NCBI GenBank assembly: GCA_965248265.1
Contig: CBDFJF010000001.1
Location: 768,001 to 832,000, forward strand
DNA: 64,000 nucleotides
Reading direction: 5' to 3'
Source: Candidatus Latescibacterota bacterium
GTDB taxonomy: Bacteria; Latescibacterota; UBA2968; UBA8231
This document shows positions 1 to 64,000 of this stretch, in pieces. Below the pieces are notes generated by a model, which saw only the letters and a list, made by a program, of their open reading frames with translations, did no database searches and was not told where the DNA came from. The number at the start of each line of letters is the position of its first letter. Positions within the stretch are counted from its first letter, which is position 1. Both the position numbers and the translations under genes were made by a program.

Positions 1-104
1 CGGAACACGGCTTTATTTGCCGTTGGCCCCCGATTGACTACAATGCCCCGCCAATGGCGAAGAGGTGACTGACCTGAGGCGTCTGGGATAAGCGGAGGAG
101 AGCC

Positions 105-938
105 ATGATCAAGCTGGGATGGTCGACTCGGGCCCCTGAGCCATCGGGATACGTAGACCAGATCGAGTTCGCCCGAGAGCTGGGGCTCGACATCACAGAT
201 TTCCACCTCCAGGGCATACCGAACGACCCGGCGTTCCTGCTCGGTCTCAAGATGCATTGTCTGAAAGCCGGGTTGCCGATCGGATATCTGGGCGCCGGGA
301 GCCTTGCGGGCCCTGCTGAGCAGAAGGACGAGCGGCTGGCCAAGGCCAAGGCAGACGTCGATATCGCGTCTTTTCTCGGTGCGCAACTGGTTCGTGTATT
401 CGCGAGAGGTAAATGGCCTGAAGACACCGTCGAGCAGGAGGCCGTTTGGGGCCCGCTGATCGAGTCCTTCCAGGAGCTTTGCGACTACTCGGCCGAGAAG
501 GGCGTCGTTTTGGGGCTCCAGAACCACAACCACGGCAGCTGCGCCATGAACGCCGATCTCGTGCTGAGGATATTGTCGGACACCAACCGCGACAACCTAA
601 CCTTCATCATGGACACGGGCCAGTGGCAAGGCTCACCAGGTACAGGATCTCCGCGAGGCTGGATGGACATCACGGTCGACATCTACAAGGACTACATAGA
701 GCGAACCGCCCAATTCGCTTCAGCCGTACGGGCAAAGATTTACAAGATCGACAACGGCCGAGAGGAGTGGCTGGACTACCCCCGGATCTTCAAGATCCTC
801 CATGCGGCCGGGTTCAACGGCAATGTTTCGATCTGCTTCGAAGGGGGCGCCCCGCCCCGCAATCGCTGCGACACCGAGGAGTGCATTAAGCTGGCGTCGC
901 ACCATCTGCGCGAGGTGATCGCCGAGGTCTACGGGTGA
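105..938 (+). CDS. Sugar phosphate isomerase/epimerase family (xylose isomerase-like TIM barrel)
   Basis: GAQLVRVF, GLQNHNH, FIMDTGQW, LDYPRIFKILHAAGFNGNVSICFEG motifs; GGAGG RBS. Confidence 0.85.
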   Translation: MIKLGWSTRAPEPSGYVDQIEFARELGLDITDFHLQGIPNDPAFLLGLKMHCLKAGLPIGYLGAGSLAGPAEQKDERLAKAKADVDIASFLGAQLVRVFARGKWPEDTVEQEAVWGPLIESFQELCDYSAEKGVVLGLQNHNHGSCAMNADLVLRILSDTNRDNLTFIMDTGQWQGSPGTGSPRGWMDITVDIYKDYIERTAQFASAVRAKIYKIDNGREEWLDYPRIFKILHAAGFNGNVSICFEGGAPPRNRCDTEECIKLASHHLREVIAEVYG

Positions 939-960
939 GACCCGAAAGGAGCCCTCCATA

Positions 961-2964
961 ATGCGAAGAGCTACAGCCACCGAAGTCTCCATTCCCGGAA
1001 TTGCCGAGATCACCGCGTCCGTCGTCGAGCCGCCGCCTGCCTGGGCCCTCATGCAACGCCAGCTCATCCACACGATTGAAGACGCTGTCGAGTTTTTCAA
1101 CCAGAAGTACACGTATCCGGGAGGCGGCCAGTTCTACACCTCGACCCTCGACGACGCCTACGAGACTCGTTCGGCGCGCGCCCAGCTTTACTACATCGGC
1201 GCCGAGGACGGCTTTCTCGATCTGGCACTCCAGGACTGGAATGCCACGACCCGCTTTTACGACGACGGCATCGTCGTCAAGCCCGGCGACCCAATCCACC
1301 AGAAGAGATACCACGCTCAGACGCACGACGAGTACTACAACGCCGCCGTCCCGCACGACTGCGACTGGTTCCACATGGGCGAAGGCAACCAGCCCTTTTA
1401 CGATTTCGGCGTAGCTTCCCCTGGGATCCCGGAGAACGCCCGGCGTGCCATGAGGTTCGCCGACATGTACATCGGGGAGGACCCACAGGCGCCCAACTAC
1501 GACAAGAGTCATCGCATTATCCGCTCGCCTCTTACCGGCAGTCGTGGGCCGCGGTTCCACGTCGACGCCAAGTTCGCCAAGAAGATGCTCGGTCCCACCG
1601 GTGGCTACCGCCGCGCCAAGATCAAGCCGCCGGGGCCACCTCCAACAGCGGCTACCCTCTACCCCGCGATCGCGAACCTTGAAGACGACTGGGACCGCGA
1701 TCAAAAGCGCAGGAACGAGATCACACAGCTCTTCGACCGAATGGTGCTGAACGGCGACATACCGATGAACCTCGCCGCCACCGGGCTGGTTACCAACGCG
1801 TATCTGTACACCGGCCACGATCGCTATAAGCAGTGGGTCCTCGATTACGTCGAGGCCTGGACGGACAGGATGAACCGGAACGGCGGTATGATTCCGGACA
1901 ACGTCGGTCCCACCGGCCAGATCGGCGAGCAGCGCGACGGCCAGCCCTGGGGCGGCGCCTGGGGCTGGGACGGCGGTCGCGCCGGCGCCGGTGACCTCCT
2001 CGTCGGCTCGCTGTGCGTAGCCGCCGAATGCGCGCAGCTCTTGACGGGCGACGACGGCTACCTCGATCTCCTGCGCTCCCAGCTCAAGCTCCTCATCGAC
2101 CAGGCGATCACCCAGGAAGGTGAGCTCCGCGTGCCGTACCGCTACGGGCGCGACGGTTGGTCCCACTTCAAGCCGATGAACATTCGCGACCTTGCGCATC
2201 TCTGGCACGCGTCGATGAACAAAGACGACTATGAGTTGATAACCCAGATTCGGGACGGCACGAAGAGTGTTGACTGGAACCAGGCCCAAGGAGGTAAAGA
2301 CAAAGGGGCCGGCCAGTCGGAGCCCGCGCGGTTCCAGTACTACGAGGGCGTGAATCCGAGCTGGCCGGAAGATATGATGCGCGCGGAGTACGATCACGTA
2401 GTCCGCCACTTTCAGGCGATGCGCGAAGATCCCCGAGACCTGGAGACCATGGCCCACGATGCCTTCTGGCCGCCCAACCCCTGCGTCTCGAAGGGCCTCA
2501 TCGAGGTTGCGATGGGCACTCCGCAGAACATCTACCGGGGCGGCCTGCTCAGAGCGCGGGTCCGCTATTTCGATAGGGACCGAAGTCGAGCCGGCCTACC
2601 CCCGGACGTGGGGGCGCTCGTCTTCAAGCTCGAGGCAGAGAGCGCCGGCGTGCACCTGGTCAACCTCAGCAACACTGAACGCAGGCGACTGATCGTCCAG
2701 GCAGGGGCATTCGGGGAACACCAGGTGACTGCGGTCGGATACGACGCGCAAAGCAGGGAGGGCCTGGGGGCAAACCCGTCGCAGTGGCAACGGCAAGACT
2801 GGCCAGTGTCGGAGGCCTCGGTTTCCGTCGACGACAAGTATTTCGCGGTTGAGCTGCCGCCATCCACATCCATCAAGCTGGAGATCCGGATGCGGCGCTT
2901 CGCCAACCAGCCGACCTACGCCTTCCCGTGGCACGGCGACAGGCCCCCAATCCCATTCTTGTAG
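961..2964 (+). CDS. Uncharacterised 667-aa protein; paralogue of 29889..31862
   Basis: Long ORF sharing WxHMGEGN, NLAATGLVTNAYLYTG, IPDNVGPTG, QAGAFGEHQ, RRFANQPxYAFPWHGD with the paralogue. Confidence 0.85.
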   Translation: MRRATATEVSIPGIAEITASVVEPPPAWALMQRQLIHTIEDAVEFFNQKYTYPGGGQFYTSTLDDAYETRSARAQLYYIGAEDGFLDLALQDWNATTRFYDDGIVVKPGDPIHQKRYHAQTHDEYYNAAVPHDCDWFHMGEGNQPFYDFGVASPGIPENARRAMRFADMYIGEDPQAPNYDKSHRIIRSPLTGSRGPRFHVDAKFAKKMLGPTGGYRRAKIKPPGPPPTAATLYPAIANLEDDWDRDQKRRNEITQLFDRMVLNGDIPMNLAATGLVTNAYLYTGHDRYKQWVLDYVEAWTDRMNRNGGMIPDNVGPTGQIGEQRDGQPWGGAWGWDGGRAGAGDLLVGSLCVAAECAQLLTGDDGYLDLLRSQLKLLIDQAITQEGELRVPYRYGRDGWSHFKPMNIRDLAHLWHASMNKDDYELITQIRDGTKSVDWNQAQGGKDKGAGQSEPARFQYYEGVNPSWPEDMMRAEYDHVVRHFQAMREDPRDLETMAHDAFWPPNPCVSKGLIEVAMGTPQNIYRGGLLRARVRYFDRDRSRAGLPPDVGALVFKLEAESAGVHLVNLSNTERRRLIVQAGAFGEHQVTAVGYDAQSREGLGANPSQWQRQDWPVSEASVSVDDKYFAVELPPSTSIKLEIRMRRFANQPTYAFPWHGDRPPIPFL

Positions 2965-3033
2965 GTGCTCCCGTACCTGGCTTGACCGAAACGACTGGCT
3001 TCCCGTCGGATTGGGAGAGTGACTTGAGCGACC

Positions 3034-3340
3034 TTATTGCGCGCAGTATCTTCGATACCAGGTGGTGACGTCCTTATGCAGGCGACAAACCACGACCGGT
3101 CCGAGCATCTGGTAGGGCCGAGATGGTCCCAGCGCAGGCCCCGTTACATCGTGAACGTCTTCGTTCCAAGGTATGATGACGCTCTCGACCAGACGACATA
3201 CCGCCCTGCCTTCTCCGTACAGAAGACATCGGAAATGCACCTCCGCAACAGTGTTTGTAGCGCCTTACGAGCTCGGAAAACGCCTGTTCCGCCCCCGAAA
3301 GAGCCTGTCGGACCAATTCGGCATCGGTGGTTCGCGTCAT
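3034..3340 (-). pseudogene. Decayed ECF sigma-70 factor, N-terminal remnant
   Basis: AAGGAG RBS then MTRTTDAELVRQALSGAEQAFSELVRRY (ECF region 1.2/2.1); similarity then lost; weak region-2-like text (EDVHDVT..PYQML..TWY) in another frame. Confidence 0.6.
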
Positions 3341-3497
3341 TTTACTCCTTAAGTGCACTCGGAATGGAGACGCAGATCCACCAAAAGGTAACACCCTGAA
3401 GCCACACTTCTGCCCATCTCTCAGGTTTTGGGGAGATTTGGCGTCCGTGCCACGGATGCCCACAACGATGCCCGCCCTTTTCTCATCTCGGCCCTCA

Positions 3498-6305
3498 CTA
3501 CCGTGTCAGCCGGCTCTCGAGTTTCGGTGGTTGCTCGAGCCGCTGGCGCACGACAGCGGCCAGGCTCAACGAAGCATGAGCAGCTTCCTCGTCGCCTCGA
3601 ACCGTCTCCCGGCGCCCCGGCACGCGAGCCAGCAGCTGGTAGACGTACAGGCCGCTGGAAAGGACCTGTCCGGCATCGTTGCGGCCATCCCACGAGAGCC
3701 GGTAAGTGCCCGGCTCACGCGGTCCCTGCACTAGCGTCGCCACGCGCTGGCCGGTGACGTTGTAGACCGTCAACTTGACCTCGCCCCGGTACGGCAGATC
3801 ATAGGTGATCACCGTCCGGCTATTGAACGGATTGGGGAAGTTCTGTCCGAGGGAGTAATCCGCTGGGGTGACCTCCCCGGACCGCTCTTCGAGCACGGCG
3901 CTGGCCGTGCCGCCGCCTGACGTGACCAGGCGGATGTCGTCGAGGAAGAACCGTCCTTGCAGAAAGCCGAACAGACCGATGCTTACGATGGCGTCCTGCA
4001 GGCCGAGCTCTGACAGGGGGATCTCGACTTGCTGCCACGCCTTCTCGTCCAGATCCACGAGCCCCTCTTCCAGCAGTCCGATGAAACTGGGCCGCGACTC
4101 TGTGCTCTCGAGCACGACGACGATGTCGGGAGGGGGAGCATCCGAGGACGGAGGAGCGCCCGTGGGCGGCGGCGAGAGCTCGCCGGGATGGAAGGCGAAG
4201 CTCAGGGCCTCGAACTCCTCGATAGGCAGCGGCGTGTCCAGCTCGATCCGGAGCTGGAACCCCGCGGGCTCGTCCTCGTCGGGAGGTTGCCCGGCTTCGA
4301 TGGCGAGGGCGAACTGACCTTCGAACACCGGCGCCGTCGAGAAGAAATCGAACTGCCCTATATCGGCCGTGAGATTATCGGCCAGGGGAGCCGCGTCACT
4401 GAACAGCACGAAGTCTTCCCTGATGTCGGAGAGCACAGGGATAATCCTGGTCAGGACGGTTTCGTGCAGTCCAACGGTGGTCATCTGCCGTATGATGACG
4501 CGGACCGGTCGATCGCCGGGTTCACCGGCGGCGGCGAATCTGGCGTCGAGCCCGTAGGACCCGTCCGCATTTACGCTCAGCTGCAGGTCGGCGAGCCCAC
4601 CCAGAGCGGTGAGATCGGCCACGACGGCGTCGATGCGCCCTCCCTCCTCAAACACTGCAGGCCTGACCGTCGCCTTCAACACCACGGTCTGGCCGAGGCG
4701 CACGGCGTCGGGGAAATCCGCTTGCCAGGTGCTCGGTGCCGCGCGCGTGAATGCTTCGCGTCCCTCGAACACGCGGATCCGTTGGCCGGCCCCGATGTCC
4801 TGGAACGAATCGAGCTGGCCCGAAGGCCACTGGATCTCGAGTTCGTCCACCGATGCGTGCGGCCCCAGGCCGAGGTGGATCAACATCTCGCTCTGCGTGA
4901 AGCCGGTCCCTGCCCGCAGTTCCCGCAACAGCTCGAGATCGCCAGCGCGGGCTCTCACGCGGGCGCCGACACCGTCGCGATTGCTCTCAATCCCTACCAG
5001 TTCCAGCTGCAGCCAGTGGTTCTGCGGGGTGCTTTCTGTGCGGTATAAAGCCGGGTCCGCCACCAGACCGAAGCCCCCGCCACCGCCTGCGATCCACAGA
5101 TCCTGATACCCGTTGCCGTCGTGGTCGGCGACGGCGAAGAAACCCGGCGTCGTGATGCCCAGGCCGTCGAGGTGCTCACCGAAGTCGCCCTGTCCGCCGT
5201 TGACGAACAGCCGGATGAATGGAGATCCGATCACCAGATCGAGATCGCCATCGTTGTCCACGTCAAATAGCTCGGTGATCGCGTTCTCGGACAAGTAGGT
5301 CGGCAAGACGTCGTACAACGCGCCTAGTCCGGCCTCTCTCGCCACGTTCGTGAAGCGGCCCTCACCATCATTGGCGAACAGGAAGGAAGGGGAAGGCACC
5401 GACGGATCGTCCTCGCCGCCGCCGCCGCCGGCCTGAAAGATGTCGATGTCTCCGTCCTGATCGATGTCCCCGACGGCCACCCCGAACACTTTGCCCTCGT
5501 CGGCGAGGGTGGCGGTCGTGGCATCGCGGAAGGCCTGCCCGGACTCGCTGAGGAACAGCCGGTTCGAGCCCTGCCACACTCCCACGTACAGGTCCGGCCA
5601 GTCGTCGTTGTCGAAATCGGCGGCCGCCATGCCGTGGCCGCTGCCGCCACCAGTGGTGTGCAGCTGCACGTCCAGGCCCACGGCGTTCGTCACGTCCGAG
5701 AAGGTGCCGTCACCATTGTTGCGCTGTAGCTTGTTGCGGAGCGTCGGATCCTCGACATCGAAACCCGGAAAGAGCCAGTGACCGAGGTACAGATCGAGGT
5801 TCCCATCCCGGTCGTAGTCCAGCCATATGGCGTTGTCGGTCGGCGCCTCCTCGACGAGGCCGGCATCGGACGCCACGTCGGTGAAGCGGCCGCCGTCATT
5901 GCGCAGTAGCAGATCCTGAGCGCGACTGAGTGCGTGTCCGGACGAGACGAACAGATCGGCATCGCCGTCGTTGTCGAAGTCGGCGAATGCGGCGCCGCCG
6001 CCGCGCATCGCCCGCGGCATCAGCCTCGGGATTGACGGCCTCAGAACACTCGTGACGTCTGCGAAGTGACTTCCCCCACCGTTCTCCAGCAGACGGAACG
6101 CCGGAGCCCCAAAAGCGGCCAGGAAGAGATCGGGGAGCCCGTCGTTGTTGTAGTCCGTGAAAGCGATGCCTCCGGCGGAGACCTGTCCGGACAGCAACCG
6201 CCCGACGGCTCCTTCTGTGATATTAGTGAACAGATCCTGCGCTCTCGACGGAGCCGATGGAATCGCCAGGCAGATGATGCATGTCAGCCATGTCTTCACA
6301 GTCAT
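3498..6305 (-). CDS. Secreted FG-GAP-repeat / ASPIC-UnbV (CRTAC1-like) protein with C-terminal FlgD-Ig/T9SS-like domain
   Basis: Signal peptide; repeated DYNNDGLPDL/DFDNDGDADL motifs; SNRDGVGARV..LHLGLG; LGQNFPNPFN..WDGRNDAG tail; likely true stop at 3566 after a frameshift. Confidence 0.9.
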   Translation of the reverse strand: MTVKTWLTCIICLAIPSAPSRAQDLFTNITEGAVGRLLSGQVSAGGIAFTDYNNDGLPDLFLAAFGAPAFRLLENGGGSHFADVTSVLRPSIPRLMPRAMRGGGAAFADFDNDGDADLFVSSGHALSRAQDLLLRNDGGRFTDVASDAGLVEEAPTDNAIWLDYDRDGNLDLYLGHWLFPGFDVEDPTLRNKLQRNNGDGTFSDVTNAVGLDVQLHTTGGGSGHGMAAADFDNDDWPDLYVGVWQGSNRLFLSESGQAFRDATTATLADEGKVFGVAVGDIDQDGDIDIFQAGGGGGEDDPSVPSPSFLFANDGEGRFTNVAREAGLGALYDVLPTYLSENAITELFDVDNDGDLDLVIGSPFIRLFVNGGQGDFGEHLDGLGITTPGFFAVADHDGNGYQDLWIAGGGGGFGLVADPALYRTESTPQNHWLQLELVGIESNRDGVGARVRARAGDLELLRELRAGTGFTQSEMLIHLGLGPHASVDELEIQWPSGQLDSFQDIGAGQRIRVFEGREAFTRAAPSTWQADFPDAVRLGQTVVLKATVRPAVFEEGGRIDAVVADLTALGGLADLQLSVNADGSYGLDARFAAAGEPGDRPVRVIIRQMTTVGLHETVLTRIIPVLSDIREDFVLFSDAAPLADNLTADIGQFDFFSTAPVFEGQFALAIEAGQPPDEDEPAGFQLRIELDTPLPIEEFEALSFAFHPGELSPPPTGAPPSSDAPPPDIVVVLESTESRPSFIGLLEEGLVDLDEKAWQQVEIPLSELGLQDAIVSIGLFGFLQGRFFLDDIRLVTSGGGTASAVLEERSGEVTPADYSLGQNFPNPFNSRTVITYDLPYRGEVKLTVYNVTGQRVATLVQGPREPGTYRLSWDGRNDAGQVLSSGLYVYQLLARVPGRRETVRGDEEAAHASLSLAAVVRQRLEQPPKLESRLTR

Positions 6306-6382
6306 GTCGGATGCCCTCTCAATTGCATGCGGTGTATCGCGGATCGATCATTATACAGTCAAGACGCAGAGTTCAAATACGG

Positions 6383-6699
6383 TCAGCAAGACGCGGAGTC
6401 CGTGCAATAATACCGGAGTATGATCTCCCACGGCTCACGCTTGTGGCGGGCGTTGGCGTCGATCCACTCCAGGATCGCTGCGTCGCCGAGGCCAGCGGCG
6501 AGCTGCTCTTTCAGCTGCTCGGGATCGATACCGGCGAAGTTGATGAAGTGCTGGTCCATGTTGCAGGCATAATGGTACTCGCCATGCCGTCCGGCGATGG
6601 TAGCCCGCCCTTATCCAGCATGCGCGCCAGCATGACATAGCCGCCTAGCCGCAGCCTGGGGCTGCGAGGCGGCCGTTGAGTGAGGTCTGGTGCAACCAT
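6383..6699 (-). pseudogene. DUF5069-like protein, frameshifted near 6607 and truncated
   Basis: MVAPDLTQRPPRSPRLRLGGYVMLARMLDKG continues in another frame as RATIAGRHGEYHYACNMDQHFINFAGIDPEQL. Confidence 0.7.
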
Positions 6700-6815
6700 T
6701 GCATCTGTCACTGTGGCCTTCTCCATGCTTGAAGTGTGGGTTTGCGGCAGATTGGATCTGCCAGTTTCGCCCTGAGACCAGTGCCCGATCATGGGCATCG
6801 GGGTGCCGTACTCAC

Positions 6816-8840
6816 TCATTCCATGCCTGTACGAAGGGGCAGCGCGATCGTGACCTCGGTCCCTCTGCCGACGTCACTGTCGATCTGTATCTCTCCCTGG
6901 TGATCCTGGATGATTCGGTAGTCAGCCGCCAGGCCGAATCCCATCTTCATGCGCTTTCCCGCCGCCTGGAAGTCGAAGTCGAAGATGCGCTCCAGCTGAT
7001 CTTCCGGGATCCCTCTCCCCGAGTCTTGGATACGGATGATCACCAAGCCCTCGGCACCGCTCGTTGTGATCTTGATCTCCCCAGACCCGTCGGTCGCAGC
7101 GATCGCATTCTTCAACAGGTGCATGAAGACCTGGTTGAGCTGACCGGGTGAACAATAGATCGGAGCGATGTCACCATAGATTCTGGAGACGGTGATTTGC
7201 TCTCCGAGTTGCGACTGTAGAAGTGCCAGGGAACTGTCGAGACCTTCGTGCAGGTCAACGGTCTGGAACTCCGCCTCGTCCAACCGGGCGAAGTTTCGCA
7301 GACTGCCCACGATATCGCTGGCGCGTTCGATCCCCACCGATACGACCTTATTGGCGTCGTCCATGACGGACAGCATCGACTGTACTTTTCCGGCTTCTCC
7401 CAGGCTTTCGGGATGTTCCGTTGCCAGGATCTGACACAGCTTCTCGGTGGCCCGCACGAGTGTGTCATGCATGCTCTTTGCGGCTCCGATGGGTGTATTC
7501 ATCTCGTGCGCAACCCCGGATACCAGATCGCCCAAGGAAGCCATCTTCTCCTGCATGACGAGTTGGTTCTGCGTTTCTCTGAGCAGGCGCAGGTTCTCTT
7601 CCAGGGCCTTATTCTGCTCCTCCAACCGCTGAAAATCGAGATAGCGGACATAGCCCAATGACAGGGCGGCCGTCAGCTCCTGGATGATGTTCAGGTGCTC
7701 CGGCGCATATCCTCGATGACGAACATTGACCCAGCCATACTGAAACGGCACACCGGTGATCGGCCATTCGGGGCCTATAATCGGCAGCGGCGCGTCAAAG
7801 CCGCAGTATGCCCACAAATCCCGGGTTTCTTCCAGATCCTCCTCCACTGTTCTTATCTCGGTCCACATCTCCCCACTGCGCCACTGTTTCATTTCTTTAT
7901 CCCAGCTGGAGTCCAGGAGTGATTCGGAGGTCATTGTCGCTATATCTTTACTCAATTCCACGAGGCGGGGATTGGTCCACGAAACGCCGTACTTATGGGG
8001 AGTCACCATGGCAGTGTACCCTATGATCCGCTTTTTCTCTTCATTTACGAAGCGAACGGAGCATATCGGTGCGTCTATGCCCAGATTCTGCACCTCCTGG
8101 AACATCAGCACGATGACGTCGAGCATGTCATCGGAGCCGCGCATCGAGAGCGCTTCTGCCCGGATGCGTTCGATCAGCTTGTCGCGGGCAACGAGGCGAA
8201 GGTTTTCCTCCAGTTCCTCGAAGTCGAGAAAGCGTCTGTAGCCAAGCGCAAGGGCATCGGTCATGGCTGCGACAAGAGGCGAGTACACATCGGGGTGCTC
8301 GTGGTGTCGCACCGAGACCCAGCCATATTTGAAGGGGACGTTGTTGGTGATCCACGGAGGACCCATTGCTTCCTGAGGTCCGGAGAGTCCGAAGTACTCG
8401 ATGAACGACTGCAGCACTGCTGCGTCCTCCTCGTAGCTGCGCGAGACATGCCAGACGTCACCCCCGCGCCAGTAATCCAGGTCTGCCTCCCAATCGTCCG
8501 TGATAGGGACGTCCATCTTGGCCGTCGCCGTGTCGTCGTCGATCTCAACCAGATCCGGATGGGTCCATGTCCGACCGCCCTTCCGCGGGTTGGGGAAAGC
8601 CACGTACAGGATGATGCGCTGTTGATCTTCATTGACGAAGAAAAAGGCACAGGCTGGAGTCTCGATGCCCAGACGCCATAGTTCATGGTACATCTTCAGG
8701 CTGACGTTCATCAGATCGCTGCTAGATCGCATCGACACCACTTCCGCAAGGATCCTGTCGGATGCTCTCTCCCAAGCCAACTGCTGCTGCAGCGTGGCCA
8801 GCTGGGCCTGCAACTCCTTTGTCGTTACCGCCTTCGCCAT
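6816..8840 (-). CDS. Cytoplasmic sensor histidine kinase with two tandem GAF-like input domains
   Basis: QEKMASLGDLVSGVAHEMNTP H-box, QLNQVFMHLLKNA N-box, DSGRGI G1; internal duplication (VPFKYGWVSVRH / VPFQYGWVNVRH). Confidence 0.9.
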   Translation of the reverse strand: MAKAVTTKELQAQLATLQQQLAWERASDRILAEVVSMRSSSDLMNVSLKMYHELWRLGIETPACAFFFVNEDQQRIILYVAFPNPRKGGRTWTHPDLVEIDDDTATAKMDVPITDDWEADLDYWRGGDVWHVSRSYEEDAAVLQSFIEYFGLSGPQEAMGPPWITNNVPFKYGWVSVRHHEHPDVYSPLVAAMTDALALGYRRFLDFEELEENLRLVARDKLIERIRAEALSMRGSDDMLDVIVLMFQEVQNLGIDAPICSVRFVNEEKKRIIGYTAMVTPHKYGVSWTNPRLVELSKDIATMTSESLLDSSWDKEMKQWRSGEMWTEIRTVEEDLEETRDLWAYCGFDAPLPIIGPEWPITGVPFQYGWVNVRHRGYAPEHLNIIQELTAALSLGYVRYLDFQRLEEQNKALEENLRLLRETQNQLVMQEKMASLGDLVSGVAHEMNTPIGAAKSMHDTLVRATEKLCQILATEHPESLGEAGKVQSMLSVMDDANKVVSVGIERASDIVGSLRNFARLDEAEFQTVDLHEGLDSSLALLQSQLGEQITVSRIYGDIAPIYCSPGQLNQVFMHLLKNAIAATDGSGEIKITTSGAEGLVIIRIQDSGRGIPEDQLERIFDFDFQAAGKRMKMGFGLAADYRIIQDHQGEIQIDSDVGRGTEVTIALPLRTGME

Positions 8841-9410
8841 CTGGCCTGCTCCGGAGGGTCGGATGGAACTGAGGGATATGATAGTGGCCTGCGGACACCT
8901 GAGCGATCTGAGGAGCCCCTATCGCTCGTGACGCTGTCGTTTCTGTAGGATTGCGTCGGCATTACTTTTCTCGCCTAGTACGAGGGCCCTCTCTAGATCT
9001 GACAATCCCACGTCCGCCTCGTGGCGACGGTCGAAGAATCTGTAGTACCAATCCCCTGCTGGTCACGGCCGGACTGACCAACTCGACGCCGAGCCGCATC
9101 AAGGCACGCTTAGCGCCCTCTAACCCGCGAGGTGGCTGTTCCGGCTGGTAATATGGGGACATCTCCGGCCATAAGGAATACTCATCGAAACCCACGTCAT
9201 CTTGTCCATCGGCAAGTGGACTGCTCTGATGGCATAGTCCCGATAATCCCCCTTTTCGCGAGTCGACGCCCCAGACATGATGAGCAAAGGCAAGGAAACT
9301 GAAGTGGACCCGTGGACACGTCATGTATCCCCGCTTCGTTACTGGTGCCGCGTACTTCAACGTCGACCTAGTGGTCAGAAAGTGCATCGAGAGACTCGAC
9401 TGTCCATCAG

Positions 9411-9449
9411 TGACAGAATCCGATGCTCGGGCCTGCCTTGTGACTGTTC
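9411..9449 (+). repeat. Dispersed intergenic repeat, copy 1 (copy 2 at 32869..32911)
   Basis: Exact 19-mer TGACAGAATCCGATGCTCG plus downstream CTTGT(G/A)A(C/T)TGTTC. Confidence 0.7.
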
Positions 9450-9475
9450 ACAGGGCCTCTCATCTTACTTTCAGC

Positions 9476-9523
9476 CTACAGATCGCAGTTATTGCACGTC
9501 TACAGATCGCAGTTATTGCACGT
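9476..9523 (+). repeat. Perfect 2 x 24-bp tandem duplication
   Basis: CTACAGATCGCAGTTATTGCACGT twice. Confidence 0.95.
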
Positions 9524-9585
9524 ACAATTGCTCGGCTCGGTCCGGATGAGTTCGGGCACGGATATGGAAAGGTCCGGCTTTTTCA

Positions 9586-10422
9586 GTGATCAGATTCGGC
9601 GTTTCAGGGAGCACGATACTGTCCGATCCAGATCGAGTGGACGAGCTGTTCTGGGACGGTATCGACCATGTTGAGGTGGGTGCGCTTTCCTCTCCCGCGG
9701 CACTCGACAATGTGCTCGCACGGGCTCGACAGGGGTCTATTAGTGTAGGTTTCCATTCGCCGCTGTTTCGAGGGGGCAGCAAATACGACCTCCTGATGCA
9801 CGTCGAGGGAACTCCTGAGCTGGCATGGCAGCAGCTTGAGGAAGAATTATCCATCGCTCAAAAGAACCAGAGCGAGTACCTCCTCGTACATTTTCCCTAC
9901 TTCTCACTGGCCTCCGAGCAAGACCCCATCCCTCAGATTGAAGCCGGATTGTCACGGCTGCGTGCCTTGCAGGACAGGTTTGAGACCAAAGTGCTGTGTG
10001 AACCCAAGCTTGGGCTCAGACGAGATTTGGGAGGGATTGGTATCCTGCAGGCCTATCCCGTTAGCAAGTGGTGCGACTTTGGCCTATCAATGTGTTGGGA
10101 CATGGGCGATTACCTCCTGGCATCAAACACTCTGGAGGAATGCAGGTCGGAGTTGCATCGATGGTCTGAGGTAATTGATGTGATCCATGTCCACAACGTG
10201 AAAGTGACGGCGGAACAGCACTACTGGATCGCGATCCATCCATCTCATGAAAGCGGTGAAGAGTATTTCACCGTCAAACCTTTGCTCCTTGATGCAGCAG
10301 CAATGGATATACTGTTAGTGTGGGAGCACACGCCTCACTTTACACCCGACCACAGCTTCGCATTGGCAGGATTTCAATGGGCAAAAGAGGTTCTCGGATC
10401 GACTCCAAACAGGGGCGGGTAA
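9586..10422 (+). CDS. Xylose isomerase-like TIM-barrel protein
   Basis: GFHSPL, LLVHFPY, CWDMGD, IHVHN, VWEH metal-ligand pattern. Confidence 0.7.
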   Translation: MIRFGVSGSTILSDPDRVDELFWDGIDHVEVGALSSPAALDNVLARARQGSISVGFHSPLFRGGSKYDLLMHVEGTPELAWQQLEEELSIAQKNQSEYLLVHFPYFSLASEQDPIPQIEAGLSRLRALQDRFETKVLCEPKLGLRRDLGGIGILQAYPVSKWCDFGLSMCWDMGDYLLASNTLEECRSELHRWSEVIDVIHVHNVKVTAEQHYWIAIHPSHESGEEYFTVKPLLLDAAAMDILLVWEHTPHFTPDHSFALAGFQWAKEVLGSTPNRGG

Positions 10423-10546
10423 ATATTCTCGCTGATTGACGTACGCCGTTGACGAGCATCTTGTGCGTTCTACAGACTGATGCTCGGCTTTGCCCGATAT
10501 TTTATGTTACGACCAAAAGTTCGTGTACCGACCCGTTTTTCTGAAA

Positions 10547-10582
10547 TTATGCGCACCTTTTGTTCACATATAGCAGTTATGA
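10547..10582 (+). other. attI-like site 1 (start of cassette array)
   Basis: GCGCAC..TGTTCACATATAGCA|GTTATGA; core GTT at 10576 has no upstream attC palindrome; resembles the site at 14034..14069. Confidence 0.5.
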
Positions 10583-10623
10583 GAAATGCCAAAACCAACG
10601 TCTCCCTTTTCAGGAGGATAGTC

Positions 10624-11196
10624 ATGACCGGCCTGCACTCATTCGATGACTTTGTCGACCTGCCGGACAAAGAAATCCAAACCGTAATAGAGAAGGCCGA
10701 GCAGAAGGACCTGACTGTTGCGCTATGGGCGGCCAGCGAAGAGACAAAAGAGAAATTCCTCCGGAACATGACTGGCCAATTGCTCACCTTCGTGAAAGAG
10801 GAACTGGCGCTCATGGAGCCCATAGCTCCCTGGTGCCGACCTGAATCAGATCACGATATACCAAGCCTCCATGCCTTTGATGATCTGCTCAAGTTCACGG
10901 CTAGGGAGATTCAGGCTGGATTGCGAGAATTGGATCAGAAGGAGGTCGTGATCGCCTTGAAGGGAGCCAGTGAGGAAGCAAAAGGAAAGATCTTGAGCAA
11001 TATGTCCGAGCGCGTAGTTACTTTCATAGAAGAAGAGTTAGAAGCTTTGGTATCGATAACTCCAGAGGAGATAGAGAGCGTTCAAAAAAAATACTTAGAA
11101 ACGACGGTAATAGAAGCAGAAAAGGCCGTAGAGAAGGTAAAGGGCGGCATTGTGACAGCGCGAGAGCGAATGATACAGATTTACCAATCAGAATAG
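10624..11196 (+). CDS. Tandem FliG C-terminal-domain protein (gene cassette)
   Basis: Two repeats: SFDDFVDLPDKEIQTVIEKAEQKDLTVALWAASEETKEKFLRNMT and AFDDLLKFTAREIQAGLRELDQKEVVIALKGASEEAKGKILSNMSERV; AGGAGG RBS. Confidence 0.8.
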   Translation: MTGLHSFDDFVDLPDKEIQTVIEKAEQKDLTVALWAASEETKEKFLRNMTGQLLTFVKEELALMEPIAPWCRPESDHDIPSLHAFDDLLKFTAREIQAGLRELDQKEVVIALKGASEEAKGKILSNMSERVVTFIEEELEALVSITPEEIESVQKKYLETTVIEAEKAVEKVKGGIVTARERMIQIYQSE

Positions 11197-11257
11197 TGAA
11201 CCACTCAGGTATGATAATTTTGAGGCCATATAAATGTTTCCACCCAGGTGGCACTTC

Positions 11258-11289
11258 TGATAACATTCGTGGACAGATAGGCGTTATGA
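11258..11289 (+). repeat. Internally deleted attC (32 bp)
   Basis: TGATAAC...GTTATGA; GGCACTTCTGATAAC is the near-inverse of GTTATGAGAAATGCC at 10576. Confidence 0.6.
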
Positions 11290-11326
11290 GAAATGCGAGA
11301 AAGGTCGTTCGCCCTGTTCGAGGTGG

Positions 11327-11758
11327 ATGAAGAACTTGATACGAATCCGACAAGCAGACGCGTCCGAACTTTCGACGAAATGCAGATCTCTGGTGCCTGA
11401 GATTCAACTGACCGCCAAGTATGAAGCCAGAATCTCAGGCAAGTCCGGGGAGAATTTCGCAGCTGAGGAGAACAGTGAGATCATCGGTTTTGCAATCGGC
11501 TATGGGGAAGGCGGCTTCTTCTACATCTATCTCTTCGGTGTTGAACCAAACCACAGGAAACAGGGCATCGGACAACTCTTGCTTGACCATGTCGAACAGT
11601 GGGCGAGAGATACCAACTTCGATGGTGTCGCTATCCAGTCACGAAACAAATTTCCTGACATGCTGCGTCTTTTGGTCAAGAACAAATACAAAATTGTCGC
11701 ATTCATTGACCGCGGGGACCACGATAGCAGCCCAATTCGCTTCGAAAAGCTCTGTTAA
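11327..11758 (+). CDS. GNAT N-acetyltransferase (gene cassette)
   Basis: GVEPNHRKQGIGQLLL acetyl-CoA motif; bounded by GTTATGAGAA / TTCTCATAAC. Confidence 0.88.
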   Translation: MKNLIRIRQADASELSTKCRSLVPEIQLTAKYEARISGKSGENFAAEENSEIIGFAIGYGEGGFFYIYLFGVEPNHRKQGIGQLLLDHVEQWARDTNFDGVAIQSRNKFPDMLRLLVKNKYKIVAFIDRGDHDSSPIRFEKLC

Positions 11759-11765
11759 GCACTTC

Positions 11766-11845
11766 TCATAACAGCACTGTTCGCGCTGCGGCGCCCTCGC
11801 GCCTTGGCCTTCGGCAACAGCTTCGCGGTTCGCAAACCGTTAGAG
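11766..11845 (+). repeat. attC site
   Basis: TCATAAC...GTTAGAG; shares CACTGTTCGCGCTGCG with 15311 and CTTGGCCTTCGGCA with 13854 and 15311. Confidence 0.8.
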
Positions 11846-11868
11846 GCCATGCGGCCAAAGCGAAGACC

Positions 11869-11897
11869 TTGCACTCTATACGCCATTGGCGTATAGT
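11869..11897 (+). promoter_or_regulatory. Sigma70 promoter overlapped by palindromic TA operator
   Basis: TTGCAC-17 bp-TATAGT; perfect palindrome CTATACGCCA-T-TGGCGTATAG at 11876..11896; ATG at 11904. Confidence 0.8.
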
Positions 11898-12064
11898 AGA
11901 TCTATGACCTTTGTTGAAACGCCCATCTTTTCAGAGGAAATTCTGACTCTACTACCCGACGATGGCTACCGAGCATTGCAACTGGCGATCCTGTTCCGAC
12001 CCGATCAGGACAGTGAATCGCCCCGGGGTTGCCGGAGGCTCCTTTTCTTGAGAGGATTGGAGTC

Positions 12065-13295
<1,231 letters not shown>

Positions 13296-13531
13296 CCAAG
13301 TCTCCGGACAACTCGGGGCGATTCACAGATCATCCCGCGCACAAGCGGCTTGCGCAAATTGAGATGGAATTTGCCGCGTGGCGGCAAACGCGGCGGTTTG
13401 CGTGTCATTTACTACTGGGACAAACCCGACGACACCGTTTACATGCTCTGGGTGTATCGCAAGAGTCGGCAGGAGGATCTAACGGCTCAGCAAGCCAGAC
13501 TGCTCAGCAAACTTGTGAAGGAGTACCTGTC

Positions 13532-13822
13532 ATGAAAGATCGCGACTTTGACAAACTTGTAGATAGCGTCAAACAAGCCGGTGCGATCAAGCGCGGCAAA
13601 CTCAAACCGGGCCGAACCATCCAGATGGACCCTGACGATGTCAGATTGATCCGCAAGAAACTGCAAAAGTCCCAATCTGAATTTGCCCTGATGATAGGGG
13701 TCAGTGTCTCTACTCTGCAAAACTGGGAGCAGGGACGCCGCAATCCCGAGGGCCCGGCTCGAGCCCTGCTCAAGATCGCTTCGGAGAATCCCGAAGCAGT
13801 GGCGCGATCCTTGAGTGCGTAG
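13532..13822 (+). CDS. HigA/NadS-like XRE HTH antitoxin
   Basis: SQSEFALMIGVSVSTLQNWEQGRRNPEGPARALL; ATGA overlap with the toxin stop. Confidence 0.9.
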   Translation: MKDRDFDKLVDSVKQAGAIKRGKLKPGRTIQMDPDDVRLIRKKLQKSQSEFALMIGVSVSTLQNWEQGRRNPEGPARALLKIASENPEAVARSLSA

Positions 13823-13853
13823 CGAGCCCACACCCCGCCCCTGACCACACAGC

Positions 13854-13954
13854 CTCTAACAAACGGTTTACACTGCGCCGCCTTCAGCGGCTTGGCCTTC
13901 GGCAATCTGCCTTCGCTGTGCTCGACAGATTCGTAAACCGTAGAAACGTTACCG
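13854..13954 (+). repeat. attC site closing the TA cassette
   Basis: GCCTCTAAC is the exact inverse of GTTAGAGGC at 11839; CGGTTTAC..GTAAACCG stem; ends GTTACCG. Confidence 0.85.
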
Positions 13955-13981
13955 CCCGTCAGATCCTATATCTGATAGTCG
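13953..13981 (+). repeat. 11-7-11 inverted-arm site, left subtype
   Basis: CGCCCGTCAGA-TCCTATA-TCTGATAGTCG. Confidence 0.8.
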
Positions 13982-14033
13982 GTCTGCCAGGTAAAACGAC
14001 CGAAAAGGACGCAAAATTGCCCGTCCGGTGTAT

Positions 14034-14069
14034 TTGAGCGAACATTGGTTCGCCTACAAATAGTTAGCC
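14034..14069 (+). other. attI-like site 2
   Basis: GCGAACATTGGTTCGCCTACAAATA|GTTAGCC; GTTAGCCAAAAGCG pairs with CGCCTTCGGCTAAC ending at 14918. Confidence 0.55.
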
Positions 14070-14135
14070 AAAAGCGCCCGCCACCCGCTCTGGACACGAT
14101 GGGACGCAGAGAAACTCACAATAGGAGGGCACACA

Positions 14136-14879
14136 ATGGAACGCATCTTCCCCAACTTATATCGCTTTACTGACGAGCCTTCTCACAAGGGGCGGATATA
14201 TTCGTACCTCATCGTGAGGAAGGGAGGAAATCTACTTCTGCCATGCTTAGGAGGCGGTGCTGTAAGTGAACACCTCAAGGATATCGAGCGCATTGGCGGG
14301 GTGGATACTCAGTTCGTCACGCACAATCATGACATCGACGGTGCCTTGCAGGAAGCCGTCTACGCCCGCTTCGGCGCCAAGCTCTGCTATCACCGAGCCG
14401 ACCACAAGAAAGTGGTGGCAAAGACCAAATGTCCGACAGCGGAATTCAGTGACGATGGCCTGCAGTTGGGCTCTGACTTCCAGGCACTCTACTTCCCGAG
14501 TTGTTCGGTCGGCTCCAGTGTCTACCACTGGCGATATCGGGGGAAACACTTCCTGTTCACGAGCCACGTCATCAACATGGTCGAAGGCGACTGGGAGGTC
14601 GGTCTCGACCTTAAGAAATCCCCACCTAGTCTGGCCCCCCAGTTCGCAGAAATCGCCAAGCTGCCTATCGACTACACCATGCCGAATGTGTGCAGATACG
14701 GGCAGGAGGAGTTCCATAGGTTCAACGATTATACAAGGAAGGCCTTCTCCACGGCGTTGAGAGCAAAGACCCGGCGAGCAAAGAGTAGGGTCGACGCACC
14801 GACTGGCAACATTGTGATCAAGGTAGTGGGGCCCAGACGGTTTCAGAGTCTTACGAAGGTGCGCGACGACAGGAGCTGA
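14136..14879 (+). CDS. Metallo-beta-lactamase-fold-like protein (gene cassette)
   Basis: YSYLIVRKGGNLL, QFVTHNHD, FLFTSH; degenerate metal motifs; GGAGG RBS. Confidence 0.65.
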   Translation: MERIFPNLYRFTDEPSHKGRIYSYLIVRKGGNLLLPCLGGGAVSEHLKDIERIGGVDTQFVTHNHDIDGALQEAVYARFGAKLCYHRADHKKVVAKTKCPTAEFSDDGLQLGSDFQALYFPSCSVGSSVYHWRYRGKHFLFTSHVINMVEGDWEVGLDLKKSPPSLAPQFAEIAKLPIDYTMPNVCRYGQEEFHRFNDYTRKAFSTALRAKTRRAKSRVDAPTGNIVIKVVGPRRFQSLTKVRDDRS

Positions 14880-14911
14880 AGGAGGAGGCTAGCGGCACCC
14901 GATTCGCCTTC

Positions 14912-14993
14912 GGCTAACACGTCCATGCCCGGCTTCGGGCTGCGCCCTTCGCCAAACCGCATTCGCGGTTCGGGCACGGCGAAATCGTTAGGC
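14912..14993 (+). repeat. attC site
   Basis: GGCTAAC...GTTAGGC, with CCATGCCCG / CGGGCACGG stem. Confidence 0.8.
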
Positions 14994-15021
14994 GCAAACA
15001 GAAAGGCTCTTTTTTTTGGAA

Positions 15022-15275
15022 ATGAGCATGGCAATCAGTCGAGCTGGAGCCTGAACCGCACTGGCGTCATTGCGACCTTTATTCTTTTCGCCCTCTGGGT
15101 TCTCTTCAACCAGGGCAAGATGACCTCGCTGGGGATATTTGGTGGCAAACCCGGCCACATGTTCACCTGCGCCACGTGGATAGACATTTTAGCAGGGCTA
15201 TTCGTTCACGGTGTAATTTTTTGCATCTGCGGGGAGCAGGTTTTGGCATTTCAATCATCGCGAACTGGATTCTGA
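15022..15275 (+). CDS. Small membrane protein in cassette (start uncertain, possibly frameshifted)
   Basis: Two hydrophobic stretches (VIATFILFALWVLF; ILAGLFVHGVIFCIC) between two attC sites. Confidence 0.4.
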
Positions 15276-15310
15276 GGCGGTTCAGGACGTAGTGCTGTGT
15301 ATCTGTCAGC

Positions 15311-15403
15311 GCCAAACAACACTGTTCGCGCTGCGCGCCTTTCGGCGCTTGGCCTTCGGCACCCTGGCATTCGCCAGGGTTGTGAGATGGAAGAACGTTA
15401 CGC
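15311..15403 (+). repeat. attC site (R'' core degenerate)
   Basis: GCCAAAC..GTTACGC; first ~50 bp closely resemble attC 11766. Confidence 0.75.
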
Positions 15404-15406
15404 GCC

Positions 15407-16174
15407 GTGCTATTCCCGGAGTATGAGGAACTGTCTATCTCGATGACCAAGACATCCAGGGATAGTCTCGAAGTTGTGCAAGTCCACCATGGCTACGCCC
15501 GGTGGTCTGAGATATATGATATGCAGGACAATATGCTGATCATTCTGGAGGAGCCGCTGGTACGAGCACTGCTGGGAAACGTCCGTGGCCTCTCGGTCGC
15601 AGACATTGGTTGTGGCACCGGTCGGCACACCGTCCACATGGCTGAAGCGGGCGCTCAGGTAACCGCGATCGACTTCTCTCAGGAGATGATGGCGCGAGCC
15701 ATCGAGAAGACGAAAGAGTGGGACATCAAATTCGTTACGCACGACCTGACTGATCGTTTGCCCTTCGCCGACAATTCATTCGATCGCGTCCTCTGCTGTC
15801 TCGTTCTGGAGCACATTGCTGATCTGCACGGAATGATTGCAGAAATGGCGAGGATCTGTCGACCTGGAGGCTTCGTCCTCATAGCCGAACTGCACCCAGC
15901 GATGTTCCTCCGCGGCCTCCAGGCCCGGTTCACGGATCCAACGACAGGTCAGAAAGTCAACGTCCAGAGCAACCGCCACCTGATCTCTGACTATGTCAAT
16001 GCAGCCGTGAGGGCTAATTTACAGATCGACCGCATTGAAGAGCATCTTGCAGACGAACCCCTATTGGAGAAGTCGCCGAGAGCGAAGGAATACTGGAGCG
16101 CGTTCCGAGAGGACTTTGATCTGGGCTGGCCGATGCTACTGCTGGTGAAGTTGGGTAAACCATCACGCGCATGA
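15407..16174 (+). CDS. Class I SAM-dependent methyltransferase (gene cassette)
   Basis: VADIGCGTGRH, LPFADNSFDRV, ARICRPGG; start may be 15443. Confidence 0.92.
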   Translation: MLFPEYEELSISMTKTSRDSLEVVQVHHGYARWSEIYDMQDNMLIILEEPLVRALLGNVRGLSVADIGCGTGRHTVHMAEAGAQVTAIDFSQEMMARAIEKTKEWDIKFVTHDLTDRLPFADNSFDRVLCCLVLEHIADLHGMIAEMARICRPGGFVLIAELHPAMFLRGLQARFTDPTTGQKVNVQSNRHLISDYVNAAVRANLQIDRIEEHLADEPLLEKSPRAKEYWSAFREDFDLGWPMLLLVKLGKPSRA

Positions 16175-16254
16175 CACAACCGTGTGCAACTCCGGTCGCT
16201 ACGCTCCCCCGTCCCAACCCGGCTGCGGTAGGTTTTCACACGGCTGAACAATGG

Positions 16255-16283
16255 TGACCTGCTGATCCTATGTCTGATGGTCA
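16255..16283 (+). repeat. 11-7-11 inverted-arm site, right subtype
   Basis: TGACCTGCTGA-TCCTATG-TCTGATGGTCA; 27/29 identical to 34611..34639. Confidence 0.8.
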
Positions 16284-16471
16284 TTTTCGAATGACAGCCG
16301 CATTTGCGAACTCAAAGCAAGTATTTCCACGAGAATGCGCTCATCAAGGAGCCCGGGACTCGCGGGCTGGTGGTGCCTCCCGGCGAGTGTGGCAGACAGG
16401 CCCATGGGAACAAATCACTCATCGTGGGCTGGACAGCGCGGGACTACCTGCGGCTTTCTGCAAATGTCTGC

Positions 16472-17224
16472 CTAGAACCTTTCTTGCAGCAGCCGCGTGA
16501 TCGCGTTCGGCTTGCTGTAGTACGCACGTGTTGCAGCATCTGGATGTGCCCAGAGCCGCTTGGGAACGATCGTGTGGTTACTTATCGGCGGGCTCGAGGC
16601 ACGACCGCAATAGATGTGGACAGTGCGGCGCTCGACGTCACTGCGGCGAACGTTGCCCCCGTGGAACATGCCCGCGTTGAACACAACTGCCGTCCCACGT
16701 GGACCCTCGATATGGTGGGCCGCATCCAGCTCATAGTGCGCCAGCGGTGCCAGCTCGTCGCCGACAGCTGAGCCCGGCAGTACACTGAAGGTGTGCGTCG
16801 ACTCATCGACGTCGCTCAGGTAAAACGCGACGGATACGTAGTGAGAGGCAAAGGCTGGCGGTGATCCCAGCTCCGGCCAGCCATTTCCGTCTCGGTGCCA
16901 GTGGCAGTATGGCTTGCCGGCGTAGGGCTTGCGAATGTGTACCGTATGCTCTTCGGCGCGTAGGTGGGATCCGAGAATACCCTCGAGCAGTGGCATCAGA
17001 GTCGGCGGTCTCATTGTGACGTCCATCTCCTTGTATGCCAGCAGCGCGTGCGCGTTGAGGATTACGTGGCCGTCTTCCCGTTCGATCCAGAACGGCGTTT
17101 CGGCCGCCAGGTCGCGATCGATGGCAGCGTTGATGGCATCGACTTCCTCGACGCTCAAAGTGTCCAGCACAACAACGTAACCGAACTTGCGGTAGGTATA
17201 GAGCTGTTCCTGTGTGGATGTCAT
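16472..17224 (-). CDS. Phytanoyl-CoA dioxygenase (PhyH) family Fe(II)/2OG oxygenase
   Basis: YRKFGYVVV, WHRD, SVLPGS, MFHGG..R motifs. Confidence 0.88.
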   Translation of the reverse strand: MTSTQEQLYTYRKFGYVVVLDTLSVEEVDAINAAIDRDLAAETPFWIEREDGHVILNAHALLAYKEMDVTMRPPTLMPLLEGILGSHLRAEEHTVHIRKPYAGKPYCHWHRDGNGWPELGSPPAFASHYVSVAFYLSDVDESTHTFSVLPGSAVGDELAPLAHYELDAAHHIEGPRGTAVVFNAGMFHGGNVRRSDVERRTVHIYCGRASSPPISNHTIVPKRLWAHPDAATRAYYSKPNAITRLLQERF

Positions 17225-17483
17225 GAAATGTCCTTGCGGGAATCCGCGGGCATTGTGGATGGCGTCGGTGAGATTGCCTGAAGAGAGAGATAGCTTGTAC
17301 CAACCGATTATGCGCTAGTGCGCCCACGGCATCAATCTCCCCAACCCCTCTGCACAGTACCCGGAGCCCAGTGCCCCTCATACGAGTCGTCGGCTCCGGC
17401 CCGCGGACTATCAGACTGACGGACCGTACGCAAGCCGTGCCATGCCGGTGTCCAGATTTCCGCAACGATACCAGTTGGGAAGC

Positions 17484-18647
17484 TCACGATTGCAGATAGA
17501 TGAGGTCTCGTTCCTCGACAAGGTGATCGAGGCTGACTGCCTGACCGGGTCGTGGCACCGAAGTTCCCCAGACTCGCGCTCCTTTCAGACGGGTCGCTGA
17601 GACGCCAGCCCGATCCGCTACCAGGATGACATCGCTGGCCCGGTGAACGAGGATAGTTCGCTGTTGTGATTCGTCGGTTGGACGTTCGAGAAGGCAGACG
17701 TTAATCAATCCAAGGGCCTCGAGAAGCAAACCGGGAATCGACGCAAGCGAGTCGGGCTGATCAGTATCCACCTTCAGGCAGCGATCTTCGGACCAACTCT
17801 CACACAACGCGGTCGCCGACTCATCGACGTCGCCCGCGGCGCGTGTTCCCACCACGACAGTCGGCATCGGTACATCTCCGTCGACCCGGCTCTGCAGTAC
17901 GTCCTCGTCAAAACCAACACGGACAATGACCTCGGCATGCTCGACGTGAGCCTCGGCGAGGACGGCTCGTGCCGCTATTTCCTGTTCACGGGACAATTGC
18001 TCGCCCACAAACTTGATGCCCCCCTTTCCGCGAGCATGTAACACCGTGGGCGTGGGGCCAGGTATGGGGTGGATACAAGCTTCTGCCAGTTCCTCAAAGA
18101 CTGTCACCAACTGGGTAGTGACGTCGGCAGTGAGATCGACAACGATGACGATCATATCTGCCCCGGACAGGAGGTGGAGCAGTGGTCGCCCTGCACCCTG
18201 GCCGTCGGCGAGGCCGGGAACCACCGGCGGCGAATCTACCAGCTGCAGGGCTCCCCCTTCGCAGGGCAGCATACCAGGGAGGGGATGCGTTGTAGCAAAC
18301 GGATACGGTGCCACGACCGTAGCAGCACCTGTGAGGGCGCTAACCAGGGCAGACTTACCCACGTTTGGCACGCCTGCCACCACCACCCGTCCGTCTCCCT
18401 GACGCTTGACGTGGAAAGGATCGTGCTGACCGGCACGGGAACGCACCGCCTCATGGCCTTCGAGCCTGGCAACCTGCCGGCGCAATCTGTCCCGAAGATC
18501 CTTGTACGGGCCTTTCCACTCGTCGTGCAGGCCGGCCAGGTGTCGACGCAGGATACGCAGCTGCTCATCTTCGGCCCGACCGCGTAGCTCTTTCTGGATG
18601 TGGGACCAGAGGTCCTTGGCTGGCATGGGCATGACAGCGACATACAA
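17484..18647 (-). CDS. DRG/OBG-family GTPase-like protein with TGS-like C-terminus
   Basis: GVPNVGKS (G1), YPFATT (G2), DSPP (G3), ARVWG..GQAVSLDHLVEERD; start may be 18626. Confidence 0.8.
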   Translation of the reverse strand: MYVAVMPMPAKDLWSHIQKELRGRAEDEQLRILRRHLAGLHDEWKGPYKDLRDRLRRQVARLEGHEAVRSRAGQHDPFHVKRQGDGRVVVAGVPNVGKSALVSALTGAATVVAPYPFATTHPLPGMLPCEGGALQLVDSPPVVPGLADGQGAGRPLLHLLSGADMIVIVVDLTADVTTQLVTVFEELAEACIHPIPGPTPTVLHARGKGGIKFVGEQLSREQEIAARAVLAEAHVEHAEVIVRVGFDEDVLQSRVDGDVPMPTVVVGTRAAGDVDESATALCESWSEDRCLKVDTDQPDSLASIPGLLLEALGLINVCLLERPTDESQQRTILVHRASDVILVADRAGVSATRLKGARVWGTSVPRPGQAVSLDHLVEERDLIYLQS

Positions 18648-18798
18648 CGCGAACTGCTACAATGGCAAGTTTTTGAGGGTCCGATCCCTGGCTCGTCCAC
18701 CAGCTACGATGGAGACCGTTCGCACCGGTACACGCAGGTGACCCACGGATAATGAGGACGATGGTCATTACTGAAGGTCTGACTCCCGATAATTCCGA

Positions 18799-19486
18799 TT
18801 ACCGGGAGTCAACGAAACGATGCTTCAAACGCTCGAGAATACTTATCCATAATCTCCCAAACGACCAGGTTCCAAACACCACGACCGCTAACCATCGATT
18901 GACGCCATCAAACGAACCCAACCCAATGAGCGTAGCGAGAACTATCGTGGCCACTGTTGCGCAAAGAGAAATTACCCTGCCCCGTTTCATTGCAAGCCCA
19001 CGCAAACGCACGATAATCCCTCTACTCGGGAGTCCACTTCATCACAGAGGTGGAGTCCATACGGGGGTTGGTGCTGTGCTGACGCTTCCAGCCGACGGTG
19101 CCCATAGGGCCGTTAGTGCCATGCCGACAACTCCAATGAACACCGGAAACAATACCTCGATTGAGTATCGGAGAAGATGGATGCGTCCATTCATCCACGG
19201 AATCCGGACAGCCCGCACGATCTCTTGTACCCACCCTTCGTCCAGGTCCTTGTGGAAGGGGACCATCGAGCCACGGAGATACGTACTCAGATTTTTTCGT
19301 CGACGGAAACGACCGATACCAGTTCCCTTCCAGAGTCCGAAACTGTTTGTACGAGCGATATGTCAGCCACACCTCCAGTCGGTACGTGTTCTCCGCTGGG
19401 AGCGTAACGACTATGAACGAGATGAAGAAATACCCGATGACCACCGCCATGCAGTGCATGAAAGTCTGTCTGTCGGTTATAGTCAA
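18799..19486 (-). pseudogene. Fragmented membrane-protein gene
   Basis: Consecutive hydrophobic minus-strand ORFs in different frames; no recognised family. Confidence 0.35.
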
Positions 19487-19859
19487 TTGGGCAAATTCAT
19501 CTGGCGATGTGAGGCAAATTACGATATCAGGGATAGCCTCGTAACGCTAACTCTCAGGTCCTCAGACTCACGATAACCCTCGTTAAAAGGAGTCCACCGT
19601 CTTCTATGTACGGCTGTGAGGTTGCGCCCGCCTTCCACTTGATACATGCGAATCGCGTTATCGAAAATCTGATGACATGGTGACTATCAGTTGCTCACGT
19701 ATATGGCCTCCGTTCTGTCATTCCAATGGCCATCCATTGAAGATGGGCAACAGAGCCGTGAATCGCTACTGGTCAGAATGGAGTTTGCACGCTGCCGGGG
19801 TTTTTTCGTCTAGAGGTCGTCAGCAACTTCGGCCCCAACATCTCGGATGTCGTTCACGA

Positions 19860-19961
19860 TGACGCGCGCGCCGGCCAAACGCGAACTCCTCCGCCATTGC
19901 CTTCCCAAGACCGTCGCCTCCGCCCGTGATCAGTGCGACTCTTCCATCGACTCTGACCCAT
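19860..19961 (-). pseudogene. SDR oxidoreductase 5' fragment
   Basis: AAGGAG RBS; MG/RVDGRVALITGGGDGLGKAMAEEFA (TGxxxGxG). Confidence 0.75.
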
Positions 19962-20047
19962 CGTCTGCTCCTTTGCCTTGGAGACGGCCCTATGATAGCT
20001 TTTGTCCGCGATGATGACATTACCAACGCCGCGCTGAAGGCAGGTCA

Positions 20048-21601
20048 ATGAGAGAACCTACACCGCAGTACCGCGTCATCTTCAACTGGGACGGCCAGCC
20101 GTTCGGCCAGGGCGAGTACCCACAGTCCGTCGACCGGCTGATGCATGGCATCTACGACTCCATCGAAGGGACGCAGGTCGACGCTATGTTCTGGAGCATC
20201 GGAAGCCACGAAGCGGAGTGGCCGTCTGAGGTCCACGAGCGGCTCGGTGACTCCGAGAACCGCACGTACGACAGCCTCCGCGGTATGCGGCACAGTGAGA
20301 GCGTCCGCGCCATGTTCGAACGGGGTGAGAACCCGTACCAGGCGATGGTCGACCGCGGCCACGAGCTGGGTATGCAGGTCTACGTCTCGATGCGGATGAA
20401 TGACAACCACTTCTACGTCGACAAGGCTGAGGACATCGCGAGGCTGGGCAAGGGAACCCAACTCCGTCGGGACCATCCCGAGTGGCTGCTGGACGTCGAC
20501 GACGTAGCCGAGTGGCGCCCCATCGGCTCGTGGAACATGGCGATCCCCGAGGTCCGGGAGCACCGGCTCTCATATATCCGCGAGGCGTGTCTCCAGGCAG
20601 ACTGGGACGGCGTCGAGCTCGACTGGCAGCGGCATCCGTTCCACTTTCCGCAGAACTATGGCTACCGACTCCGGTACGCACTCACCGACCTCCAGCGGGC
20701 AATCAGACAGGTGGCGGACGAGATCGCGGAGGAACGGGGTAGGCCCTTCTACGTCGCGTCCCGCGTGGCGACGACCCTCGAGTCGTGCAGGAACATTGGC
20801 TACGACGTCGAAAAGTGGGTCAACGACGACCTGACCGACATCATCATCGGCGCCGGAGGGTCGGGCACCGACCCGGGGTTCGAAGTCGCGGAGTTCAAGA
20901 AGCTGACCGAAGACACCGGCATCAGGCTATATGGAGGCTTCGACAGCCTTGGCCGTCACGAGGCGAACCGCCTCGTCTCGCACTCCGAATGGCGGGACGG
21001 CTGGCTCCGAGCCGTCGCCCAGGGCTACTACGATCAGGGAGCCGACGGCCTATACACGTTCAATTGGTTCCCCAAAAAGCAAGATTGGCGCGGGCTGCTC
21101 AGTACGATCGGGTCGCCGGATACTCTGAAGGGCCGCGACAAGATCTACACCGCTCTGCATCGCGGGCCCACTTACCTGGACGGCGCCGGGGGTGGCGCCA
21201 TCAACGACAGGATCTACGGCGAGACGTCGACCGTACTCTTCCGGACCCTGACCGGGGACGGACCGAAGTTCACGATCGGCATCCACGAAGACGTCGCCGC
21301 TTCCGAGGCCATCGAGCTGCACATCGAGATGCAGCACTTCTTGCCCGAGGACTCGGTCGACGTCCTACTTGACGGTGAGAAACTCGCGGACCCGATTATT
21401 CGTGACGTCGCGGAAGACGACCCGAACGACCCCGCAGACGTCTCCGAGAACAAGTGGCTCGTCTGGACGCTCGACGCAGAGCAGGCAGCCAAGGGCGATC
21501 ACCAGGTGAAGGTCATTTTGGTCAATCACGACTCGCGGATACGCCCGCCATTGATCGTGAACCACGTCGAGATTCACGTCCGGTACGAGGGGACTTCGTG
21601 A
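20048..21601 (+). CDS. GHL10-like (glycoside hydrolase-like family 10) protein
   Basis: IFNWDG, SMRMNDNH, DGVELDWQR, GADGLYTFN; distant paralogue of 37463..39019. Confidence 0.75.
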   Translation: MREPTPQYRVIFNWDGQPFGQGEYPQSVDRLMHGIYDSIEGTQVDAMFWSIGSHEAEWPSEVHERLGDSENRTYDSLRGMRHSESVRAMFERGENPYQAMVDRGHELGMQVYVSMRMNDNHFYVDKAEDIARLGKGTQLRRDHPEWLLDVDDVAEWRPIGSWNMAIPEVREHRLSYIREACLQADWDGVELDWQRHPFHFPQNYGYRLRYALTDLQRAIRQVADEIAEERGRPFYVASRVATTLESCRNIGYDVEKWVNDDLTDIIIGAGGSGTDPGFEVAEFKKLTEDTGIRLYGGFDSLGRHEANRLVSHSEWRDGWLRAVAQGYYDQGADGLYTFNWFPKKQDWRGLLSTIGSPDTLKGRDKIYTALHRGPTYLDGAGGGAINDRIYGETSTVLFRTLTGDGPKFTIGIHEDVAASEAIELHIEMQHFLPEDSVDVLLDGEKLADPIIRDVAEDDPNDPADVSENKWLVWTLDAEQAAKGDHQVKVILVNHDSRIRPPLIVNHVEIHVRYEGTS

Positions 21602-21849
21602 CGAAGTACCGCGTCGCCATCCGAGTCCTTCGATCGCTACATGCAGTCATACGAAGGCATCGCCGAAACCTACGATGGTGGGACGCAGCTGCTCATGTGG
21701 GGCTGGCGGCGCTGGAACATGCTACAACCGTACAGCGACGCTGGCGGTGGCGTCTTCGGGGCGTTGTTGCATGACTCGCCCGGGGGGGTGGATTTTCCGT
21801 GTCGGCATCAAGCTTTGAGCGTCCGTCGGAGTCCTGATCCGATGGGCGC

Positions 21850-21935
21850 CTATCGCAACATTCAACAGCTTCCTCTGCAGCAGCTGCCCGTCCGCCGCTA
21901 GCTGGTAGACGTACACGCCCGTTGCAAGGTCTGAT
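21850..21935 (-). pseudogene. 3' remnant of a FlgD/T9SS-like C-terminal tail
   Basis: DLATGVYVYQLAADGQLLQRKLL/MLR*. Confidence 0.6.
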
Positions 21936-21963
21936 TGGCTCTGTTTCGTAAAACGGCATAGGT

Positions 21964-22016
21964 GATCTGTATTATAGTAAAGTTTCAGGGACCAAATCTT
22001 TACTATAGTGCAGATC
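21964..22016. repeat. AT-rich 19-bp inverted repeat with 15-nt loop
   Basis: GATCTGTATTATAGTAAAG ... CTTTACTATAGTGCAGATC (2 mismatches). Confidence 0.8.
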
Positions 22017-22321
22017 CGCAGGTTCAGTTCTGCGAAAACATGCGTGGTACGACCGGCTCGACCGAACAGCGGTGATGAGGCGCAGTGGACCCACGCTCGC
22101 GGCCTGATCGCAGACGCCGATTAAACGTTCCGACGTTTCGGATTCGTGAAAACCGAACGTCGGAACATCTACCGGGTAGACCTCCGATCGTCACACTCTA
22201 CCTTATATACACGCCAACCTAATCATGGCGGCACAAATTTCGTACTTTGGGGTCACTATCAGACTGAACCTGTCGTTTTCAAGGTTTTTCCACCCCAACT
22301 GGGGTGTCAATCGCTGTACAG

Positions 22322-22402
22322 TTCTTCCTGTCACCGCTGGCCAACTTCGTCAGCGGTCAGATTCTTCGAGTTGATGGTGGTGGCCAGCTATGTGCCGCCT
22401 GA
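22322..22402 (+). pseudogene. SDR oxidoreductase 3' fragment
   Basis: FFLSPLANFVSGQILRVDGGGQLCAA*. Confidence 0.7.
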
Positions 22403-22403
22403 T

Positions 22404-22817
22404 CTATGAGGTCGGCGGCTGTAACAGCCGTTCCTCTTCCTCATACCAGGCGTCGACACGGTCCCAATAGAATGAGACGTAATCGGCAATATCCGGGCAC
22501 TCTTCGACCGGTTTCGGGTAGTTCCATACCGCATTCTCGGACACCCTGTCTCCCACTCTCACAGACCAGTACCTGGCCTCACCTTTCCAAGGTCAGGTGC
22601 TGCCGTGGTTCGTGGGTTCCAGCAGATCCATTCGCACGTCGCTCACGGGAAAGTAGTACGCCGGCAGGTGATGGGTCTCATTCATCACGAGAGCATTCGT
22701 GCTGTCGGCAATTGTTTCGTCACCGAATAGGACACGCATGCGTCGAGGGGCCGGCTTCATTACAACTGTCTGGGTCTGGGTTCGCGAAACAGGGTTCGAG
22801 TCTTCGTCTGTCGGCAT
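22404..22817 (-). CDS. DUF427 protein with in-frame UGA (candidate selenoprotein, 137 aa)
   Basis: GGAGG RBS; YYFPVSDVRMDLLEPTNHGST-U-PWKGEARYWSV..ENAVWNYPKP..IADYVSFYWDRVDAWYEEEE; TGA at 22593-22595. Confidence 0.85.
22563..22579 (-). promoter_or_regulatory. Candidate bacterial SECIS hairpin
   Basis: AGGCCA-GGUAC-UGGUCU stem-loop starting 13 nt after the UGA; CCAGGUACUGG resembles the E. coli fdhF apex GCAGGUCUGC. Confidence 0.65.
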
Positions 22818-22975
22818 ATTGCACCTCCGAGTTATGCCTTTATGCCACGTCTCACGCTCGGTCTGCATCTGTGGGTCGGCCGTGTCTCCGTAAGCGAGTC
22901 TATCTCACCGGTTACATTCAGACAACACGTAACCGCAGGTGACCGCCCTACATCGACCACGGAGGAATGGTGCCC

Positions 22976-23092
22976 ATGCTGGACCAATCGGATCTGTACA
23001 TCAGTGGACGGGGCGGCTATCACACCTATCGCATCCCGGCAATGGTAGTCTCTGCCCGGGGTACGGTTCTGGCTTTCTGCGAAGGGCGAAAA
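22976..23092 (+). pseudogene. Sialidase (GH33) 5' fragment
   Basis: SGRGGYHTYRIPAMVVSARGTVLAFCEGRK (RIP motif). Confidence 0.8.
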
Positions 23093-23227
23093 GGAGCAAA
23101 GAAGACTTTTTGCCAGTACGGACTTACCGCTCCCGCCCGGGCCGTCAATGGCGACCATTGTGTGTTTTTTTGATCGTAGCCACTTCTGAAGCGCCGAGGT
23201 GATGGCATCGAGATCGAAGTGGGTCAT
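23093..23227 (-). pseudogene. Uridine-kinase-like P-loop 5' fragment
   Basis: MVAIDGPGGSGKSVLAKSL. Confidence 0.7.
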
Positions 23228-23454
23228 AGGATGGGTGCAGGCGTCAGTCGTTTTCCTTCAGACGATGGCGAGGCTGTCTACCTTCGTCGGCATCATGAAT
23301 ATCAAAGAGGTCTGAATATCGTCACGGTCTGAGAGTCCCATGCTTTCCTTCTGCTCCCTGACCCAATCCGACACGATTCGAGCGCTTCAATCTCAACCAT
23401 CGATTCAAGTATCGCACAGAAAACTCGCGGTTCGTCGAGGGCCTCGAACGGCAA

Positions 23455-23739
23455 TTGTCGAATCTGAGAGCAGTCTGCTTTCTCCTCATCGTGTCACCAC
23501 ACCGAATCGAAGAGAGGATGAGATACAGAGCGTCGAGGACGGGACAACCATTGGACGAGTCGACCCTGCAAGATCAGATCCAATCGTGGATCGCCAAACA
23601 AGAGCAGTACGTTCAGCACCAATCGCAGGCCTCTATGCCAACGGTGACCATTAATACTGACGATAGAGACTGGGTTGCGTATGCGAAGCAGATCCTTGAA
23701 ACCACGAGCGAAAGCGCGCGAGATGCGCCCAACGCTTGA
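23455..23739 (+). pseudogene. 3' fragment of a probable P-loop kinase-like gene
   Basis: IEERMRYR..TVTINTDDRDWVAYAKQIL; no N-terminus. Confidence 0.35.
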
Positions 23740-23853
23740 AATTCTCCGCGAACGTGTGAAATCACAGGCCATCGCTGCGTTTGTCTCCCTAAAACGGAGT
23801 GCAAATCCGCAGGGCATTGCTCTCCATATTCCCGCACCCGTCCATTCTTCCAT

Positions 23854-24839
23854 ATGAGCATCCCGATCACCCTTCTCGTTGACGATCCGGCTCCACTGAT
23901 CAATGTCTATTGGTGGCATGCCGCGGAAACACAGGATTCTGAATCTCCCACACTTGCCTCGGGCGAAGTTGTCGCACGCTCCATACCCGTGGATTTCCTG
24001 CGCCAATTCACCGAAGTCATATCTCACCGCGGTATCAAGGGGAAATTCTCGGTGCTGCCCTATCCCGCCGGGCTAGGCGCCATCACCGACGGTTGGGCAG
24101 GCTGCGATCAGGGCGAGCTGAACGCTTGGCTCGACTTGACTCGCCGGAGTATCACCCCGCTGATGGATATCACGCCCGAGATTCTCACCCACGCAAAGGC
24201 TCTCGACCTGGACTCGCTGAGCCTCCTGCCCGACGACGAACGGGTCTGGTCACAGCACCAGACCGCCTCGACTATGACCCCCTATATCAGCTATGCCCTG
24301 GAGATTCTCTATGCAGTGGATCTGGAGGCGACTGGCGTCACGTCGCCATGGGACTTTGGCATCGAGGTAGAAGCGGAGTATCAGCTGGCCATGCGGGACG
24401 CCATGCGACAGGTCAACGGCCGCTCTCAAACCTGGTATTTCCTGCATCAGGAAAGAAAGAGAACCGATTTCCACTCCCGCGTCGTCTACCGCATGGGGGA
24501 CGCCTGGCAGGTTAGCCTTTGTTCCCAGGTCGGTGACATGATCTTCAACACGATGAACAGCGCAGAGACGGGCGCTGAATATGTGAGCTCAGTGGCGGAC
24601 AACTATGTGAACGAAGACGGCAGGAGCGGACGCCTGGTAGAGCTGTTTGATGCCGGCACCCCGATCGTCTGGCATACTCACTGGCAGAGCCTATACTCGA
24701 ACGGACGCGCTACCGGACCCTCGACGAAATCTGCCGCCGTGTCAGTGCGCTGTGGGGTGATCAGATCAATTGGATGAAATGCAGCGAGCTGGCTGCTGCG
24801 ATAGCCAACTCGAACGCGAGTGAAAATGGTATTCGGTAG
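23854..24839 (+). CDS. Hypothetical protein (possibly deacetylase-like barrel), frameshifted near 24718
   Basis: LLVDDPAP, GKFSVLPYP, ITPEILTH, GVTSPW, HTHWQSLYSNG; C-terminus LDEICRRV..INWMKCSELA in another frame. Confidence 0.7.
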
Positions 24840-25307
24840 AGATTGAGTAGGTATTGGCGGTGAAGTTGTGCTGTGATTGAGCTTCGCCGGGTCTGTACAA
24901 GCGGGACCTTTGTTACGGATAAAATCTGCAGCTCTCTCGCACGTTCGCTTGGCAACCCCAATGTGTCACTGCTGTGCTGCTTCAGATCCTCGGCGCCCCG
25001 TGTTGGTGACCGGCGGTAATCGTTTGCCCACAACGATGGACATCTCCTCCCCCATGCGGCTCGTTCGCCACTCTGTCTTGTTCACCCCCTGTGAATTGCC
25101 AATCTTAATTGACCTGACCGTCCGGACGGACTGGGATTGCATCTCATTGATCCAGCATCCAAGGAGGTGGCCCATGGACAGGATCATGCTCGCGGGCCTC
25201 ATCGTAAACATCGGCGCTGATCGAGCCGAGCCTCGGCGAGGTTTGTCCCCAGGCTACTACTGTTTCTCTCGACGGAGGTGGTGAAGTGCCTGTTATTGAG
25301 GTGGGTC

Positions 25308-26315
25308 ATGATTGAACGACGTGATTTTCTAAAGACTCTGGTTGCCGCGCTTCCAGGCGTCGTGATTCCCTTTGGATGCGGCAGCAAGGCGCAGGACAAA
25401 CTGGGTCAGGTGCTGCCCAAACGCGTGCTGGGCCGCACCGGCGACGCGGTGACGATGCTGGGGATTGGCGGCTACCACATCGGCTGGACGACGGAGCGGG
25501 ATGCAGAAGCCGTGATTGAAACGGCGCTCGCCGGCGGTGTGCGCTTCTTCGATACCGCGGAAGGTTACGGGGACGGCCGGAGCGAGCAGCGCTATGGCAA
25601 GTACTTGGTACCAAAGGCCCGCGAACAGGTCTTCATTATGACTAAAACCGGCGCCAAGGATGCCGATACCGCGCAGCAGCACCTCGACGCGTCTTTGACG
25701 CGTTTGAATACGGACTATCTGGATCTCTGGCAGGTGCACGGGATCGGCGACCCTGATGATGTGGACCGACGTATCGATGGGGGTGTCCTGGATGTGTTCG
25801 AGCGCGCCAAGGCTTCTGGCAAGGCGCGTTTCATCGGGTTTACCGGGCATAGCAACCCAGCGGCTCATTTGCGCATGCTGGAGCGGACCGCCGACAGCGA
25901 CATGTTTGATACCTGCCAGATGCCGGTGAATCTGCTCGACCCCAGCTACCACAGCTTCATCGAACAGGTCGCCCCGATCTTGCAGCCGCGCAACATCGCG
26001 CTGCTGGCCATGAAGACGCTGGCAGACGGCCGCTTCTTCTCGAAGAAGGTCAGGCTAGACAAGGTCCAATGGGAAACGGACAACCCGGTCGTCCCGGACC
26101 GAGTGAGTGTCCGCCAGGCCCTTCATTTTGTGTGGTCGCTGCCCGTTAGCGTCCTGATTACTGGGGCTGAGAACGCGGATTTGATGCGCGAAAAGATCGG
26201 CCTCGCCCAGGATTTCGTGGCGCTGACCCAGCAGGACCGCCAGGCGCTCATCGACAAGGTGGCCGACTTGGCCGAGGATGGCAAGATCGAGTATTTCAAG
26301 AGCATTAGCTCATAA
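25308..26315 (+). CDS. Aldo/keto reductase with Tat signal
   Basis: MIERRDFLK; FFDTAEGYG, LNTDYLDLWQVH, GKARFIGFTGH, AMKTLADG. Confidence 0.92.
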   Translation: MIERRDFLKTLVAALPGVVIPFGCGSKAQDKLGQVLPKRVLGRTGDAVTMLGIGGYHIGWTTERDAEAVIETALAGGVRFFDTAEGYGDGRSEQRYGKYLVPKAREQVFIMTKTGAKDADTAQQHLDASLTRLNTDYLDLWQVHGIGDPDDVDRRIDGGVLDVFERAKASGKARFIGFTGHSNPAAHLRMLERTADSDMFDTCQMPVNLLDPSYHSFIEQVAPILQPRNIALLAMKTLADGRFFSKKVRLDKVQWETDNPVVPDRVSVRQALHFVWSLPVSVLITGAENADLMREKIGLAQDFVALTQQDRQALIDKVADLAEDGKIEYFKSISS

Positions 26316-26319
26316 CACC

Positions 26320-26460
26320 CTACCACGTCAGTCTGATGGACCCGGGATCATCAGACGCATCGCCCATGTAGGAGATGGTCTTGGGTACGGCCTCCTGGGC
26401 GTAGGCGGTCGATAGCGAAATTGCAAGGCAAAGTGAGATGGCAAGCAGGGGTTTCATCAC
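26320..26460 (-). pseudogene. 5' remnant of a secreted protein
   Basis: AGGAG RBS; MKPLLAISLCLAISLSTAYAQEAVPKTISYMG then early stop. Confidence 0.5.
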
Positions 26461-26607
26461 AACATCTCCTAAGTGAGATTCTTATTGCGAGCATTTACAG
26501 GCTGGTGCCGACACCAAATCACCAGGTTATGGTGGCGGGGGTGATGGTACGGAGATTCGGAGGGTGGACCAAGCCATGGCAGGACAGCCCACTATAGTGG
26601 CCGCAAG

Positions 26608-26825
26608 GTGGAGGGGGAAGCCGCTCTGGATGTGCTGGCCGGCGTGACCGACCTGCTGGTCGCCAAAGGTCGGAAGACGCTGCACTATGACCTCGTCAAA
26701 GAGCGTCCATCCGACGCGGAGCTGCTGGAACTGTTGTTGGGACGCTCGGACAAGCTTCTGCCATGTGCCTCGGCAGCAAGTTCCTCGTGGGGTACAGCAG
26801 CGACATGCTGGCGAACGAGCTGTAG
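26608..26825 (+). pseudogene. ArsC-like (seleno)protein family 3' remnant
   Basis: LLVAKGRKTLHYDLVKERPSDAELLELLLGRS.KL then frameshifted LGSKFLVGYS. Confidence 0.55.
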
Positions 26826-26885
26826 TACCGATCGGACAGCCCTCACGCATCAGGTCGCGCTCGCGTCCGCCTGCGCTCTCGACAC

Positions 26886-29462
26886 TCAAGCTCTTCCCAA
26901 CGTACCGCTCACCGTGGTTCCATCCGGTCGCAGGAAGCTGTAAGAGACAGGGCCCGTCGCTGGCTCGCCAGTAACCTGCCTGGACTCGGGGATAGGTTCC
27001 CCTTCCGGCCAGATCACGTAACGCTCCCCCGCATCAGTATCGAATTGCAGGAGTTCGCCGGTCAGTTGCGTGGACTTACTGTCCGAGTGCTCTAGCTGGC
27101 ATGGCTTCCCTTCCCACGGATTTCGCATCCTGCACAACTCCCCCATCCGCGACTCGATTTCGACAAACTCGATGCGACCGGCCTGGATCGATGCGCTGAT
27201 GAGAAATCCGCCCCGGACTAACAGACGAAAAGAAGCATCCCATTCCCTGGGCCAGGCTGGAAAGAGGCGAATGACCTCTGGCAGCCCCGGCTCCGCGGAA
27301 ACGCTCTGCACCAGGGCCTCATTGAGGGCCATGCTGATGCAACCGAGAGGCTCAATGGAGGGATCCGTGATCCCCTCGAACAGGCTGAAGCCGTTCGGCA
27401 AGGGACCGCCTCCTTGGTTGAAGGTTGCGTAGTAGGCTGCCAGCAGCGCCGGAAGCTCCTCCCCACGTCCGAGTCTCGAGCCCATGATCGGCGTGTGGCC
27501 AACGCTGGTGAGACCCCACATCTTGCCGGCGACCAGGTCGGCTCGCAACGAGTTGAGCTCGGCCAACCGGCGGATGATGCGCTCGGTCTCCGGCTCCATC
27601 GACTCCTGAGTCCAGATCTCGAACGGGAAAACGCCGAACAGGGATTCCTCGTGCGGGCGGTCCTTGTCCCGAGGGTGGTCGACGGCCCCGACATGACCCA
27701 AAGACCACAGGTCCGGCGCGACGACGGAGTGACTCTCCGGATCGCTCCCCATCGGATAGGGCGCCAGATGATCCAGGAACTCAGTCCAACTGGCGCGCAG
27801 TTCAGCGTCGACATCGAGAATCTCGGCGGCGCGGATGGCCAATGGCGCCGTCCCTCGGATCGCCGTCAGGTCCAGCAGACCGTCGTTGGTGCCCCATCCT
27901 CCTTCAAACTGATTCAGGCCATGGAGATGATAGAGACCGTCCTCCTCTTTCCTGGCCAGTCCCCGATAGAACTCGACGGTCTCCCGCAGCAGTGGATAGG
28001 CATGCGAACGCAACCAGCTCTCGTCCCCCGTGTACCGGTACCGCCACCAGGCATGCTTGGCGATCTTCGTACCAGACGTCGCGATATGGCTGACCCATGA
28101 ATAGCGGCCGGCCGCCTGCGCCGGAAACTCCTCCCGGTCATGAAAACGGCTGGTATCGAGGGCACGCAGCCCGCCGTCATAACAATTGTAGGAAACGGCC
28201 CGGGCTGACAGTTCCATGCTCGTCTTTCTGCCCAACCAGACATCCTCGTACTCGGCAGCCACATCGTCCGGCAACACCACCGGACCGTCGAACTGACCGC
28301 TCTCGAGGAAGTACGCCCCGCGCGACCCGGTGCGCTGCAGACCAGCCGCAACCGCATTCGGCAACTGGCCCACGTACATGTTGAAAAACGGATCGGCCAA
28401 TTCGACTGCGTCGGCCGCGTGCAGCGGATAGTAGGAGATCTGGGTCGTCCACACCCAGAACTGGGACCCCCAGTACGTCGTATCTCCCTCCGTGAGAAAG
28501 ATCGAGCCGTTCCATTTTGCCGGCAGCGGACCGCGTGAGCTGCTGGCCATGTAATAGAGCTGCAGATTGCGCACGCACTGCATGAAGTCGGCGACGCCGT
28601 CGTCGCTCGTTAGATGCACGAAGGTTCTCGACCACAACTCGGCCCACCAGGATGCATGGACCGCCCTCATCTCGTCGTAGGTCTGGCTCGAAGCTGCGTC
28701 CAGCAGCGCGCGGGTTGCAGCTGACAGATCCAAATCCGGATCCCATGAGGCGGCGCTGGCGATCAGAATCATTCGTTTCCCCGACGCAGCCGGAACACGG
28801 ATGCAGTGGCAGCTGTCGGAGGCGACCTCTGGCTCTCCCTCGCCGACAATCCTCGAGGCCACTGCCGAGCCACAGTAGTAGTCGGCCTCCGTGAATCGCT
28901 GAACCAGCACTGCCGTGCCTGGTTGATGGCCGAATTCGTAGCGCGCTTCGTGATTCCCGTTCACGACGAGTAGATCGCGCCACATCGCCAGATCCACTCG
29001 CAGCGGCCGGGGCTGCTGCCTGGTGTCGTCGATCTCCAGCGCGAGGACGTCCAGCCCGGCAGCAACGAAGCACCGGACCCGTATGCCATCCCCCTCGATC
29101 ACCTCCTCGGCCTGATGAAGAGACAGGTGTTGCTTGAAGGTGCTGCCCGAGAAGACATCACCACCCACATCGATACAGATCGAGCCACATCCGCCCCAGT
29201 AGTCCGTCGGCCCGGCTTTCAACCCCTTGTGGTTCCCGTTGACGGCAAAGACGTCGCTCCGATTGATCTGGAAGCGAACGGCACCAGGTGTCGTCCATAC
29301 CATCGTACCCATACACCCGTTGCCGATCGGATGGCCTTCACGTCCGTGGTCGACCGGCTTCTGGTAGACCAAATCCGCATGGGACACGAGTGCGCTGTGA
29401 TCTGGTTGCATGACCGATCGAGTCATACCTGGCTCCTTTGGGGTCAACGGCCTATCTCGCAT
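26886..29462 (-). CDS. GH95-like glycoside hydrolase (alpha-L-fucosidase-like)
   Basis: PIGNGCMG, YYMASSSRG, WRYRYTGDESWLRSHAYPLL, EALVQS, LFPAWPREWDASFRL; start probably 29426. Confidence 0.75.
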   Translation of the reverse strand: MRDRPLTPKEPGMTRSVMQPDHSALVSHADLVYQKPVDHGREGHPIGNGCMGTMVWTTPGAVRFQINRSDVFAVNGNHKGLKAGPTDYWGGCGSICIDVGGDVFSGSTFKQHLSLHQAEEVIEGDGIRVRCFVAAGLDVLALEIDDTRQQPRPLRVDLAMWRDLLVVNGNHEARYEFGHQPGTAVLVQRFTEADYYCGSAVASRIVGEGEPEVASDSCHCIRVPAASGKRMILIASAASWDPDLDLSAATRALLDAASSQTYDEMRAVHASWWAELWSRTFVHLTSDDGVADFMQCVRNLQLYYMASSSRGPLPAKWNGSIFLTEGDTTYWGSQFWVWTTQISYYPLHAADAVELADPFFNMYVGQLPNAVAAGLQRTGSRGAYFLESGQFDGPVVLPDDVAAEYEDVWLGRKTSMELSARAVSYNCYDGGLRALDTSRFHDREEFPAQAAGRYSWVSHIATSGTKIAKHAWWRYRYTGDESWLRSHAYPLLRETVEFYRGLARKEEDGLYHLHGLNQFEGGWGTNDGLLDLTAIRGTAPLAIRAAEILDVDAELRASWTEFLDHLAPYPMGSDPESHSVVAPDLWSLGHVGAVDHPRDKDRPHEESLFGVFPFEIWTQESMEPETERIIRRLAELNSLRADLVAGKMWGLTSVGHTPIMGSRLGRGEELPALLAAYYATFNQGGGPLPNGFSLFEGITDPSIEPLGCISMALNEALVQSVSAEPGLPEVIRLFPAWPREWDASFRLLVRGGFLISASIQAGRIEFVEIESRMGELCRMRNPWEGKPCQLEHSDSKSTQLTGELLQFDTDAGERYVIWPEGEPIPESRQVTGEPATGPVSYSFLRPDGTTVSGTLGRA

Positions 29463-29888
29463 AGCAAACGGTCAGGGAAATATGAAGAAGTCTGTCCCGT
29501 CTGCCAGACGGATTCCGGCGCTGGCCGTCGATGGACGGACAAATAGCTATTGAGCGATGTTCTGCGTAACCGACACCCTAGCAGGCACTTCGCACCAAGT
29601 GACCGATCGAGACTTACAACATCGGGGGATTCCCATCCTACGTTTGGATAGGGCCAGATGGTCGAATAATCAGTCCTGAGCTAAAGGGCGATCTGGACGA
29701 TCTATATGAGGCCACGCTGACCGACTGGCGGTAATCACCTGCCCACAACGATTACCGCCTGCCCTACCGGACCGGTTGCCATTGTTCCTACGCCTGCTTG
29801 TCCCCAACGACCGAGCCTGCGAGATTTGTACCCGCGACCGCTCACCGATGGGGAAATCACCTGAAGGTCCAAGCAGGGAGGCGATGCA

Positions 29889-31862
29889 ATGGGAAAAACG
29901 AAAATCATGCCCGACTTAGTCAACGTCAAAGCTACCCAAGTCTCGGCCCCGCCAACCTGGGCGCTTCTGGAGCGCAGGCTCATCAGCCTCATGGAAAAAA
30001 GCGCGCACATGATGAGCAGGAAGTACGCCGAGCGCAGCGGCGCATGGTACTGGTTTGACGACCTGGACGACTACTACGAGCGCTCGTACAACTGGTGCCT
30101 TTTGTACTCAATGGGCGGTGATGAAAGTCTGGTCGACCTGGCATTGAAACACTGGAACGCCACAACCCGACTGTTCGACGACAGAGACAACAACCGCGCC
30201 AATGACCTCGACTACTACCATGGCGTCCACCCCATGAAGTTTAAGCACAACATCCACAACGAGTACTTCAGCATCGCGCATCCCGGAGACGCTGAGTGGC
30301 ACCACATGGGCGAAGGAAACATGGGATTCTACGACCTTGCCTTCGGAGACCCGACGATCTCCGAAAACGTGAGGCGAGCCAGGAGATTCGCCGATATGTT
30401 CCTCGGCGAGGACCCTGAAGCACCGATCTACGATCCCGTCCACAGAATCATTCGCTCTCCCATCCACGGAAGCCTGGGGCCGTACCACAGCGCGACACTG
30501 GAGGTGGTGAAGTCGTTCCTCCAGGGAGGCCACGCCACTTCCCCTGATTGGAAGCCCAAGACGATGGGCGTGCGTGCATCCATATATCCCGCCGTTAAGG
30601 AACTGGAGCCCAACTGGTGGCAGGATCCCAAGCGAGCGGATGAGATCGTCGACCTGTTTAATAAGCTCGTCCTCGACGGCGACTCGGCATGCAACCTGGC
30701 CGCCACCGGTCTCGTGACCAACGCCTACCTCTACACCGGTGACGAGAAGTATAAACGTTGGGTCGTCGAGTACGTCGAGGCGTGGATGGACCGCATCAAG
30801 CAGAACAACGGCATCATCCCCGATAACGTCGGGCCGACAGGCAAGCCGGGCGAGCATCGAGACGGCGTCTGGTGGGGCACCGTATACGGCTGGAACAGCT
30901 ACGTCGGCTGGAGAAATATCTTCCACTCCATCGCGGTGGCCTCGGAGTGTGCCCATCTGCTGACCGGCGATGCGGGATATCTCGATTTGCTGCGATCACA
31001 GATCAAGGTGCTTCTGGACAACGCGATCACCCGAGAGGACGGTCAACTTCTCGTACCCAACAGGGTCACGCCGGACGGTTTCGTCCACGAATACGTCGAG
31101 AAGTGGGACGCTACGTCCTCGACTAACCTGCGCCCGTACGAGTTGGCACACCTCTACCACGCGTCGATGTCCCAGGAAGACTACGACCTGATCCTGCGGG
31201 TCCGGGAGGGCGACGTGGAGCGAGACTGGAACGAAGAGAGAGTCGGTGGCGCGCGCGCGGAATCGGACAGCGAGTACAGCCGCTTCCAGTATTACGACGG
31301 CAAGAACCCAAACTGGCCAGAGAAGGCGCTGAGCCTCCAATACCAACAAGCGTTAGATACGTACCAGCGCATGGCGTCGGACGACCGCAACGTGCCCGAG
31401 ATCATCGCCGACAACCAACAGCCGGCGAACGCTGTATTCACCAAGGTCTTGACGCAGGTGATACTCGGTTCGCCGCAGTACATGTACCACGGCGGTATGC
31501 TCCGCGCCACGGTGCGGTACTACGATGCCGACCGCGTGCGCCCAGGACTGCCACCGGACGTCGCCGCCCTGGTCGACGAGCTGACCGCCGAGTCTGTGGG
31601 AATCCAGCTTGTGAACACCGGCAGGCACGAAACGCGGAACCTGATTGTACAGGCCGGGGCCTTTGGGGAGCACCAGTTCACTCAGGTTCAGTACGACGAT
31701 GGCGAAAGTGTGCACGTCGTGCCGCTCGATGGGAAGTACTTCGCGATAGAGCTACCGCCATCGACCGCGATTCGGGTGGAAGCCGGAATGCGACGGTTTG
31801 CAAACCAGCCCAGCTACGCCTTCCCCTGGCATGGTGACACCATTCCAGTGCCATTTAGATAA
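29889..31862 (+). CDS. Uncharacterised 657-aa protein; paralogue of 961..2964
   Basis: Shared motifs with 961..2964; GGAGG RBS. Confidence 0.85.
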   Translation: MGKTKIMPDLVNVKATQVSAPPTWALLERRLISLMEKSAHMMSRKYAERSGAWYWFDDLDDYYERSYNWCLLYSMGGDESLVDLALKHWNATTRLFDDRDNNRANDLDYYHGVHPMKFKHNIHNEYFSIAHPGDAEWHHMGEGNMGFYDLAFGDPTISENVRRARRFADMFLGEDPEAPIYDPVHRIIRSPIHGSLGPYHSATLEVVKSFLQGGHATSPDWKPKTMGVRASIYPAVKELEPNWWQDPKRADEIVDLFNKLVLDGDSACNLAATGLVTNAYLYTGDEKYKRWVVEYVEAWMDRIKQNNGIIPDNVGPTGKPGEHRDGVWWGTVYGWNSYVGWRNIFHSIAVASECAHLLTGDAGYLDLLRSQIKVLLDNAITREDGQLLVPNRVTPDGFVHEYVEKWDATSSTNLRPYELAHLYHASMSQEDYDLILRVREGDVERDWNEERVGGARAESDSEYSRFQYYDGKNPNWPEKALSLQYQQALDTYQRMASDDRNVPEIIADNQQPANAVFTKVLTQVILGSPQYMYHGGMLRATVRYYDADRVRPGLPPDVAALVDELTAESVGIQLVNTGRHETRNLIVQAGAFGEHQFTQVQYDDGESVHVVPLDGKYFAIELPPSTAIRVEAGMRRFANQPSYAFPWHGDTIPVPFR

Positions 31863-31947
31863 CATCAAGGTGAACTGGATCGATCCGGGCTCACCGCCCA
31901 TCGTTCACAGAGTCCGAACGCACACCGACAGAATAGGGGAGGTTCAA

Positions 31948-32448
31948 GTGGAAGGCGGAATTCCACCTGGTAGCCTGCTTGTCGCTGCAGGCCTGCGTGA
32001 CCCCAACTTCGTGGACACTGTCGTCATCGTGATGCCCGCTGGAGATAGCGAGTACACACCGGGCCTTGTGTTGAATCGCCCCCTCGCCGAGAGCGATGAG
32101 CGCTGGGAGCGAGAGGATCTCAGGGCGATCCTGGGAGGCACCCCGGCACGCGCAGGTCTCGTGTTCGATGGAGGTCCAGTAGATTCGCCGCCAGTTGTCC
32201 TCCACCGTCTGGATGCCATGGGCACACTGGTCGTCGACGATCTGTACGCCGGGCCCGACCCCAAAGCTCTCAGTCGCGCTCTTCAGCAGAACACTGGCGA
32301 CATCAGGATATACCTCGGGTACGTCTGTTGGGGCCCTGGGCAACTCCAGGGCGAGATGTCGAAGGGTGCCTGGCGGTTGGCGCCTTCGAACTCTGAGGTA
32401 CCGTTCATGGACCCAGGCGAGATTCTTGGCAGGTTCCGCCGGGCTTAA
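31948..32448 (+). CDS. YqgE/AlgH (DUF179) family protein
   Basis: DPNFVDTVV, GLVLNRP, GGPV, YLGYVCWGPGQLQGEMSKGAW. Confidence 0.88.
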   Translation: MEGGIPPGSLLVAAGLRDPNFVDTVVIVMPAGDSEYTPGLVLNRPLAESDERWEREDLRAILGGTPARAGLVFDGGPVDSPPVVLHRLDAMGTLVVDDLYAGPDPKALSRALQQNTGDIRIYLGYVCWGPGQLQGEMSKGAWRLAPSNSEVPFMDPGEILGRFRRA

Positions 32449-32868
32449 GCGGGCGTCCACAGACTGATACTGTGCACCCAGCATTCTCCGGGAGGAGAGT
32501 CGATTGAGTCACCACCATACCGTCCGAGTATCTGGGCGTTCTCATCCATCAAGGCAAGGTCCTGCTGGTTCAGCAAGCCGTCGAGAGTCGGTCCTTGTAA
32601 CTACCGGGTGGAAAGCTGGAGCCCGGGGAGACGCTCGCCGACGGGATGGTCCGAGAGATGCGCGAGGAGACATGTCTCGAAGTCCGAATCGTCAAGCAAC
32701 TGTACGTCTGCGACAAGCCCGATGACTGCATCGTTCATGTGACATTCTAGGAGACAGACTCAATAGATGCCTTGAGGCCTCCTACCAACGAGCTCGAGAC
32801 GACTCACTCCCTCGAAGCATCAATGTATCTGTATCGCTGAAGGCCGCATGGCTAAGATTGACCGTCGT

Positions 32869-32911
32869 TGACAGAATCCGATGCTCGCCAGACGGTCTCT
32901 TGTAATTGTTC
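32869..32911 (+). repeat. Dispersed intergenic repeat, copy 2
   Basis: Same 19-mer as 9411. Confidence 0.7.
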
Positions 32912-33095
32912 GACCCCTTCCTCACTCTTGAGTTGGCGAGCAAGATGACGGGCGAACCCTATCCTGATCCACCTCAGTCTGGCTTCCGACTCAGAGCTGC
33001 CTCAGCAGCTGATTTCGAATTCACTTACGATTAAATTCAAGTCGGTCTTAGGCTGCTGACGATGCAGCTCAGTTAATTGGCGTAGAAAGGTTTAT

Positions 33096-34523
33096 TTGCC
33101 TGACCGGGATAAGATGTTAGCACAGCTCACCGACGAGGCGGAGCACCTGCGGCGGGACAGTGCGGCGATGCGCCGGGAGCTGGAAATCGAAGCGGCCCTG
33201 GAGCGCGTGCGTGTCAAGGCGTTGGGGATGCAGAAGAGCGAGGATCTCGTCGAGGTGAGCGGTGTTCTCTTCGAGGAGTTTTCGCGGATGGGAATTTCCC
33301 CGGTGCGCTCGTCGATCACGATCTGGAACGAGGCCGAAGACCAATGGCAGTCCTGGGTGACGCGGACGTTTTCGACGAGGTCGGTAGTGCACGATGATTC
33401 GCTCAAAGAGATTTGCGCCAGATTTCCCGAATATGGGGAAGGGTTCGCGGCCTGGCAGCGAGGAGAGCCGCACTATGTCAGTGAGTTCAGCGGAGAGGAG
33501 CGGATCAATCACCTCCGCTCGGTAAAGGCATTCTACAGCAGATCGGATGAGTGGCTCCAAGAAACGATAGCCAAAACACCCGATTGCTTTTTCATTTATC
33601 AGATCTTCTTTTCACAAGGAAATCTCGAAATCAGTCTGAGTGATTCCATGGGGGAATCGGAGTTGCAGATCGCCAGGCGCTTCGCGGACGTGTTCGACAT
33701 TGCCTACCGGCGCTACGGAGAATTGCAGCAAGCCGAAGCGGCGCGGGTGCAGCTGGAAGAGCAGAACAAGGCGCTGGAGGAGAGCTTGCGCCTGCTGCGC
33801 GAAACGCAAAATCAGATGTTGCAGCAAGAGAAGATGGCTTCGCTGGGCGACCTAGTGGCCGGCGTGGCGCACGAATTGAACACGCCGCTGGGAGCGATCC
33901 GCAGCATGCACGACACGCTGGTGCGGACGGTCGGCAAGCTCAAGGCCGATGCGGCTGATCCCGGCCAGGCGACGATTTTCAAGGTGATCGCCGACGCCGA
34001 TGAATTGATCACCGGAGGCATCGAGCGGGTGAGTTCGATCGTCGCCAGCCTCAAGAACTTCGCACGGTTGGACGAGGCCGAGTTTCAGGTGGTCGACCTG
34101 CACGAGGGCATCGACAGCGCGTTGACCTTGCTCGGCAGCCAGTTGCAGGGTCGGATCGCGGTAGAAAAGGATTACTGCGATATCCCGCCGGTCCGCTGCG
34201 CCCCGGGCCAATTGAACCAGGTCTTCATGCACCTGCTGAAAAACGCGATACAGGCCATCGAGGGCGAGGGGCGAATCGCGATTAACACTTTCGTCGACGG
34301 AGACCAGATCTGTATCTGTTTCAGCGATACGGGCCGGGGCATGGCGCCAGAGCAGGTGGCGCGGCTATTCGATTTCGACTTCCAGGCCGGGGACGGCCGG
34401 GTGAAGATGGGATTCGGCTTGGCCTCCGATCACAAGATCCTCCAGGACCACCGGGGCGAACTGAAGGTGGCCAGCGAGATGGGTCGGGGCACGGAAATGA
34501 CGGTCGTGCTACCGGTGGACTGA
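33096..34523 (+). CDS. Sensor histidine kinase with single GAF-like domain; paralogue of 6816..8840
   Basis: GVAHELNTP, QLNQVFMHLLKNA, DTGRGM, FDFDFQA..KMGFGLA. Confidence 0.9.
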   Translation: MPDRDKMLAQLTDEAEHLRRDSAAMRRELEIEAALERVRVKALGMQKSEDLVEVSGVLFEEFSRMGISPVRSSITIWNEAEDQWQSWVTRTFSTRSVVHDDSLKEICARFPEYGEGFAAWQRGEPHYVSEFSGEERINHLRSVKAFYSRSDEWLQETIAKTPDCFFIYQIFFSQGNLEISLSDSMGESELQIARRFADVFDIAYRRYGELQQAEAARVQLEEQNKALEESLRLLRETQNQMLQQEKMASLGDLVAGVAHELNTPLGAIRSMHDTLVRTVGKLKADAADPGQATIFKVIADADELITGGIERVSSIVASLKNFARLDEAEFQVVDLHEGIDSALTLLGSQLQGRIAVEKDYCDIPPVRCAPGQLNQVFMHLLKNAIQAIEGEGRIAINTFVDGDQICICFSDTGRGMAPEQVARLFDFDFQAGDGRVKMGFGLASDHKILQDHRGELKVASEMGRGTEMTVVLPVD

Positions 34524-34610
34524 CCCGTATCCGGTTCGCATCGCATACTGCGATATTCTTCTAGCGGGTACGCAGTCCCAACCGCTGCGCGGGTTTATGA
34601 GAGCGAGTGA

Positions 34611-34639
34611 TGACCTGCGGATCCTATGTCTGATGTTCA
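34611..34639 (+). repeat. 11-7-11 inverted-arm site, right subtype
   Basis: TGACCTGCGGA-TCCTATG-TCTGATGTTCA. Confidence 0.8.
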
Positions 34640-34689
34640 CATGCGGTCAAGGAGACATTGATCGCAACTGCAGCACTGTGTTCTTATCT

Positions 34690-34875
34690 TCACCGCAGTT
34701 TCCCACCACGCCGTACGCCATACCATTCTATAATAGCTTCCGCGACTTCGTCGATAACCCTATCGGAATCGTAGTAACCCCTTTCGGCTCTTTTCCTGAT
34801 CAACCCCAAACGCTTGCTGTCTGCAGGAGTCACTCCATCATGCAAGGGAGAGATCCCCTGTTCTGGCTTTTCCAT
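34690..34875 (-). CDS. Small FlgM-like (anti-sigma-28 C-terminal-like) protein
   Basis: KRLGLIRKRAERGYYDSDRVIDEVAEAII pattern. Confidence 0.5.
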   Translation of the reverse strand: MEKPEQGISPLHDGVTPADSKRLGLIRKRAERGYYDSDRVIDEVAEAIIEWYGVRRGGKLR

Positions 34876-35130
34876 CTGAAGCCTACGGTGTCTCGCTATT
34901 CCACGTCACACTGTCCTCTTCTTGTTATATCGGCAGGTGCGCTGCTGCCAGAGTACTTCTGCTACATATGATCCGTACCAGGCAGGAACAGAGGGACTGA
35001 GCAACCGGCACCGTTGTCCCTTTCGCCTCTTTTTTGCACATTTCTGTCGACTGAAGTCGGCTGTTGGATCACTTTCGAGGGACACAGGGCTGCTCACGCC
35101 CTGTGAGAAGGCACAGCCTGAGGAACTCTG

Positions 35131-35493
35131 ATGGAAGGAACGTGGTCGATCTCCCTGTGGATGCTGATTACCATCACCGTCGTGATTGCGGTGAAGGTGA
35201 TTACGGGGACCCTTCTGAACCGGAAGAGAAAGGAGCTGTCGGCCATCCGCCAGGAATTGCTGGCCGCCAGGGCGAGATTGGAGCACGCCGATCAACGCCA
35301 TCAGGCTGCCGAGAGCATCATGTCCTTCGGTGAACGACAGAAAGCCGACCTGCGCCACAGGATCGAGCTATGCACGGAAGAGCTGGAGCAACTGACAACA
35401 TCAGGCTCTGAGGGGGAAGTCAAGGAGCGCGTCGACCCGGAGGTGCCGCTTCACATGCGGACAAGAGGAGAGGATCTGTTTGGCGAGAAGTAG
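35131..35493 (+). CDS. Membrane-anchored coiled-coil hypothetical protein
   Basis: N-terminal TM helix followed by a heptad-rich region; GAGG RBS. Confidence 0.7.
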   Translation: MEGTWSISLWMLITITVVIAVKVITGTLLNRKRKELSAIRQELLAARARLEHADQRHQAAESIMSFGERQKADLRHRIELCTEELEQLTTSGSEGEVKERVDPEVPLHMRTRGEDLFGEK

Positions 35494-35765
35494 TGTCCCC
35501 TGGGCACAAGCCAGCCACATGTCAGGCTACCTGTTCGCTCTCATAGAACACTGATTACCGTGCTGCGCAGCAAACTACAGTCATGACTGACAATTCCTTT
35601 ACACAGCAAGCTTACCGTTCGGATAGATGCGTTCGTTGCGGGGCACGTCGACTACACCCGTGCGGACGTAATCCGGCTCGGGATCGATAATGTAATACGA
35701 CGACGGCGGGCGTCACCCTCCGACGCAGCTACGGCAAGACACTGCGAGAAGGTGTCGGTGAGGTT

Positions 35766-36701
35766 CTAACCCGGGGCGCCAAGCTCCGCGCTGTGCCGGC
35801 GGGTGGTTTCTTCGACGAAGCGCTGAAAGATCGCAAAGTTGTGTTCGGTGAAGTGGCAGTAGACGAAAAAACGTCCCTCAACGCGGATCCTGACATACTG
35901 GGCGCCGGCGATGCGGCGAAGCTCTTCGAGACTCACGGGATAGGCCATTTCCTCGTCATAGGAATTGCGACCATAGCCGGGTTGGCCGTAGTAGGGGCGG
36001 CCGTAGCTGTAGTGGCGGGGAAGGACGTTGCCGTAAACGTACGGATACGGATACCCGAGGTAATACCGGACCGGGTAGAGGTCGTAGCGATGAAACCGGC
36101 CAATCTGGGGAGTGGTAAGGTCGTTGAGGGTGACGGGATAGGGTGGGCGGAGGTAGAGATTGTAGTAGGGCCGGTAGTAGTGGCGGTAAATGGCGCTATG
36201 GCGGGGGCGGGAAGACCGCCGATAGCGATGGCGACTACCCACGTGCTGCATTCCTGCGGCATAGAGGACGGCGGCCTTATCGGCCGAGGCGACCCGGACG
36301 GGGGGACCAGTCACGGCGAGTTGACCCGATTCCGCTGAATTTTCCCCGTAACCGTAGCGGTTCTGCTTACCCGAATCGGAGCCACCCAGCGTCATGAAGG
36401 CCATCCGTTCCCCATCCACGAGCAGGACGAGAGATTCTCCCTGCTTGATTTGCAACGGGTGGCGAGCCTCGTACGCTACGTGCAGCAAGTACTGGGGCTC
36501 GCGGTCCGGAGTGAACCGCTCGGAGATGTTCAACTGCACCGATTCGGATCCCTGGTTGCCGCCCAGAAAGTTTTCGACCATGTCGAAGGCGGTGAAGCCG
36601 TCGAATTCGTCGTGGATTTCGTACACCTTGTATTTCGGTCGATGCGAACATCCGCCTGCTATGACGGCCAAGGCAAGCAGGAGAAGAGGAGTTCGGCTCA
36701 C
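35766..36701 (-). CDS. Lipoprotein with Tyr/Arg/Pro-rich low-complexity insertion
   Basis: Lipobox IAGGC; globular N- and C-terminal parts separated by a YYRPYY/YLGYPYPYVYG tract. Confidence 0.75.
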   Translation of the reverse strand: MSRTPLLLLALAVIAGGCSHRPKYKVYEIHDEFDGFTAFDMVENFLGGNQGSESVQLNISERFTPDREPQYLLHVAYEARHPLQIKQGESLVLLVDGERMAFMTLGGSDSGKQNRYGYGENSAESGQLAVTGPPVRVASADKAAVLYAAGMQHVGSRHRYRRSSRPRHSAIYRHYYRPYYNLYLRPPYPVTLNDLTTPQIGRFHRYDLYPVRYYLGYPYPYVYGNVLPRHYSYGRPYYGQPGYGRNSYDEEMAYPVSLEELRRIAGAQYVRIRVEGRFFVYCHFTEHNFAIFQRFVEETTRRHSAELGAPG

Positions 36702-36794
36702 GGTCGACTTCCGAACACAGTGTCCGTCCGTTTTTTGGGGAGTAGGCGGCGGTGCTACATATCAAACGTTCCTGAGTCCGAGACGTTCCGGGTG

Positions 36795-37285
36795 CTACTT
36801 GAGCGAAGCACGGCTGACCTGACAGCCCACACACTGGCCACTGTGCGAGAGGTAGCTCGTGCCGCTGCGCACCTCGCGGACTTGTGTTTTGCCTGCTGCC
36901 GTCAATTCGATCCGGGTGCCGATGCCGTCCCTGTTGCTGCGTGTGCCGACCGTCTTCACGAATAGGTAGTTGTTGGCGTTGCCGCCGTCATTGCGGTAGA
37001 GCGTGTTCGACGGATGCTCACCTCGGAAAAACCGTCGAAGCTGGACCCGTTCGCGACGTAGAGATCTACGTCTCCGTCGTTGTCGTAGTCGAAAAAGGCC
37101 GAACCGCCGATGGAGCCCTCGACGATGTGGCGGAGCTCCTTGCCCGAAGTGCTGAGCGCGTCGACACCGACCTGTGCCGCTACGTCGACGAATTCCACCG
37201 CAATCGAATCGGTCCCAGCTTGGGCAGGTGCTGGGGACGACTGCGTCACCTGGAGGAGTAACGTGACGATCAGGAGCTGTCTCAA
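36795..37285 (-). pseudogene. CRTAC1/ASPIC-UnbV gene with large internal deletion
   Basis: FVDVAAQVG, FFDYDNDGDVDLYVANG, then LYRNDGGNANNYLFVKTVGTRSNRDGIGTRI..QVREVRSGTSYLS. Confidence 0.75.
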
Positions 37286-37462
37286 CTCACTCTCTTGCTG
37301 TGTTTGCTGCTGAGGTGCCTTTGGGCGAGGTTTCGTTGCGGGCAACCAAAGTGCCGTTGTCGAATCTAGTAGCGTAGTTAGAACGCTTCAAACTACCGCC
37401 GGCTTTGGTTTCGACTGCGGACGAGCTTTGACCTCCCAACCAATGCCCACAGGAGGAGCACC

Positions 37463-39019
37463 ATGAGAAAGCCACGGCTGATCTACTACAACGACGGCCA
37501 CCACTACCACGGCAAAAGGGTCGACCCCCCGTTGAGCCTGAGGAAGCTCTACTGGCCGGTCGACGAGGTCGTAGGCACCGGCGTGGAGATGCTGGTGCTT
37601 GGAATGGGCTATGGAGATGTCTACTTCCATCAGAGCAAGATCGGCAGGACCATCGGCGAGGCCAAAGAAGTGTGGGAGAGCTTCATCGATTGGCGGATCA
37701 TGCGCATGGTACGGGATGCCAAGGAGAAGTACGATACGGACCAGTTCCACGAGGTTGTCAAGCGAGGACGGCAACTGGGCATGCCGGTGGTAGCGGGTCT
37801 AAAAATGAACAACGGCCATGCTCCTGGAGCGAACCGCTGTGGCTGGCTCCGGTGGAACAAGGGCAAAGAGGTCTGCCTTGACGAACCGCCGCATGAGTGG
37901 TGCTACGACTACACGAACACGGATGTCATCGAGTACAAGCAAGCCCTGATCCGGGAAATGCTGGAGGACTACGAGACCGATGGGATCGAGCTCGACTTCA
38001 TGTTCACCTCCGTGTTCTTCCGGAAAGCTGAGGTGGACGAAGGCACCCTAGTGATGAACAAGTTCGTCGCCGACGTGAGGCAAATGGCAAACGAAATTGG
38101 CGCGAAGCAAGGGCGTGACATCACCGTGATGGCGCGGGTCTACCACCGGCGAGATGCCAACCTCGAGATAGGTCTCGATGTCGAGACGTGGCTCAAGGAA
38201 CGCAGCGTGGACCTCGTGGTCGGCCAAGTCAAGCCAGTATCCCTCTTAGAAACGGGTGATACACAAGGCCGCTGGATGGCCGACGCCGCCAACGCCGCTG
38301 GCGGGGCCGCCTACCTCCGGCCACCTCTGCTGGTGTACGACGAGCGCACGATCTTCGCACATCCCGACATGTACCGGGCCCTCAGGCAGGCCCTCGACTA
38401 TCAAGGCTTTGCGGGGATGTACTTGGGGTACCTACCGTGGCCCTTTAGTCATACCGAATACCAGATCCTCAGGGAGGTAGCATATCCTGAGGTGATCGCC
38501 CGCCACGACAAGCGGTACATCCTGCAGCCCCGCGAGGCGCAGGTACAAGCCCGAGCGCTGCCAGCCAAGCTCGAGGAGGGCGAGACGGCGCGTATCGACA
38601 TTCTCGTCGGCGACGACCTGGATAGCGCGCGCAACGAACACGAGATGCGCAAGCCTGTGCTGATGATACGGTTTGCCGAGTTCTGCGTGGAAGACGACAT
38701 CGAGATACGATTCAACGGGCAAGTGCTGCCCTTCGAGGACGCCGAGATCACGGACGAGCGGGCCACCCGCATACTGGCGAGGTTGCGTACACCCGGGGTG
38801 GAAGCCCCCGACACCATCGGTGGTTTCTGGTTCCGCTACAGACTCGACCTCGACCTGCTCAAGCAAGGCGACAACACCCTCGAGGTCGAAGCCAGGAGCT
38901 TCGAGAAGACCGCGGGCTTCGACCGTAAGATCAGCGGTGTCGAGATACAGACGCGCTTCAGGGACTTCGTGCGGCCTGAGGGCCTCAGCATCGAGCGCAT
39001 GCCGCCGACAGCGCAGTAG
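37463..39019 (+). CDS. GHL10-like protein
   Basis: LIYYNDG, LKMNN, DGIELDF; AGGAGG RBS. Confidence 0.75.
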   Translation: MRKPRLIYYNDGHHYHGKRVDPPLSLRKLYWPVDEVVGTGVEMLVLGMGYGDVYFHQSKIGRTIGEAKEVWESFIDWRIMRMVRDAKEKYDTDQFHEVVKRGRQLGMPVVAGLKMNNGHAPGANRCGWLRWNKGKEVCLDEPPHEWCYDYTNTDVIEYKQALIREMLEDYETDGIELDFMFTSVFFRKAEVDEGTLVMNKFVADVRQMANEIGAKQGRDITVMARVYHRRDANLEIGLDVETWLKERSVDLVVGQVKPVSLLETGDTQGRWMADAANAAGGAAYLRPPLLVYDERTIFAHPDMYRALRQALDYQGFAGMYLGYLPWPFSHTEYQILREVAYPEVIARHDKRYILQPREAQVQARALPAKLEEGETARIDILVGDDLDSARNEHEMRKPVLMIRFAEFCVEDDIEIRFNGQVLPFEDAEITDERATRILARLRTPGVEAPDTIGGFWFRYRLDLDLLKQGDNTLEVEARSFEKTAGFDRKISGVEIQTRFRDFVRPEGLSIERMPPTAQ

Positions 39020-39067
39020 TATTACGGGCCATGTCACCCCGCAAGTGCCCTATGGAGAGTTGCCGCT

Positions 39068-39952
39068 ATGAATGAATCACACGCCAACACGTCGCGCTCG
39101 ATCACGGAGGACACGGTGGAAATGTCCACTGACGAGAAGTACCTCTTCGACCTGCTCGGATTTGTGGTGGTGCGGGATGTCCTGAGCAGAAAACAGCTCG
39201 AGATAGCCAACGCCGCCATCGATTCCCTGGAGCTCACGCAGGGCCCGGAGCGTTTCGGTGATTCAATTGCCTTGAAGGGCGAAAACAGCTCGACGCGCCT
39301 CGGTGCAGATAAGAACCTGATGGAATTGCCAAGGCCGTTGTGCGATCCGTTCAGGGAGATGTTGGCGCACCCCAAAACCACACCCCACCTCAACACCATC
39401 CTCGGGGAAGGCTGGCGGCTGGACCACGGGCCCGGCCTGATCGCCATGGATAAGGGATGCTCCGGCGGAGGGCTGCATGGCAATTTCGACAACGCACCGT
39501 ATTTTTATCGCGAAGGCAAGATCTTCACCGGCCTCTGTGTCATCGAATACTTGCTCGCCGATGAGGGGCCTGGGGACGGCGGAGTCTGCGTGGTCCCGGG
39601 GAGCCACAAGGCCAACCTGGCGTGCCCGAAAAAGATGCGCACGTGGGAGCAGTACCAGGAATATGTGACGGAGATAAATGCTGTGGCCGGTGATGCCGTC
39701 ATTTTCAGCGAGGCGTGCACCCACGGGACACTCCCGTGGACGGCGGATCACCAGCGCCGGGCCATCCTCTATAAATACAACACCGGCCACATGGCGTGGG
39801 GCGGAGGCCTGCGTGGCTCACTTCCCGCCTACTGGGACGAGCTCACGGCACCCCAGCAGGCGGCCCTGCTGCCCCCCTCGCACCACTCCCGCCGGCCCAA
39901 GCCCAGCAACGGCTACAAAGGCCTCGCTGAGATCACGGATTCTGCGCGATGA
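39068..39952 (+). CDS. PhyH-family dioxygenase
   Basis: EKYLFDLLGFVVV, LHG, GGVCVVPGSHKAN, ACTHGTLPW..RR. Confidence 0.88.
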   Translation: MNESHANTSRSITEDTVEMSTDEKYLFDLLGFVVVRDVLSRKQLEIANAAIDSLELTQGPERFGDSIALKGENSSTRLGADKNLMELPRPLCDPFREMLAHPKTTPHLNTILGEGWRLDHGPGLIAMDKGCSGGGLHGNFDNAPYFYREGKIFTGLCVIEYLLADEGPGDGGVCVVPGSHKANLACPKKMRTWEQYQEYVTEINAVAGDAVIFSEACTHGTLPWTADHQRRAILYKYNTGHMAWGGGLRGSLPAYWDELTAPQQAALLPPSHHSRRPKPSNGYKGLAEITDSAR

Positions 39953-39995
39953 GGTATTGGTCAATACAGCCAGGAAGAATGAGGCGTTCGCAAAG

Positions 39996-41714
39996 ATGAA
40001 GGAACAATCAAAGACAGTCGCCGTTGAGGTGGAAGACCCGAACACGCGGCGTCCCTGGGACGATTCCGACCTGGTCACTGACTGGTCGGCGTTCCCTGAG
40101 GGCTACGGCATCCTGCTCAACGAGCGCTTGATATTCCCGGAAGACCTGTGCCTGTGGCGCATGAAGATCGACACGACGCGTCAGCTCTTCATCGATGACC
40201 ATCTCATCGCCCACCAGCGTGATCTGAAGCGGGAGTTTCACAGCCCCCAGGACCACCCGGGCAATCCTGTTTTGACTCATCTACGCGGCGATGGACTCAG
40301 CAGCGCCTACGGTCTGTACGTCTGCCCGGATGAGGAGCACGGCTATCGCATGTACTACGGCGGGCCCGGCCGATTCATCTGCGTGGCGTTTTCCTCGGAC
40401 GGTGTTCACTGGGACAGACCTGATCTGGGGATCTACGATCACTCGGCCGAGCCGGATCGCTGGGCCGGAGGCCCCAACAACGTGGTGGCGCAGAAAACGC
40501 TGTGGGGGCTGCTGCACGAACCGAACGATCCGGACCCGTCCCGGCAATGGAAGCTCATCTCGACGGCAGTGGAGCCGACGATAGTCACCTGGCCCTACGC
40601 CGCGGCGCCGGTCAGCAAACGCCCCGCGTGGCGAGGCGGCCCGAAAACGCCGCCGCCCCCTGAGCCGCCCAAGCCGGTGACGGGCACGCTCCAGGACCTC
40701 TATGTCTCGCCCGATGGGTTCCGATGGACTCACGAGACTGCCATTTGCCTGCATCGGGGTCCCAGCAGCTTTCAAGCGCCTTACCAGCGCCCCACCGGCA
40801 TCAGCGACATGATGAAAATCCGGTGGGACCCGAAGTTGAACAAGTACATCGCCAACACCAAGCACACCATCGGTCCCGACTTGCGCATGTCGCCCGTGCT
40901 GGACAATAACGCTCGCGTAGTGGCCGTGTGTGAAAGTGACGACCTGATCCACTGGTCCAGCCCGCGAATCTATGCCTATCCGGACGGCGAAGACGCGAAG
41001 ATGCCCGGGATGTACGGCATCTACGAGGCGGACGGCTTCCCCTACGAGAGCATGTGGTTGAACTATTTCTCCATGTCGTGGTACCACCCCGCCAGCGAGG
41101 AAGACATCCTCGAGCACAGGCTCATGCCGACGCGGCCCTACCTCAAACGCAACCGGATTCGCCTGGCCGGCAGCCGTGACGGGCGGCACTGGTACTACCT
41201 GGGGGATCGCCGTCCGTTCATCGATATGGGCCCCGAGGGCAGTTGGAACGCCCATTATCTACGCATGGCCAATCTGGTCACCGTGGGTGGACCGCTGTTG
41301 AAGGACGATCAACTCTGGTTCTACTACTTGGGCTCAAACAGTGACGGGCCCAAAGACAGCTGGCAACAGATGACCGGCCTGGCGATTCTTCGCCGCGACG
41401 GCTTCGCCTCGCTCAACGCCGGTGACGAGTCGGGCGTCGTGATCACACGGCCGCTGGTCTTCGAGGGTGAAGGCAGGCTGTTCGTGAACGCAGATGTGGC
41501 CACGAACGGACATCTCCGCGCCTCGGTCGTGGCTGAAGACGGCAGTGCCATCGACGGCTTCGGCGAAGAGGACTGTTCGCCGATCTGCGCGGACTCGACG
41601 CGCAGCCGCGTCGGCTGGGGCAGGAACGAAACACTGGCCAGCCTGAAGGATCGGTACGTCCGGCTGACCTTTCATCTGCACCGTGCCAAGCTCTATTCGT
41701 TCTGGATCGAATGA
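39996..41714 (+). CDS. GH32/43-like beta-propeller + beta-sandwich protein, paralogue A1
   Basis: RQLFIDD, SSDGVHWDRP, ESDDLIHWS, SRDGRHW, LRRDGFASL, KLYSFWIE. Confidence 0.8.
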   Translation: MKEQSKTVAVEVEDPNTRRPWDDSDLVTDWSAFPEGYGILLNERLIFPEDLCLWRMKIDTTRQLFIDDHLIAHQRDLKREFHSPQDHPGNPVLTHLRGDGLSSAYGLYVCPDEEHGYRMYYGGPGRFICVAFSSDGVHWDRPDLGIYDHSAEPDRWAGGPNNVVAQKTLWGLLHEPNDPDPSRQWKLISTAVEPTIVTWPYAAAPVSKRPAWRGGPKTPPPPEPPKPVTGTLQDLYVSPDGFRWTHETAICLHRGPSSFQAPYQRPTGISDMMKIRWDPKLNKYIANTKHTIGPDLRMSPVLDNNARVVAVCESDDLIHWSSPRIYAYPDGEDAKMPGMYGIYEADGFPYESMWLNYFSMSWYHPASEEDILEHRLMPTRPYLKRNRIRLAGSRDGRHWYYLGDRRPFIDMGPEGSWNAHYLRMANLVTVGGPLLKDDQLWFYYLGSNSDGPKDSWQQMTGLAILRRDGFASLNAGDESGVVITRPLVFEGEGRLFVNADVATNGHLRASVVAEDGSAIDGFGEEDCSPICADSTRSRVGWGRNETLASLKDRYVRLTFHLHRAKLYSFWIE

Positions 41715-41763
41715 GGATGATAAGACCGATTTTCGACGTACCATGGACACAGGAGACCAACCG

Positions 41764-43425
41764 ATGGCCCAGACGAAGACCGTTGCGGTGAAGGTGGAAG
41801 CCCAACGCCCCTGGGACGAATCCGACCTGGTCACGGACTGGTCGGCATTCCCTGAGTGTTACGGCATCCTGCTCAACGAGCGGCTGATGTTTCCGGAGGA
41901 TTTGTGCCTGTGGCGGATGAAGATCGACACGACGCGCCAGCTCTTTGTCGATGACTATCTCATCGCCCACCAGCGCGACCTGAAGCGGGAGTTCCACAGC
42001 CCCGTGGACCATCCCGCCAACCCGCTCATGACCAATTGCATACCGGGGCACGTCGGCCCGGACGGGGAGGACGGCTACCGCCTCTACTACGGAGCGGGCG
42101 GCACGCGCGTGGCCTTCTCCAGGGACGGTGTGCACTGGCACAAGCCCGATCTCGGACTCTGCGAACGTCCCGCCCACGCCCCGTCCGAAGAGCCGAACAA
42201 CCTGATCGACATCAGTGGCATCTTCGGCCTGTTCCACGAACCGGACGACCCCGATGGATCGCAGCGCTGGAAGGCGATCAGCGGCCCCCGCACCCAAGTC
42301 ACGTGGCCATACGCCTTCATCCCCGTACGACGGCGCCCCGCATGGCGCGGTGGTCCCAAAACCCCTCCACCGCCCGAGCCGCCTAAGCCGGTGCGTGCCA
42401 GTCTTCACGACCTCTACGTCTCGCCCGACGGACTCCGATGGACCCGCAAGTCCGCCACCTCGCTGCCGAAAGGTCCGGCCGGCTTTCATGCGCCCTATGT
42501 GCGACCGACGGGGATCGGCGACGTGCTGCAAGTCAGGTGGGACCCGAAGTTGGACAAGTACATCGCCAACACCAAGCACACCATTGGACCCGATCTGCGC
42601 ATGACGCCTGTGGTCCATGTGGCGCGGGTGATGGCCATGTGTGAAAGCGACGACCTGGTGCACTGGTCCGGCCCGCGGATCTATGCCTGTCCGGACGGCG
42701 AAGACGCGAAGATGCCTGGAATGCTCGGCATCTACGAGGCGGACGGCTTCCCCTACGAGAGCATGTGGCTGAATCACTTCTCGATGTCGTGGAACCATCC
42801 GGCAAGCGCGCAAGAGATGAGGAAGCGGAACCTCATGCCCACCCGGCCCTATCTCAAGCGCAACCGCATTCGCCTGGCCGGCGGCCGGGACGGCCGGCAC
42901 TGGTATTATCTCGGTGACCGCCGGCCCTTCATCGACCTCGGCGCTGAAGACAGTTGGAAACCACACTATTTGCGCATCATCAACCGGCATACCGTGGGAG
43001 GGCCGGTGTTGAAGGGGGACGAGTTGTGGTTCTATTACCGGGGCAGCAACACGGACGGCCCGAAGACCGATTGGGTTTATTCGATGGGCGTGGCGATCCT
43101 TCGCCGCGACGGCTTTGCTTCGCTCAACGCCGGCGACGAGTCCGGCATCGCGATCACCCGGCCGCTGGTCTTCGAAGGAGAAGGAAAGCTCTTCGTGAAC
43201 GCCGACGTGGCCGCCCACGGGCAGGTCCGGGCTTCGGTCATGGCTGAAGACGGCAGCACCATCGAGGGTTTCGGAAAGGATGACTGCCAAGCGGTCTGCG
43301 TTGATTCGACGCGCAACCGCATCGGCTGGAGCGGCAGTGAGACACTCGCCATGTTGAAAGATCGGTACGTCCGCTTGGCGTTCCATCTGACGAATGCGAA
43401 GCTGTACTCGTTCTGGATCGAGTAG
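41764..43425 (+). CDS. GH32/43-like beta-propeller protein, paralogue A2
   Basis: Near-identical blocks to A1; AGGAG RBS. Confidence 0.8.
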   Translation: MAQTKTVAVKVEAQRPWDESDLVTDWSAFPECYGILLNERLMFPEDLCLWRMKIDTTRQLFVDDYLIAHQRDLKREFHSPVDHPANPLMTNCIPGHVGPDGEDGYRLYYGAGGTRVAFSRDGVHWHKPDLGLCERPAHAPSEEPNNLIDISGIFGLFHEPDDPDGSQRWKAISGPRTQVTWPYAFIPVRRRPAWRGGPKTPPPPEPPKPVRASLHDLYVSPDGLRWTRKSATSLPKGPAGFHAPYVRPTGIGDVLQVRWDPKLDKYIANTKHTIGPDLRMTPVVHVARVMAMCESDDLVHWSGPRIYACPDGEDAKMPGMLGIYEADGFPYESMWLNHFSMSWNHPASAQEMRKRNLMPTRPYLKRNRIRLAGGRDGRHWYYLGDRRPFIDLGAEDSWKPHYLRIINRHTVGGPVLKGDELWFYYRGSNTDGPKTDWVYSMGVAILRRDGFASLNAGDESGIAITRPLVFEGEGKLFVNADVAAHGQVRASVMAEDGSTIEGFGKDDCQAVCVDSTRNRIGWSGSETLAMLKDRYVRLAFHLTNAKLYSFWIE

Positions 43426-43447
43426 GACGGCGGGGGACGCACATGAC

Positions 43448-44812
43448 ATGAAACGAGAAGCCGACCTGACGAAGAGCCAACTGTTCCTGGACGACCTCTG
43501 GATCGACGAGCAGCACAAGCTGACACGGCTGTGGTACCCGGTCGACATCTATCCCGAGCCCGTCCTCCGCGCCGAAAAGCCGTGGGAAGGGACGGGCGTC
43601 AGTGTCTCCGCAGTGATGAAGAGCGGCGCTCATTGGAAGATGTATTACAGCGCTCGCCACGCTGTACACGGCCGAGTGCGATGCGTGGCGGAGAGTGAGG
43701 ACGGCCTGCAGTGGGAGCGGCCGTCTCTCGGGCTGGTCGAGTTTGGCGGCAGCAAGCAGAACAACATCATCCCGTGCCGCGGGGGCACGATCTGCCACGA
43801 TCCGGAGGACGAGGAAGCACCGTTCAAGATGACCTACCTCGATCCGGGGGCCATCCGCGGCGCAATCAGCAAGGACGGGTACCACTGGACGGAACTGGAT
43901 CGGCCGCTGATCGGCAGACCGCCGGCCGGCGACGTCCAGTCGCTGTGGTTCAACAAGGTGGATGGCCGCTACATCATCATCCACAAAGTCGAGGCCGACC
44001 GCTCCCGTCGCACCCAATGGATCGCCGAGAGCGAGGACTTCCGCACTTTTTCTGATTCGCGGCCGATCATGAAGGCCGACCTGATCGATCCGCCCGACGT
44101 CGAATACTACAGGATGACGGGATTTGCCTATGCCGACCTGCACCTGGCACTGGCCGAGCGGTGCTTCAACTTGCCGGATCACATCGAGGTGTTATTGACT
44201 TGGAGCCACGACCGCAAGACGTGGCATCGCCCAATCCCCCGCGAACCATTCATCGCCCCCACCTACGACTGGAACCGGGGCGCCAGCCGGGTTGGCTCGT
44301 CGCCTCCGTATCAGGTGGGCAACCAGTTGTGGTTTCATTTCAATGGCAGGGGGGGCAGGTTACAGTCAGGTCATCATTACTATGTGAAAGCCGGGCCTCC
44401 GCGCCCAGGCGTCGTGGGCCTGGCGACGATCACGGTGGACCGGTTCGCGTCGATCACGGCGGGGTTCATGGAAGGGCAGCTCATCACCAAGCCTATGACC
44501 TGGCCCGGCGGTGACTTGCTGCTCAACGCCTCCACGACACGGCACTTCGACAGCCACCCCCTCGACGGCGGCGGCGCCATGCAGGTGGAAGTGTGGGACG
44601 AGTCGGGCCAACCCGTCGAGGGCTTCGCCGGCGACACCGCTGCCGCGTTCGACCGCAACGTCCCGTCGCGAGGGACGGTAGAGCCCGCGGCGGTGCGCTG
44701 GCCCGGCGACCGGAGTCTCGACGAGCTGGCGGGACGACGCGTCCGACTGAATTTTCTGATGCGCGATGCACACCTGTTCAGTTTTCGCAGCAGCGGTACT
44801 CGAGTGGCATGA
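43448..44812 (+). CDS. GH32/43-like beta-propeller protein, paralogue B1
   Basis: DLTKSQLFLDD, ESEDGLQWERP, TVDRFASI, HLFSFRSSG. Confidence 0.8.
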   Translation: MKREADLTKSQLFLDDLWIDEQHKLTRLWYPVDIYPEPVLRAEKPWEGTGVSVSAVMKSGAHWKMYYSARHAVHGRVRCVAESEDGLQWERPSLGLVEFGGSKQNNIIPCRGGTICHDPEDEEAPFKMTYLDPGAIRGAISKDGYHWTELDRPLIGRPPAGDVQSLWFNKVDGRYIIIHKVEADRSRRTQWIAESEDFRTFSDSRPIMKADLIDPPDVEYYRMTGFAYADLHLALAERCFNLPDHIEVLLTWSHDRKTWHRPIPREPFIAPTYDWNRGASRVGSSPPYQVGNQLWFHFNGRGGRLQSGHHYYVKAGPPRPGVVGLATITVDRFASITAGFMEGQLITKPMTWPGGDLLLNASTTRHFDSHPLDGGGAMQVEVWDESGQPVEGFAGDTAAAFDRNVPSRGTVEPAAVRWPGDRSLDELAGRRVRLNFLMRDAHLFSFRSSGTRVA

Positions 44813-44835
44813 ACCGAGGCCGCGCCTTTTCTTCC

Positions 44836-45648
44836 TCACTTCCTCTTCCCGTTTTTGCGGTCGATTTCATCGAGCATCTCCCCCATCTCCTGGGTTGAAA
44901 GTCGCTCTTTCGTCGCCGTTCTTTCGAGATACTCCCGTGTCTTGTCGTTGAGAACACCATAAAATGCCCGGACTTCAGGATCCGGCTGATCGCGCCAGAG
45001 GTCTGTCGGTATCAAGGAATCGTTGCTCAAGAATTCCCGGTGCCGATGCCCGTAGTAGATTTGAACCGTTTTTCGCTCATTCGGGGTCACACGCACCGTC
45101 GCTGTATGCAGGAGGGAGACATTGAAGAGGATTGCTGTGCCCGCTTCACCGTGCAAGTCGTGGATACCACCGCGCGCAAGCTGCGCCTCTTTGTCGAGAA
45201 TCTCCTGATCTATTGATTCCGGCGAGATGGAAAAGCAGTGCGTTGTCTCGTCAACATTGGTCAGATACAGCATCAACTGAATGTAGTCGGTCCTCAGTGG
45301 ATGCTCCAACCAGTGTGGCCGATCGCGATGCCAACCTCGATCTGGCTCCCCATCGTAAGGTTCCATGTGCCGAATGCTGATCTCCGAAAAACAGATGTCA
45401 CCGCCCATTAAAACGTGTAAGCGTGCCATCACCTTCGGGTGCCGAATAATACGGTCAAACTCAGGCGAACTGACGAGGGCATCGCAGTTTACCGCTTGAT
45501 GACGCCCATATTTATACCAGTAATCTGCGGTTGCGGACCGATCTCGATCGTAAATTCCGACGAAATAGTCCAGCTCTCCGTTCGTCAGAATATTACCCAG
45601 CGAAACGTAGCCGTGCTCTTGAAAGAATTGATAATCCTCTTTTCTCAT
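44836..45648 (-). CDS. PhyH-family dioxygenase
   Basis: FFQEHGYV, WHRD, LLHTA..ERKTVQIYYG; related to 16472..17224. Confidence 0.88.
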   Translation of the reverse strand: MRKEDYQFFQEHGYVSLGNILTNGELDYFVGIYDRDRSATADYWYKYGRHQAVNCDALVSSPEFDRIIRHPKVMARLHVLMGGDICFSEISIRHMEPYDGEPDRGWHRDRPHWLEHPLRTDYIQLMLYLTNVDETTHCFSISPESIDQEILDKEAQLARGGIHDLHGEAGTAILFNVSLLHTATVRVTPNERKTVQIYYGHRHREFLSNDSLIPTDLWRDQPDPEVRAFYGVLNDKTREYLERTATKERLSTQEMGEMLDEIDRKNGKRK

Positions 45649-45678
45649 TATCCTGTCCGTTGCGAGATCCAGAGCCCG

Positions 45679-47220
45679 CTAGGCGAAGCCGACGCTGAAG
45701 AGCTGGGCACAGCGCATTTCGAAACACAAAATGAGGGGTCCCTCCTCAGCATGTCCCAGATCCGGCTGGCCTTTCCAGGTGAGCGTACGCTCCAGATGAT
45801 CCCCCGAAACCCAGTCGCTCTCGGCGAACGTTCGTCCCGGCAGAGGTTGGTTGTCGGGGCCCAACACCTGGGCCCGTACCGAGCCGGCTTGTGCCGTCTT
45901 GCAGTTGACGACGGCGTGGCGTGCCTTGATCTTGAGCGGCTGGAGGAAGAAGCGCCCTTCCACCGGCGCCTCCAAGGCCACGAGCCGTCCTTTCGGCCAC
46001 CAGGCCCATCCAATCGCGCCCATGGGTGGCCGGCGCGGATGCTTGTGCGGCACGGGCGAGGTGTACAGCGGGATGCCCATGCGCTGATCGGGCAACTCGA
46101 CCATCCCCAATCCCGGAGCCACGACCCCACCATCCTCATCCCCCGGCTCGCCCGGAGCACACACGGGACCGCCGGGCACCCGGTGCCAGATCAGATTGTC
46201 CGGACTGGTCCACAAGTGAAAGTCGAAGCTGTCGTCCTTGATGCTCCAGCGCATGGGGAACATGACGTGGTAGTCGACGGTGCCGGGCATCTTTGTCTTG
46301 CCATTGGAATACCACAGCTCGAAGGGCTCCATGGCGGGATCCGGCCACAGCACCTCCTCGGACAACGGGAAACAGCGGAACTCGTCGGCGATGATGCGGC
46401 CGATCGTGCGACGGCGGAAGTACCAGTTGCGGCAGTACGCTACGTACTTGTCCAGCACCGGGTCATATTCGCATACGTTGTGCGTATCGCTGACCTGGGC
46501 GACCAGCGGCTCGGACAGGGCGGACCAGTGCAGCCCGTCGGGAGAGACCGCCCCGAACAACCCCAGCCACTCGGGACGGTGCGCATTGTTCGGGTCCACC
46601 GCGTCGGGCCGTGCGCGCAGATAGTCGGCATGCATCGTCTCAGTCAGATGCCCCTGGTGGATCATCTTGTAGCGCGAGTCGGGCGGGGCTGATGGGTCTT
46701 TGAACACGCAGCATCCGTGGTAGCCCGTCCCGGGCGTGGTCTCGGGCCCCCCGTAGACGACATTGTTGTCTTTGCGGCCATAACGCTCGACGAGCCCCAG
46801 CGCAGGAAAGGTCCACTCCTCCCCGTCGTCGGATTCAGCGTAGCGCGCGTAGTTGAAGTTGCCCGGGTTGCCACCCTCCTGGTCTATGTGCTCGACGGGT
46901 ACGCACTCGAACCAAAGCCGGTAGCGGCCTTCGTCCTTGAGGACGGAGGCGTTGCTCAGGAAGCGCTCATCTACCTGTCTGTGGGTGAGCACGGGGCCGG
47001 ACTTGCGGGCGGGCTGGGCCCGCAGGTGTACGCCCACGGGCAAAAACGAGGGCTCGTAACGGAGGGAGGGCAACTCATCGGTGGTCCACAGGGGGAATTT
47101 ACTGCCGTCCTCCGCCCGCCAGCCGACGCGGCCGTGCTGCACATAGCGCCAGTCGTGGAAGTAGACGATGCCCGAAGGTAGTTCAAAGGGCCGGGGCTGA
47201 TTGCGATAGGGGGAATTCAT
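45679..47220 (-). CDS. GH32/43-like beta-propeller protein
   Basis: YAESDDGEEWTFP, FKDPSAPPDSRYK, SPDGLHW, SDTHN, QLFSVGF. Confidence 0.75.
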   Translation of the reverse strand: MNSPYRNQPRPFELPSGIVYFHDWRYVQHGRVGWRAEDGSKFPLWTTDELPSLRYEPSFLPVGVHLRAQPARKSGPVLTHRQVDERFLSNASVLKDEGRYRLWFECVPVEHIDQEGGNPGNFNYARYAESDDGEEWTFPALGLVERYGRKDNNVVYGGPETTPGTGYHGCCVFKDPSAPPDSRYKMIHQGHLTETMHADYLRARPDAVDPNNAHRPEWLGLFGAVSPDGLHWSALSEPLVAQVSDTHNVCEYDPVLDKYVAYCRNWYFRRRTIGRIIADEFRCFPLSEEVLWPDPAMEPFELWYSNGKTKMPGTVDYHVMFPMRWSIKDDSFDFHLWTSPDNLIWHRVPGGPVCAPGEPGDEDGGVVAPGLGMVELPDQRMGIPLYTSPVPHKHPRRPPMGAIGWAWWPKGRLVALEAPVEGRFFLQPLKIKARHAVVNCKTAQAGSVRAQVLGPDNQPLPGRTFAESDWVSGDHLERTLTWKGQPDLGHAEEGPLILCFEMRCAQLFSVGFA

Positions 47221-48059
47221 ACGTGCGGAGTTAGTGCCGCGGGCATACCCTCAGTACTGCGGTAACCACCACCTGCCGTAATCGGCCAGCACGGGCCACC
47301 CTTGAACTCGAAACCGTCTCCGTGTCCGCACAGCCACAAAAACAGGCGCGCCACGTGGATCGAGTCGTACCATTTTTCGCCCACCCCGACATCCGGCCTG
47401 AACTTGACCTGCATGACGTCGAGATCCGGATCCACCACCCAGTCGCGCTGCGGCGCGGCCGTGCGCCAGTATTGGTACTTGAGCAGGTTGCGGATGCCGC
47501 TGGCGGTGGCGCTGATCGCGCGGTGCCAGATCGAGTAGTGGGTGATGAAAATCGACCCGGCCGGCGCCGCCGTACGCACCCCCTGGCGGATGGTGCCGTA
47601 GTGGGTCATGAACCGGCGCTTGATGCGCAGGAGATGCGAGCTGGGTACTAACTCGGTCGGTCCCATCTCTTTCGGTGTGTCCTGCGGATAGTAGAAGACC
47701 TGCAAAACGTCGAGCGGCACCGAATCGATCGCCCCGCCGTCTCGGTGCCAGCCGCCGGTCAGCGACCGCGGGCATTCGACCCGATGGTTGCTCATCATCT
47801 TCGGCAGTTTGAACTTCTGGCCCAGCAGCGACCGCACGGCGCCGGCTGCCTGCGGGTTCTTGATGACAGACTCGACGAACCAATCCTCGTCCAGGATCTC
47901 GACCGGCTCGGAGGACGAGTGCTTGTCGAGAAAGCTCAAAGTGCGGCGGTTGATTTCGTCGGGCACCACGGCTTCGAGGATCAGGAACCCATTCTGACAA
48001 AACTCGATCACCTGTTGATCCGTCAGCGTTGGGCTGCAATCATACGTTTCGTCAATCAC
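47217..48059 (-). CDS. PhyH-family dioxygenase
   Basis: FCQNGFLIL, WHRDG, MGPTELVPSSH, IWHRA..RNLLKY. Confidence 0.88.
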   Translation of the reverse strand: MIDETYDCSPTLTDQQVIEFCQNGFLILEAVVPDEINRRTLSFLDKHSSSEPVEILDEDWFVESVIKNPQAAGAVRSLLGQKFKLPKMMSNHRVECPRSLTGGWHRDGGAIDSVPLDVLQVFYYPQDTPKEMGPTELVPSSHLLRIKRRFMTHYGTIRQGVRTAAPAGSIFITHYSIWHRAISATASGIRNLLKYQYWRTAAPQRDWVVDPDLDVMQVKFRPDVGVGEKWYDSIHVARLFLWLCGHGDGFEFKGGPCWPITAGGGYRSTEGMPAALTPHV

Positions 48060-48069
48060 CGCTCAGGCC

Positions 48070-48435
48070 TCACTTTTCCAGGATGAACTCGCACCCGAGC
48101 CCATAGGTGGTTTCCTCACCTGCCATCATCAGCGCCATCTCGGGGAACTTGACGATGCGCCAGCCGTCGAGCATTGCTTCGTGCACGGTCTGGTATGGCC
48201 AGTCATCTGGATGGTCGGGACCGTCGTGCACGCCGTCGGCGTCTACGAGGGACATGCCGCTGATTCGGGATGTGACCAATGTGCTTTCGGCCTGAAGGTA
48301 GAGCAGCCGCTGAGGTGTTTGACTGTTCGCACTTTCCAGAGCCTGCAACAGATCCTGCTCGCTCAGTTCGCCGGCGCGAAACTTATCCAGACACTGATGC
48401 AATTGTCGCTTCACTGGCTCCATGGCGTCATCCAC
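48070..48435 (-). CDS. Small hypothetical protein immediately upstream of PhyH
   Basis: WPYQTVHEAMLDGWRIVKFP..GCEFILEK; 10-bp gap to the PhyH gene. Confidence 0.75.
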   Translation of the reverse strand: MDDAMEPVKRQLHQCLDKFRAGELSEQDLLQALESANSQTPQRLLYLQAESTLVTSRISGMSLVDADGVHDGPDHPDDWPYQTVHEAMLDGWRIVKFPEMALMMAGEETTYGLGCEFILEK

Positions 48436-48470
48436 CTACTCGGTATGGCAATCAAAATTCAAAATCGCGA

Positions 48471-50120
48471 TTATTCGATCCAGAACGAATACAGCTTGGC
48501 GTTCCTGAGATGCAACGACAGGCGCACATACCGATCTTTCAGCTCGGCCAGTGTCTCGTTGCGGCTCCAGCCGACGTAGCTGCGGGTGGAATCCGCGCAG
48601 ATCGCCTGGCAGTCATCCTCACCAAAGCCGTCGATGGCGCTGCCGTCCTCGGCCATCACCGAGGCGCGCACGTAACCATTCGTGGCAACGTCTGCGTTCA
48701 CGAAGAGTTTGCCCTCGCCTTCAAAGACCAGGGGCCGGGTGATCACGACGCCCGCCTCGTCGCCGGCGTTGAGTGAGGCGAAGCCGTCGCGACGAAGGAT
48801 GGCCACGCCCGTCGACTGGACCCAAAGGGTCTTGAGACCGTCGGTATCACCGCCCCGGTAGTAGAACCACAGCTCGTCGTTCTTCAACACCGGTCCGCCA
48901 ACGGTGTGCAGGTTGACCATGCGCAGGTAGTGAGACTTCCAGCTGTCCTCCGATCCCAGGTCGATGAAGGGTCGGCGCTCGCCTAGGTAGTAGAAGTGCC
49001 GCCCGTCCCGACTGCCGGCCAGACGAATCCAATTCCGCTTGATGTAGGGTCGGGTCGGCATCAAGTCGCGCTTGCGGCTCTCTTCCCTGCTGACCGGAAT
49101 GTACCACGACATCGAAAAGCAATTCAGCCACATGCTCTCGTAGGGGAAGCCGCTCGCCTCGTAGATGCCGTACATCCCGGGCATCTTCGCGTCCTCACCG
49201 TCGGGGCAAGCGTACAGGCGCGGACTGGACCAGTGGATCAGGTCGTCACTCTCGCACATCGACACCGCCCGCGCGACATGGAAGACCGGCGACATCCGCA
49301 AATCGGGGCCGATGATGCGCTTGGTGTTGGCGATGTACTTGTGCAGCTTCGGGTCCCAGCGGACGCGCAGCATGCTGGTGCCCGTCGGCCGCTCGTAGGG
49401 TGCATGAAAGCCAATCTGCCCCCCTCCAGGCAGCGACGTCGTGCACTTGCGCGTCCATCGGATTCCGTCGGGCGAGATGTAGAGATCGTGAAGGCTGCCC
49501 CGCACCGGTGGCGGCGGATCGGGTTGTGGAGGAGGTTTCAAACCGAGCCACGGCGGACGCCTTGATGCGGGTATGACAGCGTACGGCCAGATCACCTCCG
49601 TGCCAGAGCCGCCGATCGCCTTCCATCGCTGGCGTTCATCGGGATCGTCCGGTTCGTAGAACACACCCAGCCCACCGATGGCGATGACATTGTTCGGCTC
49701 GTCGGCCGGCGCGTCCGCCGGGCGATCGCAGACATCGAGATTGGGTTTCTCCCAGTGCACGCCGTCGCTGGAGAAAGCTACACGGCTGCCGTGCGCGCCA
49801 TAATACAGGCGATAACCGTGCTCCTCGTCCGGGCCGACGAAATTCGCTGCGGCGCCAGTCATGAGCGGGTTGGCCGGATGGTCCTGAGGACTGTGGAACT
49901 CGCGCTTCAGGCCGAGCCGGTGCGCGACAAGGTAGTCATCCACGAAAAGCTGGCGCGTGGTGTCGATCTTCATCCGCCAGAGGCATAGGTCCTCCGGAAA
50001 AATCAGCCGCTCGTTGAGCAGGATCCCGTAGCCCTCGGGAAACGCCGACCAGTCTGTGACCAGGTCCGATTCGTCCCACGGGCGCTTGACGACGCGTTCA
50101 TCGACCTCCACCTTGGCCAT
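48471..50120 (-). CDS. GH32/43-like beta-propeller protein, paralogue A3
   Basis: RPWDESDLVTDWSAFPEGYGILLNERLIFPEDLCLWRMKIDTTRQLF shared with A1/A2; GAGGAG RBS. Confidence 0.8.
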   Translation of the reverse strand: MAKVEVDERVVKRPWDESDLVTDWSAFPEGYGILLNERLIFPEDLCLWRMKIDTTRQLFVDDYLVAHRLGLKREFHSPQDHPANPLMTGAAANFVGPDEEHGYRLYYGAHGSRVAFSSDGVHWEKPNLDVCDRPADAPADEPNNVIAIGGLGVFYEPDDPDERQRWKAIGGSGTEVIWPYAVIPASRRPPWLGLKPPPQPDPPPPVRGSLHDLYISPDGIRWTRKCTTSLPGGGQIGFHAPYERPTGTSMLRVRWDPKLHKYIANTKRIIGPDLRMSPVFHVARAVSMCESDDLIHWSSPRLYACPDGEDAKMPGMYGIYEASGFPYESMWLNCFSMSWYIPVSREESRKRDLMPTRPYIKRNWIRLAGSRDGRHFYYLGERRPFIDLGSEDSWKSHYLRMVNLHTVGGPVLKNDELWFYYRGGDTDGLKTLWVQSTGVAILRRDGFASLNAGDEAGVVITRPLVFEGEGKLFVNADVATNGYVRASVMAEDGSAIDGFGEDDCQAICADSTRSYVGWSRNETLAELKDRYVRLSLHLRNAKLYSFWIE

Positions 50121-50170
50121 TACGCGGTCTCCTCTAGTTGAATGCGAGCATATCATAATACACTAAAACG

Positions 50171-51532
50171 ATGAACCGACAACCGGATCTGACCAAAAGT
50201 CAATTGTTCTTAGACGAAACCTGGATCGAGCAAGCCCAACGGCTGACACGGCTCTGGCACAAGGCGGATATTTATCCCGAGCCGTTGGTGCGACCGGACA
50301 AGCCGTGGGAGGCCCCGGGCATCGTCTTCTACGGGACGGTGTTTCGCCACGAGGGCAAGTGGCGCATGTACTACTGTGTCGAACGATCGATCCTCTGCCT
50401 GGCCGAAAGCGTCAACGGATTGCAGTGGCACAAACCAGTGGTCGGCCGCGTGGAATTCCAGGGCAGCAAGGAGAACAACATCGTCTTCATCGGGATCAAC
50501 TGTCCCTCTATCATGCATGACCCCGGTGACTGCGACGCCCCGTTCAAGATGATCACCATCGGCACCCGCGAGCTGGGCACCGGCGGCATTCGCGGCCTGA
50601 TCAGCAAGGACGGCTTGGAATGGACACTGCTGAAAGAACCGCTGATCTCCAAACCGCCGGCCAGCGACGTCCAATATCTCTGGTTCAAGAAAGTACAGGG
50701 AAAATACATCATCGTACACAAGACCGCGCGTGAGCGGGCCCGACGGTGCGTAGCGATCGCCGAGAGCGAGGACTTTCGCAAGTTCTCCGACTCCCGCCTG
50801 ATCCTTCAATCGGACCTGATCGACGAGGCCGACATCGAGTATCACGGGATGGTTGGTTTTCCTTACTCCGACATGTACCTCGGGTTGGCCGAGCGATGGG
50901 TCAATGTCCCCGGGGTCATGAACCACATCGAGTTGCTGCTGACCTGGAGCTACGACCTCGAGCAGTGGCACCGACCCGCGTCGAGGGAGCCGTTCATCGG
51001 CCCCACTTTCCCTTGGAACCGGGCCTGGAACACCTGCAACTCGGCTGGCCCGATTCTGGAGGGCAACCAGTTGTGGTTTTACTTCTGCGGCAAGAGCGGT
51101 TCGCACTTTCATGTTAAGTCGGGCCCGCCCCGCTCTAGCGGCATCGGCCTGGCCACGGTCACGGTCGACCGGTTCGCCTCGATTTCGGCCAGTTTTATGG
51201 AAGGCCGACTCGTCACCAGGCCGATGATCTGGCCAGGCGGTGACCTGATGCTGAACGCGTCCACCACGCGGCACTTCGAGGTCTACCCCTACGACGGGGG
51301 AGGCGCCATGGCCGTCGACGTATGGGACGAATCCGGCAAGCCGATCGACGACTTCTCCGATACTAATCGCGCCATCTTTGAGGGCAATGCGCCGGTGCGC
51401 GGACTGGTGGACCCGGCCACGATCCGCTGGCCCGGCGACCGAAGCCTCAATGAATTGCGCGGCCGGAGCATCAGGCTAGTCTTCACCATGCGGGACTCGC
51501 ACTTGTTCAGCTTCCGCAGCAGCGGTGCGTGA
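50171..51532 (+). CDS. GH32/43-like beta-propeller protein, paralogue B2
   Basis: DLTKSQLFLDE, TVDRFASI, WPGGDL.LNASTTRHF, HLFSFRSSG. Confidence 0.8.
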   Translation: MNRQPDLTKSQLFLDETWIEQAQRLTRLWHKADIYPEPLVRPDKPWEAPGIVFYGTVFRHEGKWRMYYCVERSILCLAESVNGLQWHKPVVGRVEFQGSKENNIVFIGINCPSIMHDPGDCDAPFKMITIGTRELGTGGIRGLISKDGLEWTLLKEPLISKPPASDVQYLWFKKVQGKYIIVHKTARERARRCVAIAESEDFRKFSDSRLILQSDLIDEADIEYHGMVGFPYSDMYLGLAERWVNVPGVMNHIELLLTWSYDLEQWHRPASREPFIGPTFPWNRAWNTCNSAGPILEGNQLWFYFCGKSGSHFHVKSGPPRSSGIGLATVTVDRFASISASFMEGRLVTRPMIWPGGDLMLNASTTRHFEVYPYDGGGAMAVDVWDESGKPIDDFSDTNRAIFEGNAPVRGLVDPATIRWPGDRSLNELRGRSIRLVFTMRDSHLFSFRSSGA

Positions 51533-51636
51533 TCGGCTCACCGCGCCGACGTCACCGCGAGTCGCGTGTACGGAATGTCCCTCGCTTGTGCCGGGACCTG
51601 CGCGTCGTGATAATGAGCGTGACAGTCCGGCGGCTC

Positions 51637-51665
51637 CGCCCGTCAGTTCCTATATCTGACGGGCG
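51637..51665 (+). repeat. 11-7-11 inverted-arm site, left subtype
   Basis: CGCCCGTCAGT-TCCTATA-TCTGACGGGCG (arms 10/11 complementary); 25/29 identical to 13953. Confidence 0.85.
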
Positions 51666-51699
51666 TCCCGGCAAGCACAACCTACCAGTCGAGGGATCA

Positions 51700-51943
51700 G
51701 TGCTCAAAGTCCGCGCAGCCACTGGTGATGACGCGGTTACTATCTCTGCGTTGAACCATGAATCGCTCGCATCAACGGATGGGAATCGGCACGGCACTCT
51801 TTGACAGCGTAAAAGACTGGGCAAATGAGCTGGACATCAAGTGCTTAGGACTGGATGTGTGGTCTTTCAACCAAGACGCGATCGCTTTCTATAAGGACAT
51901 GGGGTTTGAGATAGCCGAGCACACCATGTCGATGGATTTGTGA
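51700..51943 (+). pseudogene. GNAT acetyltransferase with internal deletion/frameshift
   Basis: VLKVRAATGDDAVTISALNHE joined out of frame to HQRMGIGTALF..LDVWSFNQDAIAFYKDMGF. Confidence 0.8.
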
Positions 51944-51970
51944 CCAGCTTCACTGACTCAAGCCCACAAC

Positions 51971-51999
51971 CGATCATCGCATCCTATGTCTGATGGTCG
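51971..51999 (+). repeat. 11-7-11 inverted-arm site, right subtype
   Basis: CGATCATCGCA-TCCTATG-TCTGATGGTCG. Confidence 0.8.
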
Positions 52000-52129
52000 C
52001 CCACGATGATTATCGAAACGACTGACTGAAGGCGCCCCAAACCATCGCGGCACAGCACAGTGCGAGCCGTTCAATTGCGCGTTCTGTGGTAATCGCGTTC
52101 CCGTGTTCCATCATCATTACTAAGCTGCC

Positions 52130-54136
52130 ATGAACAAACCGCCCACCGAGCTTCCTACCCAGTCACCGAGGGCCGCCGAGGATTCATCAGCCGGCGGACT
52201 GGGGCGCATTACCATCCGTTCGGTGGTTACCGGGGCCCTGCTGTCCCTCATCATCAGCGTCGGTTTCACCTACGCGCGCGTGGCTCTGGGCAAGGGCAGC
52301 ATGTCTTCTGACTACATCACCCCGGGAGCCATCTGCATTCTCTTCGCCGTCATGGCACTCGTAAACCCCTGTATTAAGCTCGTGCGTCGCAGCTGGGGGT
52401 TCGACCGCGCCGAGCTCATCGTCATCTACATCATGCTCATCATCGCCTCGACGATTCCCACGGTGGGGTTCTCCGGACTCTTCGTAGGCACCTTGCCGGG
52501 TGTCTACTACTTCGCGACGCCGGAGAACAACTGGGCCGAGGTCCTGCATCCGCTCGTCAAGAGCTGGATGGTGCCCCAGGATGCCGATGCTATCAAGGAT
52601 TTCTACGAGGGGTTGCCCGCCGGCGCCTCGGTGCCGTGGGGGGCGTGGCTAGGACCATTGTCCGTTTGGACCAGCTTCATCATCGCCATCTATCTGATGA
52701 TGATCGCGGCAATGGTGCTGGTGCGCCGTCAGTGGGTCGAACGCGAACGACTGGCCTTTCCGCTGGTGCAACTGCCGCTCGATATGACGGAAACCGGGCA
52801 CGTCCGCGATCGGGTGAGCCCCTTCCTCAAGAATCCGGTGATGTGGGCGGGCTTTGTCGTTCCATTCTGCCTGCTCAGCGCCAGGGGATTACACTTCTAC
52901 TTTCCGGCCGTGCCGGAACCGGATTTCTACTCCGTCGCAAGGATGTTTAACAACACCACGGGATTGGTGTTCAACCTCAGCTTCACCGTCATCGGCTTCG
53001 CTTACCTGCTGAGTTTGCAGATCGCCGTCGGCTTCTGGTTCTTCCACCTGGTGACCAAGTTCTTCATGGGGTGGCAGATGATGACGGGATACCGGCTGCA
53101 GGGGGAGATCGAGTCCGGTATGGAGGGCACTCTCTTGGTCGCCTTCGTGACCACCGGCGCCATGATCGTCTTCGTCGTCTTCGGACTGTGGACGAGCCGC
53201 GGCCATCTGCGCGCGATCTGGCGAAAAGTAGTAACGGATGAGGGAGTCGACGACACCGATGAGATCCTCTCCTACCGGGCGGCGGTAGGAATCCTCCTCG
53301 TGTGCGGAGCCTACACAACCGTATGGCTGCACCTGTCGGGTCTGCCCCTGGCGATCGCCGTCGCCTTCCTGCTGCTGGCCTTCGCCATCTTCGTCTTCAT
53401 GGCTCGATTCGTCGCAGAGGGCGGACTCGGCTTCATGATGCCGCCGATGCCGGCTCAGCCCCTCATCATCAACTTCGCCGGCACGTCTGCTGTTACGGAT
53501 GCGGGCATTTTCAGCCTCGCACTGAGCTTCTCGTGGGCGGGTGATATCCGCATCCTGCTCATGGCCTCGGCCATCAATGCGATGAGGATGGCCCAGGGAG
53601 TGGGCTTGCTGCGGCGACCCCTGTTCTGGATCATCCTGCTGGCCATCATCACGAGTCTGGTGAGTTCGCTGGCGCTCCTCATCTGGGCCGCTTACGAGCA
53701 CGGAGGGGTCAATCTCGAACCCGGGTTCTTTTCTGGCGGCGCCAGCAACTTTGCCAGCTACAAGATCAGCAACCCGGTCTCGTTCGCGACCACGCCCGAT
53801 ATCATCTGGCCGCGGGCGCTGTGGACGGCGGTAGGCGGAGCCGTCATGGGAGGTCTGATCTCGCTGCGCCATCACTTTCTGTGGTGGCCGCTGCATCCGC
53901 TCGGATTCGTCGTGAGTGCGAGCACCATCAGCAGTCAGGCCTGGTTCAGCATCTTCATCGGCTCCCTCGTCAAAGCCATCGTGCTCAAATACGGCGGGGC
54001 CAAGCTCTACCACTCGGCACGGCCGTTCTTCCTGGGCCTGATCCTGGGCCAGATCGTCTGCGCCGGCGTCTGGCTCATCATCGACCTGATCGCCGGGGGC
54101 ACCGGCAACCGGGTAGCGGTGTTCGTGCAACGATGA
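52130..54136 (+). CDS. Polytopic membrane protein, DUF6785/DUF6784-like (putative transporter)
   Basis: YFATPENNW, RRQWVERERLAFPLVQLP, WWPLHPLG, KYGG..RPFFLGLILG. Confidence 0.8.
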   Translation: MNKPPTELPTQSPRAAEDSSAGGLGRITIRSVVTGALLSLIISVGFTYARVALGKGSMSSDYITPGAICILFAVMALVNPCIKLVRRSWGFDRAELIVIYIMLIIASTIPTVGFSGLFVGTLPGVYYFATPENNWAEVLHPLVKSWMVPQDADAIKDFYEGLPAGASVPWGAWLGPLSVWTSFIIAIYLMMIAAMVLVRRQWVERERLAFPLVQLPLDMTETGHVRDRVSPFLKNPVMWAGFVVPFCLLSARGLHFYFPAVPEPDFYSVARMFNNTTGLVFNLSFTVIGFAYLLSLQIAVGFWFFHLVTKFFMGWQMMTGYRLQGEIESGMEGTLLVAFVTTGAMIVFVVFGLWTSRGHLRAIWRKVVTDEGVDDTDEILSYRAAVGILLVCGAYTTVWLHLSGLPLAIAVAFLLLAFAIFVFMARFVAEGGLGFMMPPMPAQPLIINFAGTSAVTDAGIFSLALSFSWAGDIRILLMASAINAMRMAQGVGLLRRPLFWIILLAIITSLVSSLALLIWAAYEHGGVNLEPGFFSGGASNFASYKISNPVSFATTPDIIWPRALWTAVGGAVMGGLISLRHHFLWWPLHPLGFVVSASTISSQAWFSIFIGSLVKAIVLKYGGAKLYHSARPFFLGLILGQIVCAGVWLIIDLIAGGTGNRVAVFVQR

Positions 54137-54366
54137 TTGAAGGAGAGACCGTTCCGTGTCACTATCATGGGGAATCAGGTGGGCGGAATAAGCAGTGGAG
54201 CGCCAGTTGATGGACCTGATCGAGGAATTGGCTGAAGGTGAGACTCATGATCCACCTCCGGCTTTCAACAAGCGCCTAAAATCCCGCCTCTGGGTCCGTC
54301 TGTCTTTACCTCGCGATTGCGGCGCTACGCGCCTCCGCGCAACTCATCTCAACCTATCACTTCCTT

Positions 54367-54670
54367 TCAGAAATCCGCAGCTGCCTTCGGCTCCAGTGGA
54401 AAATCGTGAAATGGAATCGGCTTTCCACGCTCATCAACAACCAGCACGCCATTCACAATTCCGGCCATGTAGTTGCCGTACCCAGCAGCAGATCCGGAAT
54501 ACTTGACGGGCGATACCACCTTGCCTTCATGCAGTCTGCTCCGAACTGCCGATCTTTCTCGCTTATTGCTCCGCCTGCCAGCAGCCGACGGCTCTTGTAT
54601 TTTCGGCTCCTTCTTTCCCTTCTTCTTGGGTGCCCCGTGACCCCCTCGACCAGGTTTCTTGTCTGCCATC
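54367..54670 (-). CDS. Small basic hypothetical protein
   Basis: AAGGAG RBS; Lys/Arg-rich N-terminus, then VSPVKYSG..YMAGIVNGVLVVDERGKPIPF. Confidence 0.7.
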
Positions 54671-54889
54671 TTGACCACTCCTTTGTGTACGGCCGGCTCG
54701 TAGCCGGCCATCAAGAGATCATGTTGCCTGGGTCTCTCTGGTTGTCAACGCTGCTGTTGGCAACAGGGAGCCCGATGATTCTCGGTACTGTGAACTAAGA
54801 AAACGCTCCCACCTGCGCAACAAGAATGCGCCCTCGCCGACTTCGTACGGCGTCCAAACCCAACAATTCAAGCTCTGGACGTCGGCTAG

Positions 54890-55048
54890 GAACTGTTCAT
54901 CATGAACGCGGATGGGTCAGACGTACAGCAACTGACGATCCCCGGTCAGTCAACCGCCGGAGTTAGCCCTGCCTGGTCTCCGCAATTGCCTCCTACAGCG
55001 GTATTCGAGCGGACCTGGGCCGACGTCAAATTCGACCAAGCAAAGTAG
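54890..55048 (+). pseudogene. 3' remnant of a TolB/PD40-repeat secreted protein
   Basis: ELFIMNADGSDVQQLT..SPAWSP..TAVFERTWADVK*; preceded by an in-frame TAG. Confidence 0.7.
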
Positions 55049-55408
55049 CTTCACAGCCAGGTGGGCGGACACGGTCAGCCCTCAACGGTGAGGGCGGCAG
55101 TCGGCGCTGACTGAATTGGCCTCGGCCCAATCCTACCTCGAAGGAGTCGGCCTGCCCGCAGGGCCGCCGCCGATCGCGTCCTTCTCTGCAGCACGAGCCC
55201 GAATTCACCGACGGATCGCTCCGCTACGGATGACAACCCACACTGCCCCCAATCGATGCCCTTCTGGATCCGCATGAGGGATCGACGCAAGGTCGGGCGG
55301 CCTCCCCTTGCCTACCTGACGTCATTCCTTGAGCAAGCCGACTTGTCCGTTTGTACCCCTGTAGCTGCCTGTCAGATGCGGAATGCGAAGGGCGGTTGGC
55401 GTCCGATC

Positions 55409-56536
55409 TCACTGTCTACTGGGGCTCGATTTGAGCGTGATTTTGCCTTCCCGCGCCAATTGCTCGGCAATCCTGACGATCACTCGGTATTTCTCAGCGA
55501 TCACCTCCCGCGAATAGCTGGTCAATTGTATGGCCTCGGTCTCATCCTCCATCCAGCGACGTACTCGTTGCGACATCTGGTTCAGAAATACGTGTCGGAT
55601 TTCGACATCCATTTCCCGCAGCGCCTCCTGTAGGTCGCGTTGGTCGACGCGGCGCAGGACCTCCTCGATCTCAGAAGGCTGTAGGTGAGTGACTCTCTCA
55701 AATTCAGGCACCTCCAAGTGTAGCCAACAGCGGGTGGCATACCGTCGGCTGAATCCGTATTCCAGATCATCCACACCAGACTCCTTGAATCTCTCCAGGG
55801 CTTTGGCCCACTTCCTTTCCCTGTAGAGCTTCAACCCCTCGTCGTATCGGGCCATGAGCAGGACGTCTTCTTCAGTCAGCTCGCCCTTTCGGCATACGAT
55901 TCCGTAAACGGTAACAGGTTCTTGAAAATTAGCGTAGGTAATACGGTCTAGTTCCTGGACCTCGAACTGCTCGTCGATTCTCGTCCGGGTGTCCGCGCTG
56001 ATCACGGTGGATGCACCCATCCTGCGTTCCACATGTACCAACCGCTTGGCCAAGTTCAGGGCATCGCCTGCTACGGTGTACTCAGCCCGGTGTGTAGAAC
56101 CCATGTTGCCTACGACGACCTCACCGGTGCTCAAGCCGGCTCGCAGCTTCAATCCCGTCTCGGCGCCCCATTTGGTACTGAGTCGCTCCCTCATTTCTAG
56201 CGACGCCGAGCAAGCGCGTTCTGCATGCTGGACATTGCGAACGGGATCTCCGAAGAATGCCACGACATTACCCTTGTCATATTTGTCAAGAGTACCGTCG
56301 TGCTCCAGAATGATATCTGTCATCTCAGTATTGTATTCGAAGAGGAATTTAGCCTCTTCGATTGCGCTCAGCTCCCTCGCATACGCGCCGAATCCCACGA
56401 GTTCGGTGCACATGACGGTGACCTCGACTGACTCGAAGCGATGTTCGAGGTCGGGACTGGGTCGCCTCCCCTCCATTGTCTCTTCAACCATCTTGAGTGC
56501 CTCCTTCTTCAGCTTTCGGGCACGATGCATCCGCAT
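55409..56536 (-). CDS. Class III adenylate/guanylate cyclase-like domain + TPR-like helices + FliG C-terminal domain
   Basis: GLSTGEVVVGNMGS..EYTVAGDALNLAKRL; YDEGLKLYRERKW; FERVTHLQPSEIEEVLRRVDQRDLQEALR..FLNQMSQRV. Confidence 0.85.
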   Translation of the reverse strand: MRMHRARKLKKEALKMVEETMEGRRPSPDLEHRFESVEVTVMCTELVGFGAYARELSAIEEAKFLFEYNTEMTDIILEHDGTLDKYDKGNVVAFFGDPVRNVQHAERACSASLEMRERLSTKWGAETGLKLRAGLSTGEVVVGNMGSTHRAEYTVAGDALNLAKRLVHVERRMGASTVISADTRTRIDEQFEVQELDRITYANFQEPVTVYGIVCRKGELTEEDVLLMARYDEGLKLYRERKWAKALERFKESGVDDLEYGFSRRYATRCWLHLEVPEFERVTHLQPSEIEEVLRRVDQRDLQEALREMDVEIRHVFLNQMSQRVRRWMEDETEAIQLTSYSREVIAEKYRVIVRIAEQLAREGKITLKSSPSRQ

Positions 56537-56769
56537 TTTGGGGCAACACTTATGCCCAGAAACGTGGCTATCAGGGCGACGGACTTTCCTCCAAGGTATT
56601 ACAGCGTGAGGGCCTGGCTTGTCTCAAGAATTTGGCTCTGCTATGGGTTCACGAAGTCAAACCGTATCTTCTTTTTGTGATGCTGAATCGAACCCCTTTG
56701 AGATGCGATCCGCTTGCACCTTAATATATGTCGACGCTCTGTGCCCAGAATTCTTCACATGGGGAGATC

Positions 56770-57032
56770 ACATCTTTCGAGCGGTAGCCATGGAGAACAT
56801 GGTGGGAGTAGCAGTGGCAAACTACTTTGTAGAGCCGGGAAAGCCAGGACAGTCAGTTGCTTTCGACGGGATGGTTTATCTCAAGAGCGGAAATGGAGAG
56901 CTCAGAAGAGAAAATCTCGTGGTCAGCTCTGAAAAGAGCGAGGGTGTGTATTTGGCCAATTTCGATCTGGAAGCCATGCGGGAGTACATCGGTATTCGAA
57001 CCGATGACCTCGCTTCCAAGCTACCTGACTGA
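56770..57032 (+). pseudogene. Carbon-nitrogen hydrolase (nitrilase-like) 3' fragment
   Basis: RAVAMENMVGVAVANY..GQSVAFDG..EGVYLANFDLEAMREY. Confidence 0.6.
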
Positions 57033-57105
57033 CCATCACATCCATACGGCGATTCCCGGATGCTGCCGGCCGTCGCGGTGATGGCGATCATGTGGGAGGG
57101 ACATT

Positions 57106-58662
57106 GTGGAGAAAGAGGAGGAGATTGTGACGGACGCCACTCAGGTATGGCCAGTCGGAACACGCAAGCAGCTGCTGTTTGACGATCGCTTCGTCGAGTG
57201 GACCGAGGGCGTACAGTTCACGGTCAATCCCCCGCTCGAGTGCACACCCGTCAATCTGCCACCTGTGAGCGGTCTGCACGCCCGTCACTTCCTGACGGTC
57301 CTCGACGTCGACGGTCGTTTCTGGATGTACTACCACCTGAGGCCAGACGAGACGCGCGAACGTGATTGCGTGAACAGTTTCTGCTGCCTGGCCTACTCGG
57401 ACGACGGCATCGACTGGGAGCTGGCACCCGTGGACCAGTTCGAGGTGGAGGGATCGAGGCGGAACAACGCGGTCATGGCCGGAACGGTCGGCACGCCGTT
57501 CCTCGACCCCCAGGAGACGCTCGGCTGCAGATTCTGGTTTGCGGGGATACTGGGCGAGCGCAACGAGCCGCCGTTCTGGGACGAAGCGAAGGGTACATAC
57601 TTCGGCGGCTACGACGCCCCCGACGGCACCCGGCCGGTGCACGCCGGGTTGTACCTCCTTCATTCCGAGGACGGCCTGTCGTGGCGCCGGCAGCGCAGCG
57701 GCGTCATCGTTCCTTTTCGTTGCGACTCGCAGAACCAGGTCCTCTACGATGCGCGCGTCGGCGCTTACGTCGCCTACGTGCGCGGAGCCTCGCCGGTGCC
57801 GGGAAGAAGGCGGACGGTCGCTCGTGTGACCTCACCCTCGCTCACACAGTTGCCGTTCAATTATGCTGAGGACCCCACGTTGCCCATAAGCCCAATGGGG
57901 CTTCACGACCGGCTGCCGCCGCAATGCGCCCCCTTCATCATCGAGGCTGATGATCGCGATCCGCCAGCCACGGACGTCTACACGCCCTGCGTCAACCCCT
58001 ATGAATGGGCCGACGACGCCATCTTTTCGTTCCCGGCGGTGTACCGTCAATACACGGGGCACGACAGCCATGGGCGGGATCAGCGGGGGCAGATCACCAA
58101 CGACGGCCCTGTGGACGTGCAGCTTGCCGTGAGCCGAGACGGCATCAAATTCGAGCGCTACCGTACACCTTACGTTGGTGTAGGTCTGATAGACGAGCCG
58201 CAACAGGGGGGAATGAGCTACATGGGCGTGGGACTGGTGCGGCGCGGAAACTACATCTACCAGTACTACGCCGAGGGAGCGTCCACCCACGGTGTCCACG
58301 AGCGCGATGCGCGTATCTGGCGGGCCAAACAGCGTCTGGACGGTTTCGTCTCGGTCGATGCTGGACCCGACGGGGGGTGGTTCGTGACACCGCCGATCGA
58401 GTTCGAAGGCAACCGTCTGTTGCTGAACATCGACTGCGGCGCCATGGGCGAGGCGTGGATCGAGCTCCAGGACGAAACCGGTAAGCCCTTGCCCGGCTAC
58501 ACGTTGGAGGACGCCGTGTCGGTCGACCGAAACGGTGTCGCGCAGGAGGTCTGGTGGCGGGGAGGCCCGGACCTAGGCTCACTGAGTGGCCTCCCTGTCA
58601 GGTTGAAAATCAAGATGCGTTCGGCGAAGCTCTACGCGTTCCAGTTCGTGGAGGCCGGCTAA
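57106..58662 (+). CDS. GH32/43-like beta-propeller protein
   Basis: KQLLFDD, AYSDDGIDW, DSQN, VSRDGIKF, RLDGFVSVDA, KLYAFQF. Confidence 0.8.
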   Translation: MEKEEEIVTDATQVWPVGTRKQLLFDDRFVEWTEGVQFTVNPPLECTPVNLPPVSGLHARHFLTVLDVDGRFWMYYHLRPDETRERDCVNSFCCLAYSDDGIDWELAPVDQFEVEGSRRNNAVMAGTVGTPFLDPQETLGCRFWFAGILGERNEPPFWDEAKGTYFGGYDAPDGTRPVHAGLYLLHSEDGLSWRRQRSGVIVPFRCDSQNQVLYDARVGAYVAYVRGASPVPGRRRTVARVTSPSLTQLPFNYAEDPTLPISPMGLHDRLPPQCAPFIIEADDRDPPATDVYTPCVNPYEWADDAIFSFPAVYRQYTGHDSHGRDQRGQITNDGPVDVQLAVSRDGIKFERYRTPYVGVGLIDEPQQGGMSYMGVGLVRRGNYIYQYYAEGASTHGVHERDARIWRAKQRLDGFVSVDAGPDGGWFVTPPIEFEGNRLLLNIDCGAMGEAWIELQDETGKPLPGYTLEDAVSVDRNGVAQEVWWRGGPDLGSLSGLPVRLKIKMRSAKLYAFQFVEAG

Positions 58663-58684
58663 TCTCGGTAAAGAGGAGAGACAG

Positions 58685-61600
58685 ATGAGCGCGCTCAGAC
58701 GAGTTGGTCTGCTATGGATTGTGGCGGTAACTGCGGGCTCTGTGTTTGCTGCTCGGGCACCGGCCGCTGCGACGGGAGCGTTCGCCGACGTGCCGTTCCA
58801 ATCCGGCGCAGGGCCTTCGGTCAGAGAAGATGACCTCGACGGCGATGGGCATCGTGAGGTGATCCTCGAGAACGCCCACGTCAGGCTCATCTTCGCGCCT
58901 GCGATGGGTGGCGTGTGCCGGAGCTTGCGGCTGAAACCCTCGGGCACCGAGCTGGTTAATGCTCAAGGAAGCGGTTATGGCGCCCTGCGAGACCAATTGT
59001 GGTGGCCGCGCTACAGTTTCGCGGACCGTGTTTACTTCCACCGGCACGAGCAGACCCGCGACACGGCCTCCGTCGAGATGTGGACGACGGGCGTCGGCGG
59101 CATGATGAGCTTCACCGAGATCCGTAAGCGCATTACGATCACGCGTGACAGCGAGACGATCAACGTCGAGTACCGGCTGACCAACGAGCCATCGTCGCAG
59201 ACCGACTTTGACTACGGCTTCTGGTCGCACAACGAGCTGGGAGTACCGGGGCGCCTCAACACCTACTTCTTCCCCACCACCGAGGGCGTGCGCTCATTCA
59301 CCCTCGATCCATCGAAGGCCACGACGAGCAGCGAAACCTGGTATCGCAACCCCGCCCGCGGGTGGACGGCCGTCCTCTCGGACCAGGGCACAGGGTTGGC
59401 TGTCGAGGTGCCCTACCGATACCTGAACCGCTTCTACCACCGGCACGATGCGGGGTCGTCAGCGGCGACGCATGAGTGGTGGCTCAATCTCATCGAGGTT
59501 GATGCCGGCGAGGAACTGCAGGCCGATTTCACCTTCACTCCGTTTGATGGGCTGAGCCGAGTGGACGGTGTCGTCGGGGGCGTGGTCGGGGAAATCGAAG
59601 GCGAGGTTCAAGGCAACACGCTCGAAGTCGTGGCGCGACTGGTGACGCCTCGCGGGCAGCCGGAAGCCGCGGCAGAGCTGCGCCTGCTGTCACCCGGAGA
59701 CAGCGGTTACGTGCTGGACCGCGCGGTGCTCAAGCCGGGTGCGACTGTTGAATTGAAAGCCCGCGCCAAGGGGCTGCAGCCGGGGGTCCACCGAGCAAGT
59801 GTTCGCCTTGCGCGCCGGCAAGACGCCCTGGGCAGCTTCGAACGGGCTTTCGCAGTCGGTGGTGCCCCATTGGTGCATGAGCTCGAGCCCGAGGGCGAGC
59901 GCGTGGGGCGCGCCGAGCCGGAGGATCCACGCCTGCATTATTGGAGGGAGCGGCCGGGACACGACATCAGCGCGGAAGTCGTCACACCTCACATCCCGTG
60001 GGCGCGCCCCTTCGCCGGCGGCAAGATCCGCGCCCTCGTCCTCCTCGACGACATGAATTCCCGTGAAGCAGTCGAGCTGGCTCAGCGACTCGACCTCGAG
60101 CTCGACTACGTCAAGTTCCGCAGCTCACTGGAAGAACAGTTCCTCTATCAAGGTGACCAGAGCATCCAATCCCTCGAGGCCGCCCAGCGCAAGTTGGCGG
60201 AGAAGCTGCGCACCCGCTACGACGTCATCGTGATCGCCGGGTTCAGATGGGACTTCCACTTTACCGACGAACTTCGCGCCGCGATGCTCGAACAGGTCCG
60301 CAGTGGAACGGGCCTTGTCCTCATTCAACCCGACGGATTCGACGAGACGGCAGCGCGCCAACTCCCGGTCGCAGGCGTCGCCAAGCAGGGCAATGCCGCG
60401 CGTCCCATGAGCCCGTGGTTCCGAAACCAGACGACGGTGGGCCCGCGCCTAGGCGGCCGCATCAGCGCCTGGCATAGATGGGCGCAGGCCGGCGCGCATC
60501 CGCTTGTCACCGGTCTGGACTGGGATCGGTTCCCCAAGACCCGCCGGCACGAGTTCGACATCCCGCCGCAGGGCGAGGTGGTCGCCACCATAGGCGACGA
60601 CGACGCACCGCTTTTGACCCTGGGCACCTTGGGCAAGGGTCGCGTCGTCGGTGGAACGTGGGACACGCTGACCCACCCAATGACCTATCGAGGCTTCAGC
60701 GGTCTGACCCCGGTCCTCAGCCACCGCGGAGCCTGGCTACGCCCCGACTTCGCCTCGCTGCCGAAGAACTACCACGAGTGGTGGTTCGCGCTGTTGACGC
60801 GGTTGACCGCATGGGCGGCCGGCCGCGACACCGGTGTCAGCATCACGGCTGCGCCACCTGTTTCAGGGCAGCTCGGCAACCCCCTTGAGGTGAGCTTGAC
60901 GATTCGCAGTGAGCGCGCGGTGCCCGATGCGTATGTCGAGATCCATTGGTTCAGCAGCATCGGCGAGCCATACGCACTGACAAAAACGCCCGCGGTGCTG
61001 AGCCGCGGCCAGACCACCCTCTCACTGCCCGTGCCACCACAGACACTGGCCCACACAAACACAGCGTGCTTCATCATCCGCGATGCCGCAGGCGCTTCGC
61101 TCGCATGGGGCTTCACCAGCGTTGACCTTGCCGTGCCGACGTGGCTCGCACAGCTGCAGCTCGAGCCCGACACCTTCGTGCCACAGGGCGGCGTTTGGCA
61201 GGAGGACAGCGCAGTTGAGACCCGTGCCTTCAGGCCGTCGCAGCCTATGCGCGCCGCTGTCCAGCTTGCCATGCCGGCGCCCCAAGCGCTCGTCGTGCAC
61301 TTCACCTTCACCGACAGCCACGGACGGATTCTGGCGCGCGCGCGAACCGATGTGGCCGCAGGCGCAACACGAGCCGACGTCGTGCTGGAGCCTCCATCCC
61401 TGGTGCATCAGGGCATCGAGGTGACGGCGAAGCTGGCGGATGCTCATCGCGTTTGGGACGTCCAGCGCGCTCGGGCCGTTGCCCATCGTCCCCGGGTGTG
61501 GAACCGGTTCTGGTACACATCGTGGGGCGGACAGTACCTGTGGCGGACGAAGTATCTGTTCGATTTCAACAGTCGCCTGGTCCGGGACTGGGGTCTCGAT

Positions 61601-63802
61601 GTGTCCCTGTGGGGCGGCGTGCAGCTCCACACGGGCAAGGTCAGAGACAACGCCTTCTGGGGCATCAACCATTCGTGGCTCGACCTGCTGATAGAGAACA
61701 TGCCCCCCGGGGTGCCGGACTTTAAGGACTATGATTTCGCGACCAAGGCGGAGCAATACGCAAAGACCGGTGAGAAGAGGTTCCTCGTCCGCACACCGTC
61801 GCTGGTGGACCCGGATTGGCGTGCGGCCGTGAGCGAGAGGCTCGTGGAGGTTGTCGGCAGCACAATGCCGCCCGGCACCTATGACTACTGCCTGGGCGAC
61901 GAAATGTCGCTCAGCCACTACTCGCGGTTCCACGACTACGATTGGTCCGAGCACAGTCTTGCGCACTTCCGCCTCTGGCTCAAGAAAAGGCACACCAACC
62001 TCGAAACCCTCAACGCCGCCTGGGACACAGCCTACGAGCGTTGGGACGATGTCGTACCCCTGACTCGCGAAGAAGCCCTGGAGACAGAGAACCCGGCGCC
62101 GTGGTTCGAATTCAGAGCATACATGAACCACCAGGTGGCCGACTTCTTCACGTTCGTCCAGCAGACCATTCGCAGCGTGGACCCCCATGCTCGAGTGGGG
62201 CTGTCGGGCACGCAGGGCCCTGAGGCCGCCAATGGGATGGAGTGGTGGAAGCTGTCGAATGCGATGAGCTACTACCATGGCTACAACAGCGGTTGGTCGC
62301 ACGAGATGCGGCGTTCATTCCAGCGTCACGGTGGGGCTGGCCAGTCGCCGTACCTCAGCGGCTACCATGCCGTCAACCCGCGCGCGGAGTATCGCATGTG
62401 GTGGTGCCTGTTCCACGACACGCGCGGCATCTCGGCCTGGGCCACGAAACTGTTCTTTTATGGGGATTTCACCCAAACCGCCTCGGGCCGCGACACCGGC
62501 GCCCACTTGCGCGAGTTTCGTCGAGGTATCTGGCGGCTGTTGCGCGGCGCCACGCGACAGCATGATGGGGTCGCACTCTACTATTCGATGCCTTCGATCA
62601 TCGCCGGCGCGCTGAGCGGCGAGGAGAACGAGATCAACTGGGCCCGTGACGCCTGGGGGAAACTCATCGAGGCCAGCGGCCTGCAGTATGAATTCGTGGC
62701 CCATGAGCAGGTCGCCGATGGTCTGCTCGGGCGCGGCGAGTTCGAGGTTGTCATTCTGCCCTACACGTTGGCGCTTTCGCAATCGGAGGCAGAGGCCTTG
62801 CGGTCGTTCGTGCGCGCGGGCGGGACACTCATCGCCACGCGGCCCGTCGGGGTTCGCGACGATCTCGGCCGCCCGCAGCGGCCGGGCCTTCTCGACGATC
62901 TCTTCGAGGCCGGCCTCGAGGGTGAGCCGCGTGCAGTCGAGCCACACGTGACGCTCGCGGCCGCCGTAGGCGGGCTGAAGGCAGGGACGGAGGTACGCCT
63001 GCCCGTCGCCGCCACTGACGTCGTCCTTTCCGGCGCTCAGGCCTACGCCACGACCACCGACGGGGCCGTTCCGGCGCTCACGAGTGCAGCGAACGGGCGC
63101 GCACATCTTTTGAACCTCGATCTGACTGGCTTGAGGCGCACCCAGCGCGGAATTGACCCGGGGGGCGATAGTGAAGCGCGGTACCACTCGCCGACCGCGC
63201 GTCAACTGCGTGCCATTGTCCTTGACCTGCTCGACCGGGCCGGCGTCCAGCCGAAGCACCCCTTAAGGCTGACAAGCGGCCGGGTGCCCCGGGTCGAGAT
63301 GGTCCGCTACGTCCTCGATGGCGTGGAGTTCCTGTGCCTGCTCAACGCCGACGAGAAGTCCGATGTGGCGGTCATTGACCTTGGCGAAAAACGCCACGTC
63401 TACGATGTCCGCGGAGAAACTTTTCTCGGAGAGCTCGAGACGCTGAAAGTGCCGTTCGATCCAATGGGCGCTCGCGTGTATTGTCTCGCGCCAGAGCCGC
63501 TTCCCGCACCGACCATTCGTGCCCCCAGTGCCGCTGTTCGCGAGGTCGCCGGACGCGCCGAGACGCTCGAATTCACTGTCGGTCAGGCCGGCCCCGCTCC
63601 GGCTCGACAACTCGTCCGCATCACCGTGGCCGACGGCCATGGGCGAAACCGGGAGGAGTTGATGCAGACCGTGTGGGTCAAGGGTGAGCCCGTCGGATCT
63701 TCCCTTCCACTGGCGCTCAACGACCCAACCGGCGCATGGACCCTCACGGCGACGGACGTGATGAGCGGCCAGAGCGCTACGGCCAAGGTGGTTGTGCGAT
63801 GA
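58685..63802 (+). CDS. Large secreted GH42-like (beta-galactosidase trimerisation domain) multidomain protein
   Basis: Signal peptide; VTPHIPWARP; LGDEMSL, FRLWLKKRH.NLETLNAAWDT, W.EFR; VALYYS..VILPY..LRSFVRAGGTLIA; LALNDPTGAW. Confidence 0.75.
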   Translation: MSALRRVGLLWIVAVTAGSVFAARAPAAATGAFADVPFQSGAGPSVREDDLDGDGHREVILENAHVRLIFAPAMGGVCRSLRLKPSGTELVNAQGSGYGALRDQLWWPRYSFADRVYFHRHEQTRDTASVEMWTTGVGGMMSFTEIRKRITITRDSETINVEYRLTNEPSSQTDFDYGFWSHNELGVPGRLNTYFFPTTEGVRSFTLDPSKATTSSETWYRNPARGWTAVLSDQGTGLAVEVPYRYLNRFYHRHDAGSSAATHEWWLNLIEVDAGEELQADFTFTPFDGLSRVDGVVGGVVGEIEGEVQGNTLEVVARLVTPRGQPEAAAELRLLSPGDSGYVLDRAVLKPGATVELKARAKGLQPGVHRASVRLARRQDALGSFERAFAVGGAPLVHELEPEGERVGRAEPEDPRLHYWRERPGHDISAEVVTPHIPWARPFAGGKIRALVLLDDMNSREAVELAQRLDLELDYVKFRSSLEEQFLYQGDQSIQSLEAAQRKLAEKLRTRYDVIVIAGFRWDFHFTDELRAAMLEQVRSGTGLVLIQPDGFDETAARQLPVAGVAKQGNAARPMSPWFRNQTTVGPRLGGRISAWHRWAQAGAHPLVTGLDWDRFPKTRRHEFDIPPQGEVVATIGDDDAPLLTLGTLGKGRVVGGTWDTLTHPMTYRGFSGLTPVLSHRGAWLRPDFASLPKNYHEWWFALLTRLTAWAAGRDTGVSITAAPPVSGQLGNPLEVSLTIRSERAVPDAYVEIHWFSSIGEPYALTKTPAVLSRGQTTLSLPVPPQTLAHTNTACFIIRDAAGASLAWGFTSVDLAVPTWLAQLQLEPDTFVPQGGVWQEDSAVETRAFRPSQPMRAAVQLAMPAPQALVVHFTFTDSHGRILARARTDVAAGATRADVVLEPPSLVHQGIEVTAKLADAHRVWDVQRARAVAHRPRVWNRFWYTSWGGQYLWRTKYLFDFNSRLVRDWGLDVSLWGGVQLHTGKVRDNAFWGINHSWLDLLIENMPPGVPDFKDYDFATKAEQYAKTGEKRFLVRTPSLVDPDWRAAVSERLVEVVGSTMPPGTYDYCLGDEMSLSHYSRFHDYDWSEHSLAHFRLWLKKRHTNLETLNAAWDTAYERWDDVVPLTREEALETENPAPWFEFRAYMNHQVADFFTFVQQTIRSVDPHARVGLSGTQGPEAANGMEWWKLSNAMSYYHGYNSGWSHEMRRSFQRHGGAGQSPYLSGYHAVNPRAEYRMWWCLFHDTRGISAWATKLFFYGDFTQTASGRDTGAHLREFRRGIWRLLRGATRQHDGVALYYSMPSIIAGALSGEENEINWARDAWGKLIEASGLQYEFVAHEQVADGLLGRGEFEVVILPYTLALSQSEAEALRSFVRAGGTLIATRPVGVRDDLGRPQRPGLLDDLFEAGLEGEPRAVEPHVTLAAAVGGLKAGTEVRLPVAATDVVLSGAQAYATTTDGAVPALTSAANGRAHLLNLDLTGLRRTQRGIDPGGDSEARYHSPTARQLRAIVLDLLDRAGVQPKHPLRLTSGRVPRVEMVRYVLDGVEFLCLLNADEKSDVAVIDLGEKRHVYDVRGETFLGELETLKVPFDPMGARVYCLAPEPLPAPTIRAPSAAVREVAGRAETLEFTVGQAGPAPARQLVRITVADGHGRNREELMQTVWVKGEPVGSSLPLALNDPTGAWTLTATDVMSGQSATAKVVVR

Positions 63803-63872
63803 AGCGACCGATGGCGGTGGGCGCGCTTGCAGGGAGATCCATCCCGAAATCTGCTTCGCAAGCCTGACCGGA

Positions 63873-63940
63873 TGCCAACGGCAAGACACCCTGGATCAAG
63901 ATCAAGAATCCGGGTTATTCGCAAGCCGTGGACCGAGGTG
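63873..63940 (+). pseudogene. Possible ATP-dependent DNA ligase C-terminal remnant
   Basis: PWIKIKNPGYSQA resembles ligase motif V; very short. Confidence 0.35.
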
Positions 63941-64000
63941 AAAGGCCGGCGGTTGGATCATCTACATGATTCATGGAGTGGGAGAAGGTACGCACACTTT

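What the first reader, a model, noticed from the sequence alone, without database searches (positions are those of the whole stretch)
13953..51999. Family of 29-bp 11-7-11 sites in left/right pairs: candidate recombinase-mobilised cargo-module system
Seen: five intergenic sites in the same orientation, each with 11-bp imperfect inverted arms around a 7-bp asymmetric spacer. The left subtype has spacer TCCTATA: 13953 CGCCCGTCAGA/TCTGATAGTCG and 51637 CGCCCGTCAGT/TCTGACGGGCG (25/29 identical). The right subtype has spacer TCCTATG: 16255 TGACCTGCTGA/TCTGATGGTCA, 34611 TGACCTGCGGA/TCTGATGTTCA (27/29 identical to 16255) and 51971 CGATCATCGCA/TCTGATGGTCG. Twice a left site and a right site bracket accessory cargo (13953-16283 and 51637-51999). 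Known: inverted arms around a 6-8 bp directional spacer is the core-site architecture of tyrosine recombinases (dif 11-6-11, loxP 13-8-13, lambda 7-bp overlap). The sequence is not the E. coli dif consensus. Inference: these are attL/attR-like ends of non-autonomous modules moved by a recombinase encoded elsewhere, analogous to pdif modules. Conservation of the spacer argues against a plain TF operator or terminator.
Basis: partly seen in the sequence, partly recalled or inferred. Interest (0 to 1): 0.88.

Follow-up and report, generated by a model that had tools for sequence, protein, structure and literature searches.

The report
Co-oriented 29-bp palindromic sites in cassette zone
A marine bacterium carries about fifteen copies of a 29-base palindromic site, all pointing the same way within one 350-kb cassette-rich stretch of its chromosome; they look like cut-and-join sites for moving gene modules, but this has not been shown.

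Summary
The five window sites belong to a family of 11 strong and 4 weak copies. All lie on the + strand of contig C1 between 664,724 and 1,014,375. No copy was found elsewhere in the 7.3-Mb genome, in 40 relatives, or in two public collections.

The TCCTATR core and the inner right arm are the most conserved parts. The zone is a decayed integron landscape with attC sites, integrase-less attI-like platforms and insertion sequences. Most sites follow an ORF, as attC sites do.

Four coincidences suggest junctions:
- An attC is cut off 3 nt before one site.
- A complete attC ends 1 nt before another.
- A shared 91-bp unit starts at the first base of two sites.
- A 97%-identical metagenome contig stops aligning 1 nt after a site.

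The A/G core subtypes alternate in the 11 strong sites, which has about a 0.013 chance, but not once the weak ones are added.

The sites are not pdif-like: orientation is direct, the spacer is 7 bp and invariant, and the arms differ. No cognate enzyme, empty site or circle was found.

My estimates: recombination site 0.4, cis-regulatory or RNA hairpin 0.3, IS91/ISCR-type end 0.15.

The parts
13953..13981 (+). 29-bp site with core TCCTATA ('left'/A type). It starts 1 nt after the GTTA of an attC. The site and the next 62 bp are shared with the site at C1:963,721.
   Evidence: 44.5 bits
16255..16283 (+). 29-bp site with core TCCTATG ('right'/G type), 80 nt after the stop codon of a methyltransferase cassette ORF. 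A minus-strand PhyH gene follows.
   Evidence: 41.2 bits
34611..34639 (+). 29-bp site of G type with no A-type partner among the strong sites, 87 nt after a histidine-kinase ORF. It is 27/29 identical to the site at 16255.
   Evidence: 40.4 bits
51637..51665 (+). 29-bp site of A type with the best palindrome (10 of 11 arm pairs), 104 nt after a 453-aa ORF. The aligned part of a 97%-identical metagenome contig ends at 51666.
   Evidence: 41.6 bits
51971..51999 (+). 29-bp site of G type, 27 nt after the GNAT remnant and 130 nt before a DUF6785/DUF6784 ORF.
   Evidence: 41.1 bits
51700..51943 (+). GNAT acetyltransferase remnant, the only cargo of the 51637-51999 pair. The N-terminal and C-terminal parts lie in two different frames.
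13982..14069 (+). Unit attached to the right of site 13953. It holds 62 bp shared with C1:963,750-963,811 and then an attI-like sequence: the CGAAC-N4-GTTCG palindrome at 14039-14053, followed by CTACAAATAGTTAGCC. The attI-like part resembles the attI next to the IntI-like gene.
11765..11855 (+). attC site of the about 95-nt family.
13853..13957 (+). attC site that closes the NadS-like cassette. Its GTTA ends at 13952, directly before site 13953.
14911..14996 (+). attC site inside the 13953-16283 module.
15310..15406 (+). attC site inside the 13953-16283 module.
11834..13952 (+). NadS/HTH cassette, 98-99.7% identical to the first cassette of the integron-like locus at C1:1,755,317-1,756,120. 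An IS3-family element interrupts it at 12015-13326.
14136..14879 (+). 247-aa ORF with no family match, the first cargo gene after site 13953.
15407..16174 (+). 255-aa SAM methyltransferase, the last cassette-type ORF before site 16255.
50171..51532 (+). 453-aa ORF with no Pfam match. Its nearest Atlas clusters are unnamed hypothetical proteins, and the nearest clusters that carry a family (lower scores) are BNR/sialidase-like. It is a homologue (23% identity, E 2e-17) of the 468-aa ORF that precedes the site at C1:963,721.

Best explanation
The 29-bp elements are a lineage-restricted family of cassette-boundary recombination sites. Each has two imperfectly inverted arms of about 11 bp around an almost invariant, asymmetric core, TCCTATR. 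They usually sit just 3' of an ORF, as attC sites do. They lie only in one plastic 350-kb zone that is littered with integron debris: attC sites, integrase-less attI-like platforms and insertion sequences.

Proposed mechanism. A DNA strand-transferase binds the two arms, cuts at the borders of the core and exchanges strands between two sites. The enzyme is most probably a tyrosine recombinase of the Xer/IntI type. Because all sites point the same way, recombination between two of them would excise the intervening segment as a circle carrying one site. The reverse reaction would insert such a circle at any existing site. Repeated insertion would produce the clustering and uniform orientation that are observed.

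Shown: the sites exist, share one orientation, are clustered and show this conservation pattern; they lie in an integron context; several homology boundaries coincide with site edges.

Inferred: the enzyme class, the cleavage positions, and that the sites are or were active.
For: 1. 15 of 15 matrix hits of 20 bits or more lie on one strand within 4.8% of the genome. The 12-mer core is 5 of 5 on + in the window against 0.28 expected.
2. The architecture is 11-7-11. The core and the inner right arm are the most conserved columns and the left arm is looser. Such asymmetry is usual for tyrosine-recombinase core sites; this is from established knowledge, not a call.
3. Junction coincidences:
   - attC model positions 6-53 of 94 end 3 nt before site C1:860,735, and the 3' half is missing.
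   - A complete attC, and a 99.7% duplication of it, end 1 nt before window site 13953.
   - The only flank homology between two sites (window 13953 and C1:963,721) starts at the site itself and runs 62 bp rightward, with unrelated DNA on the left and unrelated ORFs downstream.
   - X9 contig 29 matches 926 nt with 28 other letters and its aligned part ends at 51666, one base past a site.
4. The zone holds 14 of the genome's 27 attC-family hits, 13 of them on +. It also holds four attI-like platforms without an integrase, and three of the mini-arrays they head end at a 29-bp site.
5. Genes flanking the sites belong to unrelated families: radical SAM, TauD, APH, GNAT, DUF6785, methyltransferase, GrpB and histidine kinase.
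6. Paralogous ORFs keep a site downstream despite deep divergence. The Metallophos-CBM9 genes are 47% identical, and 2 of 3 copies have a site while the third has a half-site. The 453/468-aa genes are 23% identical.
7. A and G cores alternate in the 11 strong sites, as in only 6 of 462 orderings.
8. Two Xer-like recombinase genes lie inside the zone.
Against: - No recombinase gene is adjacent to any site. The nearest are 11 kb and 21 kb away.
- No empty site, deletion joint at a site or circle junction was seen (contigs only).
- There is no compositional jump across the sites compared with 462 control intergenic points, or 226 within the region; p ranged from 0.15 to 0.65 except one value of 0.035.
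- The flanks of cognate A/G pairs show no more relation than non-cognate pairs.
- Alternation breaks when the 4 weak sites are added.
- 11 of 15 sites lie between co-directional + ORFs and none between minus ORFs. 9 of 15 lie 12-154 nt before a + start codon. A transcription-linked element would also look like this.
- Arm mismatches are G.T 14 against A.C 2, and weak covariation is present. Both hint at a single-stranded + strand hairpin rather than a duplex site.
- The IntI-like protein lacks the integron-specific insertion.
- No relatives carrying such sites were available for comparison.
Confidence: 0.4

Rival explanations
1. The sites are a cis-regulatory element tied to transcription. One form is an RNA hairpin in intergenic or 3'-untranslated mRNA, with a 11-12 bp stem and a conserved (U)CCUAU(R) loop, bound by a protein or protecting or processing the transcript. 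The other form is a DNA operator next to promoters of accessory genes in this zone.
For: - Site orientation follows local gene orientation: 11 of 15 sites lie between + ORFs, 3 are convergent, 1 is divergent, and 0 lie between minus ORFs, in a zone that is only about 55% + coding.
- 11 of 15 sites lie within 200 nt after a + stop codon, and 9 of 15 lie 12-154 nt before a + start codon.
- G.T wobble exceeds A.C 14 to 2 in the arms, and the R of the core faces an invariant T.
- 84.3% of cells are paired against 80.7% in shuffles, reached by 10 of 500 shuffles; the covariation score was reached by 8 of 500.
- Paralogous ORFs keep the site downstream.
- There is no compositional break at the sites.
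Against: - The flanking genes are functionally unrelated.
- Hairpin stability is uneven, with z from -3.7 to +0.25.
- No sigma-70-like promoter or intrinsic terminator lies at the sites, and there is no Rfam family match.
- Three sites have no + gene downstream.
- Two sites flank a dead 244-nt gene.
- This reading does not explain the restriction to one 350-kb zone, the truncated attC, or homology starting exactly at site edges.
- At the level of columns the wobble bias is only 7 to 2.
- The half-site centres are 18 bp apart, which is unusual for a dimeric operator (established knowledge).
Confidence: 0.3
2. The sites are ends of rolling-circle IS91/ISCR-type elements, oriIS- or terIS-like. 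A hairpin on one DNA strand is recognised and nicked by a Y2 HUH transposase, and one-ended transposition carries along adjacent DNA of variable length.
For: - The genome has 16 Y2_Tnp matches, against 0 of 14 control genomes, and two degraded ones lie in the zone.
- IS91-family ends carry imperfect subterminal palindromes, move as single strands and make no target duplication (PMC13181058, passages).
- The printed oriIS of ISCR27 and ISCR1 ends in TTCCTATACC (PMC8894482 and PMC13023784, passages). Site 51637 reads TTCCTATATC, which is 9 of 10.
- ISCR elements are typically fused to integrons.
- This genome already shows a co-oriented array of IS91-type end repeats at C2:1,134-1,157 kb.
- The wobble bias fits a single-stranded hairpin.
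Against: - No Y2 transposase gene lies upstream of any site. The two remnants are 2.6 kb or more away, and one is on the other strand.
- The native IS91-like ends of this genome are 215-285-bp repeats with a different terminus.
- In ISCR the motif is terminal, whereas here it is the loop of a palindrome followed by a conserved right arm.
- A ten-base resemblance can be chance.
- GT(C/T)N follows only 4 of 11 sites.
Confidence: 0.15
3. The sites are relics without present function: copies of a dead miniature or REP-like repeat, or of an old segmental duplication.
For: - Copy number is low.
- Four copies are degenerate, and half-sites occur at 841 kb and 661.7 kb.
- Paralogous genes lie beside several sites.
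- No partner enzyme was found.
Against: - The sites stay 75-93% identical while the adjacent paralogues have fallen to 23-47% protein identity, which implies selection or homogenisation.
- No Y1/RAYT gene was found in the 92%-complete assembly.
- There are no terminal inverted repeats or target duplications around the pairs.
Confidence: 0.1
4. The sites are chromosome-organisation sites: polar fork-arrest sites, or sites for macrodomain or partition proteins.
For: The sites are polar and dispersed over hundreds of kb in a single orientation. A ParB-like ORF lies next to one Xer-like gene.
Against: - The zone lies 1.3-1.7 Mb from the skew-defined terminus and about 2 Mb from the origin.
- There is no opposed second group of sites.
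- Sites were not found in 40 relatives of the family and class.
- Two sites lie only 334 bp apart.
Confidence: 0.03

Closest known systems
pdif / dif modules of Acinetobacter plasmids (XerC/XerD)
   Same: Both have short sites with two roughly 11-bp arms and a directional spacer that bound small accessory-gene modules lacking their own recombinase. In both, recombination needs matching spacers and directly oriented partners for excision (PMC13141974, passages).
   Different: pdif sites have a 6-bp spacer that varies between sites, conserved and distinct XerC and XerD arms, and neighbouring sites in inverse orientation (C and D modules alternate). Here the spacer is 7 bp and almost invariant, the arms vary and are unrelated to those printed in Table 1 of that paper, and 15 of 15 sites are direct. 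The segments range from 0.3 to 66 kb and lie on a chromosome.
Integron attC sites and gene cassettes (including CALIN arrays)
   Same: A site follows an ORF, is co-oriented with it and with all other sites, and the cargo is unrelated accessory genes. Structure is partly conserved through compensating arm changes. The sites lie physically among true attC sites and attI-like platforms.
   Different: The 29-nt sites have no R''/R' (..AAC / GTT..) boxes. They are half the length of the shortest usual attC and do not match the attC model. Spacing is tens of kb rather than about 1 kb. The only IntI-like protein lacks the attC-specific insertion.
IS91 / ISCR rolling-circle elements (oriIS, terIS)
   Same: Both have subterminal imperfect palindromes, a TTCCTATA(C/T)C-like motif, mobilisation of adjacent DNA of variable length, association with integrons, and single-strand chemistry. 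Y2 transposases are abundant in this genome.
   Different: There is no transposase next to the sites. The motif lies in a hairpin loop and not at a terminus. The native IS91-like ends of this genome are different.
Simple core-type targets of tyrosine recombinases (dif, lox and FRT class)
   Same: Inverted arms around a 6-8-bp asymmetric spacer, with spacer identity between partners.
   Different: No cognate enzyme has been identified. There are many dispersed copies rather than one or two. The sites are not at the replication terminus.

Membership tests
pdif/dif module sites | XerC arm, 6-bp spacer and XerD arm, with a conserved XerD arm | tested here: not met
   The spacer is 7 bp. The arms (consensus CGACCGTCnGA / TCTGATGGTCG) are unlike the arms printed in Table 1 of PMC13141974.
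pdif/dif module sites | Neighbouring sites are inversely oriented (C and D modules alternate) | tested here: not met
   15 of 15 sites are on the same strand.
pdif/dif module sites | Recombination by host XerC/XerD | not testable with these tools
   Xer-like genes exist, but their activity cannot be tested here.
Chromosomal dif | A single site at the replication terminus | tested here: not met
   The skew maximum is at C2, about 3.46 Mb. No matrix hit of 14 bits or more lies there, and the 15 copies lie 1.3-1.7 Mb away.
Integron attC | R''/L''...L'/R' structure with ..AAC and GTT.. cores, about 55-140 nt | tested here: not met
   The attC HMM matches only the flanking attC sequences and never the 29-bp site. 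No GTT core lies within the site.
Integron attC | Follows a cassette ORF and is co-oriented within the array | tested here: met
   11 of 15 sites lie within 200 nt after a + stop codon. All sites and 13 of 14 regional attC sites are on +.
Integron attC | A bona fide integron integrase in the genome | tested here: not met
   The best candidate scores 239.6 bits against a cut-off of 265 and lacks profile positions 178-232. No other candidate was found in the 92%-complete assembly.
IS91/ISCR ends | A Y2 HUH transposase gene a few hundred bp upstream of oriIS | tested here: not met
   None of the 16 Y2_Tnp matches lies upstream of a site.
IS91/ISCR ends | Conserved terminal motif and subterminal imperfect palindrome | tested here: inconclusive
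   7 to 9 of 10 letters match the printed ISCR motif (against 67). A palindrome is present, but the motif lies in its loop.
IS91/ISCR ends | Target tetranucleotide (GTTC, CTTG or GTCC) abutting oriIS | tested here: inconclusive
   GT(C/T)N follows 4 of 11 right arms. The cleavage point is unknown.
Tyrosine-recombinase core site (generic) | Inverted arms of 11-13 bp around an asymmetric 6-8-bp spacer that partners share | tested here: met
   84% of arm cells pair. The core reads TCCTAT in 9 of 11 strong sites.
Tyrosine-recombinase core site (generic) | Recombination products: hybrid sites, empty sites or circles | tested here: inconclusive
   Only boundary coincidences were found. No joint at a site appeared among the listed joints, and 176 joints were not shown.
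REP/BIME with RAYT | High copy number and a Y1 (RAYT) transposase gene | tested here: not met
   There are 15 copies. PF01797 gave 0 matches (the assembly is 92% complete).

The most novel reading that the evidence does not exclude
The sites are the boundaries of a second cassette system, distinct from attC, that is interleaved with a decaying integron. Each 29-nt hairpin site travels with its upstream ORF. A recombinase acting on it swaps modules from 0.3 kb to tens of kb. These modules include whole integrase-less mini-integrons made of a site, an attI-like platform and attC cassettes. The window module 13953-16283 would be the type example.
Probability: 0.2. Interest if true: 0.85.

Novelty: new variant of a known kind. 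Interest (0 to 1): 0.6.

Why it matters
If the sites are active, they define a modular gene-exchange system in a poorly studied marine lineage. The lineage is probably in the PVC group, but that assignment is weak.

The system would combine features of integron cassettes and of dif-type modules. Like cassettes, each site follows an ORF, all sites share one polarity, and the cargo is accessory genes. Like dif-type modules, the site is short, with two arms and a spacer.

It could also move whole cassette arrays. That would give a testable route by which integron arrays are fragmented and scattered into integrase-less clusters.

If the sites turn out to be RNA or operator elements, the finding is an ordinary lineage-specific regulatory motif. 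The integron debris around it would remain the more interesting feature.

Tried and rejected
**Insertion into a hairpin or attC.** By eye, the left flank of an A site seemed complementary to the right flank of its G partner. An all-against-all test of 11 x 11 flanks of 90 nt gave cognate scores of 12-18 (17 for 819648/819982, 16 for 860746/921099), within the background of 10-19. Own-flank scores were 10-16. I rejected this idea.

**Missing attC half.** The 3' half of the truncated attC was not found to the right of any of the 15 sites.

**Composition.** There is no GC or tetranucleotide jump at the sites.

**Extended right-end homology.** Only sites 16255 and 34611 share a loose CCCAAC..CTGCG upstream. 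An alignment of six G sites shows nothing general.

**Promoter, terminator and RNA-family searches.**
- Promoter and terminator scans found nothing at the sites.
- Rfam found only the ALIL pseudoknot of the IS3 element.
- Single-strand folds were uneven.

**Public collections.**
- A strict 28-nt pattern gave 9 single hits in genome contigs and 13 in metagenome contigs, with 2-7 of 11 arm pairs, in unrelated taxa. One lies in a signal-peptide coding region.
- None of six checked loci is related to this genome, except a 246-bp 74% match from L024.
- In 40 relatives, hits were at the level of the control pattern, and the 7 hits I inspected have 1-5 arm pairs.

**Enzyme and element searches.**
- Nothing informative appeared in repeats around the two Xer-like genes.
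- No T4SS coupling protein and no Y1 transposase were found. Only a resolvase fragment lies in the zone.

**Protein comparisons that were negative.**
- The 247-aa and 237-aa ORFs are unrelated.
- The GNAT remnant is unrelated to the GNAT at 866 kb.
- The two methyltransferases share only the SAM motif.
- The third in-zone paralogue of the 453-aa gene has no site downstream.

**Literature.** The four 12-mers occur in 10 papers. The 8 that were listed are unrelated to this finding. I therefore found no printed description of this site, on the basis of that one search only.

**Read laying.**
- Bins 34567-35900 had about zero depth in X5, X7 and X8, while 33900-34566 was covered. I treat a part without cover as no evidence.
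- X7 record 14 aligns only from 52086, which is 87 bp right of site 51971-51999 and not at the site.
- For X9 record 29, which is on the minus strand, the table does not say on which side the 289 unaligned letters lie.
- No RNA holder was listed.

**Closed or unavailable sources.**
Its twin in the same batch failed on a missing field.
- Supplementary files of papers were not consulted. Those of PMC13181058 list IS91 end sequences and may bear on the IS91 rival.

Full report
**1. Observation**

The core TCCTATRTCTGA occurs 5 times in the window against 0.28 expected, and 0 of 100 shuffles reached 5.

The window is C1:768,001-832,000 of a 7.32-Mb assembly in two contigs, with 59.5% G+C and 92% completeness. 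Genome-wide the core has 9 matches. Eight lie on C1 +. The ninth, on C2, has 3 of 11 arm pairs and is chance. The reversed control pattern has none.

Allowing up to 2 core mismatches together with arm pairing adds C1:921,099, 963,732 and 984,488 (core starts). These are also on +.

A weight matrix built from these 11 sites gives 15 hits of 20 bits or more. All are on C1 +, between 664,724 and 1,014,347. The four new ones start at 743,113, 865,985, 903,935 and 1,014,347. The next best scores are 17.5 (C1, minus strand) and about 15-16 (C2). The lowest leave-one-out score is 20.2.

Invariant or nearly invariant columns are G2, C4, C5, C8, T12-T17 (TCCTAT), T19-A23 (TCTGA), G25 and C28. The inner left arm is looser.

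**2. The family is not shared with available relatives**

- Among 40 genomes of the same family and class (none of the same genus is held), the core occurs at the rate of the control pattern. The 7 hits I inspected have 1-5 of 11 arm pairs.
- A strict 28-nt pattern found 9 isolated hits in genome contigs and 13 in metagenome contigs. All were poor palindromes in unrelated taxa.
- Near-identical strains do exist in sequencing runs. Three other labelled organisms hold 0.32-0.42 of the sampled words, and marine or seawater metagenomes hold 0.24-0.27.

**3. Setting: a decayed integron landscape**

The sequence to the left of window site 13953 is 99.7% identical over 627 bp to C1:1,755,494-1,756,120, and the identity stops one base before the site.

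That second copy is the first cassette next to a 301-aa tyrosine recombinase. Its best family match is 'integron integrase' at 239.6 bits, below the cut-off of 265. Its best solved relative is IntI4, PDB entry 2a3v. It lacks the segment corresponding to IntI4 residues 175-235, which are profile positions 178-232. So it is IntI-like, but it fails a defining feature of integron integrases.

Beside it lie an attI-type sequence and an array of attC sites of about 95 nt with ..TAAC and GTTA.. ends. A model of this attC family finds 27 copies in the genome:
- 4 at that locus;
- 9 on C2;
- 14 in C1:662-1,032 kb, of which 13 are on +.

Four of these attC sites lie in the window, at 11765-11855, 13853-13957, 14911-14996 and 15310-15406.

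The attI-type sequence contains a CGAAC-N4/5-GTTCG palindrome followed by ..ACAA..AGTTAG. From recall, not tested, the palindrome resembles a LexA box. The sequence recurs without any integrase at C1:661.79 kb, 782.04 kb (window 14031-14069), 841.09 kb and, truncated, at 963.8 kb.

Each platform heads a short cassette array, and three of those arrays end at a 29-bp site (664,724; 784,255 = window 16255; 860,735).

The zone also carries IS3- and IS481-family copies and has an odd, flat GC skew. Gene orientation in the zone is mixed, about 55% +.

**4. Evidence that the sites are junctions**

(a) At C1:860,735 the attC model aligns over positions 6-53 of 94 and stops 3 nt before the site. The rest of the attC is absent.

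(b) At window 13953 a complete attC ends 1 nt before the site.

(c) Window 13953 and C1:963,721 share the site plus 62 bp to the right (84% identity). Nothing is shared to the left, and the ORFs that follow are unrelated. So a unit made of a site, 62 bp and an attI-like sequence has its left border at the first base of the palindrome in two places.

(d) A contig of an independent marine metagenome (X9 record 29) matches 50741-51666 with 28 other letters and 2 gaps. Its aligned part ends one base after site 51637-51665. The table does not say on which side the 289 unaligned letters lie.

**5. Evidence against, or pointing elsewhere**

- No recombinase gene is next to a site. The two Xer-like genes in the zone (312 and 280 aa) are 21 and 11 kb from the nearest sites. 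Nothing site-like lies around them.
- Flanks of cognate pairs are not related beyond background.
- Composition does not change across sites.
- By my crude ORF calls (longest ORFs with a high third-position G+C), 11 of 15 sites lie between + ORFs, 3 are convergent, 1 is divergent and none lies between minus ORFs.
- By the same calls, 11 of 15 sites follow a + stop codon within 200 nt, and 9 of 15 precede a + start codon by 12-154 nt.
- The flanking genes are unrelated in function. However, two families recur upstream of sites. The first is the Metallophos-CBM9 paralogues at 741 kb and 858 kb (47% identical), plus a third fragment at 840.5 kb that is followed by a half-site. The second is the 453-aa and 468-aa ORFs (23% identical, E 2e-17). 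A third in-zone paralogue of the latter family has no site.
- The sites therefore seem to travel with the upstream ORF. That fits a cassette logic, but it fits a 3'-untranslated RNA element equally well.
- Arm mismatches are G.T 14 against A.C 2, or 19 against 2 with the pair T12/R18 included. Pairing and covariation slightly exceed shuffles, reached by 10 and 8 of 500. This favours a hairpin on the + strand as single-stranded DNA or RNA. The cells are not independent, though, and by column the bias is 7 to 2.
- Folding energies are uneven.

**6. The IS91/ISCR lead**

The genome has 16 matches to the Y2 rolling-circle transposase family, against 0 of 14 control genomes.

Passages I read say the following about the IS91 family (PMC13181058; PMC13023784):
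- its ends carry imperfect subterminal palindromes;
- it inserts as a single strand beside a GTTC, CTTG or GTCC tetranucleotide;
- it makes no target duplication;
- it can carry along neighbouring DNA.

The printed oriIS of ISCR27 and ISCR1 ends in TTCCTATACC (PMC8894482; PMC13023784). Site 51637 reads TTCCTATATC.

Against this lead:
- No Y2 gene precedes any site.
- The two remnants in the zone are misplaced.
- The native IS91-type ends of this genome are 215-285-bp repeats with another terminus.

I keep this as a rival at 0.15.

**7. Comparison with known systems**

pdif sites have a 6-bp variable spacer, conserved and distinct XerC and XerD arms, and alternate in orientation (PMC13141974, passages). 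All three features were tested here and are not met.

The sites are also not:
- the chromosomal dif, given their position and copy number;
- attC sites;
- REP/RAYT elements.

They do meet the generic architecture of a tyrosine-recombinase core site.

For integron background I saw only search listings and abstract starts of PMC4889954 (IntegronFinder, CALIN) and of bioRxiv 10.1101/2022.09.11.507474 (cassette insertion outside att sites).

**8. Verdict**

This is a real, strictly polar, zone-restricted repeat family. My probabilities are:
- recombination or cassette-boundary site, with a tyrosine recombinase the most likely enzyme: 0.4;
- transcription-linked hairpin or operator: 0.3;
- IS91/ISCR-type end: 0.15;
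- relic without function: 0.1;
- chromosome-organisation site: 0.03.

The lineage is probably in the PVC group. The hints are an ECF sigma factor that scores 82.6 bits, below the 124.55-bit cut-off, against the subfamily model named for Rhodopirellula/Verrucomicrobium, Atlas neighbours from Planctomycetota, Lentisphaerota and Spirochaetota, and a weak DNA match to a Pirellulaceae MAG. This assignment is weak.

Noticed in passing
L001:9213-14639 (C1:1,754,213-1,759,638): An integron-like locus. It holds an IntI-like recombinase of 301 aa that lacks the integron-specific insertion, an attI with a CGAAC-N5-GTTCG palindrome, and at least 4 attC cassettes. The cassettes include a NadS/HTH ORF and a Gp49/HTH toxin-antitoxin pair. 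An IS481 copy is inserted.
   Followed up: partly
window 11834-13952 and L001:10317-11120: The same NadS-like cassette occurs twice at 98-99.7% identity. The window copy is split by a 1,313-bp IS3-family element (12015-13326; ALIL pseudoknot at 12343-12459). This implies recent cassette movement although no bona fide IntI was found.
   Followed up: partly
C1:661,790-661,830; window 14031-14069; L008:9075-9115; L014:~11790-11815: Four attI-like platforms without an adjacent integrase, each followed by attC cassettes. The copies at 841 kb and 661.7 kb keep only a right-arm-like GATGCTCG plus GTTTT.CC of the 29-bp site.
   Followed up: partly
C2:3,899,193-3,907,683 (L017): A second array of 8 attC sites, all on +, with no integrase called next to it. 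A tyrosine recombinase and a resolvase lie about 22 kb further on.
   Followed up: no
C2:1,134,270-1,156,520: Seven co-oriented copies (98.6-100% identical) of a 72-285-bp repeat that forms the 3' end region of an IS91-family element. They are spaced 3-6 kb apart. This looks like an array built by one-ended rolling-circle transposition. There are 16 Y2_Tnp matches genome-wide.
   Followed up: partly
C1:300,000-1,100,000: Cumulative GC skew rises and then runs flat here, while the rest of C1 falls steadily. The origin is at about C1 2.94 Mb and the terminus at about C2 3.46 Mb. The site zone lies inside this anomaly.
   Followed up: no
window 51700-51943: A GNAT acetyltransferase reduced to an N-terminal stretch and a C-terminal motif-A part in different frames.
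   Followed up: yes
L009:6540-8388 (C1:858,540-860,388): A Metallophos-CBM9 paralogue that reads through one TAG and changes frame near its end, so it is probably a pseudogene. A further C-terminal fragment lies at C1:840,550-840,943.
   Followed up: partly
window 36568-37234: Summed contig depth is very high (248-482) in all four laid runs, with many loose ends at 37048-37101. This is a widely shared or repetitive coding motif.
   Followed up: no
L014:13646-14732 and at least 7 other places: A 1,086-bp IS481-family element is present in at least 8 copies at 99.9-100% identity. The 1,313-bp IS3-family element has about 15 copies.
   Followed up: no
L003:5700-7591 and L004:3263-4518: The two Xer-like recombinase genes in the zone each overlap an upstream ORF. 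One partner is a 318-aa ORF with no family match. The other is a 143-aa ParB-like ORF.
   Followed up: no

Follow-up and report, generated by a model that had tools for sequence, protein, structure and literature searches.

Within a 64,000-nt window of the Candidatus Latescibacterota bacterium genome, a 2.3-kb block made up of an attI head (head b) and three gene cassettes, with no integrase, lies between two short 11-7-11 sites, L1 and R1. We tentatively read this block as inserted as a unit into an 11-7-11 site that ended an upstream integrase-less array, a reading to which we give somewhat less than an even chance. Coordinates without a prefix are positions in the window, and the prefixes C1: and C2: mark contig positions.

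Organization of the block and the upstream array

Because another attI head lies upstream, at 10466-10583, the block stands in tandem after a second integrase-less array. This array starts with head b0 and carries FliG_C-like, GNAT and TA cassettes. The features up to the right end of the block are as follows.

10466-10583, + strand: attI head b0 (type 1), which starts CTACAG-A-CTGATGCTCGG and ends in the attI palindrome and a GTTATGA core
11759-11850, + strand: GNAT cassette attC (nhmmer E 2.3e-20); GNAT ORF at 11327-11758, Pfam Acetyltransf_1
11843-13951, + strand: TA cassette (RelE-like/HTH; Pfam RelE, HTH_3 and rve), split by an IS3-family element
13848-13964, + strand: TA cassette attC (nhmmer E 1.6e-20), R' core GTTACCG at 13948-13954
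13952-13982, + strand: left 11-7-11 site L1 (profile match E 3.5e-7), consisting of CCGCCCGTCAG (13952-13962), ATCCTATAT (13963-13971) and CTGATAGTCGG (13972-13982)
13983-14069, + strand: attI head b (type 2), with a conserved spacer containing AAACGACCGAAAAGGACGC, a palindrome at 14031-14062 and the core GTTAGCC at 14063-14069
14065-14987, + strand: cassette 1, ORF 14136-14879 (247 aa) and attC 14905-15004 (E 2.4e-4), R' GTTAGGC at 14987-14993
14988-15397, + strand: cassette 2, small hydrophobic ORF (in-frame Met 15121, stop 15275) and attC 15304-15410 (E 2.6e-20), R' GTTACGC at 15397-15403
15398-16253, + strand: cassette 3, class I SAM methyltransferase at 15407-16174 (Pfam Methyltransf_11, 1.1e-27)
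16253-16284, + strand: right 11-7-11 site R1 (profile match E 1.7e-6), consisting of GGTGACCTGCTG (16253-16264), ATCCTATGT (16265-16273) and CTGATGGTCAT (16274-16284)

An nhmmer search with a profile built from 12 attC of the genome returned 28 sites genome-wide, including the four attC of the window listed above. As the first-pass annotation had described, the left site overlaps the final bases of the TA-cassette attC core (the site runs from 13952), an attI-like site follows downstream, and the whole is an integron fragment without integrase. The attI-like site lies 48 nt (palindrome) to 80 nt (core) after the left site and is identified as an attI by homology. The earlier count of three cassettes before the right site is borne out, two of them ending in canonical attC; in place of an ordinary attC, the third ends in an atypical attC-like remnant (16173-16253), whose closing stem measures 10 bp and whose fold is no better than shuffles. 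This remnant has no match to the nhmmer attC model, and it ends ...GAACAATG immediately before R1. No Pfam or NCBIfam family matched the cassette 1 ORF, whose paralogue at C1:1031093-1031551 (65.6% nucleotide identity) adjoins another attC.

With attC sites, imperfect inverted repeats having R''...R' cores (GTTRRRY), on either side of co-oriented ORFs and an attI adjoining the first cassette, the block has the make-up of an integron array. Having at least two attC sites and no intI at the locus, it qualifies as a CALIN and does not qualify as a complete integron, in which intI adjoins attI. It also resembles CIME or accretion elements, having direct att-like repeats at both ends and carrying no recombinase itself. 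Phage_integrase had no match among the 63 window ORFs scanned, and the PF00589 matches closest to the block are at C1:703299 and C1:685751.

The IntI-linked integron has as its first cassette one that matches the TA cassette at 98.3% and 99.7% identity. This identity stops at GTTA 13951, at the G|TT crossover, and the TA attC has an identical copy at C1:1756016-1756132. Compared with shuffles, the bottom strand of this attC gives a better fold (z -2.2). Judged from these sequences, IntI-type cassette traffic looks recent. The IS3-family element (12014-13324) is flanked by a 4-bp ACAG duplication and contains an ALIL frameshift pseudoknot at 12343-12459. It lies inside the TA cassette, upstream of the left site, and hence outside the 2.3-kb block, so that the nesting proposed earlier, of an IS in a cassette and cassettes in a module, does not apply to the block. 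One contig from a metagenome (X2) has an IS-free TA cassette and departs from the window sequence after 13952.

The 11-7-11 site family

A 19-nt site pattern allowing up to three mismatches matched the window five times against 0.02 expected, and none of 100 shuffles reached five. Profile searching of the genome identified 15 sites, all on the + strand, between C1:664722 and C1:1107734, a span of 443 kb in a 7.32-Mb genome (6%). Distances between these co-oriented sites range from 0.3 to 123 kb. Two further profile matches were weak (E above 5) and were taken as noise. Besides L1 and R1, the following members lie in the window.

34608-34645, + strand: S5, a solitary member downstream of a histidine-kinase gene (E 8.4e-7)
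51636-51671, + strand: L2, left end of a 0.33-kb mini-module, with left arm CCGCCCGTCAG as in L1
51969-52007, + strand: R2, right end of the mini-module, with right arm CTGATGGTC as in R1

An arm table of the 15 sites shows Xer/dif geometry: two arms of about 11 bp, inverted relative to each other, enclose an asymmetric centre of 7-9 bp, which is the best-kept part of the sites. The right arm CTGAYGGKCGG is well kept and the left arms form classes, one of which, CCTGCKG, is conserved and non-pairing. A better-kept single arm together with left-arm classes is the pattern of Xer-type sites, whose arms likewise measure about 11 bp and whose spacer measures 6-8 bp.

L1 is identical to S1 over its left 25 nt (from -11 to +14), and from the centre rightward it resembles site d over 82 nt at 82.9% identity (C1:963730-963811). 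L1 is therefore a mosaic in which the partner switches inside the site. Left arm CCGCCCGTCAG is common to L1, L2 and S1 (11/11) and right arm CTGATGGTC to R1 and R2 (9/9), and both small modules, L1-R1 and L2-R2, have equal outer arms and unlike inner arms, as would be expected from two insertions into like target sites. The L2-R2 mini-module (51636-52003) contains a decayed GNAT gene. The right flank of L2 is homologous to that of S13 (C1:1107711); these two sites have homologous right flanks alone, and their left arms differ. R1 shares 90.6% identity with S5 over 32 nt. A motif upstream of both, TCCCAACC, appeared to be common to them and failed as extended homology.

Integrase-less attI heads

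The attI of head b and the one adjoining the IntI-like gene are homologous, the common form being GCGAAC-N4/5-GTTCGC-N-ACAA-NN-GTTAG, and a regular expression found the same form at C1:661793, 841085 and 1755297. The hairpin of this attI beats shuffles (z -3.4). The b0 attI is matched, at C1:778546-778579, by the attI of the IntI-linked integron, and head b0 is, by eye, about 92% like head f on contig C2.

Integrase-less attI heads occur in six copies in the genome. An insertion, GAAACGACCRAA, is common to all six and absent from the IntI-linked head and the heads of relatives, which makes the six a single lineage that multiplied. In two cases, heads b and d, an 11-7-11 site forms the left edge. 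The type-1 heads (a, b0, c and f) contain just a site-like CAG-N-CTGATGCTCGG and have no 8-nt centre; compared by eye and ungapped over the site-like stretch, types 1 and 2 agree at about 7/31 positions, no better than chance. Where head b has the left site, the IntI-linked head and relatives' heads have an imperfect palindrome, TCGC-~10 nt-GCGA. Among the relatives, 8 of the 11 attI-head loci fetched have no IntI-like gene within 1.5 kb.

Proposed insertion of the block as a unit

Evidence that the sites recombine is indirect, coming from the mosaic L1, from the outer arms common to the block and the L2-R2 mini-module, and from four integrase-less arrays that end at 11-7-11 sites, namely a, b0, b and c at S1, L1, R1 and S8, respectively. 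On the reading we favor, a pre-existing 11-7-11 target site would have ended the array b0 - FliG_C-like - GNAT - TA, and the integrase-less head, a conserved attI platform, would have entered together with its three cassettes by recombination with that site. L1 and R1 would then be attL/attR-like junctions of a system with Xer/tyrosine-recombinase geometry, separate from attI/attC chemistry. The block had been proposed to have landed at an attC; landing in an 11-7-11 site already ending the upstream integrase-less array is the better reading. The proposal that a second recombination system may have mobilised the block is partly supported, its flanking sites resembling junctions of a tyrosine-recombinase-type system.

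Several observations count against block insertion. The end of array d is not at a site, the inner arms of L1-R1 and L2-R2 differ, and the type-1 heads have no 8-nt centre. Complete sites abut interrupted attC DNA, and the breaks differ: at R1 the attC stops after the G of R' (the junction reads G|GT), at S8 in its middle. Crossover inside the site alone does not explain these differing breakpoints, and a search for an orphan 3' half belonging to the attC interrupted at S8 turned up nothing.

No second copy of the 2.3-kb block was found in the genome, where the block matches only itself. Occurrence of the same block at another locus had been suggested as a check, and its only recurring part is the 82-nt head, at C1:963730. 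Four public runs, all in the form of contigs, were compared, X7 (likely the source organism) and three marine metagenomes; near-identical cassettes occur in the marine samples X1 and X3. Contigs from the source bridge L1 (13922-14376) and R1 (16071-16900). The contigs of the four runs, which cannot show rare forms, contain neither a joint of about 13970 to 16273, as expected of an empty-site allele, nor a circle joint.

The site pattern gave 0 matches in 40 relatives, and the one genome matched among 167 of the phylum has it inside a coding region and without the left arm. Public genome contigs yielded seven pattern loci, none with a matching left arm; a partial case among them, about 120 nt from an IS110 transposase gene, was judged to be chance. 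Three pattern loci in public metagenome contigs all lack the right arm. The sites were thus found in one genome only, which counts against block insertion. Around the PhyH gene to the right of R1, no synteny was found with the nearest genus represented by a complete genome.

We consider it unlikely that the arrangement goes further, with the integron platform itself a cassette of a higher-order Xer-type system. Such a system would package heads and arrays as excisable, insertable modules that stack in tandem and are fed in trans by one IntI-like enzyme, giving two nested systems.

Alternative explanations

The sites could instead be relic junctions of tandem accretion, to which we assign a low probability. 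Islands would have integrated serially at one att site and later suffered deletions, L1 and R1 would be two surviving att copies bracketing by chance the remnant of an integron-bearing island, and the block, like a CIME, would never have moved alone. The 15 co-oriented sites at spacings of 0.3 to 123 kb would suit this history, as would a cumulative GC skew that is flat over C1 0.2-1.1 Mb, unlike the rest of the replichore, and the IS elements, group II intron copies and Y2 transposase stumps of the region. A decayed integrase gene also abuts the last site, S13; it is frameshifted, lies about 190 nt from the site, and its nearest paralogue is 35% identical. However, no intact integrase of this kind occurs in the genome, many ordinary-looking genes on both strands lie between the sites, and the matching outer and unlike inner arms of the two mini-modules point to separate insertions rather than random deletion remnants.

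It is quite unlikely that the sites, instead of being crossover sites, serve at gene boundaries as hairpins or as targets of a binding protein, for instance as an operator, as a 3'-end element or as a palindrome native to the integron platform; their presence at array edges would then mirror the usual places of such elements. In the analyst's choice of ORFs, + strand genes lie upstream of 13 and downstream of 12 of the 15 sites, a bias that would also fit a gene-boundary or regulatory role. The TCGC/GCGA palindrome at the left-site position of the IntI-linked and relatives' heads is in keeping with such a role, as is the hairpin of L1, which beats shuffles (z -3.0). Yet R1 folds weakly (z -1.9), and no Rfam family matches the sites, the IS3 pseudoknot being the only Rfam element found. 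The restriction of all 15 sites to one strand and 6% of the genome would be odd for a regulon. It is moreover the asymmetric centre that is best kept, and flank homology switches partner inside the site.

Ends of IS91-family elements have subterminal palindromes, and insertion is beside GTTC/CTTG (PMC13181058). It is very improbable that the sites are ends or origins of an IS91/ISCR-like rolling-circle (HUH) element that captured integron DNA, as ISCR1 did in complex class 1 integrons: such subterminal palindromes, the Y2 stumps at C1:667867-668310 and C1:971487-971663, complete sites adjoining array DNA broken at variable points, and an IS91-like copy on C2 that ends in GGTCCTATACGT and has TCCTATA in common with the site centre speak for it, but the likeness to that end extends over only about 7 nt, S1 has the wrong orientation for the stump nearby, with distances of 2.8 to 13 kb, no GTTC/CTTG adjoins the sites, all four intact Y2 genes are on C2 with none in or beside the block, a Y1 transposase search of the genome gave 0 matches, and the conserved non-pairing CCTGCKG left arms argue for sequence-specific arm binding and not for a hairpin.

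Comparison with known mobile systems

CIMEs and other accretion elements are flanked by direct att repeats, have no recombinase of their own and stand in tandem with other site-bounded segments. The block is like them in all three respects. It differs in being only 2.3 kb long, in containing an integron platform, and in that the genome yielded no intact partner element whose integrase would match.

The sites of pdif modules are plasmid-borne, contain a 6-bp spacer and follow an inverted XerC-XerD / XerD-XerC order. The sites of the block, in contrast, are direct repeats (as are all 15), chromosomal, and have a 7-9-bp centre. They enclose an integron head and its array as cargo, and no identical module is found in two contexts. 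The pdif modules of Acinetobacter plasmids are likewise discrete, carry toxin-antitoxin and accessory genes, and have at their ends short Xer-type sites whose 11-bp arms flank a short spacer, and for both, mobility is deduced from mosaic contexts and not directly (see PMC7399989).

Complex class 1 integrons with ISCR1 also bring integron parts together with another mobilising system, and stumps of the IS91 family occur in the vicinity of the block. Unlike these integrons, the block has no oriIS/terIS and no Y2 gene beside it, and its sites have two-armed recombinase geometry.

CALINs, the clusters of attC sites lacking an integron integrase named with IntegronFinder (PMC4889954), similarly have at least two attC, co-oriented cassettes and no intI nearby. 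Unlike them, the block keeps its attI head, which occurs in six integrase-less copies, two with a second-type site as left edge, and four integrase-less arrays of this genome end at second-type sites. Clusters of cassettes without an integrase are widespread, and decay, transposon rearrangement and attG insertion are debated as their source (10.1101/2022.09.11.507474). According to the same paper, the attG route, in which IntI inserts cassettes outside attI at double-stranded, dif-like targets with a GWT consensus, accounts for integrase-less cassettes outside attI. The R1 junction, however, reads G|GT and not GWT, and the attI head of the block would not be brought by the attG route as described there.

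In a limited full-text literature search, no account emerged of integron heads that have Xer-type sites at their ends. In this genome attI heads without intI have multiplied, and array edges coincide with a second recombination-type site. This suggests that a second recombination system may move cassette arrays whole. If the sites are active, arrays and not just single cassettes would be movable, and two sites with a few candidate recombinases would make a simple test system.

Recombinases and genome setting

The genome has a single IntI-like gene (C1:1754240-1755055), with an attI beside it at C1:1755297. TIGR02249 matches it over model positions 1-177 and 233-315 only, at 239.6 bits against a cut-off of 265, and in the comparison with VchIntIA (2a3v), 19 query residues lie opposite 61. 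The IntI-specific additional domain between the catalytic patches is absent. This one enzyme, at C1:1.755 Mb, would service in trans the cassettes of modules such as the block.

No intact recombinase tied to the 11-7-11 sites was found, the sole site-adjoining integrase gene being the pseudogene at S13. Two Xer-like genes lie within the site-bearing region, at C1:685700-686638 and C1:703263-704105, with XerA/XerC/XerD as top NCBIfam models, below cut-off. They are no more than candidate recombinases for the 11-7-11 sites, and no inverted repeats like the sites were found near the two Xer-like operons, in which the recombinase genes have ParB-HTH neighbours. The tyrosine recombinases of the genome further include the IntI-like enzyme and chromosomal Xer candidates.

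A chromosomal dif site or IMEX array was considered and rejected. Its expected location is the terminus, and the sites, at C1 0.66-1.11 Mb, are away from the GC-skew extremes at C1 ~2.9 Mb and C2 ~3.45 Mb. One resolvase fragment, at C1:874672, does not adjoin a site, and all ten IS110 matches of the genome are on C2.

Layout of the block and its upstream array

The genome (7.32 Mb) consists of two contigs, C1 and C2, and the window corresponds to C1:768001-832000; unprefixed coordinates are window positions. The first-pass annotation described a 2.3-kb block, an integrase-less attI head with three cassettes packaged between 11-7-11 sites, and reading of 13000-17200 bore out this layout, with the left site (L1) at the attC core of the RelE-like/HTH toxin-antitoxin (TA) cassette, followed by an attI-like site, three ORFs and the right site (R1):

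13948-13954, + strand: GTTACCG core of the TA-cassette attC
starting at 13952, + strand: site L1, CCGCCCGTCAG-ATCCTATAT-CTGATAGTCGG
14031-14069, between L1 and R1: hairpin with GTTAGCC
16253-16284, + strand: site R1, GGTGACCTGCTG-ATCCTATGT-CTGATGGTCAT, oriented as L1

The three ORFs are co-oriented and encode a 247-aa protein without family, a small hydrophobic product and a class I SAM methyltransferase. Twelve attC sites of the same genome were combined into an attC profile, which matches the block at 14905-15004 and 15304-15410 and, upstream of it, also recovers the GNAT-cassette and TA-cassette attC sites. 3' of the methyltransferase gene there is only an atypical attC-like remnant with a 10-bp closing stem, which ends in ...GAACAATG abutting R1, is missed by the profile and folds no better than shuffles. 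The proposed three-cassette array holds for the three ORFs and for two attC sites, the third cassette having the atypical remnant alone.

The order in the window is head b0 (10466-10583), a FliG_C-like cassette, the GNAT cassette, the TA cassette with an IS3 element, L1, head b, the three cassettes and R1, to the right of which lie ordinary genes on both strands. With the b0 array directly preceding it, the block is thus the second of two integrase-less arrays in tandem. The IS3 element (12014-13324), first taken as one level of nested mobility (IS in cassette, cassettes in module), sits in the TA cassette of the upstream array, outside the block. In the stretch comprising head b0 and the FliG_C-domain cassette (10466-11300), the FliG_C attC (about 11197-11290) is atypical and missed by the profile; GTTATGAGAAATGC is present at both boundaries of this cassette.

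The 11-7-11 site family

Allowing up to three mismatches, a 19-nt pattern gave five matches in the window versus 0.02 expected, and none of 100 shuffles reached five. Genome-wide, a regular expression with up to two mismatches found 39 matches, 12 of them with inverted arms. The profile of these 12 regained all of them, by construction, and added three (C1:743110, C1:963721 and C1:1107698), of which C1:963721 is degenerate (profile E 0.7); two further matches with E above 5 were discounted as members. The resulting 15 sites all lie on the + strand of C1, from C1:664722 to C1:1107734. A replication terminus in this region was ruled out by the positions of the GC-skew extremes (about 2.9 Mb on C1, about 3.45 Mb on C2). 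Conservation is highest in the centre (ATCCTATRT) and in the right arm (CTGAYGGKCGG). The left arms fall into classes:

CCGCCCGTCAG: S1, L1, L2
TGACCGTCRG: S2b, S8; variant CGACCGTCGC in S12
TGACCTGCKG: R1, S5; variant TGTCCTGCGG in S10

The 11-7-11 layout matches the geometry of tyrosine-recombinase core sites. Left arms of the TGACCTGCKG class pair poorly with their own right arms, which argues for arms recognized by their sequence rather than for a simple hairpin. The family was not found in 40 relatives, and 167 genomes of a phylum sample yielded one chance match; pattern scans of two public collections gave seven loci (genome_contigs) and three (metagenome_contigs), none convincing. So far, 11-7-11 sites at head edges appear special to this genome.

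attI heads and the IntI-like gene

The sole IntI-like gene of the genome (C1:1754240-1755055) adjoins an attI (GCGAACCTTTTGTTCGCATACAAGCAGTTAGAG) and a cassette array. Its ORF is on the minus strand at C1:1754213-1755118 (L012:2213-3118 in the fetched locus), and the attC array runs to about C1:1761800. The best PDB match of the protein is VchIntIA (E 2.6e-47); about 42 residues are missing at the place of the IntI-specific domain, and TIGR02249 scores 239.6 bits, below its cut-off of 265. The attI form beside this gene recurs as follows, which confirms the attI-like site predicted within the block:

14038-14069: head b
C1:661793, C1:841085 and C2:3895768: same form
C1:963808: truncated
10553-10583: head b0, absent from the first-pass list

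The seven heads, whose letters also name the arrays behind them, comprise e, with the IntI-like gene, and a, b0, c, f (type 1) and b, d (type 2), without it. All six integrase-less heads carry an insertion, GAAACGACCRAA, that neither e nor the heads of relatives have; the six are therefore one lineage. In both type-2 heads the left edge is formed by an 11-7-11 site, which is complete in b (L1) but degenerate in d. The type-1 heads start with CTACAG-N-CTGATGCTCGG, the right part of which fits the family right arm at 10 of 11 positions, with the 8-nt centre absent; this may be a decayed site or a coincidental likeness. Over the head start, the two types are equal in length and align poorly without gaps.

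Of 75 other genomes of the family, 21 contain heads resembling e, frequently more than one each (up to 8), and the left truncation points of relatives' heads vary. Among 11 fetched loci (L046-L056, from relatives G129, G010, G018, G002, G150, G153, G015, G155, G143, G118 and G135), an IntI-like gene lies within 1.5 kb in three, one frameshifted, and in none of the other eight; judged from these loci, integrase-less attI heads are a trait of the family. At L048, attC-like sequence stands in front of the head.

The IntI-linked array begins with another copy of the window's TA cassette. The two copies are 98.3% and 99.7% identical, with the 1311-bp IS3 (ACAG duplicated) only in the window copy, and identity ends at GTTA, position 13951, the integron crossover point. 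Such near-identical cassettes in two arrays suggest that cassette traffic is recent despite the missing IntI-specific residues. The IS3-family element, which contains an ALIL pseudoknot (12343-12459), has broken up the RelE-like toxin gene. With no more than 89-93% identity to the genome's 13 other copies, it is not a recent local jump. A contig of a seawater metagenome (run X2) carries the TA cassette without the IS (matching at 13325-13952), behind a different attC, and diverges from the window directly after GTTAC, indicating that the cassette circulates in other arrays.

Sites as proposed recombination junctions

Our tentative reading, held at slightly below even confidence, is that L1 and R1 are junctions left by the recombination of an integrase-less module (head plus array) into the site ending the upstream array. 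Partners change at the sites: L1 equals S1 from -11 to +14 (25 nt) and is unrelated to it outside that stretch; from the centre rightward L1 and site d are 83% identical over 82 nt, with unlike left arms; and L2 and S13 have about 130 nt of right flank in common (centre, right arm and first GNAT codons), again with unlike left arms. The pairs L1-R1 (2.3 kb) and L2-R2 (0.33 kb, enclosing a decayed GNAT gene) have the same outer arms (left, CCGCCCGTCAG; right, CTGATGGTC) and unlike inner arms; two insertions into like target sites would produce this match. Four integrase-less arrays end at a site: a at S1, which follows the last gene, GrpB, in place of the expected attC; b0 at L1; b at R1; and c at S8, which interrupts an attC mid-way. 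As attC sequence makes up well below 1% of the region, these endings are not by chance. Array d is an exception, with no site at its end.

An element marking gene boundaries, in place of a crossover site, would also explain where the sites lie, mostly between co-oriented + strand genes (upstream gene + at 13 of 15, downstream gene + at 12 of 15, from ORF picks). At R1 and S8, complete sites abut attC DNA broken at differing points, which crossover within the site leaves unexplained, and a search for the missing attC half was negative. Two attC 5' halves (C1:840940-841000 and C1:860676-860732) end alike, after ...TCGGCMAMC; what comes directly next is either site S8 or head c with its site-like start. 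No recombinase tied to the sites was found in the genome: the sole integrase gene beside one (S13) is frameshifted, its nearest paralogue being 35% identical, and the interval from S1 to S2 holds two Xer-like genes, each with a ParB-HTH neighbour, neither of which adjoins a site. A link to IS91/ISCR elements ranks low; Y2 stumps occur in the site region, and GGTCCTATACGT is the end of one copy on C2, but the likeness (IS91-family ends as in PMC13181058) amounts to about 7 shared bases, and the orientation is wrong.

The mobilized integron fragment originally proposed is partly supported. The partner changes, the matching outer arms and the array ends speak in its favour; against it, the genome holds no second copy of the block, and the assembled contigs of the public runs examined contain neither an empty-site allele nor a circle joint. 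The nearest known arrangements to the module reading are pdif modules, CIME/accretion arrays and CALINs. Unlike pdif modules, the present case has all its sites in direct orientation; unlike a CALIN, the block keeps an attI head; and as a candidate integrase of an accretion partner the genome offers only the frameshifted gene beside S13.

Other features of the site-bearing region

The stretch 51636-52007 forms a 0.33-kb mini-module, in which L2 and R2 enclose an internally deleted GNAT gene and whose site and GNAT start recur at C1:1107698-1107840, adjoining a frameshifted integrase gene. Two distant DUF6785/DUF6784 membrane-protein paralogues (32% identity) start at a distance of 130-165 nt from a site, the one at 52130-54136 from R2 and the one at L011:7824-9830 from S9, to opposite sides of the respective site. 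Two paralogous operons, at C1:685.7-689.8 kb (L009:5700-9775) and C1:703.3-704.5 kb (L010:3263-4518), each encode an Xer-like tyrosine recombinase together with a small protein of the ParB-HTH kind. Opposite the second operon stands a series of small cassette-like genes on the + strand (PRTase, HIT, GNAT, APH-like), where the attC profile had no match. Array d (C1:963.8-970.5 kb; L007:8800-15500), behind the degenerate site, contains genes for a zeta-toxin-like protein and for a DUF3471-bearing protein of the beta-lactamase family (serine hydrolase), as well as a HigB/HTH pair and an inserted IS481-family element; its truncated attI palindrome is fused to an attC-like 3' end (GAAACGTTAAGT). 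A reverse-transcriptase element (RVT_1, L009:16041-17369), probably a group II intron, has copies at C1:648624, 656356, 697286 and 726436, in and around the site region.

What the first reader, a model, noticed from the sequence alone, without database searches (positions are those of the whole stretch)
22404..22817. DUF427 gene with UGA at the conserved Cys plus SECIS-like hairpin: candidate selenoprotein
Seen: the ORF caller stops at TGA 22593-22595, but the same frame continues as intact DUF427 sequence (HGST-U-PWKGEARYW...AVWNYPKP...YVSFYWDRVDAWYEEEE) to TAG at 22404, with a GGAGG RBS and no other lesion. Thirteen nt after the UGA a stem-loop AGGCCA-GGUAC-UGGUCU begins, and its apex CCAGGUACUGG resembles E. 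coli fdhF SECIS GCAGGUCUGC. Known: DUF427 has a conserved CP(W/Y/F)KG Cys, and Sec replaces redox-active Cys with the SECIS immediately 3'. Inference: this is a 137-aa selenoprotein, implying a redox or catalytic role for this DUF. I cannot tell whether Sec-DUF427 is already catalogued. The hairpin overlaps conserved codons and the region contains many pseudogenes, so a nonsense mutation remains possible.
Basis: partly seen in the sequence, partly recalled or inferred. Interest (0 to 1): 0.8.

Follow-up and report, generated by a model that had tools for sequence, protein, structure and literature searches.

The report
Selenocysteine-coding DUF427 gene
A small gene of unknown function has what looks like a stop codon in its middle, but that codon is almost certainly read as the rare amino acid selenocysteine, which makes it a member of a widespread selenoprotein family that the published lists I could check do not name.

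Summary
On the minus strand, 22817..22404 is an intact 137-codon DUF427 gene (PF04248, E 3.4e-35). It has one in-frame TGA (22595..22593) and a GGAGG site before the ATG.

The selenoprotein reading is strongly supported:
- The genome has tRNA-Sec, SelA, SelB and a SelD that itself contains Sec.
- The TGA sits where 40 of 79 homologues have Cys. The same column is TGA in 14 of those 79, and in 80 of 80 pattern-selected loci from other species.
- dN/dS is 0.05-0.15 on both sides of the TGA.
- Six codons after it (nt +13..+30) do not vary synonymously in 12 of 12 orthologues, except the third base of the last. Cys-form controls show no such freeze.
- Contigs of three studies keep the TGA.

Weak points: the hairpin is short and not unusually stable, no selenium incorporation has been shown, and the function is unknown.

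The family name and accessions are absent from the main text of the selenoprotein catalogues I searched; supplements were closed.

This scan has already reported Sec-DUF427 on other DNA (seven earlier notes). New here is a single-domain copy, sister to the N-terminal domain of the tandem forms of Chloroflexota.

The parts
22404..22817 (-). Whole gene: 137 codons (22817..22407) plus TAG stop (22406..22404). Single-domain DUF427 protein with Sec at residue 75.
   Evidence: The AlphaFold model has mean pLDDT 78.8. It matches DUF427 crystal structure 3DJM with TM 0.89 normalised to the target and rmsd 1.6.
22824..22828 (-). GGAGG ribosome-binding site, six bases before the ATG at 22817.
   Evidence: Read. 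The start region aligns with the ATG of the two closest orthologues.
22461..22739 (-). DUF427 domain (PF04248), profile positions 1-93 of 93.
   Evidence: It is the only DUF427 match in the genome, with 1 TGA inside.
22593..22595 (-). In-frame TGA read as selenocysteine (residue 75). It aligns with Cys of the CP(W/Y/F)KG motif in homologues.
   Evidence: Unchanged in contigs of runs X1, X5 and X6.
22555..22580 (-). 26-nt block (nt +13..+38 after UGA) identical in the three single-domain orthologues although dS between them is about 1. It contains the candidate SECIS.
   Evidence: run of 26 invariant columns; dS 0.99-1.28; the diverged relative in X6 has no difference in 22555-22589.
22563..22579 (-). 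Candidate SECIS hairpin AGGCCA(G)-G(GUA)C-(C)UGGUCU, nt +14..+30 after UGA.
   Evidence: Local fold -8.9 kcal/mol, z -1.96, 5 of 200 shuffles as good. Codons +5..+9 are invariant in 12 of 12 orthologues. Against: it is not the MFE structure of the 63-nt context and is weaker than synonymous recodings (z +1.24).
22497..22499 (-). TGC for Cys107 (ECPD). A second Cys kept in all 12 class-A Sec forms and a possible resolving partner.
   Evidence: It is absent from the three more distant Sec forms L055, L066 and L087, and present in 8 of 40 Cys forms, so the link to Sec is not general.

Best explanation
The gene encodes a 137-residue single-domain DUF427 protein. Its UGA at codon 75 is decoded as selenocysteine by the bacterial Sec pathway.

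Proposed mechanism: SelD makes selenophosphate. SelA converts Ser-tRNA(Sec) to Sec-tRNA(Sec). SelB delivers it to the ribosome when it binds a short mRNA hairpin (the SECIS) that starts 14 nt after the UGA, inside the coding sequence.

Shown here:
- The machinery genes are present.
- The UGA is shared with many diverged homologues, at a column that is Cys in most others.
- The sequence after the UGA evolves as a translated protein.
- The nucleotides of the hairpin are constrained beyond what the protein sequence requires.

Inferred:
- This hairpin is the element that SelB binds.
- Selenium is actually incorporated.
- Sec75 is the reactive centre of the domain, most likely a redox-active or nucleophilic residue.

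The substrate is unknown.
For: (1) Machinery in the same genome:
- tRNA-Sec, 68.9 bits against a cut-off of 47; ARAGORN calls SeC with anticodon TCA.
- SelA, 472 bits.
- SelB, 332.8 bits against a cut-off of 242.
- SelD, 352 bits, with its own in-frame TGA in the motif TCG-U-AAK.

(2) Sec/Cys pair: among 79 related loci, the column is TGA in 14, Cys in 40, Ser in 15, Asp in 5 and other in 5.

(3) A degenerate DNA pattern for U-P-x-K-G-[DE]-A-x-Y-W hit 106 stretches in species-representative genomes.
- All 80 of the 80 loci returned show DUF427 sequence on both sides of the TGA.
- Their record labels are Dehalococcoidia/SAR202, Nitrospinota, Acidimicrobiia, Tectomicrobia, Pseudomonadota and Gemmatimonadetes.

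(4) Nei-Gojobori dN/dS in 8 pairs:
- Upstream of the TGA: 0.07-0.16 in the 7 pairs where it could be computed.
- Downstream: 0.05-0.15 in all 8 pairs.
- dS was 0.9-2.8.

(5) Codons +5..+9 (GAG GCC AGG TAC TGG) are identical in 12 of 12 class-A orthologues, and +10 is TCT in 10 and TCC in 2. Other invariant Ala and Arg columns use 3-5 codons.

(6) Mean synonymous codon entropy inside +5..+11 against outside:
- Sec classes A-E: 0.13/0.90, 0.36/0.95, 0.00/0.55, 0.46/0.82, 0.06/0.56.
- Four Cys/Ser control groups: 1.01/0.89, 0.78/0.86, 0.74/0.92, 0.45/0.66. All 40 Cys forms pooled: 1.35/1.37.

(7) Each Sec class has its own hairpin centred on the Tyr-Trp codons. In classes B and C, 95.2% of cells pair. 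2 of 6 pairs change on both sides. 0 of 500 shuffles reach the covariation score, and slid controls pair in 20-50% of cells.

(8) TGA is unchanged in contigs of runs from three studies. One diverged relative has synonymous changes in both flanking codons.

(9) TGA ends 25 of 43 ORFs of at least 250 aa in the window, so it is not reassigned genome-wide.
Against: - The hairpin is small. The 63-nt context folds otherwise, with z -0.49.
- Against synonymous recodings, this gene's window is less stable than average (z +1.24). Sec forms as a group are only slightly more stable than non-Sec forms (median z -0.66 against -0.18).
- No Rfam family matched.
- In class A the stem never varies, so it shows conservation, not covariation.
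- SelA does not discriminate: it is in 12 of 14 genomes with Sec forms but also in 36 of 50 with Cys, Ser or other forms.
- The position is Ser or Asp in 20 of 79 relatives, so the residue is not essential to every DUF427.
- The second Cys is not kept in all Sec forms.
- The gene stands alone in a low-G+C stretch with no recognised promoter or terminator.
- No conserved neighbours hint at a function.
- There is no direct evidence of expression or of selenium in the protein.
Confidence: 0.88

Rival explanations
1. The TGA is a nonsense mutation in a decaying gene, so the locus is a pseudogene.
For: The gene lies in a lower-G+C stretch without long ORFs and next to a P-loop-like fragment that scores below Pfam cut-offs. 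One relative (L029) does carry a TAG elsewhere in its DUF427.
Against: The same TGA at the same column is in 14 of 79 relatives and in 80 of 80 pattern hits. dN/dS downstream is 0.05-0.15 at dS of about 1 or more. There is no other lesion and the Pfam profile is fully covered.
Confidence: 0.03
2. UGA is a true stop. The cell makes a 74-residue N-terminal fragment, with or without a separate 52-residue product starting at GTG 22562.
For: This is what a standard ORF caller gives. Public protein collections hold such truncated pieces of relatives: hits of 79-83% identity cover only 31-54% of the query.
Against: The eleven codons between the TGA and the GTG (PWKGEARYWSV) are the most conserved motif of the family and would not be translated. 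The DUF427 fold spans both halves. No ribosome-binding site was seen before GTG 22562.
Confidence: 0.04
3. UGA is read through by something other than the Sec system, such as near-cognate Trp or Cys insertion or a locally changed code.
For: The comparative evidence shows translation past the UGA, not the identity of the residue inserted.
Against: The full Sec machinery is present, and SelD itself needs it. The column is Cys in relatives, the usual partner of Sec. A Sec-form-specific nucleotide constraint lies directly downstream. TGA is the commonest stop in the window.
Confidence: 0.04
4. The TGA is a sequencing or assembly error for TGC or TGT.
For: None found.
Against: Contigs of runs X1, X5 and X6 (three studies) cover 22593-22595 and list no other letter there. 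Orthologues in two other genomes of the same family carry TGA.
Confidence: 0.01

Closest known systems
Bacterial selenoprotein genes with an in-frame UGA and a coding-region SECIS read by SelB (prototype recalled from memory: E. coli fdhF)
   Same: There is an in-frame UGA at a column that is Cys in homologues. A hairpin starts 14 nt downstream, with G-rich apical loop bases (GGUAC). SelA, SelB, SelC and SelD are in the genome. The coding sequence continues downstream under purifying selection.
   Different: The protein family is different and of unknown function. The stem is shorter (6-7 bp) and not thermodynamically outstanding. The likeness to the fdhF loop is recalled, not tested. No Rfam SECIS model matched.
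Cys-containing DUF427 proteins (Pfam PF04248; crystal structure 3DJM of Rhodobacter sphaeroides)
   Same: Full-length Pfam match. Sequence match to 3DJM at E 1e-11, with Cys aligned to the Sec column. The model superposes on 3DJM at TM 0.89 normalised to the target and rmsd 1.6.
   Different: Sec replaces the Cys. This copy also has a second Cys (ECPD) that 3DJM lacks.
Tandem Sec-DUF427 proteins of marine Chloroflexota/Dehalococcoidia (about 250 aa: N-terminal domain with Sec, C-terminal domain with Cys), seen here in loci L036-L044 and in earlier notes of this scan
   Same: 67-74% amino-acid identity to their N-terminal domain. Same PWKGEARYW motif, same frozen codons and same hairpin.
   Different: The window's protein stops about 13 residues after the first domain and has no second domain. 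So do its two orthologues in the same bacterial family, and the genome holds no other DUF427. In a quick tree the three single-domain copies form a clade (SH-aLRT 92) that is sister to the Chloroflexota clade (91).
MsrB / SelR, the methionine-R-sulfoxide reductase whose mammalian form is a selenoprotein. It shares the beta-tent fold with DUF427 according to PMC4287342 (passages read).
   Same: According to that paper, DUF427 and MsrB share the beta-tent topology. My fold search found other beta-tent members, Mis18/Yippee domains, at TM 0.68 normalised to the target. Both have forms with Sec in place of a Cys.
   Different: There is no sequence similarity. The paper states that DUF427 lacks the zinc site. 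No MsrB chain is among the matches printed. Whether the Sec positions are equivalent could not be tested.

Membership tests
Bacterial selenoprotein gene | In-frame UGA aligned with Cys in homologues (Sec/Cys pair) | tested here: met
   Column of residue 75: Cys in 40 and TGA in 14 of 79 related loci. Cys forms exist in the same bacterial family.
Bacterial selenoprotein gene | UGA kept at the same position in orthologues of other species | tested here: met
   Two genomes of another genus of the same family. 80 of 80 pattern-selected loci of other species.
Bacterial selenoprotein gene | Sequence downstream of the UGA evolves as translated protein | tested here: met
   dN/dS downstream is 0.05-0.15 in 8 pairs. 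The Pfam profile is covered across the TGA.
Bacterial selenoprotein gene | selA, selB, selC (tRNA-Sec) and selD in the genome | tested here: met
   All four are above the curated cut-offs.
Bacterial selenoprotein gene | SECIS stem-loop shortly after the UGA (recalled consensus: apical loop 16-37 nt downstream, with a G in it) | tested here: inconclusive
   For: a hairpin at +14..+30 with loop GGUAC or GUA. Synonymous sites are frozen in Sec forms only. Covariation is seen in sister classes B and C. Against: it is not the MFE structure and not more stable than recodings, and there is no Rfam match. I could not run bSECISearch.
Bacterial selenoprotein gene | Selenium shown in the protein | not testable with these tools
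   Needs 75Se labelling or mass spectrometry.
DUF427 (Pfam PF04248, NTP_transf_9) | Match to the family HMM above the gathering score | tested here: met
   120.2 bits against a cut-off of 22.1, profile 1-93 of 93.
DUF427 (Pfam PF04248, NTP_transf_9) | Fold of the solved member 3DJM | tested here: met
   Foldseek E 1e-9, TM 0.89 normalised to the target, rmsd 1.6. The model's mean pLDDT is 78.8.
MsrB / SelR | Sequence or close structural match to MsrB | tested here: not met
   No SelR/MsrB family in the Pfam scan and none in NCBIfam. No MsrB chain among the Foldseek matches printed. Only the general beta-tent relation from PMC4287342 remains.
Selenoneine/ergothioneine (NHISS) gene clusters, in which COG2343/DUF427 is co-encoded in 5.7% (PMC13674229, Table 1, passage read) | DUF427 gene next to SenA/EgtB-type genes | tested here: not met
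   In this genome the sen locus is on the other contig. tblastn of its SenA, SenB, SelD and selenate-binding protein found no hit in any of 159 DUF427 loci with 3-8 kb of context.

The most novel reading that the evidence does not exclude
Sec-DUF427 is a widespread selenoenzyme family that has not been catalogued. It occurs in about a hundred species-level genomes of SAR202/Dehalococcoidia, Nitrospinota, sponge-associated Acidimicrobiia, Tectomicrobia and others. The Sec marks the catalytic residue of a beta-tent domain that works, like MsrB, as a chalcogen-oxide or disulfide reductase on a small substrate. The single-domain copy in this window shows that the Sec-bearing domain alone is a functional unit that moves between phyla.
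Probability: 0.3. Interest if true: 0.7.

Novelty: new member of a known kind. Interest (0 to 1): 0.55.

Why it matters
DUF427 is a large family that has had a crystal structure since 2008 but has no known function. A natural Cys-to-Sec replacement nearly always marks a reactive residue, usually a redox-active one. This finding therefore names the residue to mutate and the kind of chemistry to assay.

It also adds a family that gene callers systematically truncate. In the protein collection searched, the closest relatives appear only as fragments, and none is named a selenoprotein. Selenoproteome counts for marine SAR202, Nitrospinota and sponge symbionts are therefore too low by at least this gene.

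For annotation of this genome, the two short ORFs at 22404-22868 should be merged into one selenoprotein gene.

Tried and rejected
- Whole-window thermodynamics as a SECIS test. The MFE of the 63-nt context (z -0.49) and the MFE against synonymous recodings did not single out the hairpin. I relied on synonymous-site conservation with Cys-form controls instead.
- Rfam scan at E up to 10: only chance-level miRNA and snoRNA rows.
- SelA presence as a discriminator: 12 of 14 against 36 of 50, so not informative. One search was over the size limit. The repeat took 50 of the 65 non-Sec loci, so L098-L112 were not examined.
- Function from gene context:
  - Neighbours differ between the three single-domain orthologues and the Chloroflexota loci (Pirin, TldD/PmbA, methyltransferases).
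  - No neighbour cluster spans more than two Sec classes in 80 loci.
- Link to selenoneine or ergothioneine clusters: 0 hits in 159 loci.
- Resolving-Cys idea: Cys107 is kept only in class A.
- Expression: no RNA holder is listed among 22 runs. All four runs laid were contigs, so nothing can be said on transcription.
- Promoter and terminator scan: one weak promoter-like site downstream of the gene, no terminator, and nothing above the shuffles.
- NCBIfam: no model for this protein.
- The careful tree search did not finish, so only the quick tree is reported.

Full report
WHAT IS THERE

On the minus strand, an ATG at 22817 follows GGAGG (22828..22824) after six bases. The frame runs 137 codons to TAG 22406..22404 and is interrupted once, by TGA 22595..22593. 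A standard ORF list breaks it into 91-aa and 52-aa pieces.

Read through, the protein matches the whole DUF427 profile (PF04248, 120 bits, positions 1-93 of 93). It is the only DUF427 in the 7.3-Mb, 92%-complete genome. NCBIfam has no model for it.

An AlphaFold model built from a 54-row alignment (mean pLDDT 78.8) superposes on the DUF427 crystal structure 3DJM (TM 0.89 normalised to the target, rmsd 1.6). It matches Mis18/Yippee domains more weakly. That fits the published placement of DUF427 in the beta-tent fold together with MsrB and GFA (PMC4287342, passages read).

CAN THE ORGANISM MAKE SELENOPROTEINS?

Yes. The genome has:
- tRNA-Sec (68.9 bits; ARAGORN: SeC, anticodon TCA);
- SelA (472 bits);
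- SelB (332.8 bits, cut-off 242);
- one SelD (352 bits) that carries an in-frame TGA in TCG-U-AAK.

TGA is otherwise the commonest stop of long ORFs in the window (25 of 43), so the code is not reassigned.

IS THE TGA SHARED?

In 61 genomes of the same class, 9 have a DUF427 match. Besides the window's own genome, two genomes of another genus of the same family have an orthologue (about 70% amino-acid identity) with TGA in the same column, HGST-U-PWKGEARYW.

A search of one genome per species gave 79 related loci. The column is TGA in 14, Cys in 40, Ser in 15, Asp in 5 and other in 5.

A degenerate DNA pattern for U-P-x-K-G-[DE]-A-x-Y-W hit 106 stretches. Of these, 80 were returned as loci, and all 80 show DUF427 sequence on both sides of the TGA. 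Their records are labelled Dehalococcoidia/SAR202, Nitrospinota, Acidimicrobiia (Candidatus Poriferisodalis), Tectomicrobia, Pseudomonadota and Gemmatimonadetes. I did not see the other 26 stretches.

IS THE PART AFTER THE TGA TRANSLATED?

Nei-Gojobori dN/dS was computed in eight pairs among twelve close orthologues. Upstream of the TGA it is 0.07-0.16 in the seven pairs where it could be computed. Downstream it is 0.05-0.15 in all eight. dS is about 0.9-2.8. This excludes a recent pseudogene and a true stop.

IS THERE A SECIS?

Alone it folds to -8.9 kcal/mol (z -1.96; 5 of 200 shuffles fold as well).

The thermodynamic evidence is weak:
- The 63-nt context folds differently (z -0.49).
- Against synonymous recodings, this gene's window is less stable than average (z +1.24).
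- Sec forms as a group differ only a little from non-Sec forms (median z -0.66 against -0.18).
- Rfam gave nothing.

The comparative evidence is strong:
- In the three single-domain orthologues, a run of 26 columns (nt +13..+38) is identical, although dS between them is about 1.
- In 12 of 12 class-A orthologues, codons +5..+9 are GAG GCC AGG TAC TGG. Other invariant Ala and Arg columns use 3-5 codons.
- Mean synonymous entropy inside +5..+11 against outside, for five Sec classes, is 0.13/0.90, 0.36/0.95, 0.00/0.55, 0.46/0.82 and 0.06/0.56.
- For four Cys or Ser control groups it is 1.01/0.89, 0.78/0.86, 0.74/0.92 and 0.45/0.66. For all 40 Cys forms pooled it is 1.35/1.37. One control group has the same EARYW residues.
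- The search pattern left all synonymous positions free, so this is not an artefact of selection.

Each class has its own stem around the Tyr-Trp codons, in different registers. In classes B and C together (31 sequences), 95.2% of cells pair and 2 of 6 pairs change on both sides. No shuffle of 500 reaches the covariation score, and slid controls pair in 20-50% of cells. Relatedness inflates that shuffle test. In class A the stem never varies, which is conservation, not covariation.

IS THE BASE CALL RIGHT?

Logan contigs of runs from three studies cover 22593-22595 and list no other letter there. A relative in run X6, with 26 differences over 252 bases, has synonymous changes in both codons flanking the TGA and none in 22555-22589. 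X1 may be the source sample. No RNA run was listed.

ARCHITECTURE AND ORIGIN

The Chloroflexota, Tectomicrobia and Nitrospinaceae forms are tandem DUF427 proteins of about 230-260 residues from the likely start codon. The N-terminal domain carries Sec and the C-terminal domain carries Cys. The window's gene, its two family-mates and L055 are single-domain.

The window's protein is 67-74% identical to the N-terminal domains of the class-A tandem forms in that alignment.

A quick IQ-TREE was run on 93 rows and 106 columns, with SH-aLRT support only; the careful search did not finish. Ser and Asp forms, class E and F rows and truncated windows were left out. In it the three single-domain copies form a clade (92), sister to the Chloroflexota class-A clade (91), and the two join at 90. 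Sec classes A-D sit in separate places among Cys forms. This suggests transfer between phyla and several Cys/Sec switches, but no direction can be given.

The gene and its flanks (about 21600-23850) have 53-58% G+C, against 60-65% in the neighbouring genes.

FUNCTION

Function is unknown.
- Neighbours are not conserved.
- A 2026 paper lists COG2343/DUF427 among genes co-encoded with EgtB/SenA-type enzymes, at 5.7% (PMC13674229, Table 1, passage read).
- This genome has a sen locus on its other contig: SenA at 493.6 bits, SenB at 398.5 bits, the Sec-containing SelD, and a putative selenate-binding protein at 370 bits.
- However, none of 159 DUF427 loci of this subfamily has such a neighbour, so I do not claim that link.
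- Cys107 (ECPD) is kept in all 12 class-A forms but not in the three more distant Sec forms L055, L066 and L087.

My best guess is a selenol-based redox or nucleophilic catalyst on a beta-tent scaffold. This is inference from the general rule that Sec replaces reactive Cys.

IS IT KNOWN?

Full-text searches gave the following:
- 'DUF427' with 'selenoprotein': two papers, neither relevant.
- 'DUF427' alone: 10 papers held, 9 listed.
- 'PF04248': 2 papers.
- 'COG2343': 1 paper.
- None of these describes a Sec form.

The table of known and predicted prokaryotic selenoprotein families in a May 2026 review holds none of DUF427, PF04248, NTP_transf or IPR007361 (PMC13188914, searched by terms). The passages that term searches returned from the 2022 review, deep-Sep and BSepDB do not name it either. 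The BSepDB family list is in a supplement that I could not open.

In the protein collection, the closest full-length hits are Cys forms of at most 63% identity. Hits of 79-83% identity cover only 31-54% of the query, and no source name says selenoprotein.

This scan has reported Sec-DUF427 before, on seven other genomes. I reproduced the core of those claims on my own loci.

UNPUBLISHED GENOMES

Three genomes flagged unpublished (loci L045, L048, L076) enter these results:
- the Cys and Ser counts;
- the non-Sec comparison set of the folding test;
- the control groups;
- the SelA control;
- for L045 and L048, the tree.

No Sec-form evidence rests on them.

VERDICT

This is a real selenoprotein gene (confidence 0.88). 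It is a further member of an apparently uncatalogued Sec-DUF427 family, and its function remains open.

Noticed in passing
Own genome, other contig: L219 512-2805 (minus strand) and L022 1396-3497 (plus strand): A selenoneine-type locus. It has SenA (NF041186, 493.6 bits, cut-off 420) and SenB (TIGR04348, 398.5 bits). These are divergent from the genome's only SelD, which contains Sec, and are followed by a putative selenate ABC-transporter binding protein (TIGR04553, 370 bits). The organism seems to use selenium both in proteins and in a small molecule.
   Followed up: partly
window 21600-23850: A stretch with lower G+C (53-58%, against 60-65% beside it) and no long ORF other than the DUF427 gene. 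ORF 22832-23227 (minus strand) has only sub-threshold P-loop/NB-ARC-like hits. It may be a remnant of acquired DNA.
   Followed up: partly
L036-L044, L066, L087 (related loci): Most Sec-DUF427 genes are tandem: Sec in the first domain, and Cys (MCPYKGPARYW or RCPYKG) in the second. Only one of the two equivalent positions uses Sec.
   Followed up: partly
Genomes behind L045-L097: SelA is present in 36 of 50 genomes whose DUF427 homologue has Cys, Ser or another residue. That looks high for bacteria in general. It may reflect sampling, or a real tie between this subfamily and selenium users.
   Followed up: no
L029 (genome G013): A Cys-form DUF427 in the same bacterial family has an in-frame TAG at the conserved Trp of AVW-Y. 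It is probably a real pseudogene or a sequencing error, in contrast with the TGA case.
   Followed up: no
L127-L187, Acidimicrobiia-labelled loci (class E): These Sec forms have a different downstream hairpin, GCUACU-GGUC-AGUAGC, at nt +20..+35. Its four-base loop is the one I recall from the E. coli fdhF SECIS.
   Followed up: partly
window 26886-29462 (minus strand), 25278-26315, 16472-17224: The surrounding genes are ordinary: a GH95-like glycoside hydrolase, an aldo/keto reductase and a PhyH-family dioxygenase. None is linked to the DUF427 gene.
   Followed up: no
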